The notes beneath the pieces were generated by a model. That model made no database searches and had not been told where the DNA came from. It worked only from the letters and a program-made list of their open reading frames with translations. DNA of 62,912 nucleotides, from the NCBI GenBank assembly GCA_964650845.1, contig CAZYXR010000002.1, positions 15,603-78,514 on the forward strand. Reading direction: 5' to 3'. Origin of the DNA: an uncultured Chitinophagaceae bacterium (GTDB lineage: Bacteria > Bacteroidota > Bacteroidia > Chitinophagales > LD1). Of the stretch, positions 1 through 62,912 are shown piece by piece (within the stretch, counting starts at the first letter, position 1; every line of letters starts with the position of its first letter). The position numbers were made by a program, and so were the translations under genes.

Positions 1-452
1 CGCAATCGGGCAATACGCTTTCGGTACCAAATGTGCCAAATGCTGTTTATCAATGGCTGAAAGATGGAGCAGTTGTAAACAACGCAACAGGTTCTTCTTA
101 TACACCAACAGTTTCTGGAAATTACACGGTAGATGTTACGCTGGGAAATTGCCGCGATACCTCTAATGCTATTCAGATAACTATCAGCAGTGTAGAAAGC
201 GTTTCGGGAATTTCATATATCAATGTAATGCCCAATCCGGCTAAAACACACATCAATATTGATTTGAAAGCAACCGAAAGTGTTACCGATTTAAAAGTGA
301 TGGATATGTATGGCAAAACGCTTAAAGATATTCCAGTGAATTCATCGGTAGTGAAAGAGAAAATTCAGATAGAAGAATTGCCTTCGGGTATTTATTTTAT
401 TCAAATTGCTACCACTAAAGGAAAAGTAACACATTCCTTTATTAAGCAATAA
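1..452 (+). CDS. secreted protein (C-terminal part; 5' end outside window) with T9SS type-A C-terminal sorting domain
   Basis: The reading frame is open from nt 3. An Ig-like repeat (YQWLKDGAVV...GNYTVDVTLGNC) is followed by a ~80-aa tail, NVMPNPAKTHINIDL...LPSGIYFIQIATTKGKVTHSFIKQ, typical of Bacteroidota Por/T9SS CTDs. Confidence 0.7.
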   Translation, partial: QSGNTLSVPNVPNAVYQWLKDGAVVNNATGSSYTPTVSGNYTVDVTLGNCRDTSNAIQITISSVESVSGISYINVMPNPAKTHINIDLKATESVTDLKVMDMYGKTLKDIPVNSSVVKEKIQIEELPSGIYFIQIATTKGKVTHSFIKQ

Positions 453-482
453 AAAATTACTGTTACTTTAATCTTCAAAAGA

Positions 483-519
483 AAGCCAACCGAAAGCAAA
501 ATGGTTGGCTTTTTGTTTT
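483..519 (+). terminator. rho-independent terminator
   Basis: AAGCCAACC (483-491) pairs with GGTTGGCTT (503-511), followed by TTTTGTTTT. Confidence 0.6.
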
Positions 520-528
520 CGTATTAGC

Positions 529-1137
529 ATGAAAAAAGGTGTAGTTTTTTTATTAGCAGCAGCAATGTTTTTTGCCGTGTTGTATGCACTACGAAATACG
601 CTGCTACCGCTGCCGGCAAAGTGGTTGATAAAGCAAGATACTTTGCAAAAAGCCGATGCTATGATTGTGCTTTCGGGGGGTAGTTTCGACCGTGGCAACG
701 AAGCTGCTAAAATTTACAAGCAAGAATTTGCACCACAAATAATTTGCCCGGGTGGCAACAAGGCTTATGAGTTTGAAATACTTGGTATGAACTTAAAAGA
801 AAGCCAAGTAGCAAAAATGAATTTACAACGACACAACATTCCCGATAGCGCAATTATAATTGTGCCATTTGGCACCAGCACTGCCGAAGAAGCAAGATAC
901 CTCCTCCCAATAGTTAAAGAAAAAAACTACCGCAAAGTGATATTGCTTACATCGCTCTATCACACCCGAAGAGCGCATAAGGTTTTTGAAAATGTGTTTA
1001 AAAAAAGTGGTGTTCAATTTATAGTGCGCGGAGCAAAAAGCTCTCGCTTCGATGAGTATAAATGGTGGCAAAGCGAAGAAGGGTTAATAGCCATGAATAA
1101 TGAAATGGTAAAATCGTTTTATTATATTTTCAAGTAG
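529..1137 (+). CDS. YdcF/ElyC (DUF218) family envelope protein
   Basis: The ATG at 529 lies just past the terminator hairpin; the listed TTG start at 505 overlaps it. It has an N-terminal TM helix, and LSGGSFDRGNEA and LLTSLYHTRRA resemble DUF218/SanA-YdcF proteins. Confidence 0.6.
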   Translation: MKKGVVFLLAAAMFFAVLYALRNTLLPLPAKWLIKQDTLQKADAMIVLSGGSFDRGNEAAKIYKQEFAPQIICPGGNKAYEFEILGMNLKESQVAKMNLQRHNIPDSAIIIVPFGTSTAEEARYLLPIVKEKNYRKVILLTSLYHTRRAHKVFENVFKKSGVQFIVRGAKSSRFDEYKWWQSEEGLIAMNNEMVKSFYYIFK

Positions 1138-1141
1138 TGTA

Positions 1142-2290
1142 ATGGAAAGTATCTCATCTAAACTGCCCGATGTAGGCACAACAATTTTTTCGGTAATGAG
1201 TGCGTTGGCAAAAGAATACAATGCAATAAATCTATCGCAAGGCTTTCCGGATTTTAACCCTGACGAACGATTGCTGATGGCTGCCGAAAAAGCAATGCGA
1301 AGCAATGTGAACCAATATGCACCAATGGTCGGCAACACTGCTTTGCGCGAAAAACTGGCGCAAAAGTACAATGCCCTTTACAATGTTGCTATTAACCCCG
1401 AAAGAGAAATTACAATAACGGCCGGAGGTACTCAAGCCATTTTTACGGCAATTCAAGCAGTAGTAAATAAAGGCGATGAAGTGTTGATGTTTGCACCATG
1501 TTACGATAGTTATACACCGGCAGTGCAGCTTGCCGGTGGCAAGTGTGTTTACTACAACTTGTACCCACCAAGTTTCGAAATAAATTGGAATGAAGTAGCG
1601 CAGTTGATAAACGCAAAAACGCGCTTGATAATTTTGAATTCGCCACACAACCCTACAGGAACCTGTTTAACCAAAACCGATTTTAATTGTTTGGAGCAGT
1701 TGCTTGAGGGTAAAGATATTTTGTTGTTGAGCGATGAGGTGTATGAACATATTGTTTATGAGGGTCGGCAACACGAAAGTGTTTTGCAGTTTCCTAAGTT
1801 ATTTGAGCGCGCTTTTGTTGTTAGTTCGTTTGGCAAAACCTATCACTGCACCGGTTGGAAAGTTGGCTATTGTATTGCTCCCCCATTGCTTACAACAGAG
1901 TTTCGCAAGGTGCATCAGTTTAATGTGTTTAGTGTGAATAGCGTAGCGCAAGCAGCATTTGATGCTACATTAGATTACCCGGAAATGTATCAGGAGCTAT
2001 CAGAATTTTATGAAGGAAAAAGAAACTTTTTTGCCAACGCACTTAAACAAACTAAATTCAAGTTGCTGCCTTGTGCGGGCACATATTTTCAGTTAGTAGA
2101 TTATAGTTCCATCAGCAATTTGCCCGAAGTGGAATTTGCGCAGTGGCTTACAAAAACAGTGGGTGTTGCAGCAATACCCGTGAGTGTTTTTTATCCCGAA
2201 GTGAAACAAAACAATACTCTTATACGGTTTTGTTTTGCGAAAGACAATTCAACCCTCGAAAAAGCTATTGAACTATTAACAAAGGCTTGA
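1142..2290 (+). CDS. PLP-dependent class I/II aminotransferase (YbdL/methionine aminotransferase-like)
   Basis: Motifs SQGFPDF, NSPHNPTG and SSFGKTYHCTGWKVGY (PLP-lysine region), at the typical ~380 aa length. Confidence 0.85.
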   Translation: MESISSKLPDVGTTIFSVMSALAKEYNAINLSQGFPDFNPDERLLMAAEKAMRSNVNQYAPMVGNTALREKLAQKYNALYNVAINPEREITITAGGTQAIFTAIQAVVNKGDEVLMFAPCYDSYTPAVQLAGGKCVYYNLYPPSFEINWNEVAQLINAKTRLIILNSPHNPTGTCLTKTDFNCLEQLLEGKDILLLSDEVYEHIVYEGRQHESVLQFPKLFERAFVVSSFGKTYHCTGWKVGYCIAPPLLTTEFRKVHQFNVFSVNSVAQAAFDATLDYPEMYQELSEFYEGKRNFFANALKQTKFKLLPCAGTYFQLVDYSSISNLPEVEFAQWLTKTVGVAAIPVSVFYPEVKQNNTLIRFCFAKDNSTLEKAIELLTKA

Positions 2291-2471
2291 TTTGCGGTAC
2301 TTTTTTTGCCATTCCTTTTTAAAACTTACTCACCGCCAAAACACCACCATTTTTTTCGGTAAAGAGGTAAATGAAAACCCAACAAAACTTATCCACAAAA
2401 CCTCCCAAAATAGCTTGATTTTAAAGCAATTTTATGCCCGAAAAGAGTATCTTCGTGCCACTATTTTTTAA

Positions 2472-4460
<1,989 letters not shown>

Positions 4461-4480
4461 GTGCTTTCAACTGCTATAAA

Positions 4481-4516
4481 AAAAGCCGTGCGATTATTTT
4501 TCGCACGGCTTTTTTG
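4481..4516. terminator. bidirectional rho-independent terminator shared by convergent gyrB and clpP
   Basis: GCCGTGCGA (4485-4493) pairs with TCGCACGGC (4501-4509), flanked by an A-run upstream and a T-run downstream. Confidence 0.7.
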
Positions 4517-4539
4517 TTTGGTACAGTATAGAAAAAAAC

Positions 4540-5247
4540 TTAATCTAATTTTCTATTGGTTCTTAAAAGCACTTCATCAATCATGCCATATTCTTTTGCT
4601 TCCGCAGCACGCATCCAATAATCGCGATCGCTGTCGGCTTGCACCTTCTCAAGTGTTTGCCCGCTATGGTTACTGATAATTTCATACAACTCATCTTTAA
4701 TCTTTCTAATCTCTTTTACCGAGATATCAATATCGCTGGCTTTGCCGCCAATGCCGCCCAAAGGTTGATGAATCATAACTCGTGCATGAGGCAATGCAGT
4801 GCGTTTGCCTTTTGTGCCAGCACAAAGCAACACCGCAGCCATAGACGCGGCTACACCAGTGCAAATTGTTGCCACATCCATGTTTACATATTGCATGGTG
4901 TCGTATATTCCTAAGCCGCTATACACTTCACCACCGGGCGAGTTGATGTAAATTTGCACATCGCTGCGCGCATCGCTGCTTTCTAAAAACAACAATTGTG
5001 CCTGAATGATACTTGCTATGTAATCATCAACTCCGGTTCCCAAAAAAATAATTCTATCCATCATCAATCGGCTGAAAACATCCACCTCTCTAAAAGGCAT
5101 GGGTCGCTCTTCAATAACTGTTCGGGTAAGGTTGCGAACCGGATGCAGCGATTCAATTTTATTGATGTATGATTCAACACCTATGCGGTTCATACCGTGG
5201 TGCTTCACTGCGTAGTTGGTGAAATCTTTTGCTTCCTTAATATTCAT
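4540..5247 (-). CDS. clpP: ATP-dependent Clp protease proteolytic subunit
   Basis: RIIFLG, INSPGGEVYSGLGIYDTMQ, GVAASMAAVLL (Ser), and MIHQPLGG (His). I place the start at MNIKEAKDF (ATG 5245-5247) rather than the longer listed ORF. Confidence 0.92.
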   Translation of the reverse strand: MNIKEAKDFTNYAVKHHGMNRIGVESYINKIESLHPVRNLTRTVIEERPMPFREVDVFSRLMMDRIIFLGTGVDDYIASIIQAQLLFLESSDARSDVQIYINSPGGEVYSGLGIYDTMQYVNMDVATICTGVAASMAAVLLCAGTKGKRTALPHARVMIHQPLGGIGGKASDIDISVKEIRKIKDELYEIISNHSGQTLEKVQADSDRDYWMRAAEAKEYGMIDEVLLRTNRKLD

Positions 5248-5382
5248 GGAGCTAATTTGTTTTACTTTAAAAAATAGACGCTTAGAGCGCCAATGTTGCA
5301 CAAGACGAATGAGAATAGCAAATATTGAATGCGGTACATTTCAACATTTAAAAAAACTGTATTAAAGAATAGAAAAGGACAC

Positions 5383-5583
5383 TTACTTTTTGGTGCAGGT
5401 GTAACCTGCCAATTCGTACTCTTTTATTGTTTTTTCAAACATTTCTTTTTCTCCATAAAAGTTTTTCTTGCACAACTCTCTTACATCTGGGTTGTCCTTT
5501 GTTCCCAAATCACATTCGTAACAATTGCTGCAACTTGATATTGAAAAAGCGGCAGCGACTAAAGCTAAAGCGAAGTATTTCAT
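5383..5583 (-). CDS. small Cys-rich lipoprotein, function unknown
   Basis: A signal peptide ends in a lipobox-like ISSC, followed by SNCYEC...GYTCTKK. It shares end motifs with the ORF at 47828-48157. Confidence 0.5.
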   Translation of the reverse strand: MKYFALALVAAAFSISSCSNCYECDLGTKDNPDVRELCKKNFYGEKEMFEKTIKEYELAGYTCTKK

Positions 5584-5699
5584 TATTTGTATCTGAATTT
5601 TTTAAAAATGCACCAATAAACTTTGCGAATTGGACATTTCACAAAGCGAAACTAACAAAACTATAAATAAGGCAATTGGAAAATACATAGCTTCGCGCC

Positions 5700-7490
5700 A
5701 TGCGGCTGAATGCTTTGCTTTTATTGATACTTTTTGGTGTTGGGGTTCGTGCACAAGTTATTACGAATTCGTTGGGCAGCTTTGCTACATCTAATTCATT
5801 AAACGGAATGGTGTGTGTGGCAGCAAGTTCGCCAAAATACCAACCGGCCGAAATTCAAATTGTGGTGCGCACAGGTTCCGTTTACGAGCGCGCTTACCAG
5901 TCGGGCATTTCGGCTGTGGTAGGCGAAATAGTAAGCGATAGAATCAACAAAGCTTTGGCAACAGGCAAGTATCCCAACTTTCGCTTTTCCTACACTCAAG
6001 CCTACGAAAATTCTACATTCAAATTCAAAGCACCCAATGCCGAACTTTTTTCTTTGTTGAATTTTATTTCAAAAGAGTTTGTGGGTATAAAAATTGTAGA
6101 TGAAGACGTGCAAAAATTTGTTTCGGTAGTAAACGAAAAGCGCGCTTTTGATTCGGTAGATAATACCAATCAGTATCGCTTTGTATTACATCATCGCCTT
6201 TTTAAAAGGGATTACGATAAAATGCTTTTGTATGGTGAAGCAGATGATTTAAAAAACCTTACAACCATTGATGTTGATTCGTTTTACCGAATGAATTATG
6301 TGCCTAACAATGCCACAATCAATATATTTTCCACACTTGGCATTCAGCAGCAAATTCAAATGGCTGAACACGCATTGGTAAATTGGCGCAGAACAGATTT
6401 TAACCCCGATGAACTGACAAAAATAAGAACCTTCAAACCAATGATTTATTCTACACAAGATGTGGTGATAAATCAAACAGACCCCGGCAAGCTCACCTAT
6501 GCTTCGCTTGCATCGGGTACTCGCAGTTATCTACGCGGAACCTATTTTCATTATTTACTAAGTGCAATGCTTAATGATACTTCACAAGCATTTTATAAAG
6601 ACATGCACGATGAAGAAATAAACCCAACAAAAATTGCCGCCCAGTTTGATGCCGGAAGTTTTTATGGTGTTTTTAAAGTAGTTGTTTATCCGGGCGAAGG
6701 CGAGTACGAAGCCACTCACAATCGAGCAACTTTTCTATTTACAAAATTGCACGAATATGTAAATGAACAATCTGTAGCTAAGGCCAAGCGCAAGTTTGAT
6801 GCCGAATACAAAGCGCTTTTTGAAACACCAGACTTTATCACCATGAGTGTAAAATTCTATTTTACCAATAGCGATAAGTATTTTGAAACTTTGAATGACA
6901 GCGTACAAGGCTTAAACACAAAAGAGTTTTTGAAGTTTGTTTATACTACATACAGCATTGGTGCATTTGCAAATATTCTTGAGGTCGACAGTGCACATGT
7001 AGAAAGCGAAAAAGTAGCTAATTGGTTTGAAACGGTAGATGAACATATTGCCAACGAAGCATTTACTTATCGCAAAAACATTGCCGATTTGGAAGGCGAA
7101 GACAATGCGCAGTTGTTGCGTAAACTGGTACAATGGTTAAAAATGAACCCCGATATTCAATGCCAGATAAATGGCAAGTCTGACAGAAAAGAATACAACA
7201 AATTTTCAAATGCCGATGTGTTTGAATTTATTGATACCATACCAACTTTTAGAAAATACAAACCCGATTTGTACAAGAAAAAATCTATTCAGTTAGAGCT
7301 TTTACGTTCGTACAAAATTTTGAAAGTACTTGTAGAAAGCGAAATAGATTTAAGCCGATTATCGGGCACAGCAATGTCTTATGGTTCTAAAACTGATGAA
7401 CAATATGCCGATAACCGCAAAAGCACCTTAACCTTAAACCGATTGAGAAAAAGACTGCCGCTTAGAGACATAAATATTTTTGGGAAATAG
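5700..7490 (+). CDS. secreted protein; N-terminal half resembles a non-catalytic M16 (pitrilysin-like) fold; function unknown
   Basis: A long uninterrupted ORF with a signal peptide (LLLLILFGVGVRAQ). VVRTGSVYERAYQSGISAVVGEIV resembles the M16 core but has no HxxEH. The fold call is weak. Confidence 0.45.
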   Translation: MRLNALLLLILFGVGVRAQVITNSLGSFATSNSLNGMVCVAASSPKYQPAEIQIVVRTGSVYERAYQSGISAVVGEIVSDRINKALATGKYPNFRFSYTQAYENSTFKFKAPNAELFSLLNFISKEFVGIKIVDEDVQKFVSVVNEKRAFDSVDNTNQYRFVLHHRLFKRDYDKMLLYGEADDLKNLTTIDVDSFYRMNYVPNNATINIFSTLGIQQQIQMAEHALVNWRRTDFNPDELTKIRTFKPMIYSTQDVVINQTDPGKLTYASLASGTRSYLRGTYFHYLLSAMLNDTSQAFYKDMHDEEINPTKIAAQFDAGSFYGVFKVVVYPGEGEYEATHNRATFLFTKLHEYVNEQSVAKAKRKFDAEYKALFETPDFITMSVKFYFTNSDKYFETLNDSVQGLNTKEFLKFVYTTYSIGAFANILEVDSAHVESEKVANWFETVDEHIANEAFTYRKNIADLEGEDNAQLLRKLVQWLKMNPDIQCQINGKSDRKEYNKFSNADVFEFIDTIPTFRKYKPDLYKKKSIQLELLRSYKILKVLVESEIDLSRLSGTAMSYGSKTDEQYADNRKSTLTLNRLRKRLPLRDINIFGK

Positions 7491-7495
7491 AAATC

Positions 7496-8011
7496 ATGAT
7501 AACAAAAACACCATCAGAGTCAAGAATCATTATGACAGAAATCGTTCTGCCGAACGATACAAATGCACTGCACAATCTTCGCGGAGGAAAAATTTTACAT
7601 TGGATGGATATTGCCTCTGCTATTGCCGCGGGCAAACATTCAAATTCTATTGTTGTAACAGCCTCGGTAGATAATGTAAGTTTTGAGAACCCAATAAAGT
7701 TGGGTGATGTTGTTACAATTACTGCTAAGGTTACGCGCAATTTTAATACCTCGTTAGAAACACACATTGAAGTGTGGGCCGAAAACCTACCATCGCAAAC
7801 ACGCTATCGTTGCAACGAAGCATACTATACCTTTGTAGCCTTAGACAGCAACGGCCGCCCACGAAAAGTCAACCCACTTTTGCCCGAAACTGAAGAAGAA
7901 AAAAAGCAATTTGAAAGTGCTTTGCGCAGGCGCGAATTGCGTTTAGTGCTTGCGGGCCGCTTAAAACCATCGGATGCGAAAGAACTGAAAGCAATGTTTG
8001 TAGAAAACTAA
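7496..8011 (+). CDS. acyl-CoA thioesterase (hotdog fold, YciA/Acot-like)
   Basis: MTEIVLPNDTNALHNLRGGKILHWMDIASAIAA and VTASVDNVSFENPIKLGDVV are typical of the acyl-CoA hydrolase family. Confidence 0.85.
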   Translation: MITKTPSESRIIMTEIVLPNDTNALHNLRGGKILHWMDIASAIAAGKHSNSIVVTASVDNVSFENPIKLGDVVTITAKVTRNFNTSLETHIEVWAENLPSQTRYRCNEAYYTFVALDSNGRPRKVNPLLPETEEEKKQFESALRRRELRLVLAGRLKPSDAKELKAMFVEN

Positions 8012-8068
8012 AGCCCGGTAGTTATATTCAGCAAAGTTGATTTGCAAACAAAGTAGTTGTTGCAGCAG

Positions 8069-8482
8069 CTATTTTTTTAGCATCAAACCATCTACACTAA
8101 ACTTTCCGGCACCGGCAAATAAAAGTGTCACATAGCCAATGAGGTAAAGAAAGGCATGTTCGCCATCGCCAAAAATTTCTCCGTTATGAGCCTTAAAAGT
8201 GGCTATTGCCATTGTTACAACCAGCGGAACAATTGTAAAACGAGTAAGAAACCCCAACGCTAACAGTATTGAACAAATCAACTCTGCGCCAATTGCCAGC
8301 ACCAACGAGAGTTCAACACCTAAGCCCATAAAATCCATAAACTTTGCTTTGTACTCACCAAAGTGAACCAGCTTATTATAGCCGTGCGGAATCATTAAAA
8401 CACTAATGCCCACACGCAAAATAAGCAAGGCTATATTGTTGAGTGTAGCATTAGGTTTGGTAGCTAAAATTTGTTTGAGCAT
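8069..8482 (-). CDS. DoxX family membrane protein
   Basis: LLILRVGISVLMIPHGYNKL plus four TM segments. I place the start at MLKQIL (8480-8482), downstream of the rpoD terminator hairpin. Confidence 0.8.
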   Translation of the reverse strand: MLKQILATKPNATLNNIALLILRVGISVLMIPHGYNKLVHFGEYKAKFMDFMGLGVELSLVLAIGAELICSILLALGFLTRFTIVPLVVTMAIATFKAHNGEIFGDGEHAFLYLIGYVTLLFAGAGKFSVDGLMLKK

Positions 8483-8502
8483 GTATTCAGTTTTATGTTG
8501 TA

Positions 8503-8536
8503 ACAAAAAAGGCAACCCGAAAATAAGGTTGCCTTT
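8503..8536 (-). terminator. rho-independent terminator of rpoD
   Basis: AAAGGCAACC (8508-8517) pairs with GGTTGCCTTT (8527-8536); a T-run follows on the minus strand. Confidence 0.7.
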
Positions 8537-8558
8537 CAATATAGAATGCCAATAAATG

Positions 8559-9428
8559 CTATTGACCCAAATATGCTTTTAAAGATTTGCTTCTAGTTTG
8601 CGAACGAAGTTTGGTAATTGCTTTATCCTTAATTTGGCGAATACGTTCGCGGGTAATGCCCAACTCTTCGCCAATATCTTCAAGTGTTTGCGGATGTTCA
8701 ACACCAATGCCAAAGAAACGTTTAATTACTTCGCGTTCGCGATCGGTAAGCGATGAAAGTGTGCGCTCAGTTTCTTGTTTCAACGACTCTTTATAATCCA
8801 AATGAGCATCGGTTTTGTCGGCATTGATATTTTCCAACACGTCAATCAATGCATTGCTTTCGCCATCGGTAAAAGGCGCATCCATAGAAACGTGGCGAGC
8901 CGAAATGCCAAGTGTTGCTTCCACTTCTTCAACAGTAATTTCCAACATTTCAGCCAATTCCTCTGGCGTAGGTTCGCGTTGGTATTTTTGCTCTAAATCA
9001 GAAAATGCTTTGTTGATTTTAGTAAGCGAACCTACTTTGTTCAATGGCAAACGAACCAAACGGCTGTGTTCTGCCAAAGCCTGAATGATTGATTGACGAA
9101 TCCACCAAACGGCATACGAAATGAATTTGAAACCGCGCGTTTCATCAAATTTTTGAGCCGCTTTCACCAATCCTAAATTCCCTTCATTGATAAGGTCGTT
9201 CAGTGAAAGTGAATTGTTTTGATATTGCTTTGCAACCGAAACCACAAAACGCAGGTTAGCTCTTGTTAGTTTTTCTAAAGCAATCTGGTCGCCTTGGCGA
9301 ATCCTGCGGGCCAACTCAACTTCTTCTTCTGGTGTAAGCAAATCTTCTTTGCCTATTTCTTGAAGATACTTTTCAATTGATTGGCTTTCGCGATTGGTAA
9401 TTGACTTGGAAATCTTGAGTTGCCTCAT
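8559..9428 (-). CDS. rpoD: primary (sigma-70 family) RNA polymerase sigma factor
   Basis: Region 2 ([25 protein letters not shown]), region 3, and region 4 ([23 protein letters not shown]). The ~289 aa length is typical of Bacteroidota SigA. Confidence 0.92.
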
Positions 9429-9572
9429 GATTTAAATTTGTTTTTAATGTGATCGGATTTTTCCGAAAAAGCACGCGAAGATAGCATTTTACCTTCAAAG
9501 GTGCAATATACTTGCGGAAACGAATTAACGCAAGAGTTATTTTAAAAAAGTGATTGATGTCAGTAAATCACC

Positions 9573-10154
9573 TTAACCGGCTTTGCGCACATACTTTGTA
9601 AGTATTACAATTTGTTGCCCGTCTATTTTACCTTCAATTTGCTCATAATTGTCGGGGACAAGCCTGATGTTTTTCACAGATGTTCCCATTTTTGCATTCA
9701 ATTGTGTACCTTTCACATCCAACGATTTGGTAAGCACTATGGAGTCGCCATTTTGCAAAACAGTTCCGTTGCAATCTCTATGCAACTCTATTTCTGCTGA
9801 ACTTTCGTGGTCGCCAGTGGCTTTCGCCCATTCAAGGGTATTGTCATCTAAATAAAGAAGATCCAGCGCTTCCATTGCCCAAGTTTCATGACGAAGACGA
9901 TTTAATAAGCGCCAAGAAACTACTTGAACAGCAGGAATTTCGCTCCACATACTCTCATTTAAACATGCCCAATGCTTTGTGTATAGCTCTTCCTTTTTTT
10001 CTAATTGGTGTAAGCATTTGCTACACAGCCATAAGGAAGTATCGGATAGCTTATCGCCATCGGGAGGCAAAGCATAAATTGTAAGGTTTTCTGTTGCTTT
10101 GCATAGCTCGCATTGGTTACCGCTGCGTTTCTTTAGTTGGTCTTCAATGGTCAT
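9573..10154 (-). CDS. phnA: PhnA-family zinc-ribbon protein
   Basis: An N-terminal CELC zinc ribbon and the C-terminal PhnA domain DCNGTVLQNGDSIVLTKSLDVKG...IEGKIDGQQIVILTKYVRK. Confidence 0.85.
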   Translation of the reverse strand: MTIEDQLKKRSGNQCELCKATENLTIYALPPDGDKLSDTSLWLCSKCLHQLEKKEELYTKHWACLNESMWSEIPAVQVVSWRLLNRLRHETWAMEALDLLYLDDNTLEWAKATGDHESSAEIELHRDCNGTVLQNGDSIVLTKSLDVKGTQLNAKMGTSVKNIRLVPDNYEQIEGKIDGQQIVILTKYVRKAG

Positions 10155-10300
10155 TCAACTGCAATAATAACGAATATGAACACTTTGATAATAACAGACA
10201 GAGGCTTTTTTCTTTGATTGACAAATCGGGGAGGAATGTAAGCTAAATAGGATTTTGGTCGTATTACTCTTGCAAAATGGGTAAGTTGTTTGGAGTGATA

Positions 10301-10340
10301 CAAAACAAAATAAAGCAATGACCATCGCGATCATTGCTTT
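10301..10340 (-). terminator. rho-independent terminator
   Basis: AAAGCAATGA (10312-10321) pairs with TCATTGCTTT (10331-10340); the minus strand reads ATTTTGTTTTG after the stem. Confidence 0.65.
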
Positions 10341-10370
10341 ATTGCTTGAACTTTTTAAGAGTAATGATAT

Positions 10371-11240
10371 CTATTCTTCAAGAATTACAAAGTTTCTATT
10401 TGGCCCTTGTACTACGTAAGCGATGTTATCGCATGTACCATCTCCGTAATCAACAAACTTAGTGTCAAAAGAAGGGCTTTCGAGTTGAATTATTCCTTTG
10501 TTATAGAAATCATAGTAATCAGTACATTCAGAAAGAATCAATGGCTCAATGATAGTTTGTGTGTAGCTGAATCCATCAGAAGTCAATCCAGTTCCACCTC
10601 CTGTCCAAGCGCAAATCTCACCTTTGTCATCATACATGCCGCCTTCTAGAGTGAAAGTATTAGTGCCTCTAAATTCTATCCCCAAAGATTTGAGATTTGT
10701 TGTAAAATCTACAATGAGCTTGCCATATGGATTGCCAGCGCCATTGAAGCCCAAATTTTCAAGAGAGAAAGTTCCATTTATCAATTCTTCGGTTCCTCTT
10801 GCGAAATTATTAAATGTACATTGTGCAAATCCGCCAGGAAGATCCAAATCAATATCGTTGTAAACAAAATCTACACTTCCTGTGTACAGTAAGCCATCTG
10901 TCCCGATACATCCTGATGGACCAAAGTCCACATGCGCAGTATATGGTAATGATGAGGTGTCTCTAGTAACAGTAGCACAACCCGAATCGTCAAAACTTTC
11001 ATCATCCGTTGCGAGTCGGAACTTTGAGGATTTTAGTTTTAATACGCCAGCAGCAAATGCGTACATTTTCCTTGCTTGACTCAAAGAGTGCATCTGTATT
11101 TCTGGTAATTTTTCATACACTTTTGCATGGCTTTGTTTTTTTGTTACATCTTCAACTTCTGCTTTTTTACATGAGTTCATCATAAACATGCCAGAAGTTG
11201 CTAAGGCAATGACGAAGGAGTTTTTCATAATTTTTTTCAT
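10371..11240 (-). CDS. lipoprotein, function unknown
   Basis: MKKIMKNSFVIALATSGMFMMNSC is a lipoprotein signal. I recognised no family. Confidence 0.5.
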   Translation of the reverse strand: MKKIMKNSFVIALATSGMFMMNSCKKAEVEDVTKKQSHAKVYEKLPEIQMHSLSQARKMYAFAAGVLKLKSSKFRLATDDESFDDSGCATVTRDTSSLPYTAHVDFGPSGCIGTDGLLYTGSVDFVYNDIDLDLPGGFAQCTFNNFARGTEELINGTFSLENLGFNGAGNPYGKLIVDFTTNLKSLGIEFRGTNTFTLEGGMYDDKGEICAWTGGGTGLTSDGFSYTQTIIEPLILSECTDYYDFYNKGIIQLESPSFDTKFVDYGDGTCDNIAYVVQGPNRNFVILEE

Positions 11241-11388
11241 AATTTTTATTTTGCGTATTGTTACGACTGAATTTTTATTTTGTTTCAATTACATCCTTAT
11301 ACAATGCTATTGTTGTTAATTAAAAAATTCACAAGGTGTTGATAATCATGACAGTTGCATCCAGACACGCTAAAAAATTTTTACCATA

Positions 11389-12402
11389 ATGAAAAATCTT
11401 TTTTGGGGAGGTTATATTCTTGTTGTTTGCTTATCGCTATTAATAGCAATTGAGTGGGTGTGTATGGGCAGCTTAAAATCTAAAGGAATTGCACAGTCTT
11501 TTTTTTTTAGCAACGAAACAAAAGAAGAATTTACCAACTACTATCAAGGGTTTCGTTTTGATTTAATTGACCCCTTGTTGGGTTGGGGAAGAACACCAAA
11601 AGATGTAACAAGGGCGGGCTATACCTTTGATAATGATTGCGTTTCGTTAGAAAATACTCGGGGCAACATTACTATCATAGTAACAGGGGGATCTACTTCT
11701 GATGTTATTTTACATCCTGAAAATTGGCCTATACTATTGCAAAAACTGCTTAATGAAAACCAAGTATCTGCAAAAGTTGTAGTAGCAGCCGTAGGCGGTT
11801 ACAACAGCGGACAGGAATTGTTTAAAATGGTTCGCGATGGCATAACTTGCAATCCCACTATTCACATTTCGTATTGCGGAGCAAACGAAGTTGAAACCCC
11901 GGCTTATGTGTCGGAGTATGAATATGCCGCATACAAGGATATGATGAATGGGAGCAATGTTCCCGCTTTGCTGCCTAATACAGTTATGGTAATTCGTTCG
12001 TGGATATATTCAAAAGATGAAATGCATCTCAAACAACAAAATGAGTTTATACCTTTTGATTTTTATGCGCGAAATATGCAACTAATGTATGGCATCAGTT
12101 ATGCCAACAACTATACTTTTTTAGGGATATTGCAACCCGTGGTCAATAGCGGGAGCTATCAACAACCTGAAGTGGAAGTCAAGAACGACTGGCGTTCAAC
12201 GCAATACAAGGAAAATTATCCGGCTATGAAATTGTTTGCCGACTCCACTCCTTATATGGCTAATTTTTCAAACGTATTTGACACTTGTACAGGTAAAGTT
12301 TTTTTAGATGATTGCCATTTAACAGATGGTTATCAAAAAATAATTGCAGTGAAAGTATATGACGAATTAGTGAAACGCAATCTATTGACCACAATAAAAT
12401 GA
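11389..12402 (+). CDS. membrane-anchored SGNH/AlgX-like hydrolase or O-acyltransferase (paralogue 1)
   Basis: An N-terminal TM helix, block-I-like IIVTGGSTSDV, GGYNSGQE, and a C-terminal DDCHLTDGY (DxxH block). The motif pattern matches the ORFs at 28100-29330 and 32686-34056. Confidence 0.45.
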   Translation: MKNLFWGGYILVVCLSLLIAIEWVCMGSLKSKGIAQSFFFSNETKEEFTNYYQGFRFDLIDPLLGWGRTPKDVTRAGYTFDNDCVSLENTRGNITIIVTGGSTSDVILHPENWPILLQKLLNENQVSAKVVVAAVGGYNSGQELFKMVRDGITCNPTIHISYCGANEVETPAYVSEYEYAAYKDMMNGSNVPALLPNTVMVIRSWIYSKDEMHLKQQNEFIPFDFYARNMQLMYGISYANNYTFLGILQPVVNSGSYQQPEVEVKNDWRSTQYKENYPAMKLFADSTPYMANFSNVFDTCTGKVFLDDCHLTDGYQKIIAVKVYDELVKRNLLTTIK

Positions 12403-12515
12403 AGCAAAGAGATTTGTCAGATATTTTCAGGTGGTACGAAAACAATATTGCGTTTTTTTGACTTATCAACCCAAGTTGGCTAAGTCGATTTTTTAATCGT
12501 TTTTTTTGATGGTCA

Positions 12516-13274
12516 TCATTTTCCCCGAAACAAAACCTTGTTTTTACTTGTGCTATAAAATGACCTAAAGAAGGAATGAAAATAATATTGTATCAACTCA
12601 TTCAAAACATTTACAATACTTGATAACTTGGTTGATGTGGCGGTGCCGCTTATTCTTTGTTGCTGCTCCACAGGAATTTCTATTATTCTAAATTTCTTTC
12701 GGGACGCCTCAATAATTACTTCCGCAAGCATAAAAATACCGTTTGCCTTTATATCTATTTCTTTAAAAATGGCTGTTCTATATAAGTGAATCCAATTATA
12801 ATCCTTCAGATTTAGCCCAAACAACACAGAAACTAAAAAATGATAGGTCAACGAGTTAAATAGCATCATTTTAGAATAGCCCGCTCTTTGCATTCTATAA
12901 CTAATTACAATGTCGCAATTAGAATGTTCTTGTAAAAAAAGGTTTAGTGTTTTTTCATCAACAGGGCTGTCAACTGGTACGCATATAGCATACTCGGATT
13001 CGCATATATTTAATGCACTTTTTACAGCACCCCCAAAACCTTTATTTGTCAAATGAGTAATGCACTTGACATTTGTATGCTCTGCCAAAAACACATCAAT
13101 AATATGTTGCGAAGTGTCAGAGCTTGCATCATTTACAATAATTATCTCAAAATCAACAAGTAATAAAAAGGCGGAACTATAGGTTTTTGATAATGATTCT
13201 AACAAATATTCCTCTTCATTATACACAGGAACAATGATGGAAAGAGGTGTACTATACTTTGACAATAGATCCAT
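12516..13274 (-). CDS. family 2 glycosyltransferase
   Basis: LSIIVPVYNEEEYL and IIIVNDASSDTS are typical of the GT2 N-terminal region. Confidence 0.85.
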   Translation of the reverse strand: MDLLSKYSTPLSIIVPVYNEEEYLLESLSKTYSSAFLLLVDFEIIIVNDASSDTSQHIIDVFLAEHTNVKCITHLTNKGFGGAVKSALNICESEYAICVPVDSPVDEKTLNLFLQEHSNCDIVISYRMQRAGYSKMMLFNSLTYHFLVSVLFGLNLKDYNWIHLYRTAIFKEIDIKANGIFMLAEVIIEASRKKFRIIEIPVEQQQRISGTATSTKLSSIVNVLNELIQYYFHSFFRSFYSTSKNKVLFRGK

Positions 13275-14244
13275 TGGCTATAACACTTTTTTCAATCGCT
13301 TCAATCACTTTTACAACATTTAATCCATTACTCCAGCCGCTTAAAGGTTTTTTATTGTCTAAAACACAGGTAATAAAATGATAAAGTTCATTATACAAAG
13401 GGGTGTTTTTAGGTTTTTCGATTTGCTCTGAATGAATAAATCGATCTCTTCCGCTTTCATCTATATCGTTAGAAAGAGTGGTTTTGTATCTGTATATGGT
13501 TGCTTTATTTTCAGGGGTCATTTCATCAAAATAGATGCAACCTTGATTTCCTATAATTTTCATTACTCTTGTTTTTATTGGTTCTATCCAAGAAACAAAG
13601 ATATCCACAGAAACGTCATTTGGGTAACTTAGGTGAATATTGCATGAATCAATTTTATCACTCTTTAATATTCTGTTTCCTGTTGCGCTTACACTTATCG
13701 GAACATCGGTCAATAAAAAATTAGAGATAGCAATATCGTGTGTTGCCAAGTCATAAATAACATCAGTGTCATATCTTATGGGTCCAAAATTACATCGCTG
13801 AAAATGTAGTTGTCGAACCGCTCCAATATCTCCATTGTTCAACAATTCTTTGGCATTGATGATAGTTTCGTTGTACAAATAGGTGTGTCCAACCATTAGT
13901 ATTGATGAGTGGGCTTCTGCAATTCCCCCTAAAACCTCACATTCTTTTGCGGTTTCGGCTAGCGGCTTTTCACAAAACACATGTTTGTTTACCAGTAACA
14001 ATCGTCTAGCTAAATCAAAATGACTGCTAAGTTCCGTTGCTATTATTACAGCATTAACCGAATGGTCTTGCTCTATAGCAGAGAGAGTATCGTAGAACTG
14101 GATGTCAGGATTTTGTTTTTGTATTGCTGCTTTGCGGGTAGGTGAAATTTCAAACAGTTTTATGTTCGTAATACTTTCTATTGCTCTGCACGTTTGTAAA
14201 ATTTTATTTCCCCAATAGCCACAACCAATTATCGCTATATTCAT
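13252..14244 (-). CDS. Gfo/Idh/MocA family NAD(P)-dependent oxidoreductase
   Basis: Rossmann start MNIAIIGCGYWGNK and the EKPLAET motif. It overlaps the downstream GT2 gene by 23 nt. Confidence 0.85.
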   Translation of the reverse strand: MNIAIIGCGYWGNKILQTCRAIESITNIKLFEISPTRKAAIQKQNPDIQFYDTLSAIEQDHSVNAVIIATELSSHFDLARRLLLVNKHVFCEKPLAETAKECEVLGGIAEAHSSILMVGHTYLYNETIINAKELLNNGDIGAVRQLHFQRCNFGPIRYDTDVIYDLATHDIAISNFLLTDVPISVSATGNRILKSDKIDSCNIHLSYPNDVSVDIFVSWIEPIKTRVMKIIGNQGCIYFDEMTPENKATIYRYKTTLSNDIDESGRDRFIHSEQIEKPKNTPLYNELYHFITCVLDNKKPLSGWSNGLNVVKVIEAIEKSVIANGSIVKV

Positions 14245-14431
14245 TTGTAAACAAGCAAGATTTTATTCTAAAAAAAGGGGTGAAGATATTCAAGAATTAG
14301 TATTGAAAATTACCGAACACTCTAAGTTTTGGGAAGCCCCCAAAAGTAGCATTGGGTAAAAAAATGTCGAAAGCAAAGGTAGTAAAAAACATTTGCGCTT
14401 ACTTTATTTGAATTCAACAACATCAATCAAT

Positions 14432-16150
14432 TCAAATATCTTCAAACTTAATGGTATAGTAGTATAAGGGGCCCTTTTCATAATCTATCCTATTGATATA
14501 AAAGTCACCAGGAGTTTTATGATAATACATATTTTTATTGTGAACAATTTTCAAATAGGACTGTAGAAACTCCATTTCGTTGTCTGCGGATACGATTATC
14601 ACATTATCCTCCATCTTACTTATAGCCTGATAGAAATCAACTACTTTTCTTGAGTTACAATCGCATAAATCATCAAGAAACTTACCATACTGAGGAAAAA
14701 GAGGCATCTCTGCCATATTAAAATATGCAATTGTACCTACCTTATCGAATTTATGCAATTGTGTTGGTGATCCGAAAAAAATTGTTTTTGAGCTTTTGTC
14801 TAAAAGCAATATCCTGTTACGTGCTATTTGGTTTATCTCTGTTTCTACCAACTCCATATTTTTTGAGTTTTGCCTAAAATCGGCAGCATACCGATACTCT
14901 GTGAGGAATGAAAATAAAACAACTCCACCAAGAGCGACCATATAAAGAAGTGTAGAACGATTCCGGCAATAAAAAGTGCCTCGTGTTTCGCGAAAAATAA
15001 AAAAGAGATTACAGAAAGTATAAATTTGAGATAAGTGGATATAGTGCCTGTCTTCCATTGTTATGGTGTACGCGACTGCGAAAATCATACCCCAAAAACA
15101 TACTTGAAAAAAGACATATTCTTTCCTTTTTGATTGTAAATGGGTAAGTACAAAAATTAAGAATAGAAAATTCAATAAAACATATTGCAGATGTTGAGTT
15201 ATTGTGGTTCCACTGGCACTCCATATACGCTCAATTCTTTCCGATATTTTGAAAGTACCCTCGCAGCTAATCTTCTTTTTCGCCATTGATTGGATAAAAT
15301 CAACGGTTATTTCTTCTTCATCGTTAATAAAGAAATTTGAAACCGCGTCCATTTTCATACTGTCTTTTGGCGAAGCCGAATCAAGCATACATTCATTTAA
15401 CCCGCCATCTGCAACATAGTACAATGCCCCTTCGGTTTGTTTAAGAAACGGACTATCGTCAAGAGAGTTAAAAGACAAGTGCGTTATTGCCAATCCGGGC
15501 AAAAGCAATAAAAAAATTATAATGATTGCCTTAAGTTTCTGAGAAGTATTAATAACAATGAATACACCTACAATTATTGATGCCGCCAACGCGGTTTCTT
15601 GTCGGCATAAAAACCCTATCAGGTAAATACACAAAGGAACAAGCAGTAAGGCTATGGTTTTAAATTGAAACCCGATGTTTTTAATAAGGGCATATAGCAG
15701 CGGCAAAGTTGCACCACAAAGAATGATCGACAACCCTGTTAAACTGTTGGGTTTAAATAGAGAAGGAGTAATAATTGCAAAGAAAAGGATAGTAAAAAAG
15801 CATAGTTGCTTTCCTTTTGGGTCTTTTATTCTTTGGTAAAGCATCACAAAAGCTACTCCATAGCCTATCCAGTAAAGAAAAATAACTGTCCACCCATAAA
15901 CTGCAATATCAGGCATCTTTTGTTGTAGCCACCTAAGAAGGTCTGATATGCCAAACATTCCGTAGATATAAGTATGTGTGATTGTATCTCTTGTGGCGAT
16001 ACCTACTGTGGCGTGCGCCATAAATCCGTCATTATGATCCCAATGGCGAGGCAGGAAAAAGCAAGCGGAAAAGTAAAGAATAGAGTAGAAAAAGAAAATA
16101 CCAAGCGGATGATTTAAAAGAGTTGTAACTCTATTTTCTTGATTTTTCAC
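14432..16150 (-). CDS. large polytopic membrane protein with a C-terminal soluble domain (possibly GT-C/polymerase-like)
   Basis: 572 aa, with roughly ten hydrophobic segments in the N-terminal ~400 aa. I recognised no catalytic motif, so the function is an inference from context. Confidence 0.45.
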   Translation of the reverse strand: MKNQENRVTTLLNHPLGIFFFYSILYFSACFFLPRHWDHNDGFMAHATVGIATRDTITHTYIYGMFGISDLLRWLQQKMPDIAVYGWTVIFLYWIGYGVAFVMLYQRIKDPKGKQLCFFTILFFAIITPSLFKPNSLTGLSIILCGATLPLLYALIKNIGFQFKTIALLLVPLCIYLIGFLCRQETALAASIIVGVFIVINTSQKLKAIIIIFLLLLPGLAITHLSFNSLDDSPFLKQTEGALYYVADGGLNECMLDSASPKDSMKMDAVSNFFINDEEEITVDFIQSMAKKKISCEGTFKISERIERIWSASGTTITQHLQYVLLNFLFLIFVLTHLQSKRKEYVFFQVCFWGMIFAVAYTITMEDRHYIHLSQIYTFCNLFFIFRETRGTFYCRNRSTLLYMVALGGVVLFSFLTEYRYAADFRQNSKNMELVETEINQIARNRILLLDKSSKTIFFGSPTQLHKFDKVGTIAYFNMAEMPLFPQYGKFLDDLCDCNSRKVVDFYQAISKMEDNVIIVSADNEMEFLQSYLKIVHNKNMYYHKTPGDFYINRIDYEKGPLYYYTIKFEDI

Positions 16151-16482
16151 AGTTGTTTATTTTTTTTGAAGTACGACAACTTAAAATGTTTAATTTCATG
16201 TAATTATGTAGATGTATGTAAGGGTTTTTCGATTGTCATGTCTAAACGCGCATTCTTTAAATGATGTTGATGTTAACGCTCTTGATATTTTGAACAAAGA
16301 GGAAGTTGTTGATAAACTGTACCATTGTTAGTGCTGATTTTTGGAGGTAAGTTTAGTATAAAATACGAAGAACGTTTTTACAGAATATTGCCTAACTATA
16401 AACAGGTCGTGAGCTGTAGTAATGTTTTGTGTAGCACTTTTTATTGAAGGTTTTTTTGATACATTTGACCATTGCATGTTGT

Positions 16483-17955
16483 ATGAAGGTATTATTCTTA
16501 AATCCTCCTGATAAAAATACCGTTCCAGAGGCTCCTGATGATAGCGGAGAAGGCTATTTAGAAGCTGACGACTATGGGTATTTCCCCCCATTGGGGATGT
16601 TGTATGTGCTCTCCTATACAGAAAAAAAACACCCTCATCATCAGTATTTTTTTATTGATGCCGTAGGCGAAAAGTTAGACTACGAAAAACTCCATCACCG
16701 CATTAGTGCAATTAAACCCGATATTGTTGGTATCACGAGTTTCACTATATCATTGACCGATGTAGTTTTATCTGCGCAGGTAGTAAGAAAGATTGTTCCT
16801 GATTCGCATATATGTCTTGGAGGGCATCATCCTACTGCTTTTGCTTATGAAGCGACTCAATTGTCAGCATTTGATTCTATTGTGGTAGGCGAAGGTGAGT
16901 ATGCATTTTCAGAGCTTGTTTACAGAATAGAAAATAGTTTGGACTACACAGATATTTTAGGCGTTTACACTAAAGATTCTATCCGTAATTTTATTCAGCA
17001 AGAATTTAAAGACACCCGTTTCTTGGCGCACATGAATGTGCCCCCGGCATACGTGGAGGAAGTGGATGATATACCGCCTCCCAATAGAGATTACATAAAA
17101 CATATTAGCTACAACAGCATTGTAGGGGTTAGTGGTAAGTTAGCTACTATGATATCAACCAGAGGCTGCCCTTACAAATGCACGTTTTGTGATGTGCCAT
17201 ACAAAAAATACAGGCAACGAGATTTGGATTTGGTTATGGACGAGATTGAAACATGCCTTGCCATGGGATATGACGAGTTTCATTTTTATGACGATTTATT
17301 TAATGTAAATGCTAAGAAGATAATTTCATTTTGCGATGCTCTTGAAAGACGAAATTTGAATATTGTGTGGGACTTCAGAGGAAGAGTGAATGGTGTTACA
17401 AGAGAGTCGTTGGTTAGGGCTAAGGAAGTTGGTTTAAGGCAAATTTCTTTCGGAATAGAAACAGGCTCAGATATAGGGTTGCAAACTTTACGCAAGGGCA
17501 CGAACACAGAACAAATGCTTAATTGTTTTGAATGGTGCAAAGAATTAGGAATAAAAACTGTTGCCAATTTTATGATCGGGCTTCCTCATGAAAAATCTGT
17601 ACAGGATATACGAGATAACGTAGATTTTCTAATCCGCTTAAATCCCAACTATACCCTGATTAATGTTTTAAGTTTATATCCTCATACTGAAGTTCACAAG
17701 CAAGCACTTGCGAAGGGCTTGGCTAAAGAAGGCGAGTGGGAAAGATTTTCGCTCGACCCTCTAAACTACAAATTCAGAGTAGAGCATTGGACAGAGTATG
17801 TTAGTGAAGCAGAATTGGTTAAACTTCAACGAGAGTCTTACAAAAGGTTTTATTTCCGCCCTCGATACATTTGGAACAGCATTAGAACTATAACAACGGC
17901 ACACGAGTTAAAATCAAAAATGCGTGGGGTGATGAAACTATTAAGTATGAATTAG
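16483..17955 (+). CDS. B12-binding domain radical SAM enzyme (class B)
   Basis: An N-terminal cobalamin-binding-type domain (KVLFLNPP...PPLGMLYVLSY...DIVGITSFT...CLGGHHPT) and a CxxxCxxC motif (GCPYKCTFCDV). I place the start at ATG 16483. Confidence 0.85.
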   Translation: MKVLFLNPPDKNTVPEAPDDSGEGYLEADDYGYFPPLGMLYVLSYTEKKHPHHQYFFIDAVGEKLDYEKLHHRISAIKPDIVGITSFTISLTDVVLSAQVVRKIVPDSHICLGGHHPTAFAYEATQLSAFDSIVVGEGEYAFSELVYRIENSLDYTDILGVYTKDSIRNFIQQEFKDTRFLAHMNVPPAYVEEVDDIPPPNRDYIKHISYNSIVGVSGKLATMISTRGCPYKCTFCDVPYKKYRQRDLDLVMDEIETCLAMGYDEFHFYDDLFNVNAKKIISFCDALERRNLNIVWDFRGRVNGVTRESLVRAKEVGLRQISFGIETGSDIGLQTLRKGTNTEQMLNCFEWCKELGIKTVANFMIGLPHEKSVQDIRDNVDFLIRLNPNYTLINVLSLYPHTEVHKQALAKGLAKEGEWERFSLDPLNYKFRVEHWTEYVSEAELVKLQRESYKRFYFRPRYIWNSIRTITTAHELKSKMRGVMKLLSMN

Positions 17956-18081
17956 AGGAGATTCAACACAGAGAACTTCGTCAATAGGTTTGTTTTACCA
18001 ATGAGAGAATTAGGAAAATAATAATATTTATTTGAGCTTTGAGAGGTATGGATAAATAAACAGTTTAAAGAAAGTACAATA

Positions 18082-19068
18082 ATGATAACCGAATTAATCA
18101 ACAAAATAACCAAAAGGTCATCTAACGAGATTGTTAAGTGGCTGCCGATAAAACAAAGTTTTATCAACGAAGAAGAATATACCAATGTTATTCACGACAA
18201 AGGATATGTGATTGCGGGAAAGTTAACTGAAGACCAGTTGAGCCAACTAAGAAAGCTGTATAGCGAATTGCATAATTTTCAACAGCAAGAGGGTGGGATG
18301 TTTTATAGTGTGTATTCGCGAGATGTTGCCTACCGTAAAAAGGTAAACGATGATATTCGCGCTATTTTAAAGCCAACGTACGATACCCTTTTCCACCACT
18401 ACAAAACCGTTATCAATTCTTATATTGTAAAAGTAAGTGGCCCCGAAAGCGAATTTTCACTACATCAAGATTCTACAGGATTGGATGAAATGATTTATTC
18501 GTGTCTGAGCGTGTGGATTCCTTTGCAGGACACAAATTACACAAACGGCTGCTTGAGTGTGGTTCCGCACAGCCACAAAATGTTTTCGCCATATCGAGGA
18601 ATTTCGTTTCCGCAGCAATTTGAAAGCATCAGTAACACCGTTCGCAAATATTTACAGCCAATAGAAATGAAGGCGGGAGAAATATTATTGTTTGACAATC
18701 GTTTAGTTCACACATCAGGTGTAAATAGTTCGGGCGAAGATAGGGTTGTGGTAATGTCTGGCATCTTCCCGTCTGATGCAAAAATAGTTTCTTGTTATAA
18801 AGACGCAACTGTTGAAAACAGCCCAATAGAAATTATTGAACAAGCCGATGATTATCTCATCACATTCGAAAATTTCTTCCACGATTGCACTTGCCGCCCC
18901 GAAACAGGAACTTTAATTGGCACATCGAATTGGGACACATCGCAGATGAGTGAAAAGCAATTTTTGGTTCTTTGTAAAGAATATGGATTGAAAGAAAACA
19001 GCAACTGCGATTATTGGAAAGCATCCGAACGACAATCAATCATAGGCGAACCCGTTACGAAACAATGA
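18082..19068 (+). CDS. PhyH (phytanoyl-CoA dioxygenase) family Fe(II)/2OG oxygenase, paralogue 1
   Basis: LHQDSTGLDE (HxD), WIPLQDTNYTNGCLSVVPHSH, and RLVHTSGVNSSGEDR (distal His and Arg). Confidence 0.8.
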   Translation: MITELINKITKRSSNEIVKWLPIKQSFINEEEYTNVIHDKGYVIAGKLTEDQLSQLRKLYSELHNFQQQEGGMFYSVYSRDVAYRKKVNDDIRAILKPTYDTLFHHYKTVINSYIVKVSGPESEFSLHQDSTGLDEMIYSCLSVWIPLQDTNYTNGCLSVVPHSHKMFSPYRGISFPQQFESISNTVRKYLQPIEMKAGEILLFDNRLVHTSGVNSSGEDRVVVMSGIFPSDAKIVSCYKDATVENSPIEIIEQADDYLITFENFFHDCTCRPETGTLIGTSNWDTSQMSEKQFLVLCKEYGLKENSNCDYWKASERQSIIGEPVTKQ

Positions 19069-19874
19069 CCTCGATTTTTAAAAACGAAGCGCATCAAAAA
19101 GAAATCAGCCAAAAAGGATTTGTTCAAATTCCTCTTTTGTCGGAGTTTGCTATAAAGGAGCTACTCCTGTTTTTTGAGCAGCAAACAGAGAATGTAATTG
19201 AGCCATTTCATACAACCCACTTCAGTACTAATAAAAATTATAAGCAAGCTACGCATGATATTATCAGCAAAATAGTTTTTGCCGCAGTGGAGCCATTGTT
19301 AGATAATTTCATACCTGTTTTTGGCAATTTTATGGTGAAGCAAGCGGCCGAAAATGTGTTTATGCCATTGCATGCCGATTGGACGTATGTGGATGAGAAC
19401 AAATACAGAAGCATAGCGATTTGGATTCCACTAATAGATACTGACGAAGGAAACGGTTGCTTGGGTGTTATAGAAGGTTCTCATACAATAATGAACAAAA
19501 TTAGAGGGCCAAGAATTCAACAAAGCAGTTACACCCACGATAAGGAATGGGTAAAAACTTTGGGGAAATTATTACCAGCAAAAGCCGGAAGTGCAGTAAT
19601 ATACGATCACGGCTTGTTGCATTTCTCTCCACCAAACCGAAGTGGAAAAATTCGCCCTGCTCTTAATTTATCGCTTGTACCTATGGATGCCGAAACAATT
19701 CATTATTGTATTCCAGAAGGCGCGAGTGAAATAGAGTTATACAAAGTCGAAAATCCACAATTCTATATTCATTACAACAATTTTCAGCGACCAGAAACAG
19801 GAACATTGACAGTAAAATTACCGACTGCCACAGTATCGTTCATTGATGAAAAAATGAAAGCACTTTGTGTGTAG
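19065..19874 (+). CDS. PhyH family Fe(II)/2OG oxygenase, paralogue 2
   Basis: The ATG at 19065 overlaps the upstream TGA (ATGA). Motifs: LHADWTYVDE, WIPLIDTDEGNGCLGVIEGSH, LLHFSPPNRSGKIR. Confidence 0.8.
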   Translation: MTSIFKNEAHQKEISQKGFVQIPLLSEFAIKELLLFFEQQTENVIEPFHTTHFSTNKNYKQATHDIISKIVFAAVEPLLDNFIPVFGNFMVKQAAENVFMPLHADWTYVDENKYRSIAIWIPLIDTDEGNGCLGVIEGSHTIMNKIRGPRIQQSSYTHDKEWVKTLGKLLPAKAGSAVIYDHGLLHFSPPNRSGKIRPALNLSLVPMDAETIHYCIPEGASEIELYKVENPQFYIHYNNFQRPETGTLTVKLPTATVSFIDEKMKALCV

Positions 19875-19964
19875 TATAAAATTGATTGAGGCGCATTCGT
19901 GTTTGATGAAATTGTTTTTGTTTCAAAAGGAAATCAATATTTTCGAGGAAAATAACATCAACAA

Positions 19965-20945
19965 ATGAGTGTAGGTAAAATTTTTTCTTCTTCCCCAATA
20001 AAGTTAATCACTAATCTATTCGGAAAAAGAGATGAAGACTGTTCAATCTCCTCCCAACAACAAAGTGGCAAAGGGAAGCAGCGGATCGATATGTGGGACT
20101 TTCCAACAATGTCTATGGACGATATGTTGAAAAAAGAAACAGCAATCACCGACCTTTACGACAATAAAAAAAATGGATACTTAGTCAAAGGGTTTTTGAG
20201 TCAAGAAGAAGTAGAGTTTGCGTTAGCTAACTTGAAAAAACTTAACGCGACCTCTAATGGAGAATTTCCTAAGGGAGCTGGTTATAGTAACCCTAAAACT
20301 TTTTCTATGCTAGCAGATGAAAAAATAGGGGTAAGCGAAGAATTATTAGATCAATACTTGGCAGAAATTGAACAATATCGTTTGACGCTAGATAATATAT
20401 TCCCTTTTGGCTACGAGGAGCGACTGCTTAATTTTTTCTCATCTATTGAAAGTAATATTGATGTAAAAATACCAGTTATCAAAAGAGGTAAAGACTTAAA
20501 ACAGTTAACAACATCCACTTTTAGATTTTGCTATCCTGATGGCGGAGGAATGAATACTCATGTTGGAAATATGTTTCCTACAATTTATCCATTGTTTTAC
20601 AGTTTCTTAAATAAACTAATGAATATTGAACGCCAAATCAGTTATTTCGTAATGCTTTCGAAGCCAGAAGAAGGAGGAGATTTAGTGCTTTTTGATGCGC
20701 TCTGGGGGGATTTTGTACTATATGACCCAGTAAATAGAAGTATAATAAAGGCAGACGGAAAAAGAGTATTGCTAGCAGATTTGGATAGTCAACCTATTAG
20801 TCCAAATCCTGGCGATTTGATTCTATTTAACGGAGGTGATATATGGCACAAAGTGGATAATCTTTCGGGTTCTAGAAGCAGAATAACAGTGGGAGGCTTT
20901 TTAGCAAAAACGATAAATAACTCAAATATTTATGTTTGGTCGTAG
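19965..20945 (+). CDS. 2OG-Fe(II) oxygenase-fold protein (prolyl-4-hydroxylase-like) with H-V-G in place of HxD
   Basis: YPDGGGMNTHVGN, EEGGDLVLFD, and GDLILFNGGDIWHKVDNLSGSRSRITVGGF match the P4H-like pattern Y..GG....HxD / GGE / H....R by eye. The start is uncertain. Confidence 0.55.
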   Translation: MSVGKIFSSSPIKLITNLFGKRDEDCSISSQQQSGKGKQRIDMWDFPTMSMDDMLKKETAITDLYDNKKNGYLVKGFLSQEEVEFALANLKKLNATSNGEFPKGAGYSNPKTFSMLADEKIGVSEELLDQYLAEIEQYRLTLDNIFPFGYEERLLNFFSSIESNIDVKIPVIKRGKDLKQLTTSTFRFCYPDGGGMNTHVGNMFPTIYPLFYSFLNKLMNIERQISYFVMLSKPEEGGDLVLFDALWGDFVLYDPVNRSIIKADGKRVLLADLDSQPISPNPGDLILFNGGDIWHKVDNLSGSRSRITVGGFLAKTINNSNIYVWS

Positions 20946-20984
20946 TTGTGATTGAATCATTAGCCGGAGCATACAAACCTCAAT

Positions 20985-21800
20985 ATGTTTATAGAACAAT
21001 CGCATAATACTCTTTTTGAGCAACAGGGGTACGTTGTACTTCCACTGCTTGAACAAAAGGATATTTCGTATCTCGAAAGTCTTTATATTGAAAGTGCGTC
21101 CGATGCACAAGTAAAAGAACCTTTTTACACTTCTGTGTGGAGCCCAAACAGAGCTTACCGAAAGTTTGTTTACGAAAAAGTAAGCCCTATAATGTTTAAT
21201 CAGGTTGCTAAATTTTTGTTAGACAGCGAACCAATATTTTCCAACTTTCATGTCAAAAAAAGTGGCGGAGATAGTGCATTGATTCCACATCAAGATTGGA
21301 ACTTTGTGGATGAAACAAAGCACCAGTCAATGACAATTTGGTGCCCGCTAACCAATGTAGATGAAAAGAACGGAGCTTTGCAGGTAGTATCAGGGTCGCA
21401 TCGCATGAATAATTATGTAAGAGGGCGTTTTTTTGACTCCCCTTTTGAAAACATTCGGGATACTGTAGTCAAAGCTAAAATGACATCAATTCCTATGAAA
21501 ACCGGAGAGGCTATTTTTTTTCATTCACGATTGATTCATGCTTCGTCCCCTAACTTATCAAATAGTACTCGTGTGGCGGCATCTGTTGTAGTGGTACCTA
21601 ATGGAACACCCATTGTTCATGATGTATTAGATAGAAAATCCGCTACTGTTAAACGGATGAAAGTAACCCCCGATTTTTTTTATAATTATAGTTGTTATGA
21701 TGATTTATTGGGTATTGCTGGCATAGAACAGGGCACTTATCGTTATGAAGCAATTTCGGGTATAGAATTAGATGCTGTTTGTGGCAAGAGGCACTATTGA
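20985..21800 (+). CDS. PhyH family Fe(II)/2OG oxygenase, paralogue 3
   Basis: IPHQDWNFVDE, WCPLTNVDEKNGALQVVSGSH, RLIHASSPNLSNSTR. Confidence 0.8.
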   Translation: MFIEQSHNTLFEQQGYVVLPLLEQKDISYLESLYIESASDAQVKEPFYTSVWSPNRAYRKFVYEKVSPIMFNQVAKFLLDSEPIFSNFHVKKSGGDSALIPHQDWNFVDETKHQSMTIWCPLTNVDEKNGALQVVSGSHRMNNYVRGRFFDSPFENIRDTVVKAKMTSIPMKTGEAIFFHSRLIHASSPNLSNSTRVAASVVVVPNGTPIVHDVLDRKSATVKRMKVTPDFFYNYSCYDDLLGIAGIEQGTYRYEAISGIELDAVCGKRHY

Positions 21801-21821
21801 GTTTATATGTAAGGAGACAAT

Positions 21822-22727
21822 ATGAAGAATCCAATTTTTAAAAGCGAAGAAGAGCAAGCAACATTTGAAAAAGATGGCTATGTAGTTGTTCGGAGGTTGA
21901 TACCTCCGCCCATTGTGGAGGCACTTAATGCACTATACTTAATGCATGAAAAAGAATCTCAGGCGGATCAGCATGGGATGAGCAATTCCTCACATGCAAG
22001 AAGCCCAGAAGCAGCTCTAAAAATATGCCAACAAATGGAATCGCTTGTTACAGAGTACGTGGATAAGCATTTGATAAACTATAAATTTTTAGGGGGAGGT
22101 TTTTTAGTTAAAAAAAGTGGAGAAGATTCGTACTTTGATATGCATCAAGACAGAACTCTTGTAGAAGAACCACAGTATTGCTCATTAAATTTTTGGATGA
22201 GTTTGGACGACATTGGCAAAGATCGCGGACGGTTGTTTGTGCTGAAAGGTTCTCCTCGACTAAGCCCATATATTCGGACGGCTCCTGAGTATTCAATGAA
22301 GTTGAATCAAGTTAAAAAAGTTGCCCCACATTTCTTTACTTACTTGGATACAGAAGCGGGCGATGTTGTGTTTTTTAACCACGCCCTTATTCACGGCTCA
22401 GAAAAAAACCTGTCTGGACGCAACAGAATGGCAGCAACAATGGGGGTATATAGTACGGATGCATCATTGTCAATTTATTATAAAGATTCCGAAAGTCCAC
22501 CAGACAAAGCTGAGCGGTATCTCATAGATAATCAAGTATTTATCAATTCAAGAAATGGGCGCCCACCCAAAGAGGATTTTAATGGATTTGTTCACCTCGG
22601 TAAAGCGTGGAGCAGCCCTATAACCCCAAAACAACTTTCTGATTTTATGATGCAACAATTAAGTTTCAAAGAGAAGGTAATCGTCTATGGAAGGAAAATG
22701 AAATCTGTTTTTCAGAAGAAGTATTAA
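21822..22727 (+). CDS. PhyH family Fe(II)/2OG oxygenase, paralogue 4
   Basis: MHQDRTLVEE, FWMSLDDIGKDRGRLFVLKGS, LIHGSEKNLSGRNR. Confidence 0.8.
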   Translation: MKNPIFKSEEEQATFEKDGYVVVRRLIPPPIVEALNALYLMHEKESQADQHGMSNSSHARSPEAALKICQQMESLVTEYVDKHLINYKFLGGGFLVKKSGEDSYFDMHQDRTLVEEPQYCSLNFWMSLDDIGKDRGRLFVLKGSPRLSPYIRTAPEYSMKLNQVKKVAPHFFTYLDTEAGDVVFFNHALIHGSEKNLSGRNRMAATMGVYSTDASLSIYYKDSESPPDKAERYLIDNQVFINSRNGRPPKEDFNGFVHLGKAWSSPITPKQLSDFMMQQLSFKEKVIVYGRKMKSVFQKKY

Positions 22728-22775
22728 CTATGCAAAAAAAGAATTTTTTTATTTCATTATAGTAATATACTCGCT

Positions 22776-23603
22776 ATGCTTTTCAAAGATAAATCGCTGT
22801 ATGAGTTATATCGTAAAGACGGCTATGTTGTGCTCCCGCTTTTTGACGATAATTATCTGGGTGCTTTGAAAGAACTTTATCAAAAAAACACCATCGGTCA
22901 AGAAAAAGGACTACTACCTTCCTTGAGATATAGGAGCAATGACGAGAAAGTAACAGAGTATAATGATATTGCTGCAATCGTTGATACCGCACTAAGAAGA
23001 TATTTCGAAGACTTTGATTATGTTGCAAATCATTTTATCACGAAAACAGCTAATAATCCTGATGAATTTAGACTACATCAAGACTGGAATGTTACTGACG
23101 AAGATAAGTATATCGCTGCACATATTTGGTCGCCTTTGCAGGATACCGATGAACAAAACGGAGGATTGTTTGTTGTTAAAGGCAGTCACAACTTTTTCAA
23201 AAATTTCCGCTCTGGTTCATTAGGAATACCTTTTATCACAACTACCGAAAGCGTAAAGCAGCATATCACTTCCTTTAAATTAAAGCAAGGTGAAGCAATT
23301 GTTTATAATCAGGCATTGTTTCACGGCTCTCATCCCAACAATACCGATACAGACAGAAAAGTCGTATTAAGTTGTATTAAACCCAAAGAAGCTCCTATGC
23401 TGATTTATCATAAGGAAGGCGCAGATAGTTCAGGAACAAGAATAAAAGCATATAAAATCACCCCCAATATGCTGTTGGAGCAAATTGCGGAACTTGAAAA
23501 AGGAGCAGTGCCCGAACAAGCAGCCCTTTATTCAGAATTTACAGTTTCAAATTCGCAGCAAAAAGAGATAAATAATTATAGTTTTGAAGCACATCTTCGC
23601 TAA
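22776..23603 (+). CDS. PhyH family Fe(II)/2OG oxygenase, paralogue 5
   Basis: LHQDWNVTDE, IWSPLQDTDEQNGGLFVVKGSH, LFHGSHPNNTDTDR. Confidence 0.8.
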   Translation: MLFKDKSLYELYRKDGYVVLPLFDDNYLGALKELYQKNTIGQEKGLLPSLRYRSNDEKVTEYNDIAAIVDTALRRYFEDFDYVANHFITKTANNPDEFRLHQDWNVTDEDKYIAAHIWSPLQDTDEQNGGLFVVKGSHNFFKNFRSGSLGIPFITTTESVKQHITSFKLKQGEAIVYNQALFHGSHPNNTDTDRKVVLSCIKPKEAPMLIYHKEGADSSGTRIKAYKITPNMLLEQIAELEKGAVPEQAALYSEFTVSNSQQKEINNYSFEAHLR

Positions 23604-23604
23604 C

Positions 23605-24492
23605 ATGGAAAGTATTTATAACTCTATTTTTAAGGATGTCAATGTTGGCAAGAAGTTAGAGCAGAGCGGGTGGGCATTACTTGATTTTTGCAATCAAGAA
23701 ACAATAGAAGTACTGGAAAAAAAATTCACCGAACTATTGCCTCTCTTCAATGAAATGCCGCTAATTATCACGCTGCTTCATCAACACAGAACAGTTACTC
23801 AGCAAGTACACAATACTATTTTGTCGGAGTTAAGAGCAGATTTCAATAGACATTTCAGGAGTTACAAAGTACCTATCGCTCATTTTTTTGTAAAAACAAA
23901 AAACTCTCCACACATTGGACTACATCAAGATCCAATGATTACCGATCAGGCTATTCAGCCAAGCTATGGTTTATGGATACCTTTAATAGATACAGACGAA
24001 AACAACGGTGCTTTAGCTGTACTTGACGGAAGTCATCGCTGGTTTCATCCTTTTCAGGCCGACACGGTTCCGATGTCAATAGGTGAGATATGGAAAAGGT
24101 TAATACCTGAATGTACTATACTAAGCCTAAAGAAAGGGCAGGCAGTGCTAATGGATAACCGTCTTGTGCATTATTCTTATCCTGTCTTAACAAATGAAAT
24201 CAGACCTGCCGCTGTTATCAAACTTACACATATAGACAATACTTATTACACATTATATCAAAACAATGAGAGTATATCATTGATTAAAAACAATGAAAAT
24301 TTTTATTTGAATGAATCGTGGGTTTGCGACAAAACAAAATTCCCTCCCGGTGAAATTGTTGGCATACTTGACTTTGAACCTCGTGCTATTAGTTATGAAG
24401 AGTATCAAACTATAAAATCCGCTAACATCCGTAGCTCTTTTCAAACAAAAACGATATTTGATTTTTTGAAAAGTGGGCAACCAAATAGATAA
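23605..24492 (+). CDS. PhyH family Fe(II)/2OG oxygenase, paralogue 6
   Basis: The ATG at 23605 lies 1 nt after the upstream TAA. Motifs: LHQDPMITDQ, LWIPLIDTDENNGALAVLDGSH, RLVHYSYPVLTNEIR. Confidence 0.75.
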   Translation: MESIYNSIFKDVNVGKKLEQSGWALLDFCNQETIEVLEKKFTELLPLFNEMPLIITLLHQHRTVTQQVHNTILSELRADFNRHFRSYKVPIAHFFVKTKNSPHIGLHQDPMITDQAIQPSYGLWIPLIDTDENNGALAVLDGSHRWFHPFQADTVPMSIGEIWKRLIPECTILSLKKGQAVLMDNRLVHYSYPVLTNEIRPAAVIKLTHIDNTYYTLYQNNESISLIKNNENFYLNESWVCDKTKFPPGEIVGILDFEPRAISYEEYQTIKSANIRSSFQTKTIFDFLKSGQPNR

Positions 24493-24514
24493 TGCTCTAT
24501 ATTAGATAGTTTAC

Positions 24515-25501
24515 ATGCAACAAGAAGTATATATTACCGATTATTTCTTCGAAAGGAAGTATGCACCAACATATACTTTAATACCTCCTTTTCCCATGGA
24601 GGTATTATTAGATGTTACCTCCTTTTGTAATCACGCCTGCACATTTTGTACAAACCCAGATATTGAGCTCAAAAAAACCGTAAATAAGGAATTAGCACTC
24701 AAATTTATTCAAGATTCATACAACTTAGGTGCGCGCAGGTTGGGCGTGTTTGGTACGGGAGAATCATTTCTTTATAAGCAACTTTATGAATATATTCTCT
24801 TTGCAAAAAAGATAGGATTTGACTACGTATATATTAAAACAAACGGAGCGTTATGCACTATTGAAAAGTTGGCACCCGTTTTAGATGCCGGCTTAGATTC
24901 ATTGCGTTTTTCTATACATGCCGGCACAAGAGAATCTTATAAAAAAGTACAAGGTAAGGATGACTTTGATAAGGTGTTGAAGAATGTACAGCAAGCAGAT
25001 AAATACAGAAAAGAGAAAAAATTGAATGTTGAAATTGCTGTAAGTATGGTAGTAACCAGTATTGCAGGCAACGAGTTAGATTTACTGAAAAAACACATAG
25101 GCGATTGTGTAGATGTGTGGGACGTACAAGACTTGAATTCGCAATGTGGTAATTTACTGGATAACAAAGAGAAAGGCGAAATTAAAGGAGGCGGCCCTCG
25201 ATTCGATTTCAAAGCAGGGAAGTGTAAACAGCCATTTTCTTCATTATCGCTTACTCCAGAAGGCTATATTTCTGCATGTATTATGGATTTTAATGGTGAT
25301 TTGATAGCAGGAGATTTTAATGAAACTGAACTAAAAGAAATATGGGAAGGTGAGGTGCTTGTAAAGTTCAGAAAAGACCACATAGAGAACAACCTAAAAG
25401 ACCATATTTGTTACGCTTGTATTTATAATAAAGAGAATGAACATAAGCCGCTGCTTGAAAAGTTTTCAAGAAAATATCGAGTAAAACAAGTGTTGGGATA
25501 G
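24515..25501 (+). CDS. radical SAM enzyme with C-terminal SPASM/twitch-type Cys cluster
   Basis: CNHACTFC (CxxxCxxC) near the N-terminus, and a C-terminal CKQPFSSLSLTPEGYISAC...ELKEIWEG...HICYAC. Confidence 0.85.
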   Translation: MQQEVYITDYFFERKYAPTYTLIPPFPMEVLLDVTSFCNHACTFCTNPDIELKKTVNKELALKFIQDSYNLGARRLGVFGTGESFLYKQLYEYILFAKKIGFDYVYIKTNGALCTIEKLAPVLDAGLDSLRFSIHAGTRESYKKVQGKDDFDKVLKNVQQADKYRKEKKLNVEIAVSMVVTSIAGNELDLLKKHIGDCVDVWDVQDLNSQCGNLLDNKEKGEIKGGGPRFDFKAGKCKQPFSSLSLTPEGYISACIMDFNGDLIAGDFNETELKEIWEGEVLVKFRKDHIENNLKDHICYACIYNKENEHKPLLEKFSRKYRVKQVLG

Positions 25502-25521
25502 AGAATTCTTACGGAATTTAT

Positions 25522-26679
25522 ATGATACACAAACAAAGAATATCGTTGTTGATGATGATCGCAATCGCTGTTGCGATTGTTTACAACGGGTGCAATTTTT
25601 ATAAACCCCAGCAAGACTCTATACACAATCACGAAAAGTATAAGAATATATCAAGGGCAGATCTCTTGAATGCGTGTCAATCGTGCCATGCAGAACAACA
25701 CAAAAATGAACAACTTGGTCCACACGCCAATGCTTATAAGGCTTTGGCAGAGCATAAAGAGTATGTTAATTCTACTGAATATAATTTAGCTGGATACACC
25801 ACACTTGTAAACCGCGATTTAGAGACAGAATGTATTAATTGCCATGCCCCCAAGAATTTGTTTGAAGATGCTTATGTTGGATTAGAGCTTTTGTCCATGT
25901 CCGTGTTAAGCAAAATGCCTACGGATACATTTTTTACAGAACCCAAACCAAGAATAGCGGAGCGACTGACGGGTATTGATTGTCTTTCATGTCACTACAA
26001 TGGTAAAGACGTTTTGGCTTCAAAGAACTTCAAAGAGAAAAAAGAAAGTCGTTCGATAGAAGGATATTGTTTTCCTAAACCATCTGCTTTTTTAAGCTCA
26101 GATCTTCTTTGTGCCAGTTGCCATAAAAGTAATTATAACGATAAAGAAGATTTTTTGGGGATTACTTCTATGAACTGCAATAGTTGCCACACAGAAAAAA
26201 TACAAGGCAGCTCCACACATTACACTTATTGGAAAAACCGAAAAAAAGAAGTGCTTGATAGTTCTTACTACGAAGGTATGATAGCGGGTCTAAAGATTAC
26301 AAATGAAAAAGACAAAATATTTGTGCAACTAAAAAATACATCAATCCCTCATCCATTTAATATTTGTAGAGAAACGGGTGTTTTGTTTGAATTTAAGAAT
26401 AGTAATAATGCTGTTTTGACTGAGAAACGAGTAGTGTTAAACCGAAAAGATGTTTACTGTAGTTTTGTTGATATACCACAATTTGCAAAAGAAGCAAAAG
26501 CGGCAAGCGAGTCGGGCAATGCATTTGAATACAATGCAGAGCCGATTACTTTTGAGGTTGATAAAGCAAAACATAAAGGGATAACAACCGTAGGGGTGAG
26601 CGTATTAACCAAGGGGCAATATTGGCATGATGATAGCACAGGAGATGTAACAATCCGAAAGTCCTATCCCATAAATTGA
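25522..26679 (+). CDS. lipoprotein with five CxxCH motifs (putative penta-haem c-type cytochrome)
   Basis: A signal/TM segment ends in VYNGC. The motifs are CQSCH, CINCH, CLSCH, CASCH and CNSCH, followed by a ~130-aa C-terminal domain without Cys motifs. Confidence 0.65.
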   Translation: MIHKQRISLLMMIAIAVAIVYNGCNFYKPQQDSIHNHEKYKNISRADLLNACQSCHAEQHKNEQLGPHANAYKALAEHKEYVNSTEYNLAGYTTLVNRDLETECINCHAPKNLFEDAYVGLELLSMSVLSKMPTDTFFTEPKPRIAERLTGIDCLSCHYNGKDVLASKNFKEKKESRSIEGYCFPKPSAFLSSDLLCASCHKSNYNDKEDFLGITSMNCNSCHTEKIQGSSTHYTYWKNRKKEVLDSSYYEGMIAGLKITNEKDKIFVQLKNTSIPHPFNICRETGVLFEFKNSNNAVLTEKRVVLNRKDVYCSFVDIPQFAKEAKAASESGNAFEYNAEPITFEVDKAKHKGITTVGVSVLTKGQYWHDDSTGDVTIRKSYPIN

Positions 26680-26754
26680 AATTAAGTATAATTGCGCTCA
26701 GGCAAATGATTTATTGTTTCGCAGTGGCAAACAATTACATAGATAAAAGCATCA

Positions 26755-27987
26755 ATGTCTCTTCCAATAATTTCAGTCAATAATGTAGCAAAATCTTTCA
26801 AAGTTGCCGATAGCAATACACAAACAGTAGGGATTGGCAGTACATTTTGGGCATTAAAAGATATTTCTTTTGACGTTTTGGAAGGAGAAGTGTTGGGAAT
26901 AATTGGGCGCAATGGCTCAGGCAAAAGCACACTACTTAAAATTCTAAGTAACATAGTTAAACCATCCTCAGGCACAGTTATGTTAAGAGGAAATGTTACA
27001 TCTATTTTAGAGATTGGGTCTGGCTTTCATCCAGAACTCACTGGGATAGAAAATATTTTTCTCTATGGTAGTATGCTTGGAATGAGCCGAAAAGAAATAA
27101 ACCAATTGTTGGAAGAGATTGTTGATTTCAGCGAAATAGGAGATTTCGTTAATGAGCAAGTAAAAAATTATTCCAGCGGTATGTATCTACGCCTTGCATT
27201 GTCGGTAGTGCTGCAGGCGCACATTTCAACCCTTATAGTTGATGAAGTATTAGCGGTAGGCGATGCCGGGTTTAAAAAAAAGACGTTTGACAAAATCAGC
27301 TCACTTATCAAAAAGAGAGGCGTTTCTGTTGTAATGGTATCTCATGGAATGAACGACCTAATTGAGTTAAGCAATAGGTGTATTTACTTAGAAAAAGGAA
27401 GAATAGTTGACGAAGGTCTGCCCGATGATATCATTTCACGGTATTTGGTGGATGTTACTTCTGGAAACAATAGAAAAGTGCCACCTGGTTCTGTAAAAAA
27501 GTTGGAATGGGATAATGTGCCAGAGGCTCCGGGCAATAATCAGGTGCGACTAATTGGAGTAGCCATAAAACAAGATCAAGAAGAACAGCGAAGCGATATT
27601 TTTATTGAAGATGCCCTTTTTTTTGAAGTTGAATTTGTAAAACTGACAGACAATATTGCTTTAAATGTAACCCTTGTTTTTTACGATGCATTACAAACCC
27701 CGCTGTTTTTTGCCACATCATTGTACAACAAAGCAGAAGCAGATATAGACAACTTATATCAAACAGAGAAAGGTCGCTTGAAGTATTCTTGTTTTATACC
27801 AAGTTTTTTCAATGCAGGGCATTATTCTTTTCAAGTAAAGTTTGGTACAGAGAGCGAACCGGAACTCTATGTACATAGCGAAAAGTTTAGTTTTTCAGTA
27901 AAAAAGAATCCCATTTTAAAGTATCAAGAGATAAAACCAGTGATACTTAGACCGAGTTTCAATTGGGTTCATCAAAGAATTCTATAG
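26755..27987 (+). CDS. ABC transporter ATP-binding protein, Wzt/TagH (polysaccharide-export) type with an extra C-terminal domain
   Basis: Walker A GRNGSGKSTLLK, signature YSSGMYLRLAL, and Walker B LIVDEVLAVGD, plus ~170 aa of extension beyond the NBD. Confidence 0.85.
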   Translation: MSLPIISVNNVAKSFKVADSNTQTVGIGSTFWALKDISFDVLEGEVLGIIGRNGSGKSTLLKILSNIVKPSSGTVMLRGNVTSILEIGSGFHPELTGIENIFLYGSMLGMSRKEINQLLEEIVDFSEIGDFVNEQVKNYSSGMYLRLALSVVLQAHISTLIVDEVLAVGDAGFKKKTFDKISSLIKKRGVSVVMVSHGMNDLIELSNRCIYLEKGRIVDEGLPDDIISRYLVDVTSGNNRKVPPGSVKKLEWDNVPEAPGNNQVRLIGVAIKQDQEEQRSDIFIEDALFFEVEFVKLTDNIALNVTLVFYDALQTPLFFATSLYNKAEADIDNLYQTEKGRLKYSCFIPSFFNAGHYSFQVKFGTESEPELYVHSEKFSFSVKKNPILKYQEIKPVILRPSFNWVHQRIL

Positions 27988-28099
27988 ACGTTAGACAGAA
28001 AATTATTCTTCAGAGAAATGACAATCACTTTAACTGTTCTTTTCTGCAAAAATTTTATTTGAATCAACTTGCTGTCTTGTTTTTTGAAATGGTGTATGC

Positions 28100-29330
28100 C
28101 TAACGTTTAAAAAAATGGCTATAAATAAGTCGTGCAGCTTCATTATATCCAGTGGAGTTAAAATGTGCATCTATATGCCAATATAGTTGTTCAGGCTTAT
28201 TATATCTTGATAGGCTATCATTTAAATTAAGGTATTCTATGTTTAACTCAGTTAATTGCTTATTTAATGCCATATACTCATTATTAACACTCAAAACTTC
28301 CGATAGCACAGGGGTGAGTACCACATAAAGCCTTACATTTTCTTTATCTGTCCAAGGAATAATTGAGAACTTAAACAGCTCTATAATCTGTTTTATAGCT
28401 TCTTGCGCTGCAGCTGTTTTATCTTCCTTTGTCATCAGTGTAAAATCATAACCAAGCACATTATGCATAAAAAGCCTAAATACATAACTTATTGCGTAAA
28501 GCGGTTCCCAAAATGGAGGTTTGCGAAATTGTATAGAACCATCATCTAAAAATCTCCCCCCCCCCGCGCATCATAACATCATTTATATCGCTTTGATTCA
28601 TCATAAAAATTGCTCCGTAAACAGGATACCGAGATTTTAATACCTTCAAAAGATTAAACTCAAAGAAAGGATCGCTTCCACTACTTCCACCATTCACAAT
28701 TTCTATATTAGTATCAATTTGGGCAATATGTTTTTCAAGAAGAAAAGGATATGTACTATCATGGGGTGCCCCAAATGATTCTGTGAAAGAGTCGCCTAAC
28801 GTGATAATCGTTTTTTTGTTTTTACTCGGCAGTTTACCCCTTAAGCCTAGTTCATTGGTTTTTTCATTCGTATAATTGAACTCAGGTGCTTCATAATCTC
28901 TTGTTACATTTGCATCAGCTATATGTAAATGCTTGATTTTATCTTCCGAATTATTTTTTACAGACGAAATCTTATTATAATCTGTGTCATACATCGTATA
29001 ATACTCTCCGCTCAACCTTTCAGAATAAGTAATTGGGTATTTGAAATAAAACCTAAGGGTTGTTTCTGCTATAAATAAAGAAAATACGATAGAAGCAAAT
29101 AACAACAAAACATAGTTGGGCTTAATATTTAATACTTTGAAGATTACAAAAGGCAATATAAATAGGATTGTGTAGTATAAAATCGTAACAGTGAATGTTG
29201 ATTCACCATTAAATGGCATAGACAAGTAGTCTGGTATCTTTAACGCAATAAGTATTTTTAATGCAAAGAATATTATCAGAGTGTATTTCAATACTTTTAT
29301 AAACATATTTGATTTGTGGAATTGCATCAT
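28100..29330 (-). pseudogene. membrane-anchored SGNH hydrolase/O-acyltransferase (paralogue 2) interrupted by a frameshift at a G10 tract
   Basis: The upstream ORF has TLGDSFTESFG (block I) and NGGSSGSDP. The downstream ORF has IDAHFNSTG (DxxH). The downstream frame is open back to the G-run, and removing one G fuses the two. Confidence 0.65.
28556..28565. repeat. homopolymer tract C10 (+) / G10 (coding strand)
   Basis: Read directly from the sequence: ...aatctcccccccccccgcgca... Confidence 0.95.
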
Positions 29331-29414
29331 TTCTTTTTTATCTAAAGTAAGGCGGCAAGATAACAAAATACGAATTTCGTCTGATGTTTTTGTTACCTTT
29401 GTAATCTGAATTGT

Positions 29415-30722
29415 ATGCCATCTCCTACCCCCAATAAAATAACTTGTGTAAAGGATGTGTCCGAGAGTAAAGCCTTCTGCATTAAACCTTGGGTACACTT
29501 GCACGTTTCGGTTCATGGCAAGGTTACTCCATGTTGTCAGGCAGCGTGGGAAAATTATGAATTTGGAGACATTAACCAAGAAAGTTTTGGCGAAATATGG
29601 AATGGCGAAAAGATGAGAGAATTTCGCTTAGCGATGCTAAAGGATGATTTTAATTTCCGTTGTCATTACTGCTATAATATTGAAAAAGAGGGGCTTCAGA
29701 GTCATAGAATGCTCACTAACTCAATTTATGCAGACAAATTACCTTGGGTGCTTGAGACAGATGCTACGGGAATATCGCCTAAGGCAAAGCCTGTTTCATG
29801 GGATATTCGCATTTCCAATTTGTGTAACTTTAAGTGTAGAATTTGCGGGCATCATTCAAGTTCCAGTTGGTATGAAGATGCAAAAGCACTTGGATTGCAA
29901 AGGTCAGTGCATAATGAATCTTTATTTTATGATCGCAAAGTTAATAAAGGGACTAAAGATTTTGATTTGTTGATGCGGCAATTGGATTTTGTGATTCCCG
30001 ATTTGGAAGAAATTTATTTTGCCGGAGGCGAGCCTCTTATTGCTAAGGAGCACTATCAAATTCTTCAAAAACTAATTGAACGCGGAAAGACAGATGTCCG
30101 TTTACGCTATCATACCAATTTCTCAAAAACTGTTTTTGGAGGAATAGATGTTTTCAAGTTATGGAAAAATTTTGACGATGTAGGTGTGTGGGCCAGTTTA
30201 GATGATAGTGGGCATAGAGGAGAATTGCAGCGTAACGGGCAGAGGTGGAAAGAAGCAGAAGAGAATCGTGAACGGATGCAGAAAGAATGTGCTAACGTGT
30301 CTTTTGCCATAAATAGCACTATCAGTTTGTTTAATATCCAGCACTTCCCCGATTTTCATCGAGATTGGACAGAAAAAGGTCTCATCTGCATAAATCAGAT
30401 AACTCCACATCTTTTATTACACCCTCTTTATTATAGTATTCAAATATTGCCCAAAGAGATAAAACTTCGGGTTGAAGAAAAAATAAATAGTCACATTTCA
30501 TGGATAAAGGAATATGCTCAAGCACATCCTGACTGTATAGACGCTAACGCGCCCTCGGTAGAAAACTTAATCAATGAGTTGAAAGGATACTTAAAATATA
30601 TGAACTCAAAAGATGAAACAAGGCTGATATCGGAGTTCAGAGAAATGACTGCCAAACTTGATAAACTCCGACAAGAAAACACAGCAGAAACATTTCCTGA
30701 ATTAGCTGAATTGTTCTTATAA
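29415..30722 (+). CDS. radical SAM enzyme with N-terminal twitch (truncated SPASM) domain
   Basis: An N-terminal FCIKPWVHLHVSVHGKVTPCC...FGEIWNGEKMREFR, then CNFKCRIC (CxxxCxxC). It is divergent from the SGNH pseudogene. Confidence 0.8.
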   Translation: MPSPTPNKITCVKDVSESKAFCIKPWVHLHVSVHGKVTPCCQAAWENYEFGDINQESFGEIWNGEKMREFRLAMLKDDFNFRCHYCYNIEKEGLQSHRMLTNSIYADKLPWVLETDATGISPKAKPVSWDIRISNLCNFKCRICGHHSSSSWYEDAKALGLQRSVHNESLFYDRKVNKGTKDFDLLMRQLDFVIPDLEEIYFAGGEPLIAKEHYQILQKLIERGKTDVRLRYHTNFSKTVFGGIDVFKLWKNFDDVGVWASLDDSGHRGELQRNGQRWKEAEENRERMQKECANVSFAINSTISLFNIQHFPDFHRDWTEKGLICINQITPHLLLHPLYYSIQILPKEIKLRVEEKINSHISWIKEYAQAHPDCIDANAPSVENLINELKGYLKYMNSKDETRLISEFREMTAKLDKLRQENTAETFPELAELFL

Positions 30723-30789
30723 AGATTCACCACTATCGGTTGCTGTTCGCTTGCAAGAATTGTATAGTTAAAACTGTAATTGAACCTAT

Positions 30790-31638
30790 TTAAAGGGCGA
30801 TTGACTCTTCAACAACATTTTTATTAAGCCACTCAACAATATCTTCTCGAGTCAAAGAAGGTGGGGCGTAATGAAACTTCTTAACTATTGGGAAACGATT
30901 GTCTTGATTACCCCATGCGTTTTCAAAAAAGAACTGATATGGCACATCATAAACAGTAACTTCTTTCGTTTCATCATTCAAGTAATGGTACAAAAACTTA
31001 GCGTCCGGATGTAATAATCCAAAATGCACCACGGGTCTTGGTTGCGGAGTTAGATTATCAAACGAACCGTGTAACACTTTATCTCCGTATATAACCAAAT
31101 CGCCTGCATTAGCATCAATAACATCGCAGTGTTCCACCAATAATTTTTCGTGTTCCATATATGGCCAAGGAGTATTATGTGGCAACGGATAGCCAAAAAA
31201 CGTATGGCTTTTCTTTAGCACATAAAGACGCCCATTTTGAGAAGTAGTATCTACTACCGGCAACCAAATATTATGATAAGAAAAATTCGGCTCATCTTGT
31301 ACGCTATAATCTCTGTGTATAACAATAGCACTTTGAGGAGTTGGGTTTTTAACCAAAAAGGTAGCTGCCGGACAAACATAGTTTTTCATGTATTTGTCCA
31401 AATTGGGTTTTACAATAGCTAAAATTCGGTTGCTTAAAGAAAGCGAACGGTCATGCGGTATATCGCAAAGGCTATTCCACAAATTGCCACACGACTGTCC
31501 ATCAATGTGGTAATGCGATTCAAAAAGATTTTTCAAATCTGCAATCTCTTGAGTGTTCAAGAGGTTTCTTATAATCACATAACCATCCTCATCAAACTGT
31601 TGCTGCAATTCAGAATTGATAAACTCTGCACTTTTCAT
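30790..31638 (-). CDS. PhyH family Fe(II)/2OG oxygenase, paralogue 7
   Basis: IHRDYSVQDE, IWLPVVDTTSQNGRLYVLKKSH, KVLHGSFDNLTPQPR. Confidence 0.8.
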   Translation of the reverse strand: MKSAEFINSELQQQFDEDGYVIIRNLLNTQEIADLKNLFESHYHIDGQSCGNLWNSLCDIPHDRSLSLSNRILAIVKPNLDKYMKNYVCPAATFLVKNPTPQSAIVIHRDYSVQDEPNFSYHNIWLPVVDTTSQNGRLYVLKKSHTFFGYPLPHNTPWPYMEHEKLLVEHCDVIDANAGDLVIYGDKVLHGSFDNLTPQPRPVVHFGLLHPDAKFLYHYLNDETKEVTVYDVPYQFFFENAWGNQDNRFPIVKKFHYAPPSLTREDIVEWLNKNVVEESIAL

Positions 31639-31920
31639 AAACTTACTTTTTGCGAACCTACAATAATTTATCTGATTGCAAAATCTAAGGATGTCATATT
31701 TTTAGTGAAAATCAGAAGCAGTGGGACATAGTATTGATGAGGCTACAAATAGCCTTTAGCTATATTTTCAATTACCCTCAAATTTTTTTTGTAACTTTGC
31801 TCAAGATAATAAATTACGTTTAAGTTATTGTAAATCAAATAGGTATATTGCTTTATTGCGCAGAGGCTACCTTTTTGATTCCCTTCTTTTAAAACACACA
31901 CAAAGTAACAACAAACAAGC

Positions 31921-32670
31921 GTGAAACCCAAAGCAGTATTTTTTTTAAACGAGACTGATACATACAACGGTTCGGAACCATTTTTTTATAATCCGGAAAG
32001 TTTTAGCTGGGTAGCTTCTTTGGAGTCAAACTGGCATATCATTCGCGATGAAATGCAAGATATAATATCAGGAAATCAAGAAATAGTTCTTAGTAGCCCA
32101 AACCCCCCCTATCTGTCGCAACCGAGTGCTTGGAAGAATATTTACTTTTGGAATTTCATGTGGCAATATCACAAGAACTGCCGCAGATACCCAAAAACTT
32201 ACAATCTGTTAAAAAGCATTCCTAATCTCACTTTTGCTGAATTTACAGTTTTGGAGCCACATAGCAGAGTTCTCCCCCATATAGGCGAAACCAACACTAC
32301 CATTAGAGGTCATTTGGGAATTGTTATTCCTGGAAAACTACCTTTAGCAGGCATTAAAGTAGGTAATGAGGAAAAAAGTTGGGAAGAGGGTAAAGTGGTA
32401 CTATTTAGCGACTGTCACCGCCATACAGTTTGGAACGATACAGACGCAAGAAGATTTGTCTTGGTTTTTGATATTACACGACAAGAGTTTACTGATAAAA
32501 AACTATGGGTAAATGCGCAAAGTCTTTCGGCCCTTACTATTAAATTTTTAGATGAGAAAATGAGACTGTTTATGTATTTACCTAAACCAATACTGAAAGT
32601 TGCGCATAAATGTATCGCAGCTATGTGGTGGTTGTATCTACCCGTTCAAAACAGTAGAAGATTTTTTTAA
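31921..32670 (+). CDS. aspartyl/asparaginyl beta-hydroxylase (AspH/LpxO) family oxygenase
   Basis: FYNPESFSWVASLESNWHIIRDEM, LPHIGETNTTIRGHLGIVIP, FSDCHRHTVWN. GTG start as listed. Confidence 0.78.
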   Translation: MKPKAVFFLNETDTYNGSEPFFYNPESFSWVASLESNWHIIRDEMQDIISGNQEIVLSSPNPPYLSQPSAWKNIYFWNFMWQYHKNCRRYPKTYNLLKSIPNLTFAEFTVLEPHSRVLPHIGETNTTIRGHLGIVIPGKLPLAGIKVGNEEKSWEEGKVVLFSDCHRHTVWNDTDARRFVLVFDITRQEFTDKKLWVNAQSLSALTIKFLDEKMRLFMYLPKPILKVAHKCIAAMWWLYLPVQNSRRFF

Positions 32671-32685
32671 GAGAAATATTGACAG

Positions 32686-34056
32686 ATGAAGAAAAATGTT
32701 GGTGTAATGCTTATGGTTATTGCATTCGCTCTTTCTTTGGCTGAGCTAATACTAAGATTAACAGGGTATTATCCAGGCCAATTTAGAAAGCTGGATGGGT
32801 TTGAGTTGGTTGATAGCTTGATAACATATCAAAACTTTGAAACCGATGAGGGGGGAATTTATAAATTCAGTTCATGGGTGTATGATTCCATACCAAAATA
32901 TTACAACGCCCGAAATGGCAGCGTTACCGCAAAACATGTTGAAGAAAGTTTATACAATGTAGATAACATTGATTATATCTATCAAAGCTATGCTCGATTA
33001 AGTAATAAAGATGCTGCAAATAATTTGAGCTGGAAGATGGAACGCTATTTTTCAGACGAATCACATGAAAGTGAATTCGAGATGATTGTAAGAAGTTTAA
33101 AAAGAAGTAAGCACAACGACTCAACCGATGAATGGAGCGCGGCTCTGATGAACTATGCCGACAAACCCTATAATCGAGAAGGTTTTAAAGGTATTGAGTT
33201 TAAGATACATAATACTAAACGTAAAAGAATATTATTTATTGGCGACTCGTTTGTTTATGGTATGTCAGCCAGACCTTATTACAATAGTTTTTCAGATATT
33301 TTACTCGCCAAGGGATACATGGTTTACAGTGCCGGAATACCAGGCACGGACCCTGCGCAGTATGCTGCTATAGCTCGAAAATATTTACCCGCTTTAAGAC
33401 CAGATTTAGTTGTTGTATGCTTCTACCCCGGAAACGATATGATGGGCTTTGAACGGGATGTAAAGTTGGGCGAACCACATGAGCACATTACTAATGCAGG
33501 TTTTTTTCAAAGCAATATCAATGGCAAGTATTATTCTGCTTTAGAAGCCTATGCCTATTATGCTTCATTGATTACAATACCCGAAAACGGAAATGTTGCT
33601 TCAATCTTGTTAAGAAAATCTGCCATTGGAGGATTGTTGTGGGGTGCTATGTTTAAGATAGGTGCAGTGCAGCATCCTGTAATAGACTTAGCAAAAGTGT
33701 TGTATCAAACAGACTTAACCACACAGATAAAAGTTACAAAGCAGTATGTAAGAGAATGGAATGCTTTGGCAGACAGTATGAATATACGCTGTGTTAATGT
33801 GATCATTCCGGAATATATCGGCCCACAAAACAAACACGGATTTTTACAGCCAGATTCAACAGTTTTATCGCAGATTTTCCCATCGGAGTTTTTTATACCC
33901 GATTCATTTTCAAAATCAATACATTTTCCTGAAAACGATTGCCACTTCAATAATTTGGGATCAAAAAAATATGCAGACTTTTTGGAGCGGCTGATAAAAA
34001 AGAGCGATAGTACGTATCCAAAAGCAAATGTGGAAGCAGGCAAACCATTGTATTGA
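32686..34056 (+). CDS. membrane-anchored SGNH hydrolase/O-acyltransferase (paralogue 3)
   Basis: An N-terminal TM helix, ILFIGDSFVYGMSA (block I), AGIPGTDP, and a C-terminal ENDCHFNNLG (DxxH). Confidence 0.6.
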   Translation: MKKNVGVMLMVIAFALSLAELILRLTGYYPGQFRKLDGFELVDSLITYQNFETDEGGIYKFSSWVYDSIPKYYNARNGSVTAKHVEESLYNVDNIDYIYQSYARLSNKDAANNLSWKMERYFSDESHESEFEMIVRSLKRSKHNDSTDEWSAALMNYADKPYNREGFKGIEFKIHNTKRKRILFIGDSFVYGMSARPYYNSFSDILLAKGYMVYSAGIPGTDPAQYAAIARKYLPALRPDLVVVCFYPGNDMMGFERDVKLGEPHEHITNAGFFQSNINGKYYSALEAYAYYASLITIPENGNVASILLRKSAIGGLLWGAMFKIGAVQHPVIDLAKVLYQTDLTTQIKVTKQYVREWNALADSMNIRCVNVIIPEYIGPQNKHGFLQPDSTVLSQIFPSEFFIPDSFSKSIHFPENDCHFNNLGSKKYADFLERLIKKSDSTYPKANVEAGKPLY

Positions 34057-34101
34057 ATTTGTTAGAAGAGGTAGTATTGATTGCAATGTTCCCCCCCTTC
34101 T

Positions 34102-36306
34102 CTAATTCGCCATTTCGCTCATAAACTTCAAGCGCACTAATTGTATGTTTTCAATTTCTATGTCTTCGCCTTCAAATTCATTGTAGGCAGCATCAAGCGA
34201 ATCGGTGGGAGCGGTGCGGTAATAATCAAAAATATCTTTCACCAAATCTTCATCTACTATTTCATACAAATAGTAATCTAAATTGAGCTTAGTGCCGCTG
34301 TGTACAATGCTTTCCATTTCATTAATCAGCTCTTGGCGTTTCATGCCCATGTTTTTGGCAATGTCTTCAACAGTTAAGCGTTTATCAATCATTTGAATGA
34401 TTTTAATTTTTTCTGCGCCTTTGCTGGCTATGCCTTTTACTGCAAAATCTGTCGGGCGGTCAATTTCATTTTCTTCAACATACTCGCTTATTAGCTTTAT
34501 AAATGGTTTGCCGTATTTTTCGGCCTTACCTTTGCTTACTCCATTTATTGTGGCAAGCTCTTCAAGCGAAATTGGATAGCGTGTTGCCATTTCTTCCAAA
34601 GAGAACTCTTGAAAAATTACATACGGAGGCAAGTTGAACTGCTTGCCGGTTTTCACCTGCAAGTCTTTCAGCATTTTAGAAAGCGTTTCGTCTATGGCGG
34701 TACTTTGTTTGCTTGCATTGTCTGCAATTACATCTGTGCCGTCATCTTCGTAATTGTGATTTACACTTACTTTAATGCTGTATGGTTTTTTAAGAAATTC
34801 TAAGCTCTTTTTGTTCAGTTTCAACAAGCCGTATTGCTCAATATCTTTATCTATCAAGCCGCGCATCATAGCATTGCGGATAACAGCATTCCAGTAGCCT
34901 TCGTCAAAACCAGCTCCAATACCAAACCACTCTTGTTTATCGTATTTAAAATCGGTTATTTCTTTTGCTTTTTTGCCGATAATCAATTTTACTATATAAG
35001 GTAAATCGTGATTTTCTTTTACTGCTTGAATCACCTTCAATGCTTGCTGAACATGTGTTTGCACCTCAAGTTTATCTTTGGGATGGCGGCAATTATCGCA
35101 TAAACCACCACAGTTATCTTGTTTCAACTCCTCTCCAAAATAATGCAACAAAAACTTTCTGCGACAACCCGAGTCTTCAATGTATGCTACTGTTTCGTTT
35201 ACCAATTGTAATCCGCGCTCACGCTCCGCTACCGATTTATCGCGCAGTAATTTTTCGAGTTTTGAAATGTCTTTATAGCTGAAATAGGTAATGCACTCAC
35301 CTTCCATTCCATCTCTGCCGGCACGGCCGGTTTCTTGGTAATAGTTTTCTAAAGATTTTGGAATGTCGTAATGTATAATGTAGCGAATATCCGGCTTGTC
35401 TATACCCATACCAAAAGCAATGGTGGCAACAATAACATCAATTTCTTCCATCAAAAAAGCATCTTGAATGCCAGCGCGTTTCTTAGTGTCTAAGCCAGCG
35501 TGGTAAGCATCTGCTTTTACGTTGTTTACACGCAAAATGCTCGCCAAATCATCAGCAGTTTTTCGGTTTATTACATAAATAATTCCGCTTTTGCCAGGGC
35601 GTTGTTTTACAAATTGTATCAGGTTTCGGTTTGCTAATGTGGGTGTTTTTTTAGTGCGAATTTCGTAGTAAAGGTTTGCTCTATTAAAGCTCGACATAAA
35701 GATGTTCGGCTTGTTCAATGCCAATGTTTTTACAATATCGCTTTGCACTTTGGGTGTGGCTGTTGCCGTGAGTGCCATTACCGGAATGGTGGTGCCTAAC
35801 TGATCAATAATTTCTCTAATTCTGCGATACTCCGGACGAAAATCGTGCCCCCACTCCGAAATACAGTGTGCTTCATCTACGGCAACGAAACTTATTTTTA
35901 CTTCCGCAAAAATTTCAACTGTTTCTTGCTTGTTCAAGGTCTCAGGCGCCACATACAGCAATTTGGTTCTGCCTTCATGCACATCCTTTATCACTTGTGT
36001 TTTCTGCGTTTTGTTCAGCGAAGAATTAAGGAAGTGTGCAATTTCATTATTATCGGAATAGTTGCGCATTAAATCCACCTGATTTTTCATCAAGGCTATC
36101 AATGGCGAAATAATAATGGCTACTCCTTCTTGAATTACTGCAGGCAATTGATAACAAAGCGATTTTCCACCTCCGGTAGGCATTAAAACCAAAGTGTCTT
36201 TACCTGCCAAAACCGAGCGGATTATTTCTTCCTGATTACCCTTAAAGGCATTGAACCCAAAGTTTTCTTGAAGGGCATCGGTGAGTGAAATTTCTTCTAC
36301 ACGCAT
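34102..36306 (-). CDS. recQ: ATP-dependent DNA helicase RecQ
   Basis: FGFNAFKGNQEEII, MPTGGGKSLCYQLPA, DEAHCISEWGHDFRPEY, a Zn-binding CDNC region and an HRDC-like tail. I place the start at MRVEEISL (36304-36306). Confidence 0.92.
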   Translation of the reverse strand: MRVEEISLTDALQENFGFNAFKGNQEEIIRSVLAGKDTLVLMPTGGGKSLCYQLPAVIQEGVAIIISPLIALMKNQVDLMRNYSDNNEIAHFLNSSLNKTQKTQVIKDVHEGRTKLLYVAPETLNKQETVEIFAEVKISFVAVDEAHCISEWGHDFRPEYRRIREIIDQLGTTIPVMALTATATPKVQSDIVKTLALNKPNIFMSSFNRANLYYEIRTKKTPTLANRNLIQFVKQRPGKSGIIYVINRKTADDLASILRVNNVKADAYHAGLDTKKRAGIQDAFLMEEIDVIVATIAFGMGIDKPDIRYIIHYDIPKSLENYYQETGRAGRDGMEGECITYFSYKDISKLEKLLRDKSVAERERGLQLVNETVAYIEDSGCRRKFLLHYFGEELKQDNCGGLCDNCRHPKDKLEVQTHVQQALKVIQAVKENHDLPYIVKLIIGKKAKEITDFKYDKQEWFGIGAGFDEGYWNAVIRNAMMRGLIDKDIEQYGLLKLNKKSLEFLKKPYSIKVSVNHNYEDDGTDVIADNASKQSTAIDETLSKMLKDLQVKTGKQFNLPPYVIFQEFSLEEMATRYPISLEELATINGVSKGKAEKYGKPFIKLISEYVEENEIDRPTDFAVKGIASKGAEKIKIIQMIDKRLTVEDIAKNMGMKRQELINEMESIVHSGTKLNLDYYLYEIVDEDLVKDIFDYYRTAPTDSLDAAYNEFEGEDIEIENIQLVRLKFMSEMAN

Positions 36307-36494
36307 ACTGCTATTTTTAATTGCTGAATTTAAAGCTATTTTTTTGTTACTGCCAAAACATCCTGAATAAAACCTCCGAGCAACAAAAGTCAAATCCTCT
36401 TTTTTTAAAAGGGAGCCGAAATTAAAATTTTCGGGCAAATAAAGAAGCGTTACTTTCGCGCCCGTTTTATAAACTTGAAAGTTACACAACACGC

Positions 36495-37574
36495 ATGAGT
36501 CATACCTACGTTGTAATCATGGCGGGCGGAATAGGCAGCCGCTTTTGGCCCAAAAGCCGCACCGCAAAACCCAAACAGTTTTTAGATATTCTTAACGTAG
36601 GAAAAACGCTTTTACAACTCACCTACGAAAGGCTGCAATCTATTTGCCCTCCCGAAAATGTGTTTGTTGTAACTGCCGATATTTACGAAGACCTGGTGAA
36701 AGAGCAGCTGCCATTGGTTCCTTCAGAAAATATTTTGAAAGAGCCGGTTCGCAGAAACACTGCGCCTTGCATTGCTTATGCCTGCCATAAAATTGCTGCT
36801 GCCGATAAAGAGGCAGGTGTGGTGATTACACCTTCCGATCAACTAATTTTTGAAAACGATAAATACATAAGAATTTTGCGCAAATGTTTGGCGTTTACCA
36901 ATAAGCAAGATGTATTGGTTACCATTGGCGTAAAACCAACCAAACCCTCAACCGGCTATGGCTACATTCAATATTTAGAAAAAGAAGAAAACGAAGGCTT
37001 TCATAAAGTAAAAACCTTTACCGAAAAACCATCTTTAGATATTGCCAAAACTTTTTTGGCAAGTGGCGATTTTTTATGGAACTCAGGCATGTTTGTATGG
37101 CGCGCAAAAACGATTTTGAAAGCCATGCACAAACACCTGCCAGAAGTAATTGACGCATTTGAAGATGGAGCAAAGGTTTACAATACAGCCAAAGAGAAAA
37201 AATTTATTGAAAGGGCATATTCGGTTGTTACTAATATCTCTATTGATTATGGCGTAATGGAAAAAGCTAATAACGTTTACACTATTCCTGCCGATTTTGG
37301 GTGGAGCGATGTGGGCACTTGGGATTCGCTATATGAAGTGTACGAAAAGGATTATTTAGGCAATGCAGTAAAAGGAGATAATGTAAAAGTGTATGATGCT
37401 CGCAACAATGTGATAATGACTCCTAATGACAAATTGGTAGTGGTACAAGGCATTGAAGGCTTGTGCGTAATAGATACGGGCGATGTGTTATTGATTTGTC
37501 AGCGCGCTAATGAACAAGAGATAAAGCAGATTACGGTGGATTTAAAGGTGGCCGACTTAGATAAGTTTCTATAA
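36495..37574 (+). CDS. mannose-1-phosphate guanylyltransferase (sugar-nucleotidyltransferase)
   Basis: VVIMAGGIGSRFWPKSR, EPVRRNTAPCIAY, and GYGYIQ, at the typical ~360 aa length. Confidence 0.85.
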   Translation: MSHTYVVIMAGGIGSRFWPKSRTAKPKQFLDILNVGKTLLQLTYERLQSICPPENVFVVTADIYEDLVKEQLPLVPSENILKEPVRRNTAPCIAYACHKIAAADKEAGVVITPSDQLIFENDKYIRILRKCLAFTNKQDVLVTIGVKPTKPSTGYGYIQYLEKEENEGFHKVKTFTEKPSLDIAKTFLASGDFLWNSGMFVWRAKTILKAMHKHLPEVIDAFEDGAKVYNTAKEKKFIERAYSVVTNISIDYGVMEKANNVYTIPADFGWSDVGTWDSLYEVYEKDYLGNAVKGDNVKVYDARNNVIMTPNDKLVVVQGIEGLCVIDTGDVLLICQRANEQEIKQITVDLKVADLDKFL

Positions 37575-37687
37575 ACAACCCCGCCAAGCGGATGTTAAAA
37601 CATGTAAACCGCCTAAGAGTATTTTAAATATCTATTTCGCTCAAGCGTTATTGAAGCACGTAATTCAGGTGGAATTGGGTGAATAAG

Positions 37688-37720
37688 GCGGCTTCATTTT
37701 TTTAATGAAGTCGCTTTTTT
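37688..37720 (+). terminator. rho-independent terminator
   Basis: GCGGCTTCAT (37688-37697) pairs with ATGAAGTCGC (37705-37714), then TTTTTT. Confidence 0.6.
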
Positions 37721-37796
37721 GTTTTATGGATGTTACATCCTGTATTTCACATCACTACTATTTGTTTTCTTTGCCTCGCTATTAACTGCTACTCAC

Positions 37797-39020
37797 TTGA
37801 ACAAACGCAAAATTTTCAACGACCCTGTGTACGGGTTTATCACAATTCCCCACGAATTGATTTTTGATATTATTGAGCATCGCTATTTTCAACGACTGCG
37901 CAGAATAAAACAACTCGGATTGAGCGACTATATTTATCCGGGTGCATTACATACACGTTTTCATCACGCGCTGGGTGCTTTTCATTTAATGCGCAAGGCA
38001 ATTGCCATTCTTAAAATTAAAGGGGTTGAAATTTCGGAAAAAGAAGAGTTGGGCGCGTCTATAGCAATTTTGTTACATGATATTGGTCACGGGCCGTTTT
38101 CGCACACACTCGAAAAATGCTTGATTCCGGGTGTAAATCACGAAAGCATTTCGCGTATCTATTTCAAAAAACTCAATCAATATTTTGATGGCGAGCTCGA
38201 CATCGCCATTCAGATTTTTGAAGACACATACCCCAAACGTTTTTTACATCAACTTGTTTCATCGCAGTTAGATGTAGATAGGTTAGATTACCTTACTCGC
38301 GATAGTTTTTTTACCGGTGTAAACGAAGGTATCATCAGTTACGATCGCATTATTGAAATGATGAATGTGGCAAACGATGAACTGGTAATTGAACAAAAAG
38401 GAATTTATTCTATCGAAAAATTTATCATTTCACGAAGGTTAATGTATTGGCAGGTTTACTTACACAAAACGGTATTGTGTGTAGAGCAAATGCTGATAAA
38501 AACAATCGAACGAGCTAAGCAACTTTCTATGCAAGGCGAGAGCCTGCCATGCTCTAAAGCATTAAGCTATTTTTTACAGAAAAACATACCAGTCGAAGAT
38601 TTTGCAAACTCCGAAGAAGCAATCGAATACTTTTCGCTATTAGATGATGTAGATGTTTTTGCTGCATTAAAAGAGTGGCAGTTTCATGCAGATGTATTAC
38701 TTAGCAAATTATGCGAAGCAATATTGAATAGGCATTTGTTTAAAATTGAATTACACAACAAGCCAATAGACGAGCAGCAGCTTACCACACTAAGGCAAAC
38801 AGTAGCGCACAAGCTGAATATTAACGAAGCAGAAGCCGCTGGATTTGTATTTGCAGATGCCACCTATAATCACGCATATAATGCCAAAGAAGATAGGATA
38901 AAAATTTTGGGGAGCGATGGCGTTGTGCGTAATGCCGAAAATGTTTCGGAACAGTTAGAGGCAACTGTTGTAAGCGAAAGAATCGTCAAGTATTATGTGT
39001 GTTACCCCAAGTTTGTTTAA
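37797..39020 (+). CDS. HD-domain phosphohydrolase (dNTP triphosphohydrolase-like)
   Basis: HTRFHHALGAFHL, LLHDIGHGPFSH, DVDRLDYLTRDSFFTG. The listed N-terminus overlaps the terminator, so I prefer the in-frame TTG at 37797 (MNKRKIFNDPVYGF). The start remains uncertain. Confidence 0.8.
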   Translation: MNKRKIFNDPVYGFITIPHELIFDIIEHRYFQRLRRIKQLGLSDYIYPGALHTRFHHALGAFHLMRKAIAILKIKGVEISEKEELGASIAILLHDIGHGPFSHTLEKCLIPGVNHESISRIYFKKLNQYFDGELDIAIQIFEDTYPKRFLHQLVSSQLDVDRLDYLTRDSFFTGVNEGIISYDRIIEMMNVANDELVIEQKGIYSIEKFIISRRLMYWQVYLHKTVLCVEQMLIKTIERAKQLSMQGESLPCSKALSYFLQKNIPVEDFANSEEAIEYFSLLDDVDVFAALKEWQFHADVLLSKLCEAILNRHLFKIELHNKPIDEQQLTTLRQTVAHKLNINEAEAAGFVFADATYNHAYNAKEDRIKILGSDGVVRNAENVSEQLEATVVSERIVKYYVCYPKFV

Positions 39021-39090
39021 AGAGCACAGATGAGAAGTTACTACACAATATTTAATCAAAAAAACGTTTAGCCAAAGTTAAGTTAAGACT

Positions 39091-40140
39091 ATGCAATATA
39101 CAGCGCAGCAAATTTGTGATGCAATAAATGGAAAACTGGAGGGCAATCCCGATGCGGTTGTTACCAAATTGGCAAAAATTGAAGAAGCAGATGGTGCTTC
39201 GCTCACGTTTATCAGCAACCCTAAGTATGAAGTATTTGCAGATACCGTTACTGCGGGTGCGCTGATAGTAAACGAAAAACTTGCTGTTTCCAGCACAAAA
39301 GTGAAAGCAATAATTCGTGTTGCCGACCCATATTCAAGCCTATCGAAGCTATTGGCAATTTACAGTAAAAACGGTAAAAACAACACCGGAGTTGCCGAAT
39401 GGAGTAGAATTGGCGAAGGTTCAAAATATGGCGAAGGTGTTAGCATTGCAGATTTTGCATACATAGGCAGCAATGTAACCATAGGCAACAATGTAAAAAT
39501 TTATCCCCACGTTTTTATTGGCGAAAATTGCGTGATAGAAGACGATACCATTCTTTATGCCGGAGTAAAAGTTTACAATGATTGTAAAATTGGTAAACGC
39601 TGCATTCTTCAGGCAGGAGCCATCATTGGCTCCGATGGATTTGGCTTTGCGCCTCAGCCCGATGGCACTTTTCAAAAAATTCATCATGTTGGCAATGTAA
39701 CCCTTGGCAACGATGTTGAAGTTGGCGCAAACACATGTATTGACAAAGCCACGCTTGGTTCTACCGTTATTAAAGATGGTGTAAAGCTGGATAACTTGAT
39801 ACAAATAGCACATAATGTAGAAGTAGGCGAAAACACAGTTATGGCAGCCATGACAGGCATTTCGGGCAGCACCAAAATTGGCAAAAGCAATATGATTGGC
39901 GGGCAAGTAGGCATCACCGGGCATTTAGTAATTGCTGATGGTACAAAAATTCAAGCACAAGCTGCGGTGATTAAAAATATAGATACTCCAAACAAAGGCT
40001 TATCGGGCACTCCGGCAATAGATGCCCGCGAGCATTATCGCCAACTTGCCGCGCTGAAGCAATTGCCAGAGCTACTAAAAAAAGTTGCGCAATTAGAAAA
40101 AAAACTGAACGAGCACCGCGATACTCAAAACAAGCAGTAG
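39091..40140 (+). CDS. lpxD: UDP-3-O-acylglucosamine N-acyltransferase
   Basis: Left-handed beta-helix hexapeptide repeats, an N-terminal LpxD-type domain (AQQICDAINGKLEGNPD) and a coiled C-terminal tail. Confidence 0.9.
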   Translation: MQYTAQQICDAINGKLEGNPDAVVTKLAKIEEADGASLTFISNPKYEVFADTVTAGALIVNEKLAVSSTKVKAIIRVADPYSSLSKLLAIYSKNGKNNTGVAEWSRIGEGSKYGEGVSIADFAYIGSNVTIGNNVKIYPHVFIGENCVIEDDTILYAGVKVYNDCKIGKRCILQAGAIIGSDGFGFAPQPDGTFQKIHHVGNVTLGNDVEVGANTCIDKATLGSTVIKDGVKLDNLIQIAHNVEVGENTVMAAMTGISGSTKIGKSNMIGGQVGITGHLVIADGTKIQAQAAVIKNIDTPNKGLSGTPAIDAREHYRQLAALKQLPELLKKVAQLEKKLNEHRDTQNKQ

Positions 40141-40248
40141 GTAATGTTGTGTTGTAGTTGTTTTAGCACTCCGTTGCCAAATGCATCAGCACAAAGCCGC
40201 AAATAATAAATAACTTCGCACGCGAAATACGGAACGCATATTATAGGA

Positions 40249-41697
40249 ATGACTTCTACCAACCAGCAAACAATTAAAAAGGCCTTTTCGCTTAGCGGAG
40301 TTGGCTTGCATACAGGGCAAACAGTTACATTAAATTTTCTTCCGGCAGCGCCCAATCACGGCATCAAGTTTCAGCGTGTTGATTTGCCCGAAAAACCTAT
40401 TGTGCCTGCCGATGTTGATTTGGTAGTAAGTGTAGAGCGCGGCACCACCTTAGATAAAAATGGTGTAAAAGTTGCTACTGTTGAGCACCTTATGGCGGCT
40501 TGCTTGGGCTTGCAGGTTGACAACCTGCTGATAGAGCTAAACGGTATGGAAATTCCCATAATGGATGGAAGTTCGCAACCGTATGTAGATGCTTTTGAAG
40601 CAGCGGGCATTCAAGAACAAAATGAACTGCGCGAAACGTTTGAGTTGCGTCATCCTATTTCATACATTGATAAAGAATCGGGGGTTGAAATGCTTGCCAT
40701 GCCTAGCGATCGCTATCGCGTTACAGCAATGATAGATTATAAATCTCCGATACTTGGACAGCAACACGCTTCTTTAGAAAACCTTTCAGATTTCAAAAAA
40801 GATTTTGCCAGCAGCCGTACATTTTGCTTTTTACATGAATTAGAAATGCTGTACGATGCCGGATTGATTAAAGGAGGCGATTTAAACAATGCTATTGTGG
40901 TTGTAGATAAGCAAATTGACGATAAAGAAATTGCACGCCTTGCTACCATTTTCGAAAAACCCGACATTACAGTTGTGGAAGAAGGAATTTTAAACAATGT
41001 AAAACTGCGCCACCCCAACGAACCCGCCCGCCACAAGCTGTTGGATATTGTAGGCGATTTGGCATTGATAGGCACCCCGTTCAATGCACAAATTATTGCT
41101 ACTCGCCCCGGGCACAAGTCGAATGTAGAATTTGGGAAAAAAATTAAAGCCCATATTAAAAAAGCGCGTATGCAAGATGACGCTCCCGAATATGATGTAA
41201 ACGCACAGCCTATCTACGATTCCGTACAAATAAAAAAGACTTTGCCACATCGCTACCCTTTTGCATTAGTGGATAAGATAATTAAACTCACCGAGCGCGA
41301 AGTGGTAGGTGTAAAGAATGTAACCTTCAACGAAGAGTTTTTTCAAGGGCATTTTCCAGATAATCCTGTAATGCCCGGTGTGTTGCAGATTGAAGCACTG
41401 GCGCAAACCGGTGGTATTCTTGTATTGCGCGAATACCCCGACCCCGAAAATTACGATACCTACTTTTTAAAAATTGACAAAGCTAAGTTCAAACAAAAGG
41501 TGTTGCCTGGCGATACGCTTTTATTAAAAATGGAACTTCTTTCGCCAGTGCGCAGAGGCATTGTAGAAATGAAAGGTACTGCGTTTGTGGGTAATAAAAT
41601 GGTGTGCGAAGCCGAATTGATGGCGCGCGTGGTGCGCAGAGAACCCGCAGGCAACAAGCCTGCCACTGCTAAGGAGGCAAAACAGACGGGTAATTAG
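40249..41697 (+). CDS. lpxC/fabZ: bifunctional UDP-3-O-acyl-GlcNAc deacetylase / 3-hydroxyacyl-ACP dehydratase
   Basis: The LpxC half has SGVGLHTGQ, TVEHLMAA and HKSN; the FabZ half has LPHRYPFALVDKI and FFQGHFPDNPVMPGVL. This fusion is typical of Bacteroidota. Confidence 0.92.
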   Translation: MTSTNQQTIKKAFSLSGVGLHTGQTVTLNFLPAAPNHGIKFQRVDLPEKPIVPADVDLVVSVERGTTLDKNGVKVATVEHLMAACLGLQVDNLLIELNGMEIPIMDGSSQPYVDAFEAAGIQEQNELRETFELRHPISYIDKESGVEMLAMPSDRYRVTAMIDYKSPILGQQHASLENLSDFKKDFASSRTFCFLHELEMLYDAGLIKGGDLNNAIVVVDKQIDDKEIARLATIFEKPDITVVEEGILNNVKLRHPNEPARHKLLDIVGDLALIGTPFNAQIIATRPGHKSNVEFGKKIKAHIKKARMQDDAPEYDVNAQPIYDSVQIKKTLPHRYPFALVDKIIKLTEREVVGVKNVTFNEEFFQGHFPDNPVMPGVLQIEALAQTGGILVLREYPDPENYDTYFLKIDKAKFKQKVLPGDTLLLKMELLSPVRRGIVEMKGTAFVGNKMVCEAELMARVVRREPAGNKPATAKEAKQTGN

Positions 41698-41788
41698 TAA
41701 ATGTAAACAGCACACGTAGTTGGATAACGAGTGTTTGAATTTTCGGCAGAAAATAAGTAACTTCAAGTTTATCTAAAACGAAAAAAGC

Positions 41789-42025
41789 ATGTACACTACT
41801 TATCATTTGTCGTCAGCGCAAGAAATTACAAGCGATATATTAGATTCAATTAAGGCAACTTTCAAATCAAAGCCTATTACCATCATTGTGGAAGAAGATG
41901 ATAGTAATTTTGAATTGACCGCTGAACAAAAAGCTGTTCTAGACGAGCGTTTTCAGGAAGATACCGATAGTTATCTAACATCCGAAGAGTCTATCTCGCA
42001 ACTCAACAAAAAGTATGGTTTATAA
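41789..42025 (+). CDS. putative antitoxin of the adjacent ParE/RelE-like toxin
   Basis: A 78-aa acidic ORF that overlaps the toxin start by 11 nt. The call rests on position only. Confidence 0.45.
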   Translation: MYTTYHLSSAQEITSDILDSIKATFKSKPITIIVEEDDSNFELTAEQKAVLDERFQEDTDSYLTSEESISQLNKKYGL

Positions 42026-42308
42026 GGTTATCGTTTCGCCTCGTGCGCAAAAGGAAATCGAAAACGCAATTGATTACTATGCTTTACACAATGACAAAGC
42101 GCCCCGAAACTTCATCAGGTCTTTACAAGATGCCTACAACACTTTGGAAATCAATCCGTTTTTCAGTGTGCGCTACAACAATATTCGCGCATTGAAGCTC
42201 AAAAAGTTCCCGTATTTGCTTTACTATATTATTGATGAAAAACAAGCAATAGTGCGCGTGCTGTCGTGCTTTCAAAATCAACAAAACCCGCGCAAAAGAC
42301 CTAAGTAA
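42015..42308 (+). CDS. type II toxin-antitoxin system RelE/ParE family toxin
   Basis: 97 aa; VIVSPRAQKEIENAIDYY...KFPYLLYYIIDEKQAIVRVLSCFQNQQNP matches the Bacteroidota ParE-like pattern. Confidence 0.72.
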   Translation: MVYKVIVSPRAQKEIENAIDYYALHNDKAPRNFIRSLQDAYNTLEINPFFSVRYNNIRALKLKKFPYLLYYIIDEKQAIVRVLSCFQNQQNPRKRPK

Positions 42309-42520
42309 AAATGCCTGCGTATTGGGCAAATTTGATAGATTTCAGCAACTCCAAACAAAGCAAAAGATGATTACTTATCTTCTACACGAGCATATTTATT
42401 TGAGACTTATCTTTTAAGTGAACAGTTAAATAGATAATTAAATACAACTGTGGCAAAACAAGGTTTATTTATTGTTGTCTGTTTTGTTTTATTGCAGCAC
42501 ATATAAAACAAACAGATTCA

Positions 42521-44251
42521 ATGAAGGCATTGCTGATATACCTTGTTACGCTCATTAACCAACCGGCACAACAACCAGCCATCAGCAACGAACCATTACC
42601 AGTTTTTCCTACCGAAGACTTTCGCTCTCCGGTAGATATTCCAATTTCATTGGCAGGTAACTTTGGCGAGCCTCGCAGGCTGCACTTCCACACAGGTTTA
42701 GATATTCGAACCAATCAGCAGGAGGGATTGAATATTTACTCCGTTGCCGATGGTTACGTGAGCCGCATCAACATCAGCGGAAGCGGTTACGGCAAGGCGG
42801 TTTACATCACTCACCCTAACGGTTATGTGTCGGTGTATGCGCATCTGCAAAAATTAACGGGCAGATTTGCCGAGCGATTAGAACAGGAGCAATACAAGCA
42901 AGAATCTTTTGCCGTTGATTTCAATTTAAAACCCGATGAACTGCCTGTAAAAAAGGGCGAGATTGTGGCTTTGAGCGGCAACACCGGAGGCAGTTCGGGT
43001 CCTCACTTACACTTTGAAATCCGCGACACTTTCGAGCGACCTATCAACCCGATGTTGTTTGGCTATAACCTTACAGACAACATCAAACCCATCATCAGCT
43101 TTTTAAAATTCTATGCGCAGGACGATAAGAAATTATACAGCGATGGCTACCGCGTGCGCACCGTTGGTTCGCTCGGGAATTATCAAGTGAACACCGGCAT
43201 GGTAAAAGTAAATGCCGATGCGGTGAGCATTTCGGTAAACAGTTGGGACGGCATCAACGGCACGGGCAACTCGATGGGCGTGTATGGCATGAGGGTGTTG
43301 GTGGACAGCGCGAAGACTTTTGAGTTCAACATGAACCGTATTGCTTTCAGCGATAAACGCTATGTGTTGAGCCATATTGACTACCCGATTTTTATGAATG
43401 AAGGCAGAAAAAGTTTTCATAAATGTTTTGTAGAACCTGCCAATCAATGCCCAATTTACAGCGATGTAAACAACAGCGGCATCATAGATTTAAGCGATGG
43501 CAAAGTGAAAGATGTTGTGATTGAAGTGTATGATTTTGCGGGAAACACTTCCACTGTAAAATTCAAGTTGGTGAAGGACGATGCAGCAATTATTTTTAAT
43601 AAAAAGAAAATCAATTACTCGCTGTTGTTTTCGCCATTTCAGCGCAACCGTTGGGCAACCGATGAGGTAAGTTTTACGGTGATGGAAAAAACCATTTTCG
43701 ACACGCTGCTTTTTCGGTACAACATTGTACAAACTGCCGAGCCTTCGTTCTTTTCAAACATTCATCAATTGGATAAAGTAACTTCCCTGCTGATGGATTT
43801 TGCTTCGTTGTTTATCAAAACCACCAAAGAACTTCCCAAAGGAAAAGAAGATAAAGCCGTGTTGGTGTGGAAGAATGAATTTGGCGCGTGGGTAAGCAAG
43901 GGCGGCAAGTTTGACGGCTCGCACGTTGGCGGCAAGGTGCGCGAATTTGGCGATTTTGGAATAAAAATTGATACCGTAGCACCGCGCATCAACCCTGTAA
44001 ACATTGTGCCCGGGCGCAACATGCGCCAGTACCGCAAAATTATTTTTACTATTGGCGATAACCTGAGCGGCATCACCGATTTCGATACTTACATTGACGA
44101 TAAGTGGGTGATTACCGAGTACGATGCTAAAGTGGCAAAACTGACCCACTCATTAGATATGAAGTTGGCTGCCGGAGAACACACTTTTAAGGTAGTAGCG
44201 GTAGATGAACGAAACAATAAACGCGAATATTCCATAAAGTTCAGAATGTAG
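42521..44251 (+). CDS. M23 family metallopeptidase with long C-terminal extension
   Basis: HFHTGLDIRT and GNTGGSSGPHLHFEIR (HxxxD / HxH zinc motifs). Confidence 0.85.
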   Translation: MKALLIYLVTLINQPAQQPAISNEPLPVFPTEDFRSPVDIPISLAGNFGEPRRLHFHTGLDIRTNQQEGLNIYSVADGYVSRINISGSGYGKAVYITHPNGYVSVYAHLQKLTGRFAERLEQEQYKQESFAVDFNLKPDELPVKKGEIVALSGNTGGSSGPHLHFEIRDTFERPINPMLFGYNLTDNIKPIISFLKFYAQDDKKLYSDGYRVRTVGSLGNYQVNTGMVKVNADAVSISVNSWDGINGTGNSMGVYGMRVLVDSAKTFEFNMNRIAFSDKRYVLSHIDYPIFMNEGRKSFHKCFVEPANQCPIYSDVNNSGIIDLSDGKVKDVVIEVYDFAGNTSTVKFKLVKDDAAIIFNKKKINYSLLFSPFQRNRWATDEVSFTVMEKTIFDTLLFRYNIVQTAEPSFFSNIHQLDKVTSLLMDFASLFIKTTKELPKGKEDKAVLVWKNEFGAWVSKGGKFDGSHVGGKVREFGDFGIKIDTVAPRINPVNIVPGRNMRQYRKIIFTIGDNLSGITDFDTYIDDKWVITEYDAKVAKLTHSLDMKLAAGEHTFKVVAVDERNNKREYSIKFRM

Positions 44252-44522
44252 TGTTTTTTTATGAACGCTATAAAACTAATATAAAGTCAGTCTTTGTGTA
44301 ACGAGCCTTTTCCGTTACACACTTCGTATGTGGGTCGGGAAATGCGGCTTTTTTCTCTTCAGGTGCAGAAGCCGGAAGCGCCACTCGCAAGAGAAACCTG
44401 CAAATGAGGTGGTTCGCAGAACATGGCTTGCGAACAAAGCTATTGACGAGAAAGAAAAGGAAATTGGCTAATCTTTTTGAAGAAGCATTCAAACCCGAAA
44501 TCATAGATTGGGTTTCCCCCGA

Positions 44523-44560
44523 AAAGCAAAAAAGGGTTTCAACTTTCGCTGAAACCCTTG
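44523..44560 (-). terminator. rho-independent terminator immediately 3' of the tRNA fragment
   Basis: The minus strand reads AAGGGTTTCAGCGAAAGTTGAAACCCTT followed by TTTTTTGC. Confidence 0.7.
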
Positions 44561-44571
44561 ATTTTAATGTG

Positions 44572-44625
44572 TCGGGGTGGCAAGATTCGAACCTGCGACC
44601 CCCTGCTCCCAAAGCAGGGCACCAT
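44572..44625 (-). tRNA. 3' fragment of tRNA-Pro (anticodon UGG): anticodon arm to acceptor 3' strand only
   Basis: The minus strand reads CCTGC-TTTGGGA-GCAGG-GGGTC-GCAGG-TTCGAAT-CTTGC-CACCCCG-A. No complementary 5' acceptor strand (CGGGGTG) or D-arm follows at the expected spacing. Confidence 0.7.
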
Positions 44626-44772
44626 ACTCTTTATGATCGTTTTTAGTTTTTAATTAGTATTGATAATCAGTTATTTATGTTTTATATGGATTGATATGAA
44701 TCCATGTTAAATTGAATTTTGCTTGTGCAATGCTTGTGCAAAATGATTATCTTTGTAACCTAAATAAAAAGC

Positions 44773-45987
44773 ATGAAAACAAGTGTGGTACTCGTTATTG
44801 ATACCCGCAGAGCTAAAGCGGATGGCAGCTACGCCCTCCTCCTGCGGATTATTCACAACCGACAATCATCGCAAATCTCGTTAGGTATTGCTGTACACGA
44901 GAAAGATTGGGATGATACGCAACGGAAGATTAAGTCTTCTTACCGTGGTACAGAATCAGTTACCCGGTTAAATAACTATCTACAGAAGAAAAAAGCTGAG
45001 GCACTTGATATTATCACCAAGCTTGATGAAGCAAAAACACTCGGTACGCTTTCAGTAACACAACTGAAAGACCTTATTGAACAGCGGACGGATGGGCTAA
45101 GTTTCTTTCGCTACGCTGAAAAACTTATAGCTGAAATGGAATTGATGCACAAAGTTGGCAATGCACGTATCTACAGCATTACGCTGAGTGTTCTTAAAAC
45201 CTTTGCTAAGGATAAAGATTTGTCGTTTAGGGATATCTCCTATGGGTTTCTTATGAAATTTGAAGCAAGTCACCTTACTAAGGGAAACGCCTTAAACGGA
45301 TTGGCAGTGTACACCCGTACCATTAGAGCTATTTTCAATAGGGCTATCAAGGATGGGGTAATCAATAGCGAACTGTATCCATTCAAAAATTACCAAATCA
45401 AAACAACAAAAACCCGAAAACGGGCTATCAATATTGATGCGATAAAGAAGATAGAAGCATTAGAATTAGAACCTAAGCATTCTCTGTTTGATACGCGTAA
45501 TTACTTTCTGATAAGTTTCTATATGCGGGGATTACCTTTTGCTGATCTTGCCCGACTACAACCCACCACCATTATTGATGGACGGGTGTACTATCAACGT
45601 AAAAAGACTGACAAACCATATAACATTAAAATTACACCGGAGATTCAGGCAATCTTAAATATCTATCTCCGTCCCGGAAGTAAGCAACCCTACATATTTC
45701 CTGTCATCAACAGAGAAACCGAAAAAGAGCAATACAAGGATATTGAATGGGCACGTAAACGTTACAACAAGAAGCTTAAAAAACTGGCGACACTCTGCGG
45801 AATAGAGGAAAACCTTACGAGTTATGTAAGTCGCCATAGTTTTGCCTCACGAGCCAAGAACTTAGGAATACCCATTGCAAGTATCTCTGATATGCTCGGA
45901 CATGGGGACAGTAAAACAACTGAAATCTATTTAGATTCTTTACCTAGTGATATCATGGATGATTTCCATGAGCAAATTATTCGTTAG
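44773..45987 (+). CDS. tyrosine-type site-specific integrase (Bacteroidota mobile-element type)
   Basis: An N-terminal arm-binding-type domain (VVLVIDTRRAKADGSYALLLRIIHNRQ), a SAM-like domain, and a catalytic C-terminus with RHSFASRAKNLG, LGHGDSKTTEIYL. Confidence 0.9.
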   Translation: MKTSVVLVIDTRRAKADGSYALLLRIIHNRQSSQISLGIAVHEKDWDDTQRKIKSSYRGTESVTRLNNYLQKKKAEALDIITKLDEAKTLGTLSVTQLKDLIEQRTDGLSFFRYAEKLIAEMELMHKVGNARIYSITLSVLKTFAKDKDLSFRDISYGFLMKFEASHLTKGNALNGLAVYTRTIRAIFNRAIKDGVINSELYPFKNYQIKTTKTRKRAINIDAIKKIEALELEPKHSLFDTRNYFLISFYMRGLPFADLARLQPTTIIDGRVYYQRKKTDKPYNIKITPEIQAILNIYLRPGSKQPYIFPVINRETEKEQYKDIEWARKRYNKKLKKLATLCGIEENLTSYVSRHSFASRAKNLGIPIASISDMLGHGDSKTTEIYLDSLPSDIMDDFHEQIIR

Positions 45988-46294
45988 TTGATATCAAATT
46001 TAGTTGAGCCAATGCAGAAAACAACAGGTCTTTAGGAGTATCTTGGGGGTTTATAAGTACCCATACGGCTTGTTCCTCATCAACTGATTCGTCAGGTGCA
46101 AACATGGCAATGTTGCATAGTCGATGTAATTCACGTAAAGATTGATCATCTAATGATTCTAACAAAGGAATGATGGTATTAATGTTTTCCTCAGTCCATC
46201 CGTGTTGAAGTAAGAACGTTGTATCAAATAAATATTGGCTTGTGTACATAGTCATATATCTATGTAGTAAACCACAATACTTAATTATTTGCAA
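45977..46294 (-). CDS. hypothetical protein
   Basis: ORF only. The start is possibly at MTMYTSQ (46255). No motif recognised. Confidence 0.3.
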   Translation of the reverse strand: MQIIKYCGLLHRYMTMYTSQYLFDTTFLLQHGWTEENINTIIPLLESLDDQSLRELHRLCNIAMFAPDESVDEEQAVWVLINPQDTPKDLLFSALAQLNLISTNE

Positions 46295-46309
46295 GTAGAA
46301 AGAGTGTAC

Positions 46310-46582
46310 CTACTCTTCTTTAGACCCATCTTCTTTATCAGGCTGATCTTTGTCAGATTCCTCTTTATTAGATTGGTGGAAATCATAAGTTTCCTGTCCC
46401 ATCTGAATAGCCCCAGTATCTGTGATGTGATCAACATCAAGACGTGAATCATGTTTACCTTCTTCTGCAAAGTGAAGTTGATCAACATGTTCTTCAGGAC
46501 ATCCCGAACTTGTATGAGGTTTACTATATTCGGAAGTGTTTTCGCTGTGCTTATCTTTTCCCATTTTGTAGAGTTTCTCCAA
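46310..46582 (-). CDS. hypothetical acidic protein
   Basis: ORF only; rich in Asp/Glu/His. No motif recognised. Confidence 0.3.
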   Translation of the reverse strand: MEKLYKMGKDKHSENTSEYSKPHTSSGCPEEHVDQLHFAEEGKHDSRLDVDHITDTGAIQMGQETYDFHQSNKEESDKDQPDKEDGSKEE

Positions 46583-46944
46583 AATAAAACTAAACTATTG
46601 AAACGATGTACCCAAAAAGCGTTAAGGGTATTTGAACAAAGTAAAGATCTGTTGTTTGTATAAGAATCGCTCGAATTCCTAACTATTGCTTTGCTGCTTA
46701 CAACCTTAGTAGCTATATTCGTTCAGTATTATTTAAAATAATTGCAGCGTTAGCTGTTCTTGCAACCGAAAACTGGAAAATTTCAACCAAAGCAAGAATG
46801 CTGTTACACTGCGCGGATTCGCGTGGGTGTGCATGGTATATCTGTTTTGGTAGGCATTCCAGTGCCTCGGTTGCAGGTAGCTGTGTAGCCCACGTTCGCA
46901 TTTTACAAACCTCCGTTTAGGGCTGCGCGGACAACGAATACTAG

Positions 46945-47301
46945 ATGTCACATTTTATTGTAGTCTCAACTACCTCAGTACACCATCGTATTGTGGTGAG
47001 TGATATTATTTACTGCACTGCACAGAACTCAAGTGTACATTTTCACATTCTCAACAAGGATACTGTTGTTGCCTCAAACTCAATTGCTCATTATGCAGAG
47101 GTATTAGAGCAATACGGGTTTGTACGCATTCATCAATCGACACTGCTCAACACCGCGTTCCTTTCTTCCATTTGTAAGAAAGGAGACCGAAATTTTGCAC
47201 TGCTGACTACAGGCGAAAAGCTTGTCGTTGCACGGGGTAAAAAAATGGAGATAGTCAAGATGCTCAAAGACGCGAGTATCGAAAAGAAGCGCTACCCTTA
47301 A
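46945..47301 (+). CDS. stand-alone LytTR-domain DNA-binding protein
   Basis: VVSDIIYCTAQNSSVHFHILNKD...FVRIHQSTLLN is the LytTR pattern. No receiver domain is present. Confidence 0.72.
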   Translation: MSHFIVVSTTSVHHRIVVSDIIYCTAQNSSVHFHILNKDTVVASNSIAHYAEVLEQYGFVRIHQSTLLNTAFLSSICKKGDRNFALLTTGEKLVVARGKKMEIVKMLKDASIEKKRYP

Positions 47302-47449
47302 CTACCCGATTCGGGCATAGAAGTACCATCTGGCGGGTTTACACTACCCAATTCACATTTCGCGTTTGACTAAAAATGAGCAAATAAAATTTGCGCGTCA
47401 AATTCTTTGAAGAAAGACGACACATTTTTTTATTACTCAACAATGCGAA

Positions 47450-47752
47450 ATGAAAAACACAATTCTGACAGTAATCACATTTATCTCCCTCCTTTCAACA
47501 ACAACGCTGCACGCACAGGAAAAGTATGAGTTTGGAGAACTGTATGTAAAAGCAAATGCGGTTATTCTAATTACCAATAAGGACTATGAAAAACTTTCTC
47601 CACCAAAAGGAACCGTAGGGGAGGTATTCGGAATACAATATCTTGATAAACTTACTAGCGAAGGATGGGAAATAATTAACGGAGCCATTATACCAGATAA
47701 CTATGGAAATGTTGGCGCAACCAAGTATTTTTTGAGAAAGAAAAAACAATAA
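47450..47752 (+). CDS. small secreted protein, unknown function
   Basis: Signal peptide (LTVITFISLLSTTTLHAQE). Confidence 0.45.
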   Translation: MKNTILTVITFISLLSTTTLHAQEKYEFGELYVKANAVILITNKDYEKLSPPKGTVGEVFGIQYLDKLTSEGWEIINGAIIPDNYGNVGATKYFLRKKKQ

Positions 47753-47770
47753 CAAAGTAATCTTTCAATC

Positions 47771-47810
47771 AAAACCTCGGTAGCCGAAAAGAGGATTTGT
47801 AGAGTAGGCA
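47771..47810 (+). repeat. copy 1 of a ~40-nt conserved intercistronic leader
   Basis: aaaacctcggtagccgaaaagaggatttgtagagtaggca, ending 17 nt before the ATG at 47828. Copy 2 differs at 4 positions. Confidence 0.85.
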
Positions 47811-47827
47811 GAATACAAAAATCCGAT

Positions 47828-48157
47828 ATGAAAAATTCAGTATTTATCTTTTGCGCAGTGATTACACTCTTTTCTTTCAGTTCATGTAAGGAATGTTTAG
47901 AATGTTCTTTGAGCTACTCAAAATGCGGTCGTTGTATAGGCGCTGGAACTTCAAACATTGTTTGCAGAGATACTTCATCATCAGTAACGATTGATCCTTA
48001 TGCAGAAGCTGAGGCTGATTGCAAAGCAAATGCTGGACAATGGTCGGTAACTGAACAAGGAGTTGATGTGAAAGAAGTTTGTGAAAATTCTTCTTCAAAG
48101 ACACAAAACTCTTCCCTTCCATTAGTAACACTCGGTTACAGCTGTAGTGAAAAGTAA
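47828..48157 (+). CDS. small Cys-rich lipoprotein, unknown function
   Basis: A signal peptide ends in FSSC, followed by KECLEC...GYSCSEK. It shares end motifs with the ORF at 5383-5583. Confidence 0.5.
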   Translation: MKNSVFIFCAVITLFSFSSCKECLECSLSYSKCGRCIGAGTSNIVCRDTSSSVTIDPYAEAEADCKANAGQWSVTEQGVDVKEVCENSSSKTQNSSLPLVTLGYSCSEK

Positions 48158-48167
48158 TTCGTTAATA

Positions 48168-48207
48168 AAAAACCTCGGTAGCCGAAAAGAGGAATTATAG
48201 AGTAAGC
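48168..48207 (+). repeat. copy 2 of the ~40-nt conserved intercistronic leader
   Basis: aaaacctcggtagccgaaaagaggaattatagagtaagca, ending 15 nt before the ATG at 48223. Confidence 0.85.
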
Positions 48208-48222
48208 ACAAAATTTTACATC

Positions 48223-49068
48223 ATGAAAAAAGTAATTGTACTCACACTTTCAACCGCTCTATTTTTTATAACCACATACTCACAAGTTACCTACTACAGG
48301 TACTGCGATGCTCCAAACGCACAACAACAGATTACCGATTCCCTAGCCTTAATGTTAGACCTAAACAACGATGGTAGTAATGATGCCAAAGTAGTGGCTT
48401 ACTATGATAACGTTTGGGAAAATACCATAGGAATAATTTCCCTTCGTCCTTATTCATCAGGAGTTTACTCAACTAAACCACTTCGCTTTAAAGTTAACTC
48501 CGGAAACCACACCATTCGCTATGCAAGTGGAGACAACATTGGCGTGTATCTCGATCCAGGAGAATCATACAGCAATTCAGCTTACATCAGCAGAATGAGT
48601 TCATCCAACCAATTTCCCAATAACAGTATCGGATATATCTGCTATCGATTCGATGTTGATTATTATTACGACTCCTTTTCACAAGAAGAGGTGGGCATAG
48701 GTTGTTACGGTTGGATAAAACTTTCAGTTAATTCAGATAAAAGCAGTGTAACCGTATTAGAACACTGTGGCTGTGATAAAAATAAACTTACCGCAGGGCA
48801 AACATTCACCAATACAACCGGTATCACGAATCCAGATATCTCTTCTCATAACATTTCTGTATTTCTTGATCCATCAAATACAATTCTCAATGTTATCACC
48901 TTTGATGATACTCCTCAATCTGTTTTGATATACAATGTATCTGGACAAAAGGTAGGTGACTATCCATACAGTCAAGAAATTGACATAAGTACTCTCTCTA
49001 AAGGGATGTATGTAGTTAAGTTTGAAATCAATGGAAAGACCGCAATCAGCAGGTTTTTTAAAAATTAA
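48223..49068 (+). CDS. secreted protein with T9SS C-terminal sorting domain
   Basis: A signal peptide and a C-terminal NVITFDDTPQSVLIYNVSGQKV...LSKGMYVVKFEINGKTAISRFFKN. Confidence 0.72.
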   Translation: MKKVIVLTLSTALFFITTYSQVTYYRYCDAPNAQQQITDSLALMLDLNNDGSNDAKVVAYYDNVWENTIGIISLRPYSSGVYSTKPLRFKVNSGNHTIRYASGDNIGVYLDPGESYSNSAYISRMSSSNQFPNNSIGYICYRFDVDYYYDSFSQEEVGIGCYGWIKLSVNSDKSSVTVLEHCGCDKNKLTAGQTFTNTTGITNPDISSHNISVFLDPSNTILNVITFDDTPQSVLIYNVSGQKVGDYPYSQEIDISTLSKGMYVVKFEINGKTAISRFFKN

Positions 49069-49074
49069 GGCACG

Positions 49075-49311
49075 CTATTTTTCCTGTTCTAAATCCTTAC
49101 TGAGTTCCTTCGCTTTTCTTACTTGATCTAATTCACCAACTCTTGTATGCTCACGCTCTTTTTCAAACTCTTTAGCGCCCTCTAAAATACCGCGCTCGTA
49201 CTCATTATCTTGACTCAAACTATCTGATAGCTTGGCATAGAGTTCAGGTTGAAACTTGGCAAGTTTATACCCATCATTAAATCCTTTAATATAGGTTGGT
49301 TCTTGTTCCAT
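49075..49311 (-). CDS. hypothetical protein
   Basis: ORF only; last gene of a three-gene minus-strand unit. Confidence 0.35.
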   Translation of the reverse strand: MEQEPTYIKGFNDGYKLAKFQPELYAKLSDSLSQDNEYERGILEGAKEFEKEREHTRVGELDQVRKAKELSKDLEQEK

Positions 49312-49313
49312 AA

Positions 49314-49598
49314 TTAAAATGGTTCACGTGCATGTTTTTCAATATAGTTTAAGATGGAAGTCCTGTCGTAGAGGATAACCTTATGCTGAGGTTGGGAAAA
49401 GCGAATCAATCCATTATTGCGAAGTTCCTGAAGGGTAGTTTTGCTTTTGATATTGAGTATACTCATCGCTTCATCGCCAGAGATCCATTGTTGCTTTTCT
49501 TTTGAAAGTTCAAACTTGCTATCAACGTGTTCTAGCACCTGCTCTAAGAGCATATAGAAAGCAGGTTTTTCAAGACAAATAACGTGACCGATGTCCAT
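49314..49598 (-). CDS. helix-turn-helix (excisionase/HTH_17-like) DNA-binding protein
   Basis: WISGDEAMSILNIKSKTTLQELRNNGLIRFSQPQHKVILYDRTSILNYIEKH resembles the MerR/excisionase-type HTH common in Bacteroidota mobile elements. Confidence 0.6.
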   Translation of the reverse strand: MDIGHVICLEKPAFYMLLEQVLEHVDSKFELSKEKQQWISGDEAMSILNIKSKTTLQELRNNGLIRFSQPQHKVILYDRTSILNYIEKHAREPF

Positions 49599-49665
49599 TG
49601 TAAGTTATTTGCGCGCAAAGGTATTGCCTACGCTAAATACTCAGGGGGATAGGGTGTCAATAAAT

Positions 49666-51315
49666 TTACTGTTGACCGTCAACTTGACGAATAAATTTTT
49701 TATGGCTGAATTTATAGGCCTCCTCTTGTCCGGATAAAATACCACAGCCAATCAAAATATGACCAAGTTCTGTATGTAATTGCGCATCCGTATGATGGCA
49801 AAAAGATTCTATATTACGTCTAGGGTAAAGCTCCACATCCTGATGGTGAATATCTACTATTTTTGATTTAGCAGCCACCCAATTATTCTGTATAGTATTT
49901 TGGAGAACTTCATCAGTTACGGATGAGGAAGGGACAAAGGATTCTCTGTTCATACTTCTAAAGACGTAAACTCTAACTTCAGAATCAGGATCTATATTCC
50001 ATAGTGATAATGCTAATAGACGATGATGTCCCTCAGCTACTTCATATCTTCCTCCCTCTATTCTGGTATTAACCTCAATGAGTGGGGGATTGGTTGGGTA
50101 CAATACTGTATCACCATTCTCAAATAAATTATAAGGGTGATAGAGGTGTGTATTTTCAAAATCTACTTTGTCAATTAGTGCGGTAAGGTAAGGATCAACC
50201 TTTGCGCGCGCTTCAATGAGCTTAAATGATTGATAGACTTTATATCTAACAAAGAAGGAATGTCGGTAATAGATATCTTTTAAAGGTAAGCCAATAAATT
50301 CCCCACGAATGTTGTTATAATGATTAGCTCTTTCATCTCGCTTATGTATTTCACTAAACCAATCAGTATATTCTGTTTCATCCAATCGAGAAAATGTTGT
50401 GGGTTGTACAGGCAACGGACAAGCTAGCTTTTTATCTTCTACCTTACGGAATACTTTATTAATAGTTTTTTCTATCTCAATACGATTTAGTTCATTACTA
50501 TTTTCATAGAGAATGGAGAAGTATTCTCGATCAAATACTCCTGAAGTTACCCTAAGTAATTCTATAGATGTTTTTCTCACTAAATCATCGCTGGTCATGA
50601 CTCCATCTATTGGAAGCCAGTTGAAAATAAACCCCCGTTCGGATTTATTTACTAAAGACTCTTTAAAATCTAGAACAGTGATGGTCACTCCTAGTTTCCA
50701 TAGAGCTACAAACTCTCTACTCGACATAAGTCCGTATGCATGTTTAGGGGCATAGACAAGGTGAATTTTTCCTTGCTTATTCATAAGGAAATAAATAAGC
50801 GTAGGCATTATTTTAAAGACAAAACTTAACTCATCAATACATATGGTAACCTTCTTTATATGGGTTTTATGTAAGTAATGTATTAACTGGAATAAACAGC
50901 CCTCCCATGTATAACTTTTTTTAGTCGTATTTATAGCCTCATCAAAGTATGCATAAGGTTGATTAGGGGAACTCTTAAAACCACCCAACCTGTGATCTTT
51001 CTCTGAAGGTAACGAAAAAATTTTAGCAACAATTTTTATATGTGTAGAGTCCAGTAGTCCATTATTTATATATCGTTGTAGTGTTCTTGTACTAACATTA
51101 TCAATAGAATCCTCTTCCTTTGAAAAATAGATGTCTTCATATGTCCAATAGTGTAACTTAGGTTCACTTTTATTCTTAGCAGAATAGGTCAAATAATCTC
51201 CATCTATTCTTGAGTTAATATCAAGGATAGAGACATCCTCTAATTTTTTCCCCAGCACCATTCTAATTTGCTGCCTGATATATTGTAGATAATCGTTAGA
51301 CAAATCCATAGACAA
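49666..51315 (-). CDS. 549-aa protein with ParB/Srx-like motif (GHHR) and a His-rich C-terminal tail; function unknown
   Basis: PPLIEVNTRIEGGRYEVAEGHHRLLAL (GHHR codons at 50020-50031) fits the ParB N-terminal/sulfiredoxin-fold pattern. I did not recognise the N-terminal ~400 aa. Confidence 0.5.
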   Translation of the reverse strand: MSMDLSNDYLQYIRQQIRMVLGKKLEDVSILDINSRIDGDYLTYSAKNKSEPKLHYWTYEDIYFSKEEDSIDNVSTRTLQRYINNGLLDSTHIKIVAKIFSLPSEKDHRLGGFKSSPNQPYAYFDEAINTTKKSYTWEGCLFQLIHYLHKTHIKKVTICIDELSFVFKIMPTLIYFLMNKQGKIHLVYAPKHAYGLMSSREFVALWKLGVTITVLDFKESLVNKSERGFIFNWLPIDGVMTSDDLVRKTSIELLRVTSGVFDREYFSILYENSNELNRIEIEKTINKVFRKVEDKKLACPLPVQPTTFSRLDETEYTDWFSEIHKRDERANHYNNIRGEFIGLPLKDIYYRHSFFVRYKVYQSFKLIEARAKVDPYLTALIDKVDFENTHLYHPYNLFENGDTVLYPTNPPLIEVNTRIEGGRYEVAEGHHRLLALSLWNIDPDSEVRVYVFRSMNRESFVPSSSVTDEVLQNTIQNNWVAAKSKIVDIHHQDVELYPRRNIESFCHHTDAQLHTELGHILIGCGILSGQEEAYKFSHKKFIRQVDGQQ

Positions 51316-51649
51316 AATAGTTAGGTGGTATCTATATTATGTAATTAAATAAATTTTAGCTATTGAGAACTTTGCGTTACAAAACGCAAAGCAATGAGTG
51401 TATATCAACAGTTACAAGGCAAAAAAACCCGACAACACCAGCCTTTGTTCTTAAGATTAGAATCCGAATATAAATATTCCAGACAAATTAAAAACCGCCC
51501 TCCGTAAGGAAGACGGCAGATGCGTAGCTGATATTTCAATCAAAGCCTCTATTCAAAGTTTGAAATACAGTTTACCACTAGCATACAACACCTAGTAATA
51601 GGATATCATACTAGGTGCAATAGTCAATAACATTTTTAATGTATTTAGT

Positions 51650-51877
51650 ATGAAAAACTATAAAGCAAATGGTACTGAAAATGGACTATGCACATCAATT
51701 CACAAGGAAGAAACCGAAGTTAATATTGATAAAATACTCGCAATTGAACGATTCTCGCGAAAACGCCATTTACGAATCTACGATTTCGAACAAGCGGCAA
51801 TGTGGGAGGCGGAAAGCCAAGCACAACAACAATTAAAAGTTTATAAAGAAACATCCGAAAAGACACAGGATTCATAA
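51650..51877 (+). CDS. hypothetical protein
   Basis: ORF only. Confidence 0.3.
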   Translation: MKNYKANGTENGLCTSIHKEETEVNIDKILAIERFSRKRHLRIYDFEQAAMWEAESQAQQQLKVYKETSEKTQDS

Positions 51878-51945
51878 TAGTGAAACCACTATGAATCCAT
51901 CCCGTGGTTATTGAATTATTTTTTTAATACAGTAAATTTTTAACG

Positions 51946-52989
51946 ATGATTTCTTTTTTCAAAAAATCAACCCGCGAGCACGTAACTACAGACTCGCTAG
52001 AACAAAACCACCAACTCATACTCAAGGATTCGACTAACTCCGCAAAGAGATTAGCGATTCTTAATAAGCCTGAACGTAATGATTCAATGAATGCTTACGA
52101 TGCACCTATTCGGGCAAGATATATGCAGATATATCAGAAAGAACGCAGTCATGTTCAGGACACAGAGATGATTGCAAAAAATACGCTTGCGCAAAAACAA
52201 AGCGAGCAAAATCAGCGAGCAAGACTTACCACAAGAAAAGCAGAATTAAATCTGTTGAAATCTGAAGAAGCCGAGGATCCAAATACTGATACAGAAATCC
52301 GTAAGGGTGGTTGGTCGATACACATAGTCATCATTGCCATAGCCGTCTTTGAAGCTAAAATAACACAGGCAGCTTTTTCACTCTTTGTCAGTTCTAATAA
52401 TTTTGAACAGATAGGAAATGTTGTTTTTCTAACGATAGCATTTGCTGCATTGCCTCACCTTATCGTGAAGCTTATCAGAGCTACCGAAACTAATCCTCAT
52501 AAATGGTACATACGCATAGCAGCAGCTATCATGCTTATTGGCTGTTATGCAGCATTTGCGGTTATCAGATCAATGTATGTAAAGAATATCGGAGGGCTTT
52601 CCTTAAATGAAGTAGAAGTAGGGAGCGTACTGCCTTTAAAACCATATCACTTCATTGCCATTCAAGTATTTCTGCTCGCAATAGCCGTATATCTTGCTAC
52701 ATGCCTACCTACTGATAGAGATAGAACTAGAGAAAAGCGAAGCCTCAGAATTGAACAGTTAGAAAAAATTATTGAGCGCATGGAAGATGAGTTACAAAAC
52801 ATACCAAGTCGCACCTATCAGTCAGAGGTTACAAGACAGGAAGAGCAACTTGTAGAAGAAAAACTCAAGGCTCGCTTACAAGAAATGTTCCGTGAATCAT
52901 GGGCACTTTTTGTATCCGAGAATATCACTCATAGAAATGATGGTGTTCACCCGCTATGCTTCAATGATATCCCCCAATCTCTCTTTTAA
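51946..52989 (+). CDS. membrane protein with charged/coiled-coil flanks, unknown function
   Basis: A central block of ~4-5 hydrophobic helices (WSIHIVIIAIAVF..., FLTIAFAALPHLIV..., IAAAIMLIGCYAAFAVI..., FIAIQVFLLAIAVYLAT) and a Glu/Arg-rich C-terminus. Confidence 0.45.
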   Translation: MISFFKKSTREHVTTDSLEQNHQLILKDSTNSAKRLAILNKPERNDSMNAYDAPIRARYMQIYQKERSHVQDTEMIAKNTLAQKQSEQNQRARLTTRKAELNLLKSEEAEDPNTDTEIRKGGWSIHIVIIAIAVFEAKITQAAFSLFVSSNNFEQIGNVVFLTIAFAALPHLIVKLIRATETNPHKWYIRIAAAIMLIGCYAAFAVIRSMYVKNIGGLSLNEVEVGSVLPLKPYHFIAIQVFLLAIAVYLATCLPTDRDRTREKRSLRIEQLEKIIERMEDELQNIPSRTYQSEVTRQEEQLVEEKLKARLQEMFRESWALFVSENITHRNDGVHPLCFNDIPQSLF

Positions 52990-53010
52990 GTAACAACAAA
53001 AAATACAGCC

Positions 53011-53751
53011 ATGAAAAAGTTTATGCAAGTAGCAGGCTTCCTACTAATTATCGGAGCTACCGGGTGCAGCGAGTATTTTGAAAATACTTTTCCAAATCCT
53101 CCCAGTCATGCAGTTTCATACATCACTGATGATTCACGCGAAGGATTAAAAAGAATCAGTTCACAAGAGTTCAACTCGTTAATACCTATTCGAGATCAAA
53201 ACCTGTATGACGGCTTTACTATTCGCATGAGGTCGATTCATGAAGCGGAAAAAGAGATTTTCCAGGTACAAGTTCAATCTGAACATTGGATTTTCTCAAA
53301 TGAAAACAATCGTGTAGCAACGTTGAAAGCTTTGAGAAATAAAGTCACAATGATGATTGACTCTATTGAAAAAGCACCTTCAGCAAATGCGCCTAAATCG
53401 CGCGTGTATGAGACTATTGCATCCGAGGCACAGTATCTAAACTCTACGAATGCGCGTGATAAACAGATGGTTATTAATTCAGACTTACTTGAAAACACAG
53501 ACCAGTTTAGTTTTTACCGCTCCAAGGATTTTCTTCTTGCACAAAACTCCCCAGAGCAAGCAGTTAAAGAATTAGAGCAAATCGCTCCCATGCCATCACT
53601 TAAAGGAGTGGTAATACTTATTGTTTTTCAACCGCCTAACTATGAAACACAAAAACAGTTTGATGTAGCCGCCCAAACATTCAAACTTTTATTTGAAAAA
53701 CATGGCGCTGAGGTATCGATTCTGCCAAACATCACAGCAGGATATGAATAG
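53011..53751 (+). CDS. lipoprotein, unknown function
   Basis: Lipoprotein signal MKKFMQVAGFLLIIGATGC. Confidence 0.5.
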   Translation: MKKFMQVAGFLLIIGATGCSEYFENTFPNPPSHAVSYITDDSREGLKRISSQEFNSLIPIRDQNLYDGFTIRMRSIHEAEKEIFQVQVQSEHWIFSNENNRVATLKALRNKVTMMIDSIEKAPSANAPKSRVYETIASEAQYLNSTNARDKQMVINSDLLENTDQFSFYRSKDFLLAQNSPEQAVKELEQIAPMPSLKGVVILIVFQPPNYETQKQFDVAAQTFKLLFEKHGAEVSILPNITAGYE

Positions 53752-53905
53752 TAAGCAACCATCCATTATCAATGCAGTAGTTTCTAAAGTGCTTACAGCA
53801 CTTTGGAAGCTATTGTTATTTATTATTTGGGTAGTAAGCGGTGTGCTTCTAAGTCTCATTAAAGAACTCAATTCCAATATCAAAAAGTATTTGTTCGATG
53901 ACTAG
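53744..53905 (+). CDS. small single-pass membrane protein
   Basis: MNSKQPS...LTALWKLLLFIIWVVSGVLLSLI. It overlaps both neighbours by 8 nt. Confidence 0.35.
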   Translation: MNSKQPSIINAVVSKVLTALWKLLLFIIWVVSGVLLSLIKELNSNIKKYLFDD

Positions 53906-55328
53906 AATTATAACACCTCATACATTGTTAAGCGGTGTCGCCACCGTTGGTGAGATCGCTTTAAAATCAGTGTATGATTCGTTGGTGTTCGGGACTGAAT
54001 ACTTGATTGATGAACCAAACGAAGGTTTTGGAAACCTAGAAGACATTGCTTCACCAAGCGGGCGCAGTATTTGTATCAATGGTACTGATTGCCTTACGAA
54101 GCCTGAATACGGGTATAGAAATGCAGTGTTCCTTGGAGGAACTGGATCTGGTAAGAGTACCATTATTGCCGTTCCTAATTTACTAAAAGTAAATAATGCA
54201 AGTATTATCTGCCACGATCCATCAGGTGAGCTTGTAAATAGAACAGGGAAAAGTCTATCAGAGCGTGGTTATCAAGTGCATGTATTGGACTTCAATAACC
54301 CGAACAATTCTATTGGCTTAAATCCGCTCGATTTTATCAAGAAGGATAATGACTCGAACAAACTTGCCGCACATCTAGTAAGAAATTCTCTTGGTACTTC
54401 AAAAGATAAGTTTTGGGAATTGGCAAGTACTGACTTGCTCGCTCTATTCATCAAAGTTATCCTGAGACAAGATAAGTCATACAGAAATCTAACCAATGTA
54501 CTGCACCTATTAAATACGTTTAGTGGTGACCCACAGGCAATAGATCGCTTCATAGCTAAGGTTGCAGACCCTAAAGAGTTTAGAGACTATAAAGCTCTAA
54601 TTCGGAGTAATGAAAAGACGCTTCAGTCAATTGTGATGAGTTGTAAGGCAGCACTATCATTATGGAATGACGATGATATGGGAAAAGTCACTTCAACAAG
54701 CAGTATTGATTTTAATGAGTTTAGAAAAGGCAAGCACGCGCTATTCATTAAAAATACAACCATGGACGCAGAGTACTATCACTCAATTATTAGTTTTTTA
54801 ATAGAGAGCGCACTTAAGGTATTGATGCAGCGATTGCCAGCTAAAAATGATAGACCTGTTTGGGTTATCGTTGACGAGGCATCAACCCTCAATTTGCAAA
54901 GTCTCGATAACATTATTAGTAATAATCGAAAGTATCAGATCAGCTTGATGCTGTTCTTCCAAAATAAAGCCCAAGTCTATTATGCATACGGACAAGAAGC
55001 TGGCAGCAACATTCTTGCAAACTGCTTCACCAAAGTATACTTGGCGGGCACAGACATGAAAACTGCGAAAGAGCTTGAAGAATTGCTTGGATGGAAAAAC
55101 ATTATCAATGACGAGAAAGAGGTAAAACAACCACTCATGACTGCGCAACAAATACGCACCCTGAAATCAAATCAAGCTCTAGCTATCATAGGAAATTATA
55201 GACCTATTAAGATGCAGATGACACCTTACTATGAAAATCCAATACTGCGCAAACTTGCCTCTAACAAGCCATTTATATACACACCGCCTTCACCATTAAC
55301 TAATCCTCCGCTTATTCCTTTTACATGA
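53898..55328 (+). CDS. type IV coupling protein (TraG/TraD/VirD4 family; Bacteroides MobC-type)
   Basis: Walker A FLGGTGSGKST and Walker B VWVIVDEAS, with mob genes downstream. Confidence 0.82.
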   Translation: MTRIITPHTLLSGVATVGEIALKSVYDSLVFGTEYLIDEPNEGFGNLEDIASPSGRSICINGTDCLTKPEYGYRNAVFLGGTGSGKSTIIAVPNLLKVNNASIICHDPSGELVNRTGKSLSERGYQVHVLDFNNPNNSIGLNPLDFIKKDNDSNKLAAHLVRNSLGTSKDKFWELASTDLLALFIKVILRQDKSYRNLTNVLHLLNTFSGDPQAIDRFIAKVADPKEFRDYKALIRSNEKTLQSIVMSCKAALSLWNDDDMGKVTSTSSIDFNEFRKGKHALFIKNTTMDAEYYHSIISFLIESALKVLMQRLPAKNDRPVWVIVDEASTLNLQSLDNIISNNRKYQISLMLFFQNKAQVYYAYGQEAGSNILANCFTKVYLAGTDMKTAKELEELLGWKNIINDEKEVKQPLMTAQQIRTLKSNQALAIIGNYRPIKMQMTPYYENPILRKLASNKPFIYTPPSPLTNPPLIPFT

Positions 55329-55891
55329 AGAAAACGGAGCGAAATAGCAAACTCTATGAGTACCTTGCATCACAGCAATTGCTTGATAAAGGTGAAGAAG
55401 CTATCCGTGCCGGAAAAAAGAAGTATCGCCAAGAATATTTACGCCTCTATAAGCAAAAGCACCGCACCATTATTACCGAACATACTATTGCCCTTAAGCA
55501 ACCAGAGGAAATGTTGCTTGTCCATCATGCAAAACGCAATGGCTACACCATCACTCAATTCATTCGAAAAGCCGCCATTGCATACGCGCAACAGGTGTAC
55601 ATAACACCGCGCCTTGAAATACTTACAAGCCTCTTTCAACAGTTCATTTTACTACGTACCCAAGTTGAGCGCATCCGGCAGGAAAAGCGCGGTTTATTCC
55701 AACGAGACAAGAGCGAAAGCATAGAAGCCCTGTTACAGGAGTTTGAACAGGTATTAACCAAGTCACTGAAACAACCTCAATCATTAGAAGTCCTTATCAC
55801 CCAGACCCTTCAATCTAACCCACGCTTTTTAGACACGTTACAGCAAATAATCAAGCAGCATGATTGTAAAATCAATGGGCAGGAAAAGTAG
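55325..55891 (+). CDS. mobilization accessory (relaxosome) protein
   Basis: ATGA start/stop overlap with the T4CP gene. It sits directly upstream of the relaxase, and GYTITQFIRKAAIAYAQQ is RHH/MobC-like. Confidence 0.5.
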   Translation: MKKTERNSKLYEYLASQQLLDKGEEAIRAGKKKYRQEYLRLYKQKHRTIITEHTIALKQPEEMLLVHHAKRNGYTITQFIRKAAIAYAQQVYITPRLEILTSLFQQFILLRTQVERIRQEKRGLFQRDKSESIEALLQEFEQVLTKSLKQPQSLEVLITQTLQSNPRFLDTLQQIIKQHDCKINGQEK

Positions 55892-56732
55892 CAGTTCGTT
55901 TACCGATTTGCTTACCTATATAACCCGGGATGATGCGGTAATTAAAGATGCTAAAGGCAACCCTTTTCTTATCAGGCATAACGTAATAAGCAAACAGGCT
56001 ACAGGTATAATTAAGGAGTTCGAAAACAATGAGGCAAACAGACGGTTTCAGCGCAAGGGAAAAAACTATTGCTATCACGATATTATTGCCTTCACCGCTG
56101 CCGACACGCAAAAGCTTACTTCTGAAATCTTAGAGGATTTAGCGCGCACCTATATTCACCTCCGCAATGAAAACAGCTTAGCAATTGCAGCTATTCACGA
56201 TGATAAATCCCACCAACACATCCATATCATGCTAAGCGGTGTAGAAGCAGAAACAGGCAAAGCAATACGAGTATCTAAAAAAGAGTATCAAGCCATTAAA
56301 GAGAAGCTCCAAGAATATCAGATTGAGAAATATCCTGAATTAGTATCTATTGTCAATCATGCTCATTCGTTAGAAAGAAACCAAACAGACAAAGAATTTC
56401 AGGTTAAAGCCCGGGAAGGAATATCTCGTAAAGAGGAAATCAAACAGATACTTGCTAATGCATATGAACAATCATATTCTTCGAAAGAGTTTTATGAAAA
56501 GATTACTGAAAACGGTTTAACAACTTATGAGCGAGGAGGGCAGATGGGCATAGAGGATAATAGAAATTATCGGTTGAGCACCTTAGGTTATGATCAAGAA
56601 AGGCTTAACGAGTTAGAACAACGGTTTTACAGAATAGAAGAGCTAGAAAGTCTGAGAGAACAAAATGACAGGGAGATAACACGGGACCTTACGGCTGAAG
56701 AATCACAAAAAAAAGAAAACAACACAACATAG
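55860..56732 (+). CDS. relaxase/mobilization nuclease domain protein
   Basis: N-terminal MIVKSMGRKSSSSFTDLLTYITRDD and the histidine motif HDDKSHQHIHIMLS. Confidence 0.82.
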   Translation: MIVKSMGRKSSSSFTDLLTYITRDDAVIKDAKGNPFLIRHNVISKQATGIIKEFENNEANRRFQRKGKNYCYHDIIAFTAADTQKLTSEILEDLARTYIHLRNENSLAIAAIHDDKSHQHIHIMLSGVEAETGKAIRVSKKEYQAIKEKLQEYQIEKYPELVSIVNHAHSLERNQTDKEFQVKAREGISRKEEIKQILANAYEQSYSSKEFYEKITENGLTTYERGGQMGIEDNRNYRLSTLGYDQERLNELEQRFYRIEELESLREQNDREITRDLTAEESQKKENNTT

Positions 56733-56871
56733 GAAAATGGGGACACGATAAGCATCGGTAGCTGCGTATTTAAAGGGATTCCAAAGGTCTCCTTTGGCAA
56801 GAAGGCAAGTTCACCCCCTCTAATTGTTGACAGGGAACTTGCAATCTTGCTTTCTGTTCATGTAACAGATT

Positions 56872-58797
56872 TTAAATCGGTTTTACATTATCTTCTCCAA
56901 ACCACTCTATAGCTTTAGTAATAACACTTGGGTCGGGACTATGGTAAAAAACTGCCAAATTTTCCTTTGATCTCGTACAACACACATAGAATATTTTTCG
57001 AGTTCTGTCTAACACACTTTGGTTATCACCTCCCAGAAATAAATTTTTAAAATTATAATTATTCCATCCTCCATTATCTAACACGACAAGAACATTGTCA
57101 TACTCGGCACCTTTGGTTTTATGCTTTGTTGAAAAGGGCGTTTTACCTTCAAGGTAATCAAACAGCTTTTGAAACTCATTAAACGGTACTTGCTTAATCC
57201 TATTATACAAATATTCATTCCTAGCCTGAAACTCTGTTAGTTTATCATCAATCAGACAGATGCCTTTCTCATGCGCTTCATTGATTATCTCTTCAATAGT
57301 TTTATTTCCTACATCAATGAGACTCTCAATATTACTTTTCAGTTCTCGCTTATCAGCAATACGAACAATTTTACTTCTATAATCCGTAGCTCTCAAAAAC
57401 TCATTGTACATCTGCGCTTTATATAGAGCAATTGTTTTCTGAATTTTAAATAGGTGCTTAATCAGATTATCTCTTTTAGAACCCTTCTTGTTTTCATCTT
57501 CTTCATCTTGTTTCTTATCATCCAAAAGTTGATCCTTGTTAACATACATCTTGGAAAAGTCCCCATAGTTATAGTTCAACGCAACTTTATATAGTTCTTG
57601 ATTTTGGTCTATAAATGCCTGCATAGAATCAGTAGGTGTTACTCGTCTTAATTCTCTACCTATTTTACCTTCCGCCAAAGCATTCAAAACATTACTAAAC
57701 GTCATTCCTGTAAAGTCTGTTGTAATACCTGCATCCTTTATGTGTTTTTTTATTCTGTCTCTGAAATTTAAGATTTGATCTTTGTCATAGATATCCATAA
57801 GAGTCCTAAATCCTGCCTTATCTGCAATAAGATTGTGTGTTAAGTTTAACTCTTTAGTTTCGGACGGGTTATCAAAACTCCAATCATGATTATCTTTCAG
57901 ATATTGCTTCGCATGTGACACATCTTCATTTGAAGAATAAATGAACAAGACATTTCCTTCTTTCACTTGTCTATTGAGCATATTAGGAGCAGTTGTATCC
58001 ATTGAAGGCTCTTGTTGAATTCCATCTGTTCTTAACTTATTGGCTAATGCAATCACTCTTAATGGACTCCTTCGATTCTGAACCTTCTTGATTTCATTAA
58101 CTACATCAGCTGTATCTCCTTTATATATATCCAGATTCCCAACCCCATCATCATATATAGACTGCATAGCATCTCCAAAGAAACCTATGATACTTTGCTT
58201 ATCACTTTGCTTAAAATGATTAAGGAAGATATCTACCACCAACTTATTAGTATCTTGATATTCATCAATAAATATAAACCTAAATCTATCCTTCACGATA
58301 GCACTGAGCTTAGGATATTTCCTAAACATAGCATGTGCTATAATCAAAAGATCATCATGAGAAATGACTCCTTCTTTAAGGCGAACGTACTCTTTATACT
58401 GTATCCCTTTTTCGAGGTGATCAAAGTAATTTGCAGGTATAACATCATCCTCATTAATAGATATAGTTGCTTGCTCTTCATTTGCAAGTTCAATAATGAC
58501 CGCTTTTAATTCTTGTTGGAAATGTTTGATATTGTCCCATAAAAAATCGTGTATGGTCGTAACATTAAGATGTTTGTGATTAACCCGTTCTTCGATCTCT
58601 TTTACAGCGGCATTAGTATAAGTCATACAGGCAACTTTTGCTGTAGGATTTTCTGCAATTACTTGTCTAATTACTTGAACTAGTGAATATGTTTTGCCAC
58701 TTCCAGCACCTCCACTCAACAGAAAATTACGCCCATCGTCAATGAGCTTCATAATAGATTGTACTTCGGGTTCTAGTTTTAATCTTTCTTCAGCCAT
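56872..58797 (-). CDS. UvrD/PcrA/Rep-family superfamily 1 helicase (GajB-like)
   Basis: LLSGGAGSGKTYSL (motif I), FIFIDEYQDTN (motif II) and a C-terminal TKHKTKGAEYDNVLVV. I place the start at MAEERLK (58795-58797); the alternative start at 58833 is in-frame. Confidence 0.82.
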   Translation of the reverse strand: MAEERLKLEPEVQSIMKLIDDGRNFLLSGGAGSGKTYSLVQVIRQVIAENPTAKVACMTYTNAAVKEIEERVNHKHLNVTTIHDFLWDNIKHFQQELKAVIIELANEEQATISINEDDVIPANYFDHLEKGIQYKEYVRLKEGVISHDDLLIIAHAMFRKYPKLSAIVKDRFRFIFIDEYQDTNKLVVDIFLNHFKQSDKQSIIGFFGDAMQSIYDDGVGNLDIYKGDTADVVNEIKKVQNRRSPLRVIALANKLRTDGIQQEPSMDTTAPNMLNRQVKEGNVLFIYSSNEDVSHAKQYLKDNHDWSFDNPSETKELNLTHNLIADKAGFRTLMDIYDKDQILNFRDRIKKHIKDAGITTDFTGMTFSNVLNALAEGKIGRELRRVTPTDSMQAFIDQNQELYKVALNYNYGDFSKMYVNKDQLLDDKKQDEEDENKKGSKRDNLIKHLFKIQKTIALYKAQMYNEFLRATDYRSKIVRIADKRELKSNIESLIDVGNKTIEEIINEAHEKGICLIDDKLTEFQARNEYLYNRIKQVPFNEFQKLFDYLEGKTPFSTKHKTKGAEYDNVLVVLDNGGWNNYNFKNLFLGGDNQSVLDRTRKIFYVCCTRSKENLAVFYHSPDPSVITKAIEWFGEDNVKPI

Positions 58798-60899
58798 AGT
58801 AATCCATCTTTGATGTAGCTTGGGATTTGCCAATTATTAAATTGATCTCCATTGTGATAAAGAAGATCTAATGCAAAATGAGTTTTCTTTTTAATACAGT
58901 TTTGAGCTAAGTCATACGGGCTTATTGCATCATCATCAAAGTCTTTTATATTCTTAAGTCCTCTAAACTCACTCTTCTTTTCCTTTATAAAGTCTTTATT
59001 TAACGCAATAAATGCATCTTCAAAACTTCTTCCATGATGTCCATTTTCTTCTGTTTGATAAGTAATCATAATCTCAGCTTCATCTAACACAACTATTCTA
59101 TGGGGAAGGGGTAGAGATTTTAATTCATCCCAAGGTTTAGCGTCAAAAAACGCTTTTAAGGCTGAATTACTGGTGCCTGTACCCTCATTAACGGGACATG
59201 ATATAAAACTTTCTTTTTCACCTTCTTTTTTCGCCCCCTTTTTTACTTCTGCTTTAACAGAGTCAATATCAGTTATAATAAGTGATTTAATACCTAAAAA
59301 GGTTATGAATTTTTTAAATATCTGAGAATATGCACCCACTTCAATAACAGAAACATTTTGAGAGAGTAGTGGTAAATAATCATCTTCGCTTACAGCTGCT
59401 TTATGTTTATTTTCCTCATCAATATCTATCTTGCGCATAAAGGTAGGAATGAGAATTCGTTCTGTATCTCCTTCAATTAAGACCGCTTTATCTGCAAAGA
59501 AAATTTCTGCCCTGCTGATAGTTAAATATTGTTTCAAAAACTGATACTGCATAGGGTCTGCTTCATACTCTCTGCGTAAATCCTTAAGGTTTCTCGCCTT
59601 TACTTTATTATCCTTATCTCGCTTCAAATACTTGATATCGTCAAAATCACTATCAGCCACAATACAAGCCGAATGTGTACTTATGATATACTGTAAATCT
59701 CTTTTGATACCATCTTCTCTCTTTATCCCTTCTCCAAGAAGTTTTTTTATGTTTTTAATAAAAACATATTGCATTTGGGGATGGGTATGTGCCTCCGGTT
59801 CTTCTATAAATAACAGATTGATATCTGCGGGTTTTTTGTCTTTATCTCTTTTAAACTCATGCACGAGAATCTCTATCTCAAAAATCATACTGATCAGATT
59901 CATATACCCCAATCCATTATAATGCTCTGGCAAATGATTATCTGCGTCATGCTTATAAACAACCGTAGTATTTCCCTCAAGAAGCTCTTTGTGTTGAAGT
60001 GTAGATATGATATCCAGTTCTGACTCGTTAGCCTTAATTCCACCAAAGTCCTTCACTTTCTTAAGTACATCAGTAAAAAGTTTTCCGTAAATTTTACTTA
60101 GCTCAACATCTGTCTCTATCAATTTATCCTGAAATTCAGATATAGCTTCAAGTGTATCTTGGGTAGATTCAGCCTTCTTGTAAATGCGTGATGTTTGATT
60201 GGATAAACTTCTACTTGGTTCTTTATTAGCAACCTCACGCTTTGCGTTTATGTATTTGAAGCTTATTATATTATCAAGATTAATTTTCTCATTTTCAAGA
60301 TTGATAAATTTCGTCTCATCCACCAGCCCTGCACCACAATCAAAAGCAAGTGATTTCTTCATCAGTTCAAAGTAATTCTCAATTCTATTTTCCAAGAATT
60401 TATCAAACCCCTTTATCTCATACTGCTTATCTTCAGTTTTCTTTACCGCTTGTTTTTCTTTTTCACTCTCCGTAAATTTCGCAAAATCTGCTCGGAGGTG
60501 ACTATAGTGATTGTAGTCTATTACATACTCAAATCCAAGAACCACTACATTATTATCTGGATCCAAGTCCATCATTATCTGACTTATATTAGAAAGATCA
60601 TCATGCTCCCCATATGTTATATACAGTTTAAGACTTATACCTTGACTAACATACTCGTGCTCTTGAATTTCATTTTCATCTTGGACAACTGTTTCAAGAT
60701 GGTTCTTAAAATCTATACTAAAATCATTATAAGAGAACTTATTTCTATCTGAATGATTTAAAAATTTACTCAAAGCTGTGAGAATGGATGTTTTTCCCGT
60801 ATTGTTTTTCCCAATAACTAAAGAAAGCTCCTCTTCTAAATCCATTGAGAAGTTTTTAAGCAAACGAAAATTCTGTACTTCTAGTTTGAATATTTTCAT
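58779..60899 (-). CDS. OLD-family ATPase + TOPRIM nuclease (GajA-like)
   Basis: Walker A GKNNTGKTS, LLFIEEPEAHTHPQMQ, and TOPRIM VLIEGDTERILIP with LIITDIDS. It overlaps the helicase gene. Confidence 0.82.
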   Translation of the reverse strand: MKIFKLEVQNFRLLKNFSMDLEEELSLVIGKNNTGKTSILTALSKFLNHSDRNKFSYNDFSIDFKNHLETVVQDENEIQEHEYVSQGISLKLYITYGEHDDLSNISQIMMDLDPDNNVVVLGFEYVIDYNHYSHLRADFAKFTESEKEKQAVKKTEDKQYEIKGFDKFLENRIENYFELMKKSLAFDCGAGLVDETKFINLENEKINLDNIISFKYINAKREVANKEPSRSLSNQTSRIYKKAESTQDTLEAISEFQDKLIETDVELSKIYGKLFTDVLKKVKDFGGIKANESELDIISTLQHKELLEGNTTVVYKHDADNHLPEHYNGLGYMNLISMIFEIEILVHEFKRDKDKKPADINLLFIEEPEAHTHPQMQYVFIKNIKKLLGEGIKREDGIKRDLQYIISTHSACIVADSDFDDIKYLKRDKDNKVKARNLKDLRREYEADPMQYQFLKQYLTISRAEIFFADKAVLIEGDTERILIPTFMRKIDIDEENKHKAAVSEDDYLPLLSQNVSVIEVGAYSQIFKKFITFLGIKSLIITDIDSVKAEVKKGAKKEGEKESFISCPVNEGTGTSNSALKAFFDAKPWDELKSLPLPHRIVVLDEAEIMITYQTEENGHHGRSFEDAFIALNKDFIKEKKSEFRGLKNIKDFDDDAISPYDLAQNCIKKKTHFALDLLYHNGDQFNNWQIPSYIKDGLLWLKKD

Positions 60900-61061
60900 A
60901 AGTATGTCAATTAATATTTGTGTAGATGAGTGATGAAAGACTTAGCAGACTACTACTAGCTATTTACATAACTATGTTATCTTATTTCGGCAATCTGTAA
61001 AGACGCTATAATTTATAGATGAGAGATGTTACTCGTTCACCATAACAATTTCTATATGCTC

Positions 61062-61745
61062 TTAAAAGGAGTAGGGCTGCCAAGATTTCCTCCGTTGAAA
61101 GCTTCTGTGATGGATATCTGAGACACTAATCGAAATATACCAATGAGAAAAGATTCTACTCTCAAAATCTCTTACATTCGTTATGACTTTTCTTCCATAG
61201 TTATTTATGTTTTCTTGACTGGGCCATGGATCTCGAATAACAAGTTGCTGGATATAATGAATTCCATTATCACATTGCCATGTTATCCCTGTGATGATTA
61301 CAGCATGTCCTATTGAGGATCCTTGGGGACGATAAGCTACCATAACAGGCCTGTTTTCTTGTAGCTCTCTTATGACAGCATTAAAATCAATATCACCTTT
61401 CTCCAATGTCGATGAAATACAAACCCTCTTCAATTGATTATGATATATATTATGGCAGAAATTTAGATTCCCTGTAATTACATAATCTGTCGCAGGGCAA
61501 TTTCTAGGATTATTGAAATGATCAGTAGCACAATGATTTCTGGCTAAATCTTCTTGCGATATTTCAATTCCGTAATGAGCAGCAATCGTTTGAATACACG
61601 CAGCTGCACACCAGTTAGTTTGCCGTTGATGTGAATAAATTATATTGAAATTGCGTGTATCAATACCTGCGCTGTAAGTAGGTAGATAAGTACGTTGCGG
61701 TTGAAATGATCTTAAAAAAAGATTGACAGAAGAAAGAACGTCCAT
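61062..61745 (-). CDS. papain-fold (C39-like) cysteine peptidase domain protein
   Basis: QTNWCAAACIQTIAAHYG (Cys), SIGHAVIITG (His) and VIRDPW (Asp) occur in the order expected for C39-like peptidases. No signal peptide seen. Confidence 0.5.
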   Translation of the reverse strand: MDVLSSVNLFLRSFQPQRTYLPTYSAGIDTRNFNIIYSHQRQTNWCAAACIQTIAAHYGIEISQEDLARNHCATDHFNNPRNCPATDYVITGNLNFCHNIYHNQLKRVCISSTLEKGDIDFNAVIRELQENRPVMVAYRPQGSSIGHAVIITGITWQCDNGIHYIQQLVIRDPWPSQENINNYGRKVITNVRDFESRIFSHWYISISVSDIHHRSFQRRKSWQPYSF

Positions 61746-61907
61746 CGGAAATTTAATTTGGTAGAATGCAAAAATACCATCTAAGGAACATTACAAAGGG
61801 ATCTTTTCCACAGTATAATGTTACTAGCTTAAAAATTAGTCATAATAACTCTACCATTTAATAGGACTATAAAGAATTTAGTTTCAGTTATAATTAAAAA
61901 CAGAACC

Positions 61908-62864
61908 ATGTACGTATTCACAAAAGCAATCAAAGACTTTATCAATCATTGTAAATTTGAAAAGAACCTTTCTCCTAAAACTATCAAAGCCTATGAGATT
62001 GATTTAAAACAATTCTATCAATTCCTTTTACAAAGGCAGTATTCTATAGAAGTTAGTAGGATAACAAAAAGTGAAATCCGTGAGTATTTGGAGACAATTT
62101 CAACTCTGAAACCTAAATCTATCAAGAGAAAAATTGCTACTACTAAAGCAATGTTCAACTACTTAGAATTTGAAGAGTACGTTTCAATAAATCCTCTGCG
62201 AAAAATGAAAATACGTATTAAAGAGCCTAAGCAACTCCCCAAAGTAATGCAATCACAGGAAGTCGAAACTATCCTAAGATATGCTTATCAGCAATTAACT
62301 ACTGTGACACAGACTGAACACTATAAATATTTTGAAGCCTTGCGCAATGTAGTTGTTGTAGAACTGCTGTATGCCACAGGCGCAAGAGTTTCAGAAATAT
62401 CGGGCTTAAAACTAGATACGATCGAAATAGCTACTGGTTCAGTAATTATAAAGGGAAAAGGAGACAAAGAACGTAGTGTTGAAATTTGCAACCCCGATAC
62501 CCTTGTAGTGTTGAATAAATACTATGCACTTTATGCTGATAAAGTTACACAGTCTGGCAACTTCTTTTTGGTAAATCGTTTTGGCAAAAAATTGTCTGAG
62601 CAATCAATACGAGGTATTGTAAAAAATCTCACCATTAGATCAGGAATGAATCGGCATATTACACCACATGTTTTTAGGCATTCTCTTGCAACATTATTAC
62701 TAGAAAATGATGTAGATATAAAATACATCCAAGTGTTGCTTGGGCATAGTTCAATCATGACTACTCAAATTTATACTCATGTGAACAAAATAAAGCAGCG
62801 TGAGATTCTAAAAACTAAGCATCCGCGAAGGGGGTTCTCAATGTTACCTGTCAATACAGGATAA
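61908..62864 (+). CDS. tyrosine recombinase (XerC/XerD-like)
   Basis: A SAM-like N-domain (FINHCKFEKNLSPKTIKAYEIDLKQF), ATGARVSEI, HVFRHSLATLL and LLGHSSIMTTQIYTHV. Confidence 0.88.
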   Translation: MYVFTKAIKDFINHCKFEKNLSPKTIKAYEIDLKQFYQFLLQRQYSIEVSRITKSEIREYLETISTLKPKSIKRKIATTKAMFNYLEFEEYVSINPLRKMKIRIKEPKQLPKVMQSQEVETILRYAYQQLTTVTQTEHYKYFEALRNVVVVELLYATGARVSEISGLKLDTIEIATGSVIIKGKGDKERSVEICNPDTLVVLNKYYALYADKVTQSGNFFLVNRFGKKLSEQSIRGIVKNLTIRSGMNRHITPHVFRHSLATLLLENDVDIKYIQVLLGHSSIMTTQIYTHVNKIKQREILKTKHPRRGFSMLPVNTG

Positions 62865-62912
62865 CTAAATATTAACCTCACTTGTTCGAAACTGATTTCT
62901 CATTTTTTTCGA

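Follow-up and report, generated by a model that had tools for sequence, protein, structure and literature searches.

Results

Gene content of the locus

PhyH-family genes have been reported in the wzm/wzt LPS cassettes of Xanthomonas. The locus described here combines seven PhyH genes and a wzt-type gene with genes for a WelO5-family enzyme, an AspH-type hydroxylase, three radical SAM (rSAM) enzymes and a multihaem cytochrome. It occupies ~10.2–34.1 kb of a 62,912-nt stretch of Chitinophagaceae DNA (the window), between yjdM/rpoD-like genes on one side and recQ on the other, and its G+C content (0.34–0.37) is below that of the flanks.

We identified domains in the window ORFs by Pfam and NCBIfam profile searches and computed motifs, co-conservation, paralogue orthology, mosaicism, the similarity of the Wzt NBD and CBD, and the fold of a GT-C-like protein. 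The profile searches confirmed the nine Fe/2OG oxygenases, three rSAM enzymes, five-CxxCH lipoprotein and Wzt-type ATPase of the original prediction and, in agreement with it, none of the ORFs scanned gave an NRPS, PKS or terpene cyclase domain. The eleven + strand genes between 16483 and 27987 were present as described; with ATG starts taken at 16483, 19065 and 23605, the gaps along the run are 126, −4, 90, 39, 21, 48, 1, 22, 20 and 75 nt, matching the spacing given earlier (a 4-nt overlap to 126 nt). All oxygenases and rSAM enzymes of the locus are without signal or TM segments, which are present in the GT-C-like protein, the SGNH proteins and the cytochrome; the cytoplasmic or periplasmic placement of the locus proteins was predicted from sequence. 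A 305-aa lipoprotein-like protein (10371–11288, − strand), with a signal/lipobox-like N-terminus read from the translation and no Pfam match, lies in the strain-specific left part of the locus and is an uncertain part of the system.

The Fe/2OG oxygenases

Six PhyH oxygenases (PF05721) are encoded on the + strand: PhyH 1 (18082–19068; HQD; 82.7 bits; orthologue in locus L001, 43% identity), PhyH 2 (19065–19874; HAD; 67.8 bits; L001 51%, L002 82%, L005 90%), PhyH 3 (20985–21800; HQD; 82.4 bits; L001 41%, L002 60%), PhyH 4 (21822–22727; HQD; 72 bits; L002 67%, L005 85%), PhyH 5 (22776–23603; HQD; 51.8 bits; L003 51%, L002 76%) and PhyH 6 (23605–24492; HQD; 48.8 bits; L001 50%, L003 52%). PhyH 7 (30790–31638; HRD; 57.6 bits; L001 40%, L002 80%, L005 87%) lies on the − strand. 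The first two genes overlap as ATGA, and longer ORFs could start at 19014 for PhyH 2 and at 23584 for PhyH 6. The HxD...H...R motif is intact in all seven proteins. While the paralogues of the window share only 21–33% identity, each has its own orthologue in L001 or L003 at 40–52%, a pattern that fits distinct site-specific roles. Their nearest solved relatives are MysH and PhyH itself, followed by others that include the sugar-modifying SnoK, SnoN and EvdO2.

The original prediction was right about the PhyH and AspH-family oxygenases but not about 19965–20945 (+ strand), which it took to be P4H-like. We rejected that assignment on the PF22814 match (WelO5 family; 196 bits) and on the presence of H-V-G where H-x-D would be expected. 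In an alignment to the WelO5 and WelO15 structures, its HVGN falls over HVGND; its QISYF pairs with QLSYF at the position of WelO5 Ser189, and the equivalent of that serine is kept. A word-seeded search of 5.8e9 proteins returned only 10 homologues; among close homologues H199 and S226 are invariant and G201 and H295 near-invariant, and the HxG is also conserved in L012 and L020. The enzyme is a WelO5-type protein that, with its halogenase-type His-x-Gly site, looks like a halogenase, and the product of the locus might possibly be halogenated.

The ninth oxygenase (31921–32670, + strand) is a soluble hydroxylase of the AspH/LpxO/OlsC superfamily (PF05118, Asp_Arg_Hydrox, 131.6 bits) with no TM segment and with homologues in L001 (42%), L003 (31%) and L012 (38%). 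Described earlier as LpxO-like, it falls below the equivalog cut-offs of both OlsC (114 bits; cut-off 450) and LpxO (69 bits; cut-off 500).

The radical SAM enzymes and the cytochrome

The CxxxCxxC motif is present in all three rSAM enzymes, which are encoded on the + strand. The first gene of the run (16483–17955) encodes a class B, B12-binding enzyme (PF02310 and PF04055; CPYKCTFC) that gave only sub-threshold matches to BchE, HpnJ, ApyD and PhpK. Its ORF could alternatively start at 16444, and a TAnnTTTG element at 16460 lies immediately 5' of the ATG at 16483. The rSAM/SPASM enzyme (24515–25501; PF04055 and PF13186), an accessory module of the locus, carries CNHACTFC from residue 38, which leaves no room for an N-terminal RRE. 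L005/L006 have a counterpart and L012 has one of 29% identity, with none detected in L001 or L003. The third enzyme (29415–30722; CNFKCRIC) has an N-terminal twitch domain (NF033640, 384.8 bits; cut-off 170) and more than 1000 homologues, mostly in Bacteroidota, whose neighbours include GT2, PMT_2 (GT-C), UbiA, GT4, epimerase and SGNH-like genes.

Directly after the rSAM/SPASM gene, 25522–26679 (+ strand) encodes a periplasmic pentahaem c-type cytochrome lipoprotein (five CxxCH, lipobox VYNGC, matches to multihaem Pfam families), a 36% identical homologue of which adjoins the GT-C-like gene in L012.

The envelope-related genes

The last gene of the run (26755–27987) encodes a Wzt-type ABC ATPase (ABC_tran; best NCBIfam matches to galactan Wzt/RfbE and TagH) that ends in a carbohydrate-binding-like domain. 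Its best PDB match, over the NBD, is Aquifex aeolicus Wzt (201 bits), and a profile of its C-terminal domain matches only the CBD of the same protein (E 3e-5 to 8e-5). Full-length orthologues occur in all related loci at 33–47% identity. Against a glycoconjugate role, Pfam Wzt_C scored 21 bits, under the cut-off, and no Wzm is encoded in the whole 62.9-kb window.

On the − strand, 14432–16150 encodes a 572-aa polytopic protein with ~11 hydrophobic segments and neither a Pfam match nor a PDB sequence match. Its family counts 291 representatives, with an acidic conserved [DE]xx[DE] motif after TM1. An AF2 model built from a 90-sequence alignment (pLDDT 92.5, pTM 0.93) gave PglB, AftA, AftB, ArnT, AglB and Pmt4 as best Foldseek matches with probabilities of 0.90–1.0, but with marginal E values (1e-3 to 0.13) and TM scores (0.3–0.4) that count against them. 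In L001 and L003 the orthologous gene immediately precedes the PhyH run, and in the window the gene is two genes from a small soluble GT2 without TM segment (12516–13274, − strand; PF00535, 65.6 bits). We regard the 572-aa protein, on its modelled fold, as a putative periplasmic glycosyltransferase using a polyprenyl-P-sugar donor. The GT2 is similar to polyprenyl-phosphate-sugar synthases of the ArnC/PpgS/DPM1 kind; NCBIfam gave it partial matches to ArnC, PpgS, AglJ and dolichyl-P-hexose transferase, none of which reached its cut-off. Between them lies an NAD-dependent Gfo/Idh/MocA enzyme (13252–14244, − strand; PF01408, PF22725, PF02894), probably a sugar oxidoreductase, with a 32% identical homologue adjoining Wzm in L003.

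Membrane-anchored SGNH-like genes are present as predicted; of the three that were claimed, one is split and all assignments are weak. For 11389–12402 (+ strand), which has one N-terminal TM segment and neither a Pfam nor an NCBIfam match, the assignment is weak because it relies on reading the motifs GGSTS and DDCHLTDGY. The gene at 28100–29579 (− strand) lies in two frames, an N-terminal part (28542–29579) with GDSFTES and a C-terminal part (28100–28468) with DAHFN; its ALGX match is below the cut-off, and it is a probable pseudogene or sequencing error. The final gene before recQ (32686–34056, + strand) encodes a protein with one N-terminal TM segment, a Lipase_GDSL_2 match under the cut-off (E 8.6e-5) and a 27% identical homologue in L020.

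Related loci and strain variation

A WelO5-like gene is accompanied by several PhyH genes and an orthologous wzt in Chitinophaga L001, in L002, L003 and L005, in Chitinophagaceae L012, and also in Bacteroidetes L020, Saprospiraceae L007 and L027–L037, Flavobacteriaceae L039 and L041. Because the same set recurs in unrelated genomes, the clustering is beyond chance, and the idea of a multi-step tailoring locus conserved as a block is upheld. In favour of a glycoconjugate role, related loci contain classical genes for glycan assembly and export. Wzm was found in L003 and L012 and in six Saprospiraceae loci. L012 also encodes a WecA/MraY-type GT4 and a Wzc-like GNVR/AAA_31 protein, L007 a Wzy_C/WaaL-like protein, a GT4-type transferase and TylF/FkbM methyltransferases, and L041, L042 and L043 contain UbiA, GT4, PMT_2, GT2 and epimerases.

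We then compared the window with L005, a locus of the same species. The flank is 99.1% identical across 4.2 kb, while the genes common to both loci are only 83–94% identical and other segments are replaced. The left part of the window locus (10217–19073) has no counterpart in L005; PhyH 6 and the segment 27989–29413, with the split SGNH gene, are insertions relative to it.

Discussion

With a probability only slightly above one half, we read the locus as a strain-variable pathway of Bacteroidota that makes an envelope glycoconjugate, tailors it extensively by oxidation in the cytoplasm and exports it through an ABC transporter of the Wzm/Wzt type. We infer the substrate and the order of the steps as follows. 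A lipid-linked intermediate, either a glycan or a glycan with a hydrocarbon-rich substituent, would be tailored in the cytoplasm by the seven regiospecific PhyH oxygenases, the AspH-type hydroxylase, the WelO5-type enzyme and the B12-dependent, N-twitch and SPASM rSAM enzymes, the B12-dependent step probably being a C-alkylation. The product would pass to Wzt, paired with a Wzm encoded outside the window, and be recognised by its C-terminal domain, whose ligand the oxygenases may create. In the periplasm the GT-C-like transferase could add sugar from a polyprenyl-P-sugar that its two neighbours, the GT2 and the Gfo/Idh/MocA enzyme, would supply, and the SGNH proteins might attach or strip acyl groups.

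A lipid scaffold in place of the glycan is a serious rival. The scarcity of unactivated C-H bonds in sugars makes 5–11 hydroxylases hard to fit on a plain glycan; a hydrocarbon-rich moiety is a better match than sugar carbons for this number of C-H hydroxylases. The window locus has neither an initiating phosphoglycosyltransferase nor a polymerising GT1/GT4, one small GT2 standing alone; in L020, L039 and L001 ~20 kb consist almost entirely of redox enzymes, which counts against a glycoconjugate; and related loci hold AspH, Cupin_8/JmjC, a PHM-like Cu monooxygenase and a CMAS-like methyltransferase, types best known in protein or lipid modification. For the envelope glycan or lipid target originally proposed, the envelope context is supported by a Wzt with a carbohydrate-binding domain, the GT2/GT-C-like pair, the SGNH genes and the strain-variable content between conserved flanks; the target itself may be either glycan or lipid. 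A RiPP pathway with a very short precursor, also suggested at first, is unlikely because no small ORF is conserved across the related loci and the locus has no RRE or leader protease; its exporter is moreover of the Wzt/TagH type.

The glycoconjugate reading points to an undescribed, heavily oxidised surface product. Full-text literature searches found no description of this combination of genes, consistent with the claim that it is not a described pathway. In its architecture, the locus is a mosaic between conserved flanks, like surface-antigen loci.

Gene content of the locus

The ORF list of the original prediction was borne out by our ORF map and by Pfam/NCBIfam profile searches. With ATG starts adopted at 16483, 19065 and 23605, the eleven + strand genes (16483-27987) do follow one another closely, with spacings of 126, -4, 90, 39, 21, 48, 1, 22, 20 and 75 nt. 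In order, they encode a B12-binding radical SAM enzyme, two PhyH-family Fe/2OG oxygenases, a WelO5-family protein, four more PhyH proteins, a radical SAM/SPASM enzyme, a lipoprotein with five CxxCH motifs and an ABC ATPase. Upstream of the run lie genes for a polytopic protein of 572 aa (14432-16150), a Gfo/Idh/MocA oxidoreductase, a small GT2, an SGNH-like protein and a lipoprotein-like protein. A split membrane-anchored SGNH-like gene (28100-29579, - strand) is found 3' of the run, and further downstream genes encode an N-terminal-twitch radical SAM enzyme (NF033640; score 384.8 bits, cut-off 170), a seventh PhyH protein (- strand), an Asp_Arg_Hydrox-family hydroxylase (31921-32670; PF05118) and a second membrane-anchored SGNH-like protein. 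The oxygenase at 19965-20945, previously called P4H-like, turned out to belong to the WelO5 family (PF22814, 196 bits against a cut-off of 27). As had been noted, no NRPS, PKS or terpene-cyclase domain was found by the Pfam/NCBIfam scans in any ORF of the window.

The HxD...H...R signature is intact in all seven PhyH proteins of the window, and CxxxCxxC is present in the three radical SAM enzymes. In the N-twitch enzyme, which carries the motif CNFKCRIC, the SPASM match covers residues 22-86 and the radical SAM domain begins at residue 132. The AspH-type enzyme (31921-32670) scored 114 bits with OlsC (cut-off 450) and 69 bits with LpxO (cut-off 500); by these NCBIfam cut-offs it is not an equivalog of either, and it belongs to the PF05118 superfamily alone. 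It is predicted to be soluble, without a TM segment. None of the oxygenases and radical SAM enzymes has a predicted signal or TM segment, and such segments are predicted in the GT-C-like 572-aa protein, the SGNH proteins and the cytochrome, so that tailoring would take place in the cytoplasm before export and decoration in the periplasm afterwards.

The two halves of the split SGNH gene, the N-terminal one with the TM segments and GDSFTES (28542-29579) and the C-terminal one with DAHFN (28100-28468), lie in different reading frames with 73 nt between them; the gene is a frameshifted pseudogene or the product of a sequencing error. An Rfam scan of the window detected no riboswitch or other RNA, cobalamin riboswitch included. 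Our scan for sigma-70 promoters and intrinsic terminators was uninformative, since it returned fewer sites than in shuffled sequence; Bacteroidota promoters differ from those of sigma-70. The Bacteroidota -7 element TAnnTTTG occurs upstream of 16483, 18082 and 31921, a weak signal with just 5 occurrences in ~1.7 kb of intergenic DNA.

Beyond the locus, the window encodes an LpxC-FabZ fusion (40249-41697) and a protein with a T9SS C-terminal sorting domain (48223-49068), both typical of Bacteroidota. The region 44773-62864 resembles an integrative mobilisable element. Encoded there are integrases at 44773-45987 (tyrosine type) and 61908-62864, a MobA/VirD2 relaxase (55860-56732), a TraG/TraD-type coupling protein (53898-55328), a LytTR protein (46945-47301), a C39-like peptidase (61062-61745) and a UvrD-like helicase (56872-58833, - strand) directly next to an OLD-family AAA_15+TOPRIM ATPase (58779-60899, - strand). 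The ATPase and the helicase form a Gabija-like (GajA/GajB) defence pair.

Conservation and strain-level variation

The possibility that these genes are co-conserved across Bacteroidota was confirmed, as contigs bearing homologues hold the same gene set. The contig of an uncultured Chitinophaga MAG (L001) encodes eleven PhyH proteins, a WelO5-like protein, an ABC ATPase, N-twitch and B12-binding radical SAM enzymes, an AspH-like protein, an SGNH protein and two paralogues of the 572-aa protein. A second related contig (L003) contains three tandem B12-binding radical SAM genes, together with AspH, 572-aa protein, PhyH, WelO5, ABC ATPase and Gfo/Idh/MocA genes and a Wzm permease gene. When one genome per species (185,579 species) was scanned with the WelO5 alignment, the matches formed two groups. 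The Bacteroidota group consisted of a Chitinophaga, a Chitinophagaceae, an unclassified Bacteroidetes MAG, eight Saprospiraceae and a Flavobacteriaceae MAG; PhyH genes lie near the WelO5 homologue in every one of these matches, and an ABC ATPase homologue is nearby except in the Chitinophagaceae locus (L012) and a short Saprospiraceae contig (L032). The cyanobacterial group consisted of hapalindole-type clusters, without PhyH and ABC ATPase homologues. The gene combination was found, with gene-by-gene orthology, in at least 13 Bacteroidota species-level genomes and several metagenomic contigs; the locus family is widespread in Bacteroidota. ATPase orthologues could be aligned over their full length, C-terminal domain included, at 33-47% identity.

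An origin of the seven PhyH genes as recent tandem duplicates was ruled out by an identity of 21-33% among the paralogues and by their separate orthologues, which for six of the seven are 40-52% identical in L001 and/or L003. By these comparisons, the paralogues are old and individually conserved, as expected for site-specific steps of one pathway. Their number differs between strains of one species (7 versus 5) and ranges from 2 to 11 across lineages. The nearest solved structures to the PhyH profile included, after MysH, PHYHD1 and PhyH, also SnoK, SnoN, EvdO2 and the 4XAA oxygenase, with modest scores for the glycoside-tailoring structures (E 1e-8 to 1e-11). Fusions of two PhyH domains, 620-645 aa long and each domain with its own HxD, occur in L012 (4226-6163), in the unclassified Bacteroidetes locus L020 (11843-13711), in the Flavobacteriaceae locus L039 (1105-2976) and in L041 (17109-18974), one of the loci with N-twitch radical SAM genes; the fusion gene of L012 starts right behind the Wzm gene and overlaps it.

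The pentahaem c lipoprotein (25522-26679) and the SPASM radical SAM enzyme (24515-25501) recur in L012 (13188-14387 and 18083-19093, respectively) at 36% and 29% identity, and the L012 cytochrome adjoins a GT-C-like gene. The cytochrome is missing from L001-L003, and no SPASM orthologue was detected in these loci as fetched. Weak GDSL/SGNH-like proteins of ~340-380 aa adjoin the N-twitch radical SAM enzyme in L020 (6934-7965), L041 (14067-15143), L042 (365-1411) and L003 (14414-15556). The N-twitch gene of the window is itself flanked by the split SGNH gene, and the pairing suggests that the two are functionally linked.

A JGI metagenome contig of the same species (L005) is 99.1% identical to the window over 4.2 kb of the left flank, to position 10216. 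From there on, the segment 10217-19073 of the window is swapped in L005 for an unrelated GMC-like oxidoreductase, an SDR, another polytopic protein and a GT2. Identity falls to 83-94% in the genes common to both loci. Compared with L005, the window has PhyH6 and the split SGNH gene inserted, and its segment 27989-29413 is absent from L005. A near-identical strain (L044), whose contig begins inside the locus, confirms the right flank with recQ, manC, lpxD and lpxC-fabZ, and the G+C of the locus (0.34-0.37) is below that of the flanks. The locus thus has strain-variable content between conserved flanks, as in Wzm/Wzt pathways; O-antigen and capsule loci typically show such mosaicism at one fixed site.

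A putative halogenase of the WelO5 family

The WelO5-like protein (19965-20945) matched the WelO5/WelO15 PDB entries end to end, with E ~1e-23 and an identity of ~25-30%. Its alignment to WelO5/Wi-WelO15 placed THVGNMF over VHVGNDF and QISYF over QLSYF. At the site of the hydroxylase His-x-Asp/Glu the protein has His-x-Gly (H199-V-G201), its distal His is H295, and S226 aligns with the Ser of the WelO15 QLSYF, the equivalent of WelO5 Ser189, a second-sphere residue favouring halogenation. Among nine close homologues H199 and S226 are invariant and G201 and H295 near-invariant. The entire clade of the window protein (window, L001, L002, L003, L012 and L020) has retained the HxG; in the wider WelO5-like family, the position after His-x is occupied by G, D, E, N or H. 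Fe/2OG halogenases such as SyrB2, WelO5 and BesD are recognised by the absence of the carboxylate ligand. Given this hallmark and the His-x-Gly, halogenation is a reasonable prediction, and we regard the enzyme as a putative halogenase. At the sequence level it displays every feature of the WelO5 halogenase family, in a wholly different context. Homologues are few: a word-seeded search of 5.8 billion proteins returned just 10, and the protein of the uncultured Chitinophaga MAG is 52% identical. SyrB2-type halogenase sites were ruled out for the PhyH proteins, all of which have HxD.

In a sister clade found in nine Saprospiraceae loci (L007, L027, L029, L030, L032, L033, L035, L036 and L037) the WelO5-family protein has His-Ile-His, which may form a 3-His iron site. 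The loci around these proteins look like classical Wzm/Wzt loci and also encode TylF/FkbM methyltransferases, UbiA and a WaaL-like/TPR protein. The WelO5-like protein P0004 of the sister strain (10001-10843 in L005, 7234-8076 in L006) has an internal deletion by which the second iron-binding His is gone. From its sequence, this putative halogenase is probably inactive and adds to the strain-level variation.

Putative exporter and glycan machinery

The best PDB match of the ABC ATPase (26755-27987) was Aquifex aeolicus Wzt (6AMX/7K2T, 201 bits), followed by TagH/TarH and RfbE, and its best NCBIfam matches were the galactan exporter Wzt/RfbE and TagH, below those equivalog thresholds. A profile of the C-terminal 175 residues, built from nine loci, matched only the carbohydrate-binding domain (CBD) of A. 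aeolicus Wzt in the PDB (8DKU, 7K2T, 8DKY and 6O14; E 3e-5 to 8e-5), and Pfam Wzt_C scored 21 bits, under its 30.4-bit cut-off. The protein is therefore predicted to combine a Wzt-type nucleotide-binding domain with a C-terminal CBD, as in the cap-recognising subtype. A tblastn search of the whole 62.9-kb window with two Wzm proteins from related loci did not find Wzm, which is adjacent in L003, L012, L007, L027, L029, L033, L035 and L036. Likewise, the Pfam/NCBIfam scans detected neither an initiating phosphoglycosyltransferase nor cytoplasmic polymerising glycosyltransferases in the window locus, where the 252-aa GT2 stands alone.

Related loci hold more of this machinery. L012 encodes a WecA/MraY-type GT4 and a Wzc-like GNVR/AAA_31 protein. 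The Saprospiraceae locus L007 has TylF and FkbM methyltransferases, a Wzy_C (WaaL-like) protein, a GT4-type transferase (also found in L042), UbiA and an Asn-synthase-like gene. N-twitch radical SAM homologues adjoin GT2, PMT_2, UbiA, GT4, epimerase and weak SGNH-like genes.

The 572-aa protein belongs to a family of ~290 representatives. It has no sequence match in Pfam or the PDB; a Pfam scan of 40 relatives gave two weak DUF6056 matches and no GT-C family, and a PDB sequence search with the 519-aa polytopic protein of L005 returned no match. An AlphaFold2 model of the 572-aa protein reached a pLDDT of 92.5 and a pTM of 0.93 on a 90-sequence alignment, compared with a pLDDT of 41 on a 5-sequence alignment. 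In Foldseek, seven of the nine best matches of the model were GT-C enzymes (PglB, AftA, AftB, ArnT, AglB and Pmt4), with probabilities of 0.90-1.0 but marginal E values (1e-3 to 0.13) and TM scores of 0.3-0.4. A [DE]xx[DE] motif just after TM1 is conserved (WDHND at positions 38 and 41): position 38 is D/E in 64 and position 41 in 73 of the 90 family members. According to the inferred topology, this acidic motif would lie in the first extracytoplasmic loop. The GT2, two genes away, shows full-length sub-threshold similarity to ArnC, PpgS and dolichyl-P-hexose transferase, and analogous pairs of a GT2 and a polytopic protein occur in L002, L005 and L043.

Two further gene arrangements were observed in related loci. 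In L041, a single 1059-aa protein (2394-5573) joins UbiA prenyltransferase, GT4/GT1 glycosyltransferase and SGNH/GDSL domains, and its gene has those for a carbamoyltransferase and three N-twitch radical SAM enzymes as neighbours; since the three activities are fused, the arrangement suggests that they act on one lipid-linked substrate. The PhyH/WelO5/Wzt locus of L020 includes a type II copper monooxygenase of PHM/DBH-like type (8041-9408) whose N-terminal segment resembles cytochrome c, followed by an AhpC/TSA-like protein. Like the pentahaem protein in the window, this is an oxidative module of periplasmic type.

Proposed pathway and alternatives

The best explanation of the locus, to which we assign a probability of roughly 0.55, is an ABC-transporter-type (Wzm/Wzt) envelope glycoconjugate pathway with oxidative tailoring. 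The Fe/2OG and radical SAM enzymes would oxidise, alkylate and probably halogenate a lipid-linked glycoconjugate intermediate in the cytoplasm, and Wzt would recognise the tailored intermediate through its CBD-like domain and then drive its export. In the periplasm, the GT-C-like transferase would add a sugar from a polyprenyl-P-sugar made by the GT2, and the SGNH proteins would modify the product further. Oxygenase content that differs between strains would give serotype-like variation. Across loci, PhyH and WelO5 genes are the only ones to co-vary with the CBD-like domain. The Wzt CBD may therefore bind the oxidised moiety, possibly as a terminal cap. In a bolder form, which we put forward only tentatively, Bacteroidota would possess a novel class of envelope glycoconjugate with dense, strain-specific C-H hydroxylation, C-alkylation and aliphatic chlorination that is read by the Wzt CBD.

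The original prediction had proposed a pathway acting on an envelope glycan or lipid. Its envelope context was strengthened by the Wzt/CBD, the glycosyltransferase genes and the mosaicism, and the main rival of the glycoconjugate is still a lipid scaffold, owing to the missing Wzm and glycosyltransferases, the nature of the C-H bonds and the presence of lipid-modification families. Here an alkyl or isoprenoid chain, either the aglycone of a glycolipid or a prenyl-/acyl-based envelope lipid, would be multiply hydroxylated, C-methylated and chlorinated; the GT2 and the GT-C-like protein would add a head-group sugar only, and export would be of the ABC-2 type, as for DrrABC/PDIM or NodIJ/lipo-oligosaccharides. 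We consider this a realistic possibility, if not a probable one. Many regiospecific C-H hydroxylases fit a hydrocarbon chain, and five to eleven of them are easier to place on an alkyl, isoprenoid or amino-acyl moiety, given that sugars have few unactivated C-H bonds; the substrate of the founding PhyH member is an isoprenoid acyl-CoA. In NCBIfam, the AspH-type enzyme comes nearest to OlsC and LpxO, which hydroxylate lipid acyl chains, but its scores are far under their cut-offs. UbiA recurs in L007, L041 and L042, in L041 fused to GT4 and SGNH domains, although it could equally supply polyprenyl-P-pentose donors, as it does in arabinan synthesis. A CMAS-like methyltransferase adjoins Wzt in L020, L039 and L041, the sub-threshold matches of the B12-binding radical SAM enzyme include hopanoid and ladderane lipid enzymes, and related loci also hold Cupin_8/JmjC proteins and the PHM-like copper monooxygenase that carries a cytochrome c domain, families with known roles in lipid or protein modification. 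These loci have few cytoplasmic glycosyltransferases, and several are ~20 kb of nearly pure redox enzymes. Against a lipid, the Pfam/NCBIfam scans found no fatty-acid, polyketide, terpene-cyclase or acyl-carrier genes in the locus; the ATPase is nearest to O-antigen/teichoic-acid Wzt/TagH, with a C-terminal domain that matches a carbohydrate-binding one; WecA-like, Wzc-like and WaaL-like genes occur in related loci; the nearest solved PhyH relatives include the glycoside-tailoring SnoK, SnoN and EvdO2; and PhyH-family genes have been noted in Xanthomonas wzm/wzt LPS cassettes. A further proposal refines the glycoconjugate pathway and is compatible with it: the PhyH array, the WelO5-like enzyme and the CBD-bearing Wzt would build one elaborate cap at the non-reducing end, for example an oxidised or halogenated non-sugar residue that ends the polymer and serves as the CBD ligand, while the variable genes make the polymer. 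In CBD-bearing Wzt systems (E. coli O9a/O8, Klebsiella O12, A. aeolicus) the CBD binds the terminal cap, and in our loci PhyH and WelO5-like genes are the sole others in common with the conserved CBD-like domain (33-47%), whereas glycosyltransferases, GT-C types and radical SAM enzymes vary. The idea is purely inferential, however, no WbdD-like terminator was found, and a PhyH number that varies within one species and across lineages is unexpected for a single cap; we deem the proposal rather unlikely.

A diffusible, heavily oxidised (pseudo-)oligosaccharide metabolite of orthosomycin or aminoglycoside type, rather than a cell-bound polymer, is improbable. PhyH-like enzymes that tailor antibiotic sugars (EvdO2, the 4XAA oxygenase, SnoK and SnoN) are among the nearest solved relatives, aminoglycosides are tailored by B12-binding and twitch radical SAM enzymes such as GenK, BtrN and HygY, and the relatives of WelO5 are natural-product halogenases; but the Wzt/CBD, the GT-C-like protein and the polyprenyl-P-sugar-type GT2 indicate lipid-linked intermediates, the strain mosaicism at a fixed site near lpx genes is typical of surface antigens, and no resistance, regulator or NDP-sugar cassette of antibiotic-cluster type was seen. 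The original prediction had also allowed for a RiPP, a peptide product from a very short unrecognised precursor modified by the radical SAM enzymes, the Fe/2OG enzymes and the halogenase and exported by an ABC-2 system. SPASM radical SAM, B12-binding radical SAM C-methyltransferase and Fe/2OG hydroxylase classes are indeed typical of proteusin- and sactipeptide-like RiPPs, there are sub-threshold NCBIfam matches to ApyD, rSAM_ocin_1, StsB and WgkB, and JmjC/Cupin_8 and PHM-like enzymes, whose action on peptides is established, are encoded in related loci. Small-ORF, RRE and leader-peptidase searches were nevertheless all negative. Intergenic ORFs of 18-110 aa from 16 Bacteroidota loci included no family common to divergent loci, in a search that could miss a very short or unconserved precursor. 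The only small ORF inside the operon (33 aa, + strand, 19867-19968) is kept only where nucleotides are ~93% identical (window/L005), and L002 has no room for it; the 126-nt and 75-nt gaps contain no + strand ORF of at least 20 aa. Pfam/NCBIfam scans detected no RRE/leader-recognition domain, leader peptidase, YcaO or lanthionine gene, and the SPASM enzyme lacks an RRE, as its CxxxCxxC starts at residue 38 without an N-terminal extension. The exporter is a Wzt with a CBD and not a C39-ABC, and the neighbours are GT2, GT-C and SGNH genes, with Wzm, WecA-like and WaaL-like genes in related loci; we consider a RiPP very improbable. As to a chance juxtaposition of unrelated oxygenase genes, nothing speaks for it beyond the lack of a recognisable scaffold gene. 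The original prediction would have fallen had homologues never been co-localised in other genomes, and the recurrence of the combination with gene-by-gene orthology excludes this; together with the tight spacing of eleven genes on one strand, it leaves chance a negligible likelihood.

Significance and comparison with known systems

Our search of the full-text literature found no description of the gene combination, of the function of the N-twitch radical SAM enzyme, of Bacteroidota WelO5 homologues or of halogenated LPS; its only helpful precedent was the presence of PhyH genes in Xanthomonas LPS cassettes. If the glycoconjugate reading is true, surface-antigen diversity arises partly from regiospecific Fe/2OG and radical SAM arrays and not from glycosyltransferases alone, an undescribed envelope chemistry in a major environmental and host-associated phylum. 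The locus family would offer a set of new C-H functionalising enzymes acting on a common scaffold, with 7-11 orthologous PhyH types, and a putative aliphatic halogenase of the WelO5 type outside cyanobacteria, a group whose members are sought-after biocatalysts. It would also add an uncharacterised N-twitch radical SAM family of >1000 members and a new GT-C-like family, and define a testable ligand for the Wzt CBD. Should its bolder form hold, the product would be the first surface polymer of bacteria to carry a halogen, with serotype-like diversity given by the oxygenase instead of the glycosyltransferase repertoire. Even with a lipid as scaffold, a pathway for a polyhydroxylated or chlorinated envelope lipid would be new in Bacteroidota.

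Several known systems share parts of the locus. The window protein has the family, the His-x-Gly, the second His and the Ser189 equivalent in common with WelO5/AmbO5/Wi-WelO15, the carrier-protein-independent enzymes of cyanobacterial hapalindole-type clusters, but stands in an envelope-type locus without indole-isonitrile or terpene genes, and its substrate is certainly a different one. The PhyH proteins are of the same fold family as PhyH-like oxygenases that tailor glycosides: EvdO2 and the 4XAA orthosomycin-cluster oxygenase form orthoester or methylenedioxy groups, SnoK and SnoN catalyse C-C coupling and epimerisation of a sugar, and KanJ is another such enzyme. In those systems, too, several paralogues act on one saccharide scaffold, but the substrates are free antibiotics in actinomycetes and not lipid-linked envelope intermediates. 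Fe/2OG hydroxylation of envelope glycolipids has precedents in LpxO (lipid A), OlsC (ornithine lipid) and KdoO (Kdo); LpxO and OlsC share the Asp_Arg_Hydrox superfamily with the enzyme at 31921-32670, and each of these systems uses one enzyme, not an array. The wzm/wzt LPS cassette of the Xanthomonas BXO8 type is reportedly hypervariable, with one or more members of the phytanoyl-CoA dioxygenase family besides methyltransferases, a prenyltransferase and an NAD/FAD oxidoreductase (bioRxiv 10.1101/2022.03.02.482478). Compared by its description, that cassette has one or two PhyH genes, with WelO5-like, radical SAM and cytochrome genes unreported, and comes from a different phylum (bioRxiv 10.1101/2022.03.02.482478).

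Two kinds of assembly system resemble the locus in their logic. Actinobacterial arabinogalactan/arabinan synthesis and Pseudomonas TfpW pilin arabinosylation combine Wzm/Wzt export with periplasmic GT-C enzymes and polyprenyl-P-sugars (UbiA, DprE1/E2, AftA/B, Emb). Galactan Wzt/RfbE is the top NCBIfam match of our ATPase, AftA, AftB and EmbC are structurally near the 572-aa protein, and related loci hold GT2 and GT-C pairs, UbiA and an FAD-oxidoreductase with an SDR; the window, in contrast, comes from a Gram-negative Bacteroidota, has no Aft/Emb member at the sequence level and carries an oxygenase/radical SAM array without counterpart there. The CBD-Wzt O-polysaccharide pathway (E. coli O9a/O8, Klebsiella O12, A. 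aeolicus WzmWzt) is matched by the nucleotide-binding domain and CBD of the window ATPase, by the Wzm, WecA-like GT4, methyltransferase and WaaL-like genes of related loci, and by strain-variable content between conserved flanks. The window differs from it in lacking Wzm, an initiating transferase, polymerising glycosyltransferases and a WbdD-like terminator, and in being dominated by nine Fe/2OG and three radical SAM enzymes, a dominance for which we know of no characterised O-polysaccharide cluster. By analogy, the system of the window would work like a CBD-Wzt O-polysaccharide pathway, with a GT-C/polyprenyl-P-sugar logic resembling that of arabinogalactan assembly.

Follow-up and report, generated by a model that had tools for sequence, protein, structure and literature searches.

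The window analysed here, a stretch of 62,912 nucleotides from an uncultured Chitinophagaceae bacterium, contains an island that, judged by its gene content, is a Bacteroidota integrative mobilizable element (IME), and within this island an unannotated gene that we call X. We tentatively read X, with slightly less than an even chance of being right, as an accessory backbone protein of this IME family that has a divergent ParB/sulfiredoxin (Srx) core and that would act on DNA as an NTP-binding factor in the life cycle of the element. X seems to serve the island that carries it and not to be a stand-alone defence system, because it lies beside DNA-transfer genes in all three of the relatives' contexts that are readable. 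The features of the locus are collected in Table 1.

Table 1. Features of gene X and of the surrounding island (window coordinates)
Feature	Position	Strand	Details
tRNA-Pro(TGG) 3' fragment (att repeat), element end	44570-44625	(-)	50 nt identical to intact tRNA-Pro on contig C4
Tyrosine integrase at element end	44773-45987	(+)
78-aa ORF	49075..49311	(-)	Tightly coupled to the HTH_17 gene; the two are kept as a pair
HTH_17 (Xis/AlpA-type) small DNA-binding protein	49314..49598	(-)	PF12728, E 5.5e-7; 67 nt downstream of X
ORF X	49666..51315	(-)	549 codons from TTG 51315; stop 49666-49668
Probable divergent ParB/Srx (ParB-CTPase-fold) domain of X	49936..50298	(-)	Residues ~340-460
Box II-like P motif E-G-H-H-R of X	50020..50034	(-)	Residues 428-432; G429 and R432 family-invariant
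Conserved central alpha/beta domain of X	50416..50928	(-)	Residues ~130-300; conservation; beta-alpha-beta pattern, pLDDT 50-55
Candidate oriT	51865..51898	(-), X-sense strand	Inverted repeat, 14-bp arms, ending ATCCTG|T; ~50 nt upstream of the mobilization operon
Mobilization operon	51946..56732	(+)	Divergent from X; Pfam
Operon genes in order			347-aa TM protein, 246-aa lipoprotein, T4CP (53898-55328), 188-aa accessory protein, MobA/VirD2-type relaxase (55860-56732)
Gabija cargo	56872..60899	(-)	GajB 56872-58833 (E 1.8e-238), GajA 58779-60899 (E 7.7e-284)

X is a conserved gene of a very rare family

X is a real and conserved gene, since its closest homologue, P0002, is 36% identical to it across 98% of its length and there are eight relatives in total. 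The preliminary description of the locus had reported a 549-aa minus-strand ORF with a GHHR motif at 50020-50031, had quoted the stretch PPLIEVNTRIEGGRYEVAEGHHRLLAL, and had placed an HTH protein and a 78-aa ORF in one same-strand unit with it. All of these are found as described (GHHR is residues 429-432, and the two small genes follow X), while the start of X, the significance of the motif, the generality of a His-rich tail and the conservation of the three-gene unit are corrected here. Because residue 3 of X aligns with Met1 of P0002, the true start is probably the ATG at 51309, which would give a protein of 547 aa.

The family is extremely rare and has no annotation. It comprises 10 sequences among ~15 billion proteins, all of them unnamed or labelled ‘hypothetical’; among 1.84 billion representatives there are eight relatives, each cluster consisting of one or two sequences. 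Homologous-protein searches with X gave P0002 as the sole match or none. Searches for related loci in genome contigs and viral contigs gave no X locus, a metagenome scan gave only one (L005), only spurious matches came from 400 genomes of the phylum, and neither PLSDB plasmids nor INPHARED phages were matched by tblastn. Pfam gave no match, ParB included, for X or for any of the nine members scanned, X was without a match in NCBIfam, and PDB sequences searched with the X protein and with the family profile yielded nothing usable. The earlier view of X as an orphan thus holds for Pfam, for NCBIfam and, as described below, for PADLOC.

X adjoins the mobilization operon of the element

The five genes of the mobilization operon are also present at two related loci, L001 and L005, with 23-41% identity to the copies in the window. 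In all three readable contexts (window, L001 and L005), X adjoins this TM-lipoprotein-T4CP-accessory-relaxase operon and is divergently oriented to it, so that position and orientation are the same in elements that have diverged considerably in sequence. Identities to the window copies in L001 and L005, respectively, are 36 and 28% for X, 40 and 41% for the relaxase, 33 and 40% for the T4CP, and 36 and 32% for the accessory protein; by this measure X has diverged about as much as the mobilization backbone. Four more distant sibling elements (in G079, G083, G107 and G055) carry the same mobilization operon and the HTH_17 pair without X, and in X-less elements a serine recombinase or uncharacterised proteins are encoded at its position. 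X is therefore an accessory backbone gene of the IME family and not a universal one; accordingly, an element can do without it in basic excision and mobilization, and a conflict gene is what it could be instead.

The HTH_17 protein is likely a recombination directionality factor. It is 48% identical to the neighbour of X in L001, and 58% and 46% identical to copies at the ends of the X-less elements in G079 and G083. The unit formed by X, the HTH_17 gene and the 78-aa ORF is kept in L001 but not in L005, where the HTH_17 pair is absent beside X and the genes immediately next to it encode an ArdC anti-restriction protein and a SymE-like protein. Gabija sits in a variable slot downstream of the relaxase gene and is not linked to X; elsewhere, the cargo in this slot is Mrr_cat (an Mrr-type nuclease; L005) or HATPase_c_3 with a CoiA/DUF6035 nuclease (L001).

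X reads away from the region that holds the transfer-operon promoter and the candidate oriT. A similar inverted repeat, with ATCCTGC on the X-sense strand, is present at 9759-9810 of L001, and none was found in L005, which leaves the candidate in two of the three elements; a comparison of the three intergenic regions gave no conserved motif. The oriT assignment is weak because the candidate is missing in L005. By analogy with the RP4 nic model, a candidate in this orientation would send X into the recipient ahead of all other genes.

The C-terminal part of X probably has a ParB/Srx-type fold

Most of the residues that are invariant in the family (R351, K359, Q362, Y406, E414, N416, R423, E425, G429 and R432) fall between residues ~340 and 460, and this part of X probably has a ParB/sulfiredoxin-type nucleotide-binding fold, as had been suggested from the GHHR motif. 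On its own, the tetrapeptide could be a matter of chance, since it occurs five times in the six-frame ORFs of the genome; what is significant is its conservation. Within the motif region, E425, G429 and R432, and only these, are invariant in 9/9 relatives at 20-37% identity, and every member of the family carries EG..R, TG..R or AG..R. The X family thus has the Box II GxxR, including the conserved arginine, that is expected of ParB/Srx proteins. The second histidine (position 431) varies among relatives, being H, N, S, C or A, and the His-rich tail is a peculiarity of the window's protein and not a family trait: His content is 6.1% in this protein as against 1.7-2.6% in its relatives, and H507 is the sole invariant histidine in the tail. 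Of the earlier observation, the glycine and the arginine of the motif therefore stand, and the second histidine and the tail do not.

Three kinds of comparison point to the same fold. When an HMM of the C-terminal part of the family was run against 4964 host ORFs, the chromosomal ParB was the best non-self match (E 0.028, below the inclusion threshold), and the alignment was in the correct register (RYEVAEGxxR against RYQLIAGERR). A template-free AF2 model of residues 330-549 (pLDDT 43.3, pTM 0.45; low confidence) was compared with known structures by Foldseek, and the best 14 PDB matches all have the ParB/Srx fold; at the top are human sulfiredoxin (prob 0.84, E 0.1, TM 0.45), the pNOB8 ParB-N domain and Atu1540. 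Against BFVD, phage ParB-like proteins came out on top. No Foldseek E-value was lower than 0.037. The same low-confidence model places the invariant Gly and Arg where a strand passes into a helix, which is also their place in the superfamily.

Profile comparisons gave less. The ParB-like family phrog_1033 matched residues 411-455 of X at E 0.009, a marginal ParB match that was seen for one of the nine members scanned against PHROG, and a search of the genome with phrog_1033 found only the chromosomal ParBs again. In hhalign comparisons of the X family with 30 chromosomal ParBs, the best alignment was off-register, and the alignment in the correct register had an E-value of 0.34. PF02195 and the NCBIfam ParB models did not match X, which has no significant match to PF02195 or a related family HMM. 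Ahead of the motif is a conserved helix that contains K359 and Q362, and ~30 residues separate the two; a canonical Box I, with a short loop after the helix, is not recognisable in the family, and Box III (ENxxR) is absent downstream of Box II in every member. As curated thresholds were passed by no HMM and the model has a pLDDT of 43, we regard the sequence and model evidence for the fold as moderate, not strong. The proposal of a ParB/Srx fold has moderate support from the invariant GxxR, the host ParB match and the Foldseek result, though not from any curated HMM. The structural check that had been recommended gave ParB/Srx matches for the low-confidence C-terminal crop; the Foldseek matches of the full-length model (pLDDT 35.6) are meaningless.

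The remainder of X consists of a variable N-terminus and a central alpha/beta domain, the best conserved block among close relatives (TICIDELSFVFK...GFIFNW), for which Foldseek with the full-length AF2 model gave no meaningful structural match. An XRE-like HTH in the N-terminal stretch (residues 51-115) was considered and dropped; a PDB sequence search with this piece gave nothing usable.

X differs from partition proteins and from known defence systems

The preliminary description held that X is not a classical partition protein, and we agree. No ParA-type, dnd or ssp genes were found among the larger ORFs of the island that were scanned with Pfam, the LG(R/K)GL ParA-binding motif is absent from all 10 sequences, and the canonical parS consensus TGTTTCACGTGAAACA had no match at <=3 mismatches in the window. 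No repeat array is present in the intergenic region upstream of X. The ParB-like core occupies residues ~340-460 of 549 and is therefore C-terminal and not N-terminal, and no HTH or dimerisation domain was recognised in X. X also differs from the ParB-like proteins of known defence systems: its motif is EGxxR without Q, as opposed to DGQHR or DGQQR, no dnd/ssp partners or fused nuclease accompany it, and no defence HMM matches it. In PADLOC-DB 2.0, a check that had been proposed for the locus, no family matched X, the HTH_17 protein or the 78-aa ORF at E<=1, whereas the Gabija genes of the same island match at 1e-238 to 1e-284.

Defence cargo typically occupies variable hotspots, as it does downstream of the relaxase gene here. 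X has a fixed position beside the mobilization operon, with the defence cargo beyond the relaxase gene, and both this arrangement and the PADLOC result speak against the suggestion that X is a stand-alone single-protein system. The alternative offered with it, an element-maintenance factor, fits the context better, although it is not demonstrated.

Possible functions of X

In the mechanism that we tentatively prefer, the functional core of X would be the ParB/Srx domain in its C-terminal third, behind the alpha/beta domain and the variable N-terminus. The predicted nucleotide-binding pocket would be formed by G429-x-x-R432 together with R351, K359, Q362, E414, N416, R423 and E425. X would bind an NTP and act on the DNA of its own element, working as an NTP-gated switch in DNA binding, as KorB and VirB do, or else as an NTP-regulated nickase, and would thereby control or assist excision, establishment or transfer; in two of the three elements it would be co-transcribed with the Xis-like HTH_17 pair. 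The parts of this mechanism that we infer are NTP binding, the DNA that X targets and its role in the life cycle.

It is possible, but unlikely, that X is instead a conflict effector, that is, an NTP-regulated ParB-like DNase whose targets would be phages, rival mobile elements or the restriction systems of the host, with a role in anti-defence, in Osa-like fertility inhibition or in defence, possibly early in the recipient in view of its place on the probable leading side of oriT. ParB/Srx domains of mobile elements are often NTP-regulated nonspecific DNases (Osa, DdrB-like ParB, GmrS; PMC5512222), and X is missing from sibling elements, as would be expected of an accessory conflict gene. Its neighbours in L005 (ArdC and SymE-like), the Gabija system of the same island and the orientation of the candidate oriT, which would bring X first into the recipient, are also in keeping with such a role. 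However, X has no PADLOC match and no recognised second nuclease or sensor domain, in three elements it has kept its position and diverged in step with the backbone, and the oriT assignment is weak, with no candidate in L005. A total of 10 sequences in ~15 billion, with no plasmid or phage homologues, would also be unusual for a successful defence or anti-defence gene. A bolder proposal of this kind strikes us as a long shot: X would be the first member of a family of NTP-dependent effectors with a ParB/Srx fold, encoded beside oriT at the leading edge of Bacteroidota mobilizable elements and active in the recipient just after entry. If it were true, such leading-edge effectors could protect or establish incoming DNA or attack rival DNA, and establishment/anti-defence or fertility-inhibition factors would gain a new class, one that has a novel alpha/beta domain as partner.

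The resemblance to ParB/Srx proteins could also be coincidental, in which case X would have an unrelated fold and function and would use EGxxR for another purpose. The want of a Pfam, NCBIfam or PDB sequence match, the ParB PHROG that touches only one of nine members, the hhalign result against ParB, not significant in the expected register, and the low confidence of both AF2 models (pLDDT 35.6 and 43.3) would all be explained in this way. We nevertheless find this improbable, as three individually weak lines (the host ParB HMM match, the Foldseek results against PDB and BFVD, and the Gly/Arg strand-helix junction) converge on one fold and one register. That X is a classical partition ParB, a centromere-binding protein for the excised element, is effectively refuted: a ParB-like motif is all that speaks for it, and against it stand the missing ParA-type gene among the Pfam-scanned larger island ORFs, the missing LG(R/K)GL motif and parS-like site, the C-terminal position of the domain, the lack of a recognised HTH or dimerisation domain, and the failure of PF02195 and the NCBIfam ParB models to match.

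Relation to known ParB-fold proteins

ParB-CTPase-fold proteins that work outside chromosome segregation are an active topic, and different NTPs are bound by the orphans of this kind that mobile elements carry. Box III is often missing from orphan ParBs; on mobile elements such ParB-fold orphans are common, and GxxR is the motif through which they bind ATP, CTP or GTP (10.1101/2025.10.10.680097). X shares with them the GxxR with an invariant Arg, the lack of a recognisable Box III and of a ParA partner, and the mobile-element location, and its best structure and sequence matches are Srx and ParB N-domains. Unlike them, X carries the probable fold at its C-terminus, in a protein of 549 aa and behind an alpha/beta domain, is missed by PF02195 and other HMMs, has a loop of ~30 residues and not ~6 after the Box I helix, and has only ~10 known members.

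KorB of RK2 and VirB of pINV likewise have a ParB fold and no partition role, and reside on transfer-proficient elements near control regions, which makes them a plausible analogy for X as an NTP-gated DNA-binding regulator; in contrast to X, both keep a canonical N-terminal ParB domain and a central HTH, and ParB HMMs detect them. Operator sites for a regulator of this type were not identified. In the ParB/Srx superfamily, the conserved Arg marks the place where NTPs are bound and where DNase activity resides (PMC5512222). Like Osa of pSa and the DdrB-like ParB domains (PMC5512222), X has a probable ParB/Srx core with a conserved Arg and lies on a mobile element, and like the DdrB-like domains it has a conserved Asn (N416) that closes the strand preceding the motif strand. 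Osa, however, consists of one domain of ~190 aa, the DdrB-like domains are parts of phage polyvalent proteins, and no sequence match of X to either was obtained. With DndB, SspE and GmrS (DUF262), X shares a [D/E]-G-x-x-R signature on a probable ParB/Srx scaffold, but it has neither their DGQHR/DGQQR motif, dnd/ssp genes or fused HNH/DUF1524 nuclease nor a PADLOC match, and it lies outside the variable defence slot of the element.

The rarity of the X family limits its general impact. The family would nonetheless add an architecture that current HMMs miss, in which an alpha/beta domain is followed by a C-terminal ParB/Srx core, and it is tied to a defined position in a little-studied family of mobilizable islands of Bacteroidota, which transport defence systems, Gabija among them. 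If X does have a role in the control of excision, establishment or transfer, it would help to explain how such islands are regulated.

An orphan protein family with a conserved motif

The preliminary description presented the 549-codon minus-strand ORF of the window, here called X, as an orphan bearing a GHHR motif. This was essentially right: both ORF and motif were found, and X gave zero matches in Pfam, NCBIfam, and PADLOC. Judging from the alignment, translation is likelier to begin at the ATG at 51309 than at the TTG at 51315, since the closest homologue begins where residue 3 of X stands. When 1.84 billion cluster representatives were scanned in full with HMMER, only eight relatives emerged. 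Their clusters contain no more than two sequences each, drawn from metagenome or Logan assemblies, and the proteins are unnamed or named "hypothetical". They comprise a full-length protein of about 36-37% identity (P0002), a fragment (P0003), and six proteins of 317-575 aa with 20-26% identity in the family alignment (P0004-P0009); P0010 is P0008 at full length. No homologues were found among PLSDB plasmids or INPHARED phages, among 400 genomes of the same phylum, or by pattern scans of GTDB and IMG/VR.

As a tetrapeptide GHHR is unremarkable, because it occurs five times in the six-frame ORFs of the host genome; its weight lies in its conservation. Fifteen positions are invariant in the nine-sequence alignment (G228, F261, Y316, R351, K359, Q362, Y406, E414, N416, R423, E425, G429, R432, W479, and H507), and E425, G429, and R432 thus define a conserved family motif, E-x-x-x-G-x-x-R, in which the second His of GHHR may be H, N, S, C, or A. 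Most of the invariant polar residues lie within residues 340-440, an alpha/beta block at residues 130-300 is well conserved, and conservation is low over the N-terminal ~120 residues. The His-rich tail reported earlier is present but peculiar to X, which contains 6.1% His versus 1.7-2.6% in its relatives.

The C-terminal part of X resembles the ParB/Srx fold

The defining features of the ParB/Srx superfamily are a core of four strands and two helices and a conserved Arg in the active site, which serves NTP binding and/or DNase activity (PMC5512222). Assignment of X to this fold was part of the preliminary description, and it gained ground from the host ParB and from structural comparison, but no match reached a curated HMM threshold. 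Neither Pfam (in any of the nine family members) nor PDB sequences gave a match, and phrog_1033 (ParB-like) touched X only (E 0.009, residues 411-455). When a family HMM of residues 385-475 was run against all 4964 host-genome ORFs of at least 100 aa, the sole ParB of that genome was the top match after X itself (E 0.028), aligned in the right register, with YPxNxPiLE over GVIQPITV and RYEVAEGxxR over RYQLIAGERR. Against the assignment, comparison of the family with 30 chromosomal ParBs by hhalign gave the expected register at no better than E 0.34.

AlphaFold models of X were built from an input of three sequences. A crop of residues 330-549, of low confidence (pLDDT 43.3, pTM 0.45), shows the pattern strand-strand-[GxxR]-helix-strand, and its top 14 Foldseek matches in the PDB all have the ParB/Srx fold, including human sulfiredoxin (1xw4; prob 0.84, E 0.1, TM 0.45), the pNOB8 ParB N-domain, and Atu1540. 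Phage ParB-like proteins led the BFVD matches (prob 0.77 and 0.66). As a rough control, the full-length model (pLDDT 35.6) returned only random alpha/beta matches. Taken as moderate and still sub-threshold support, these data make it probable that the C-terminal part of X adopts the ParB/Srx fold.

X belongs to the accessory backbone of a mobilizable element

X lies on an island that begins at a tRNA-Pro fragment and runs off the end of its contig, C2, which ends where the window ends. Divergent from X is a five-gene mob operon encoding a 347-aa TM protein, a 246-aa lipoprotein, a T4CP, a 188-aa accessory protein, and a MobA/VirD2 relaxase; Gabija genes (GajA, 7.7e-284; GajB, 1.8e-238) lie 3' of the relaxase gene. 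Because of this gene content we regard the island as an integrative mobilizable element (IME). Because contig C4 of the same genome carries the intact tRNA-Pro and C2 ends with the window, the island or a tandem array could extend onto C4. That tRNA-Pro adjoins tRNA-Ser, and the first 10.7 kb of C4 look like a second conflict-type island.

Coordinates of X, its neighbours, and corresponding features of related elements
Feature	Location	Strand	Remarks
tRNA-Pro(TGG) 3' fragment	window 44570-44625		island start; 50 nt form the att repeat, identical to intact tRNA-Pro on C4
Tyrosine integrase	window 44773-45987		after tRNA-Pro fragment
78-aa ORF	window 49075-49311	minus	after HTH_17 gene
HTH_17 protein	window 49314-49598	minus	3' of X; PF12728, E 5.5e-7
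HTH_17/~78-aa pair	window 49075-49598; L084 6462-6979; L085 4841-5343		conserved pair
X	window 51315 (TTG) to stop 49666-49668	minus	549 codons
GHHR	window 50020-50031	minus	residues 429-432, inside PPLIEVNTRIEGGRYEVAEGHHRLLAL
Candidate oriT	window 51865-51898	X-sense	inverted repeat with 14-bp arms ending ATCCTG|T; between X and mob operon
Similar inverted repeat	L001 9759-9810	X-sense	with ATCCTGC
Cargo slot	window 56872-62864		Gabija, C39-like peptidase, Xer-like recombinase, downstream of relaxase gene
Cargo slot	L001 115-3839		HATPase_c_3; DUF7830/DUF6035/CoiA-nuclease protein
Cargo slot	L005 2067-4206		Mrr_cat nuclease, Xer-like recombinase
SymE-like ORF (63 aa) and ArdC	L005 11878-12992		ArdC: anti-restriction, ArdcN plus MPTase-PolyVal; both converge on 3' end of X homologue
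964-aa Cap4-nuclease/NB-ARC/TPR cargo	L085 1943-4837		Avs-like STAND defence; between mob operon and HTH_17 pair
941-aa and 370-aa ORFs	L084 2443-6383		no Pfam match; between HTH_17 pair and mob operon
Start of C4	C4 1-10830		serine recombinase, TraD-like ATPase, PfkB kinase, ORC-CDC6-like protein (PF24389), PRTase-CE protein (PF24390), HAD hydrolase

The surroundings of two relatives were readable, P0002 on element L001 and P0004 on metagenomic element L005. In each of these elements X again lies next to the five-gene operon and is divergent from it, and T9SS sorting-domain proteins (PF18962) occur in all three hosts, which points to Bacteroidota throughout. Identities to the window copies (L001 and L005, respectively) are 40% and 41% for the relaxase, 33% and 40% for the T4CP, 36% and 32% for the accessory protein, 28% and 26% for the lipoprotein, and 28% and 23% for the TM protein. 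X, at 36% and 28%, is comparable, so its divergence has kept pace with that of the backbone. What lies beyond the relaxase gene differs from one element to the next, and this slot is a cargo hotspot. The three-gene minus-strand unit proposed for X holds in the window and in L001, where the HTH_17/78-aa pair (48% and 49% identity) follows X; in L005 the pair is absent after X.

More distant sibling elements, found via the mob-operon lipoprotein, carry the operon and lack X, and the family HMM finds nothing in them. Within the backbone X is thus accessory, confined to a sub-lineage, and it is dispensable for mobilization. Two siblings, in genomes G079 (locus L084; integrase 61% identical to that of the window) and G083 (locus L085), carry the HTH_17 pair right at the element's end, a position that fits an excisionase/RDF module; the ~78-aa partner belongs to no known family. 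The two large ORFs of the G079 element may be cargo or functional analogues of X.

Possible roles of X

A classical partition ParB is excluded, as had been anticipated: a Pfam scan of the island's larger ORFs shows no ParA, X contains neither a ParA-binding motif nor a Walker A motif, the window has no match to the parS consensus at up to 3 mismatches, and the ParB-like core is C-terminal. The earlier proposal of a single-protein defence system gains no support from the context. Because defence HMMs miss X, PADLOC included, and the variable defence slot does not contain it, a stand-alone defence role is unsupported.

Among orphan proteins with the ParB fold that mobile elements carry, the Box II GxxR is usually preserved and Box III lost, and the proteins bind ATP, CTP, or GTP (10.1101/2025.10.10.680097). 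The most economical reading, which we hold tentatively and at somewhat short of even odds, is that X binds an NTP and acts on DNA as a factor in the cycle of the element itself. An NTP-gated regulator of the KorB or VirB kind would fit, as would an NTP-regulated nickase, and X might serve excision, establishment, or transfer control. The main rival is a conflict role, in which X would be a DNase of the Osa or DdrB kind with an anti-defence function; we consider this less likely.

The inverted repeats of the window and L001, with their ATCCTG, resemble a MOBP-type nic site, as in RP4. Neither repeat nor motif was found in L005, so the oriT assignment is a lead only. Were it an oriT, a recipient would receive X before any other gene. 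X is a new and very rare architecture within a known superfamily, carried by a poorly studied family of IMEs.
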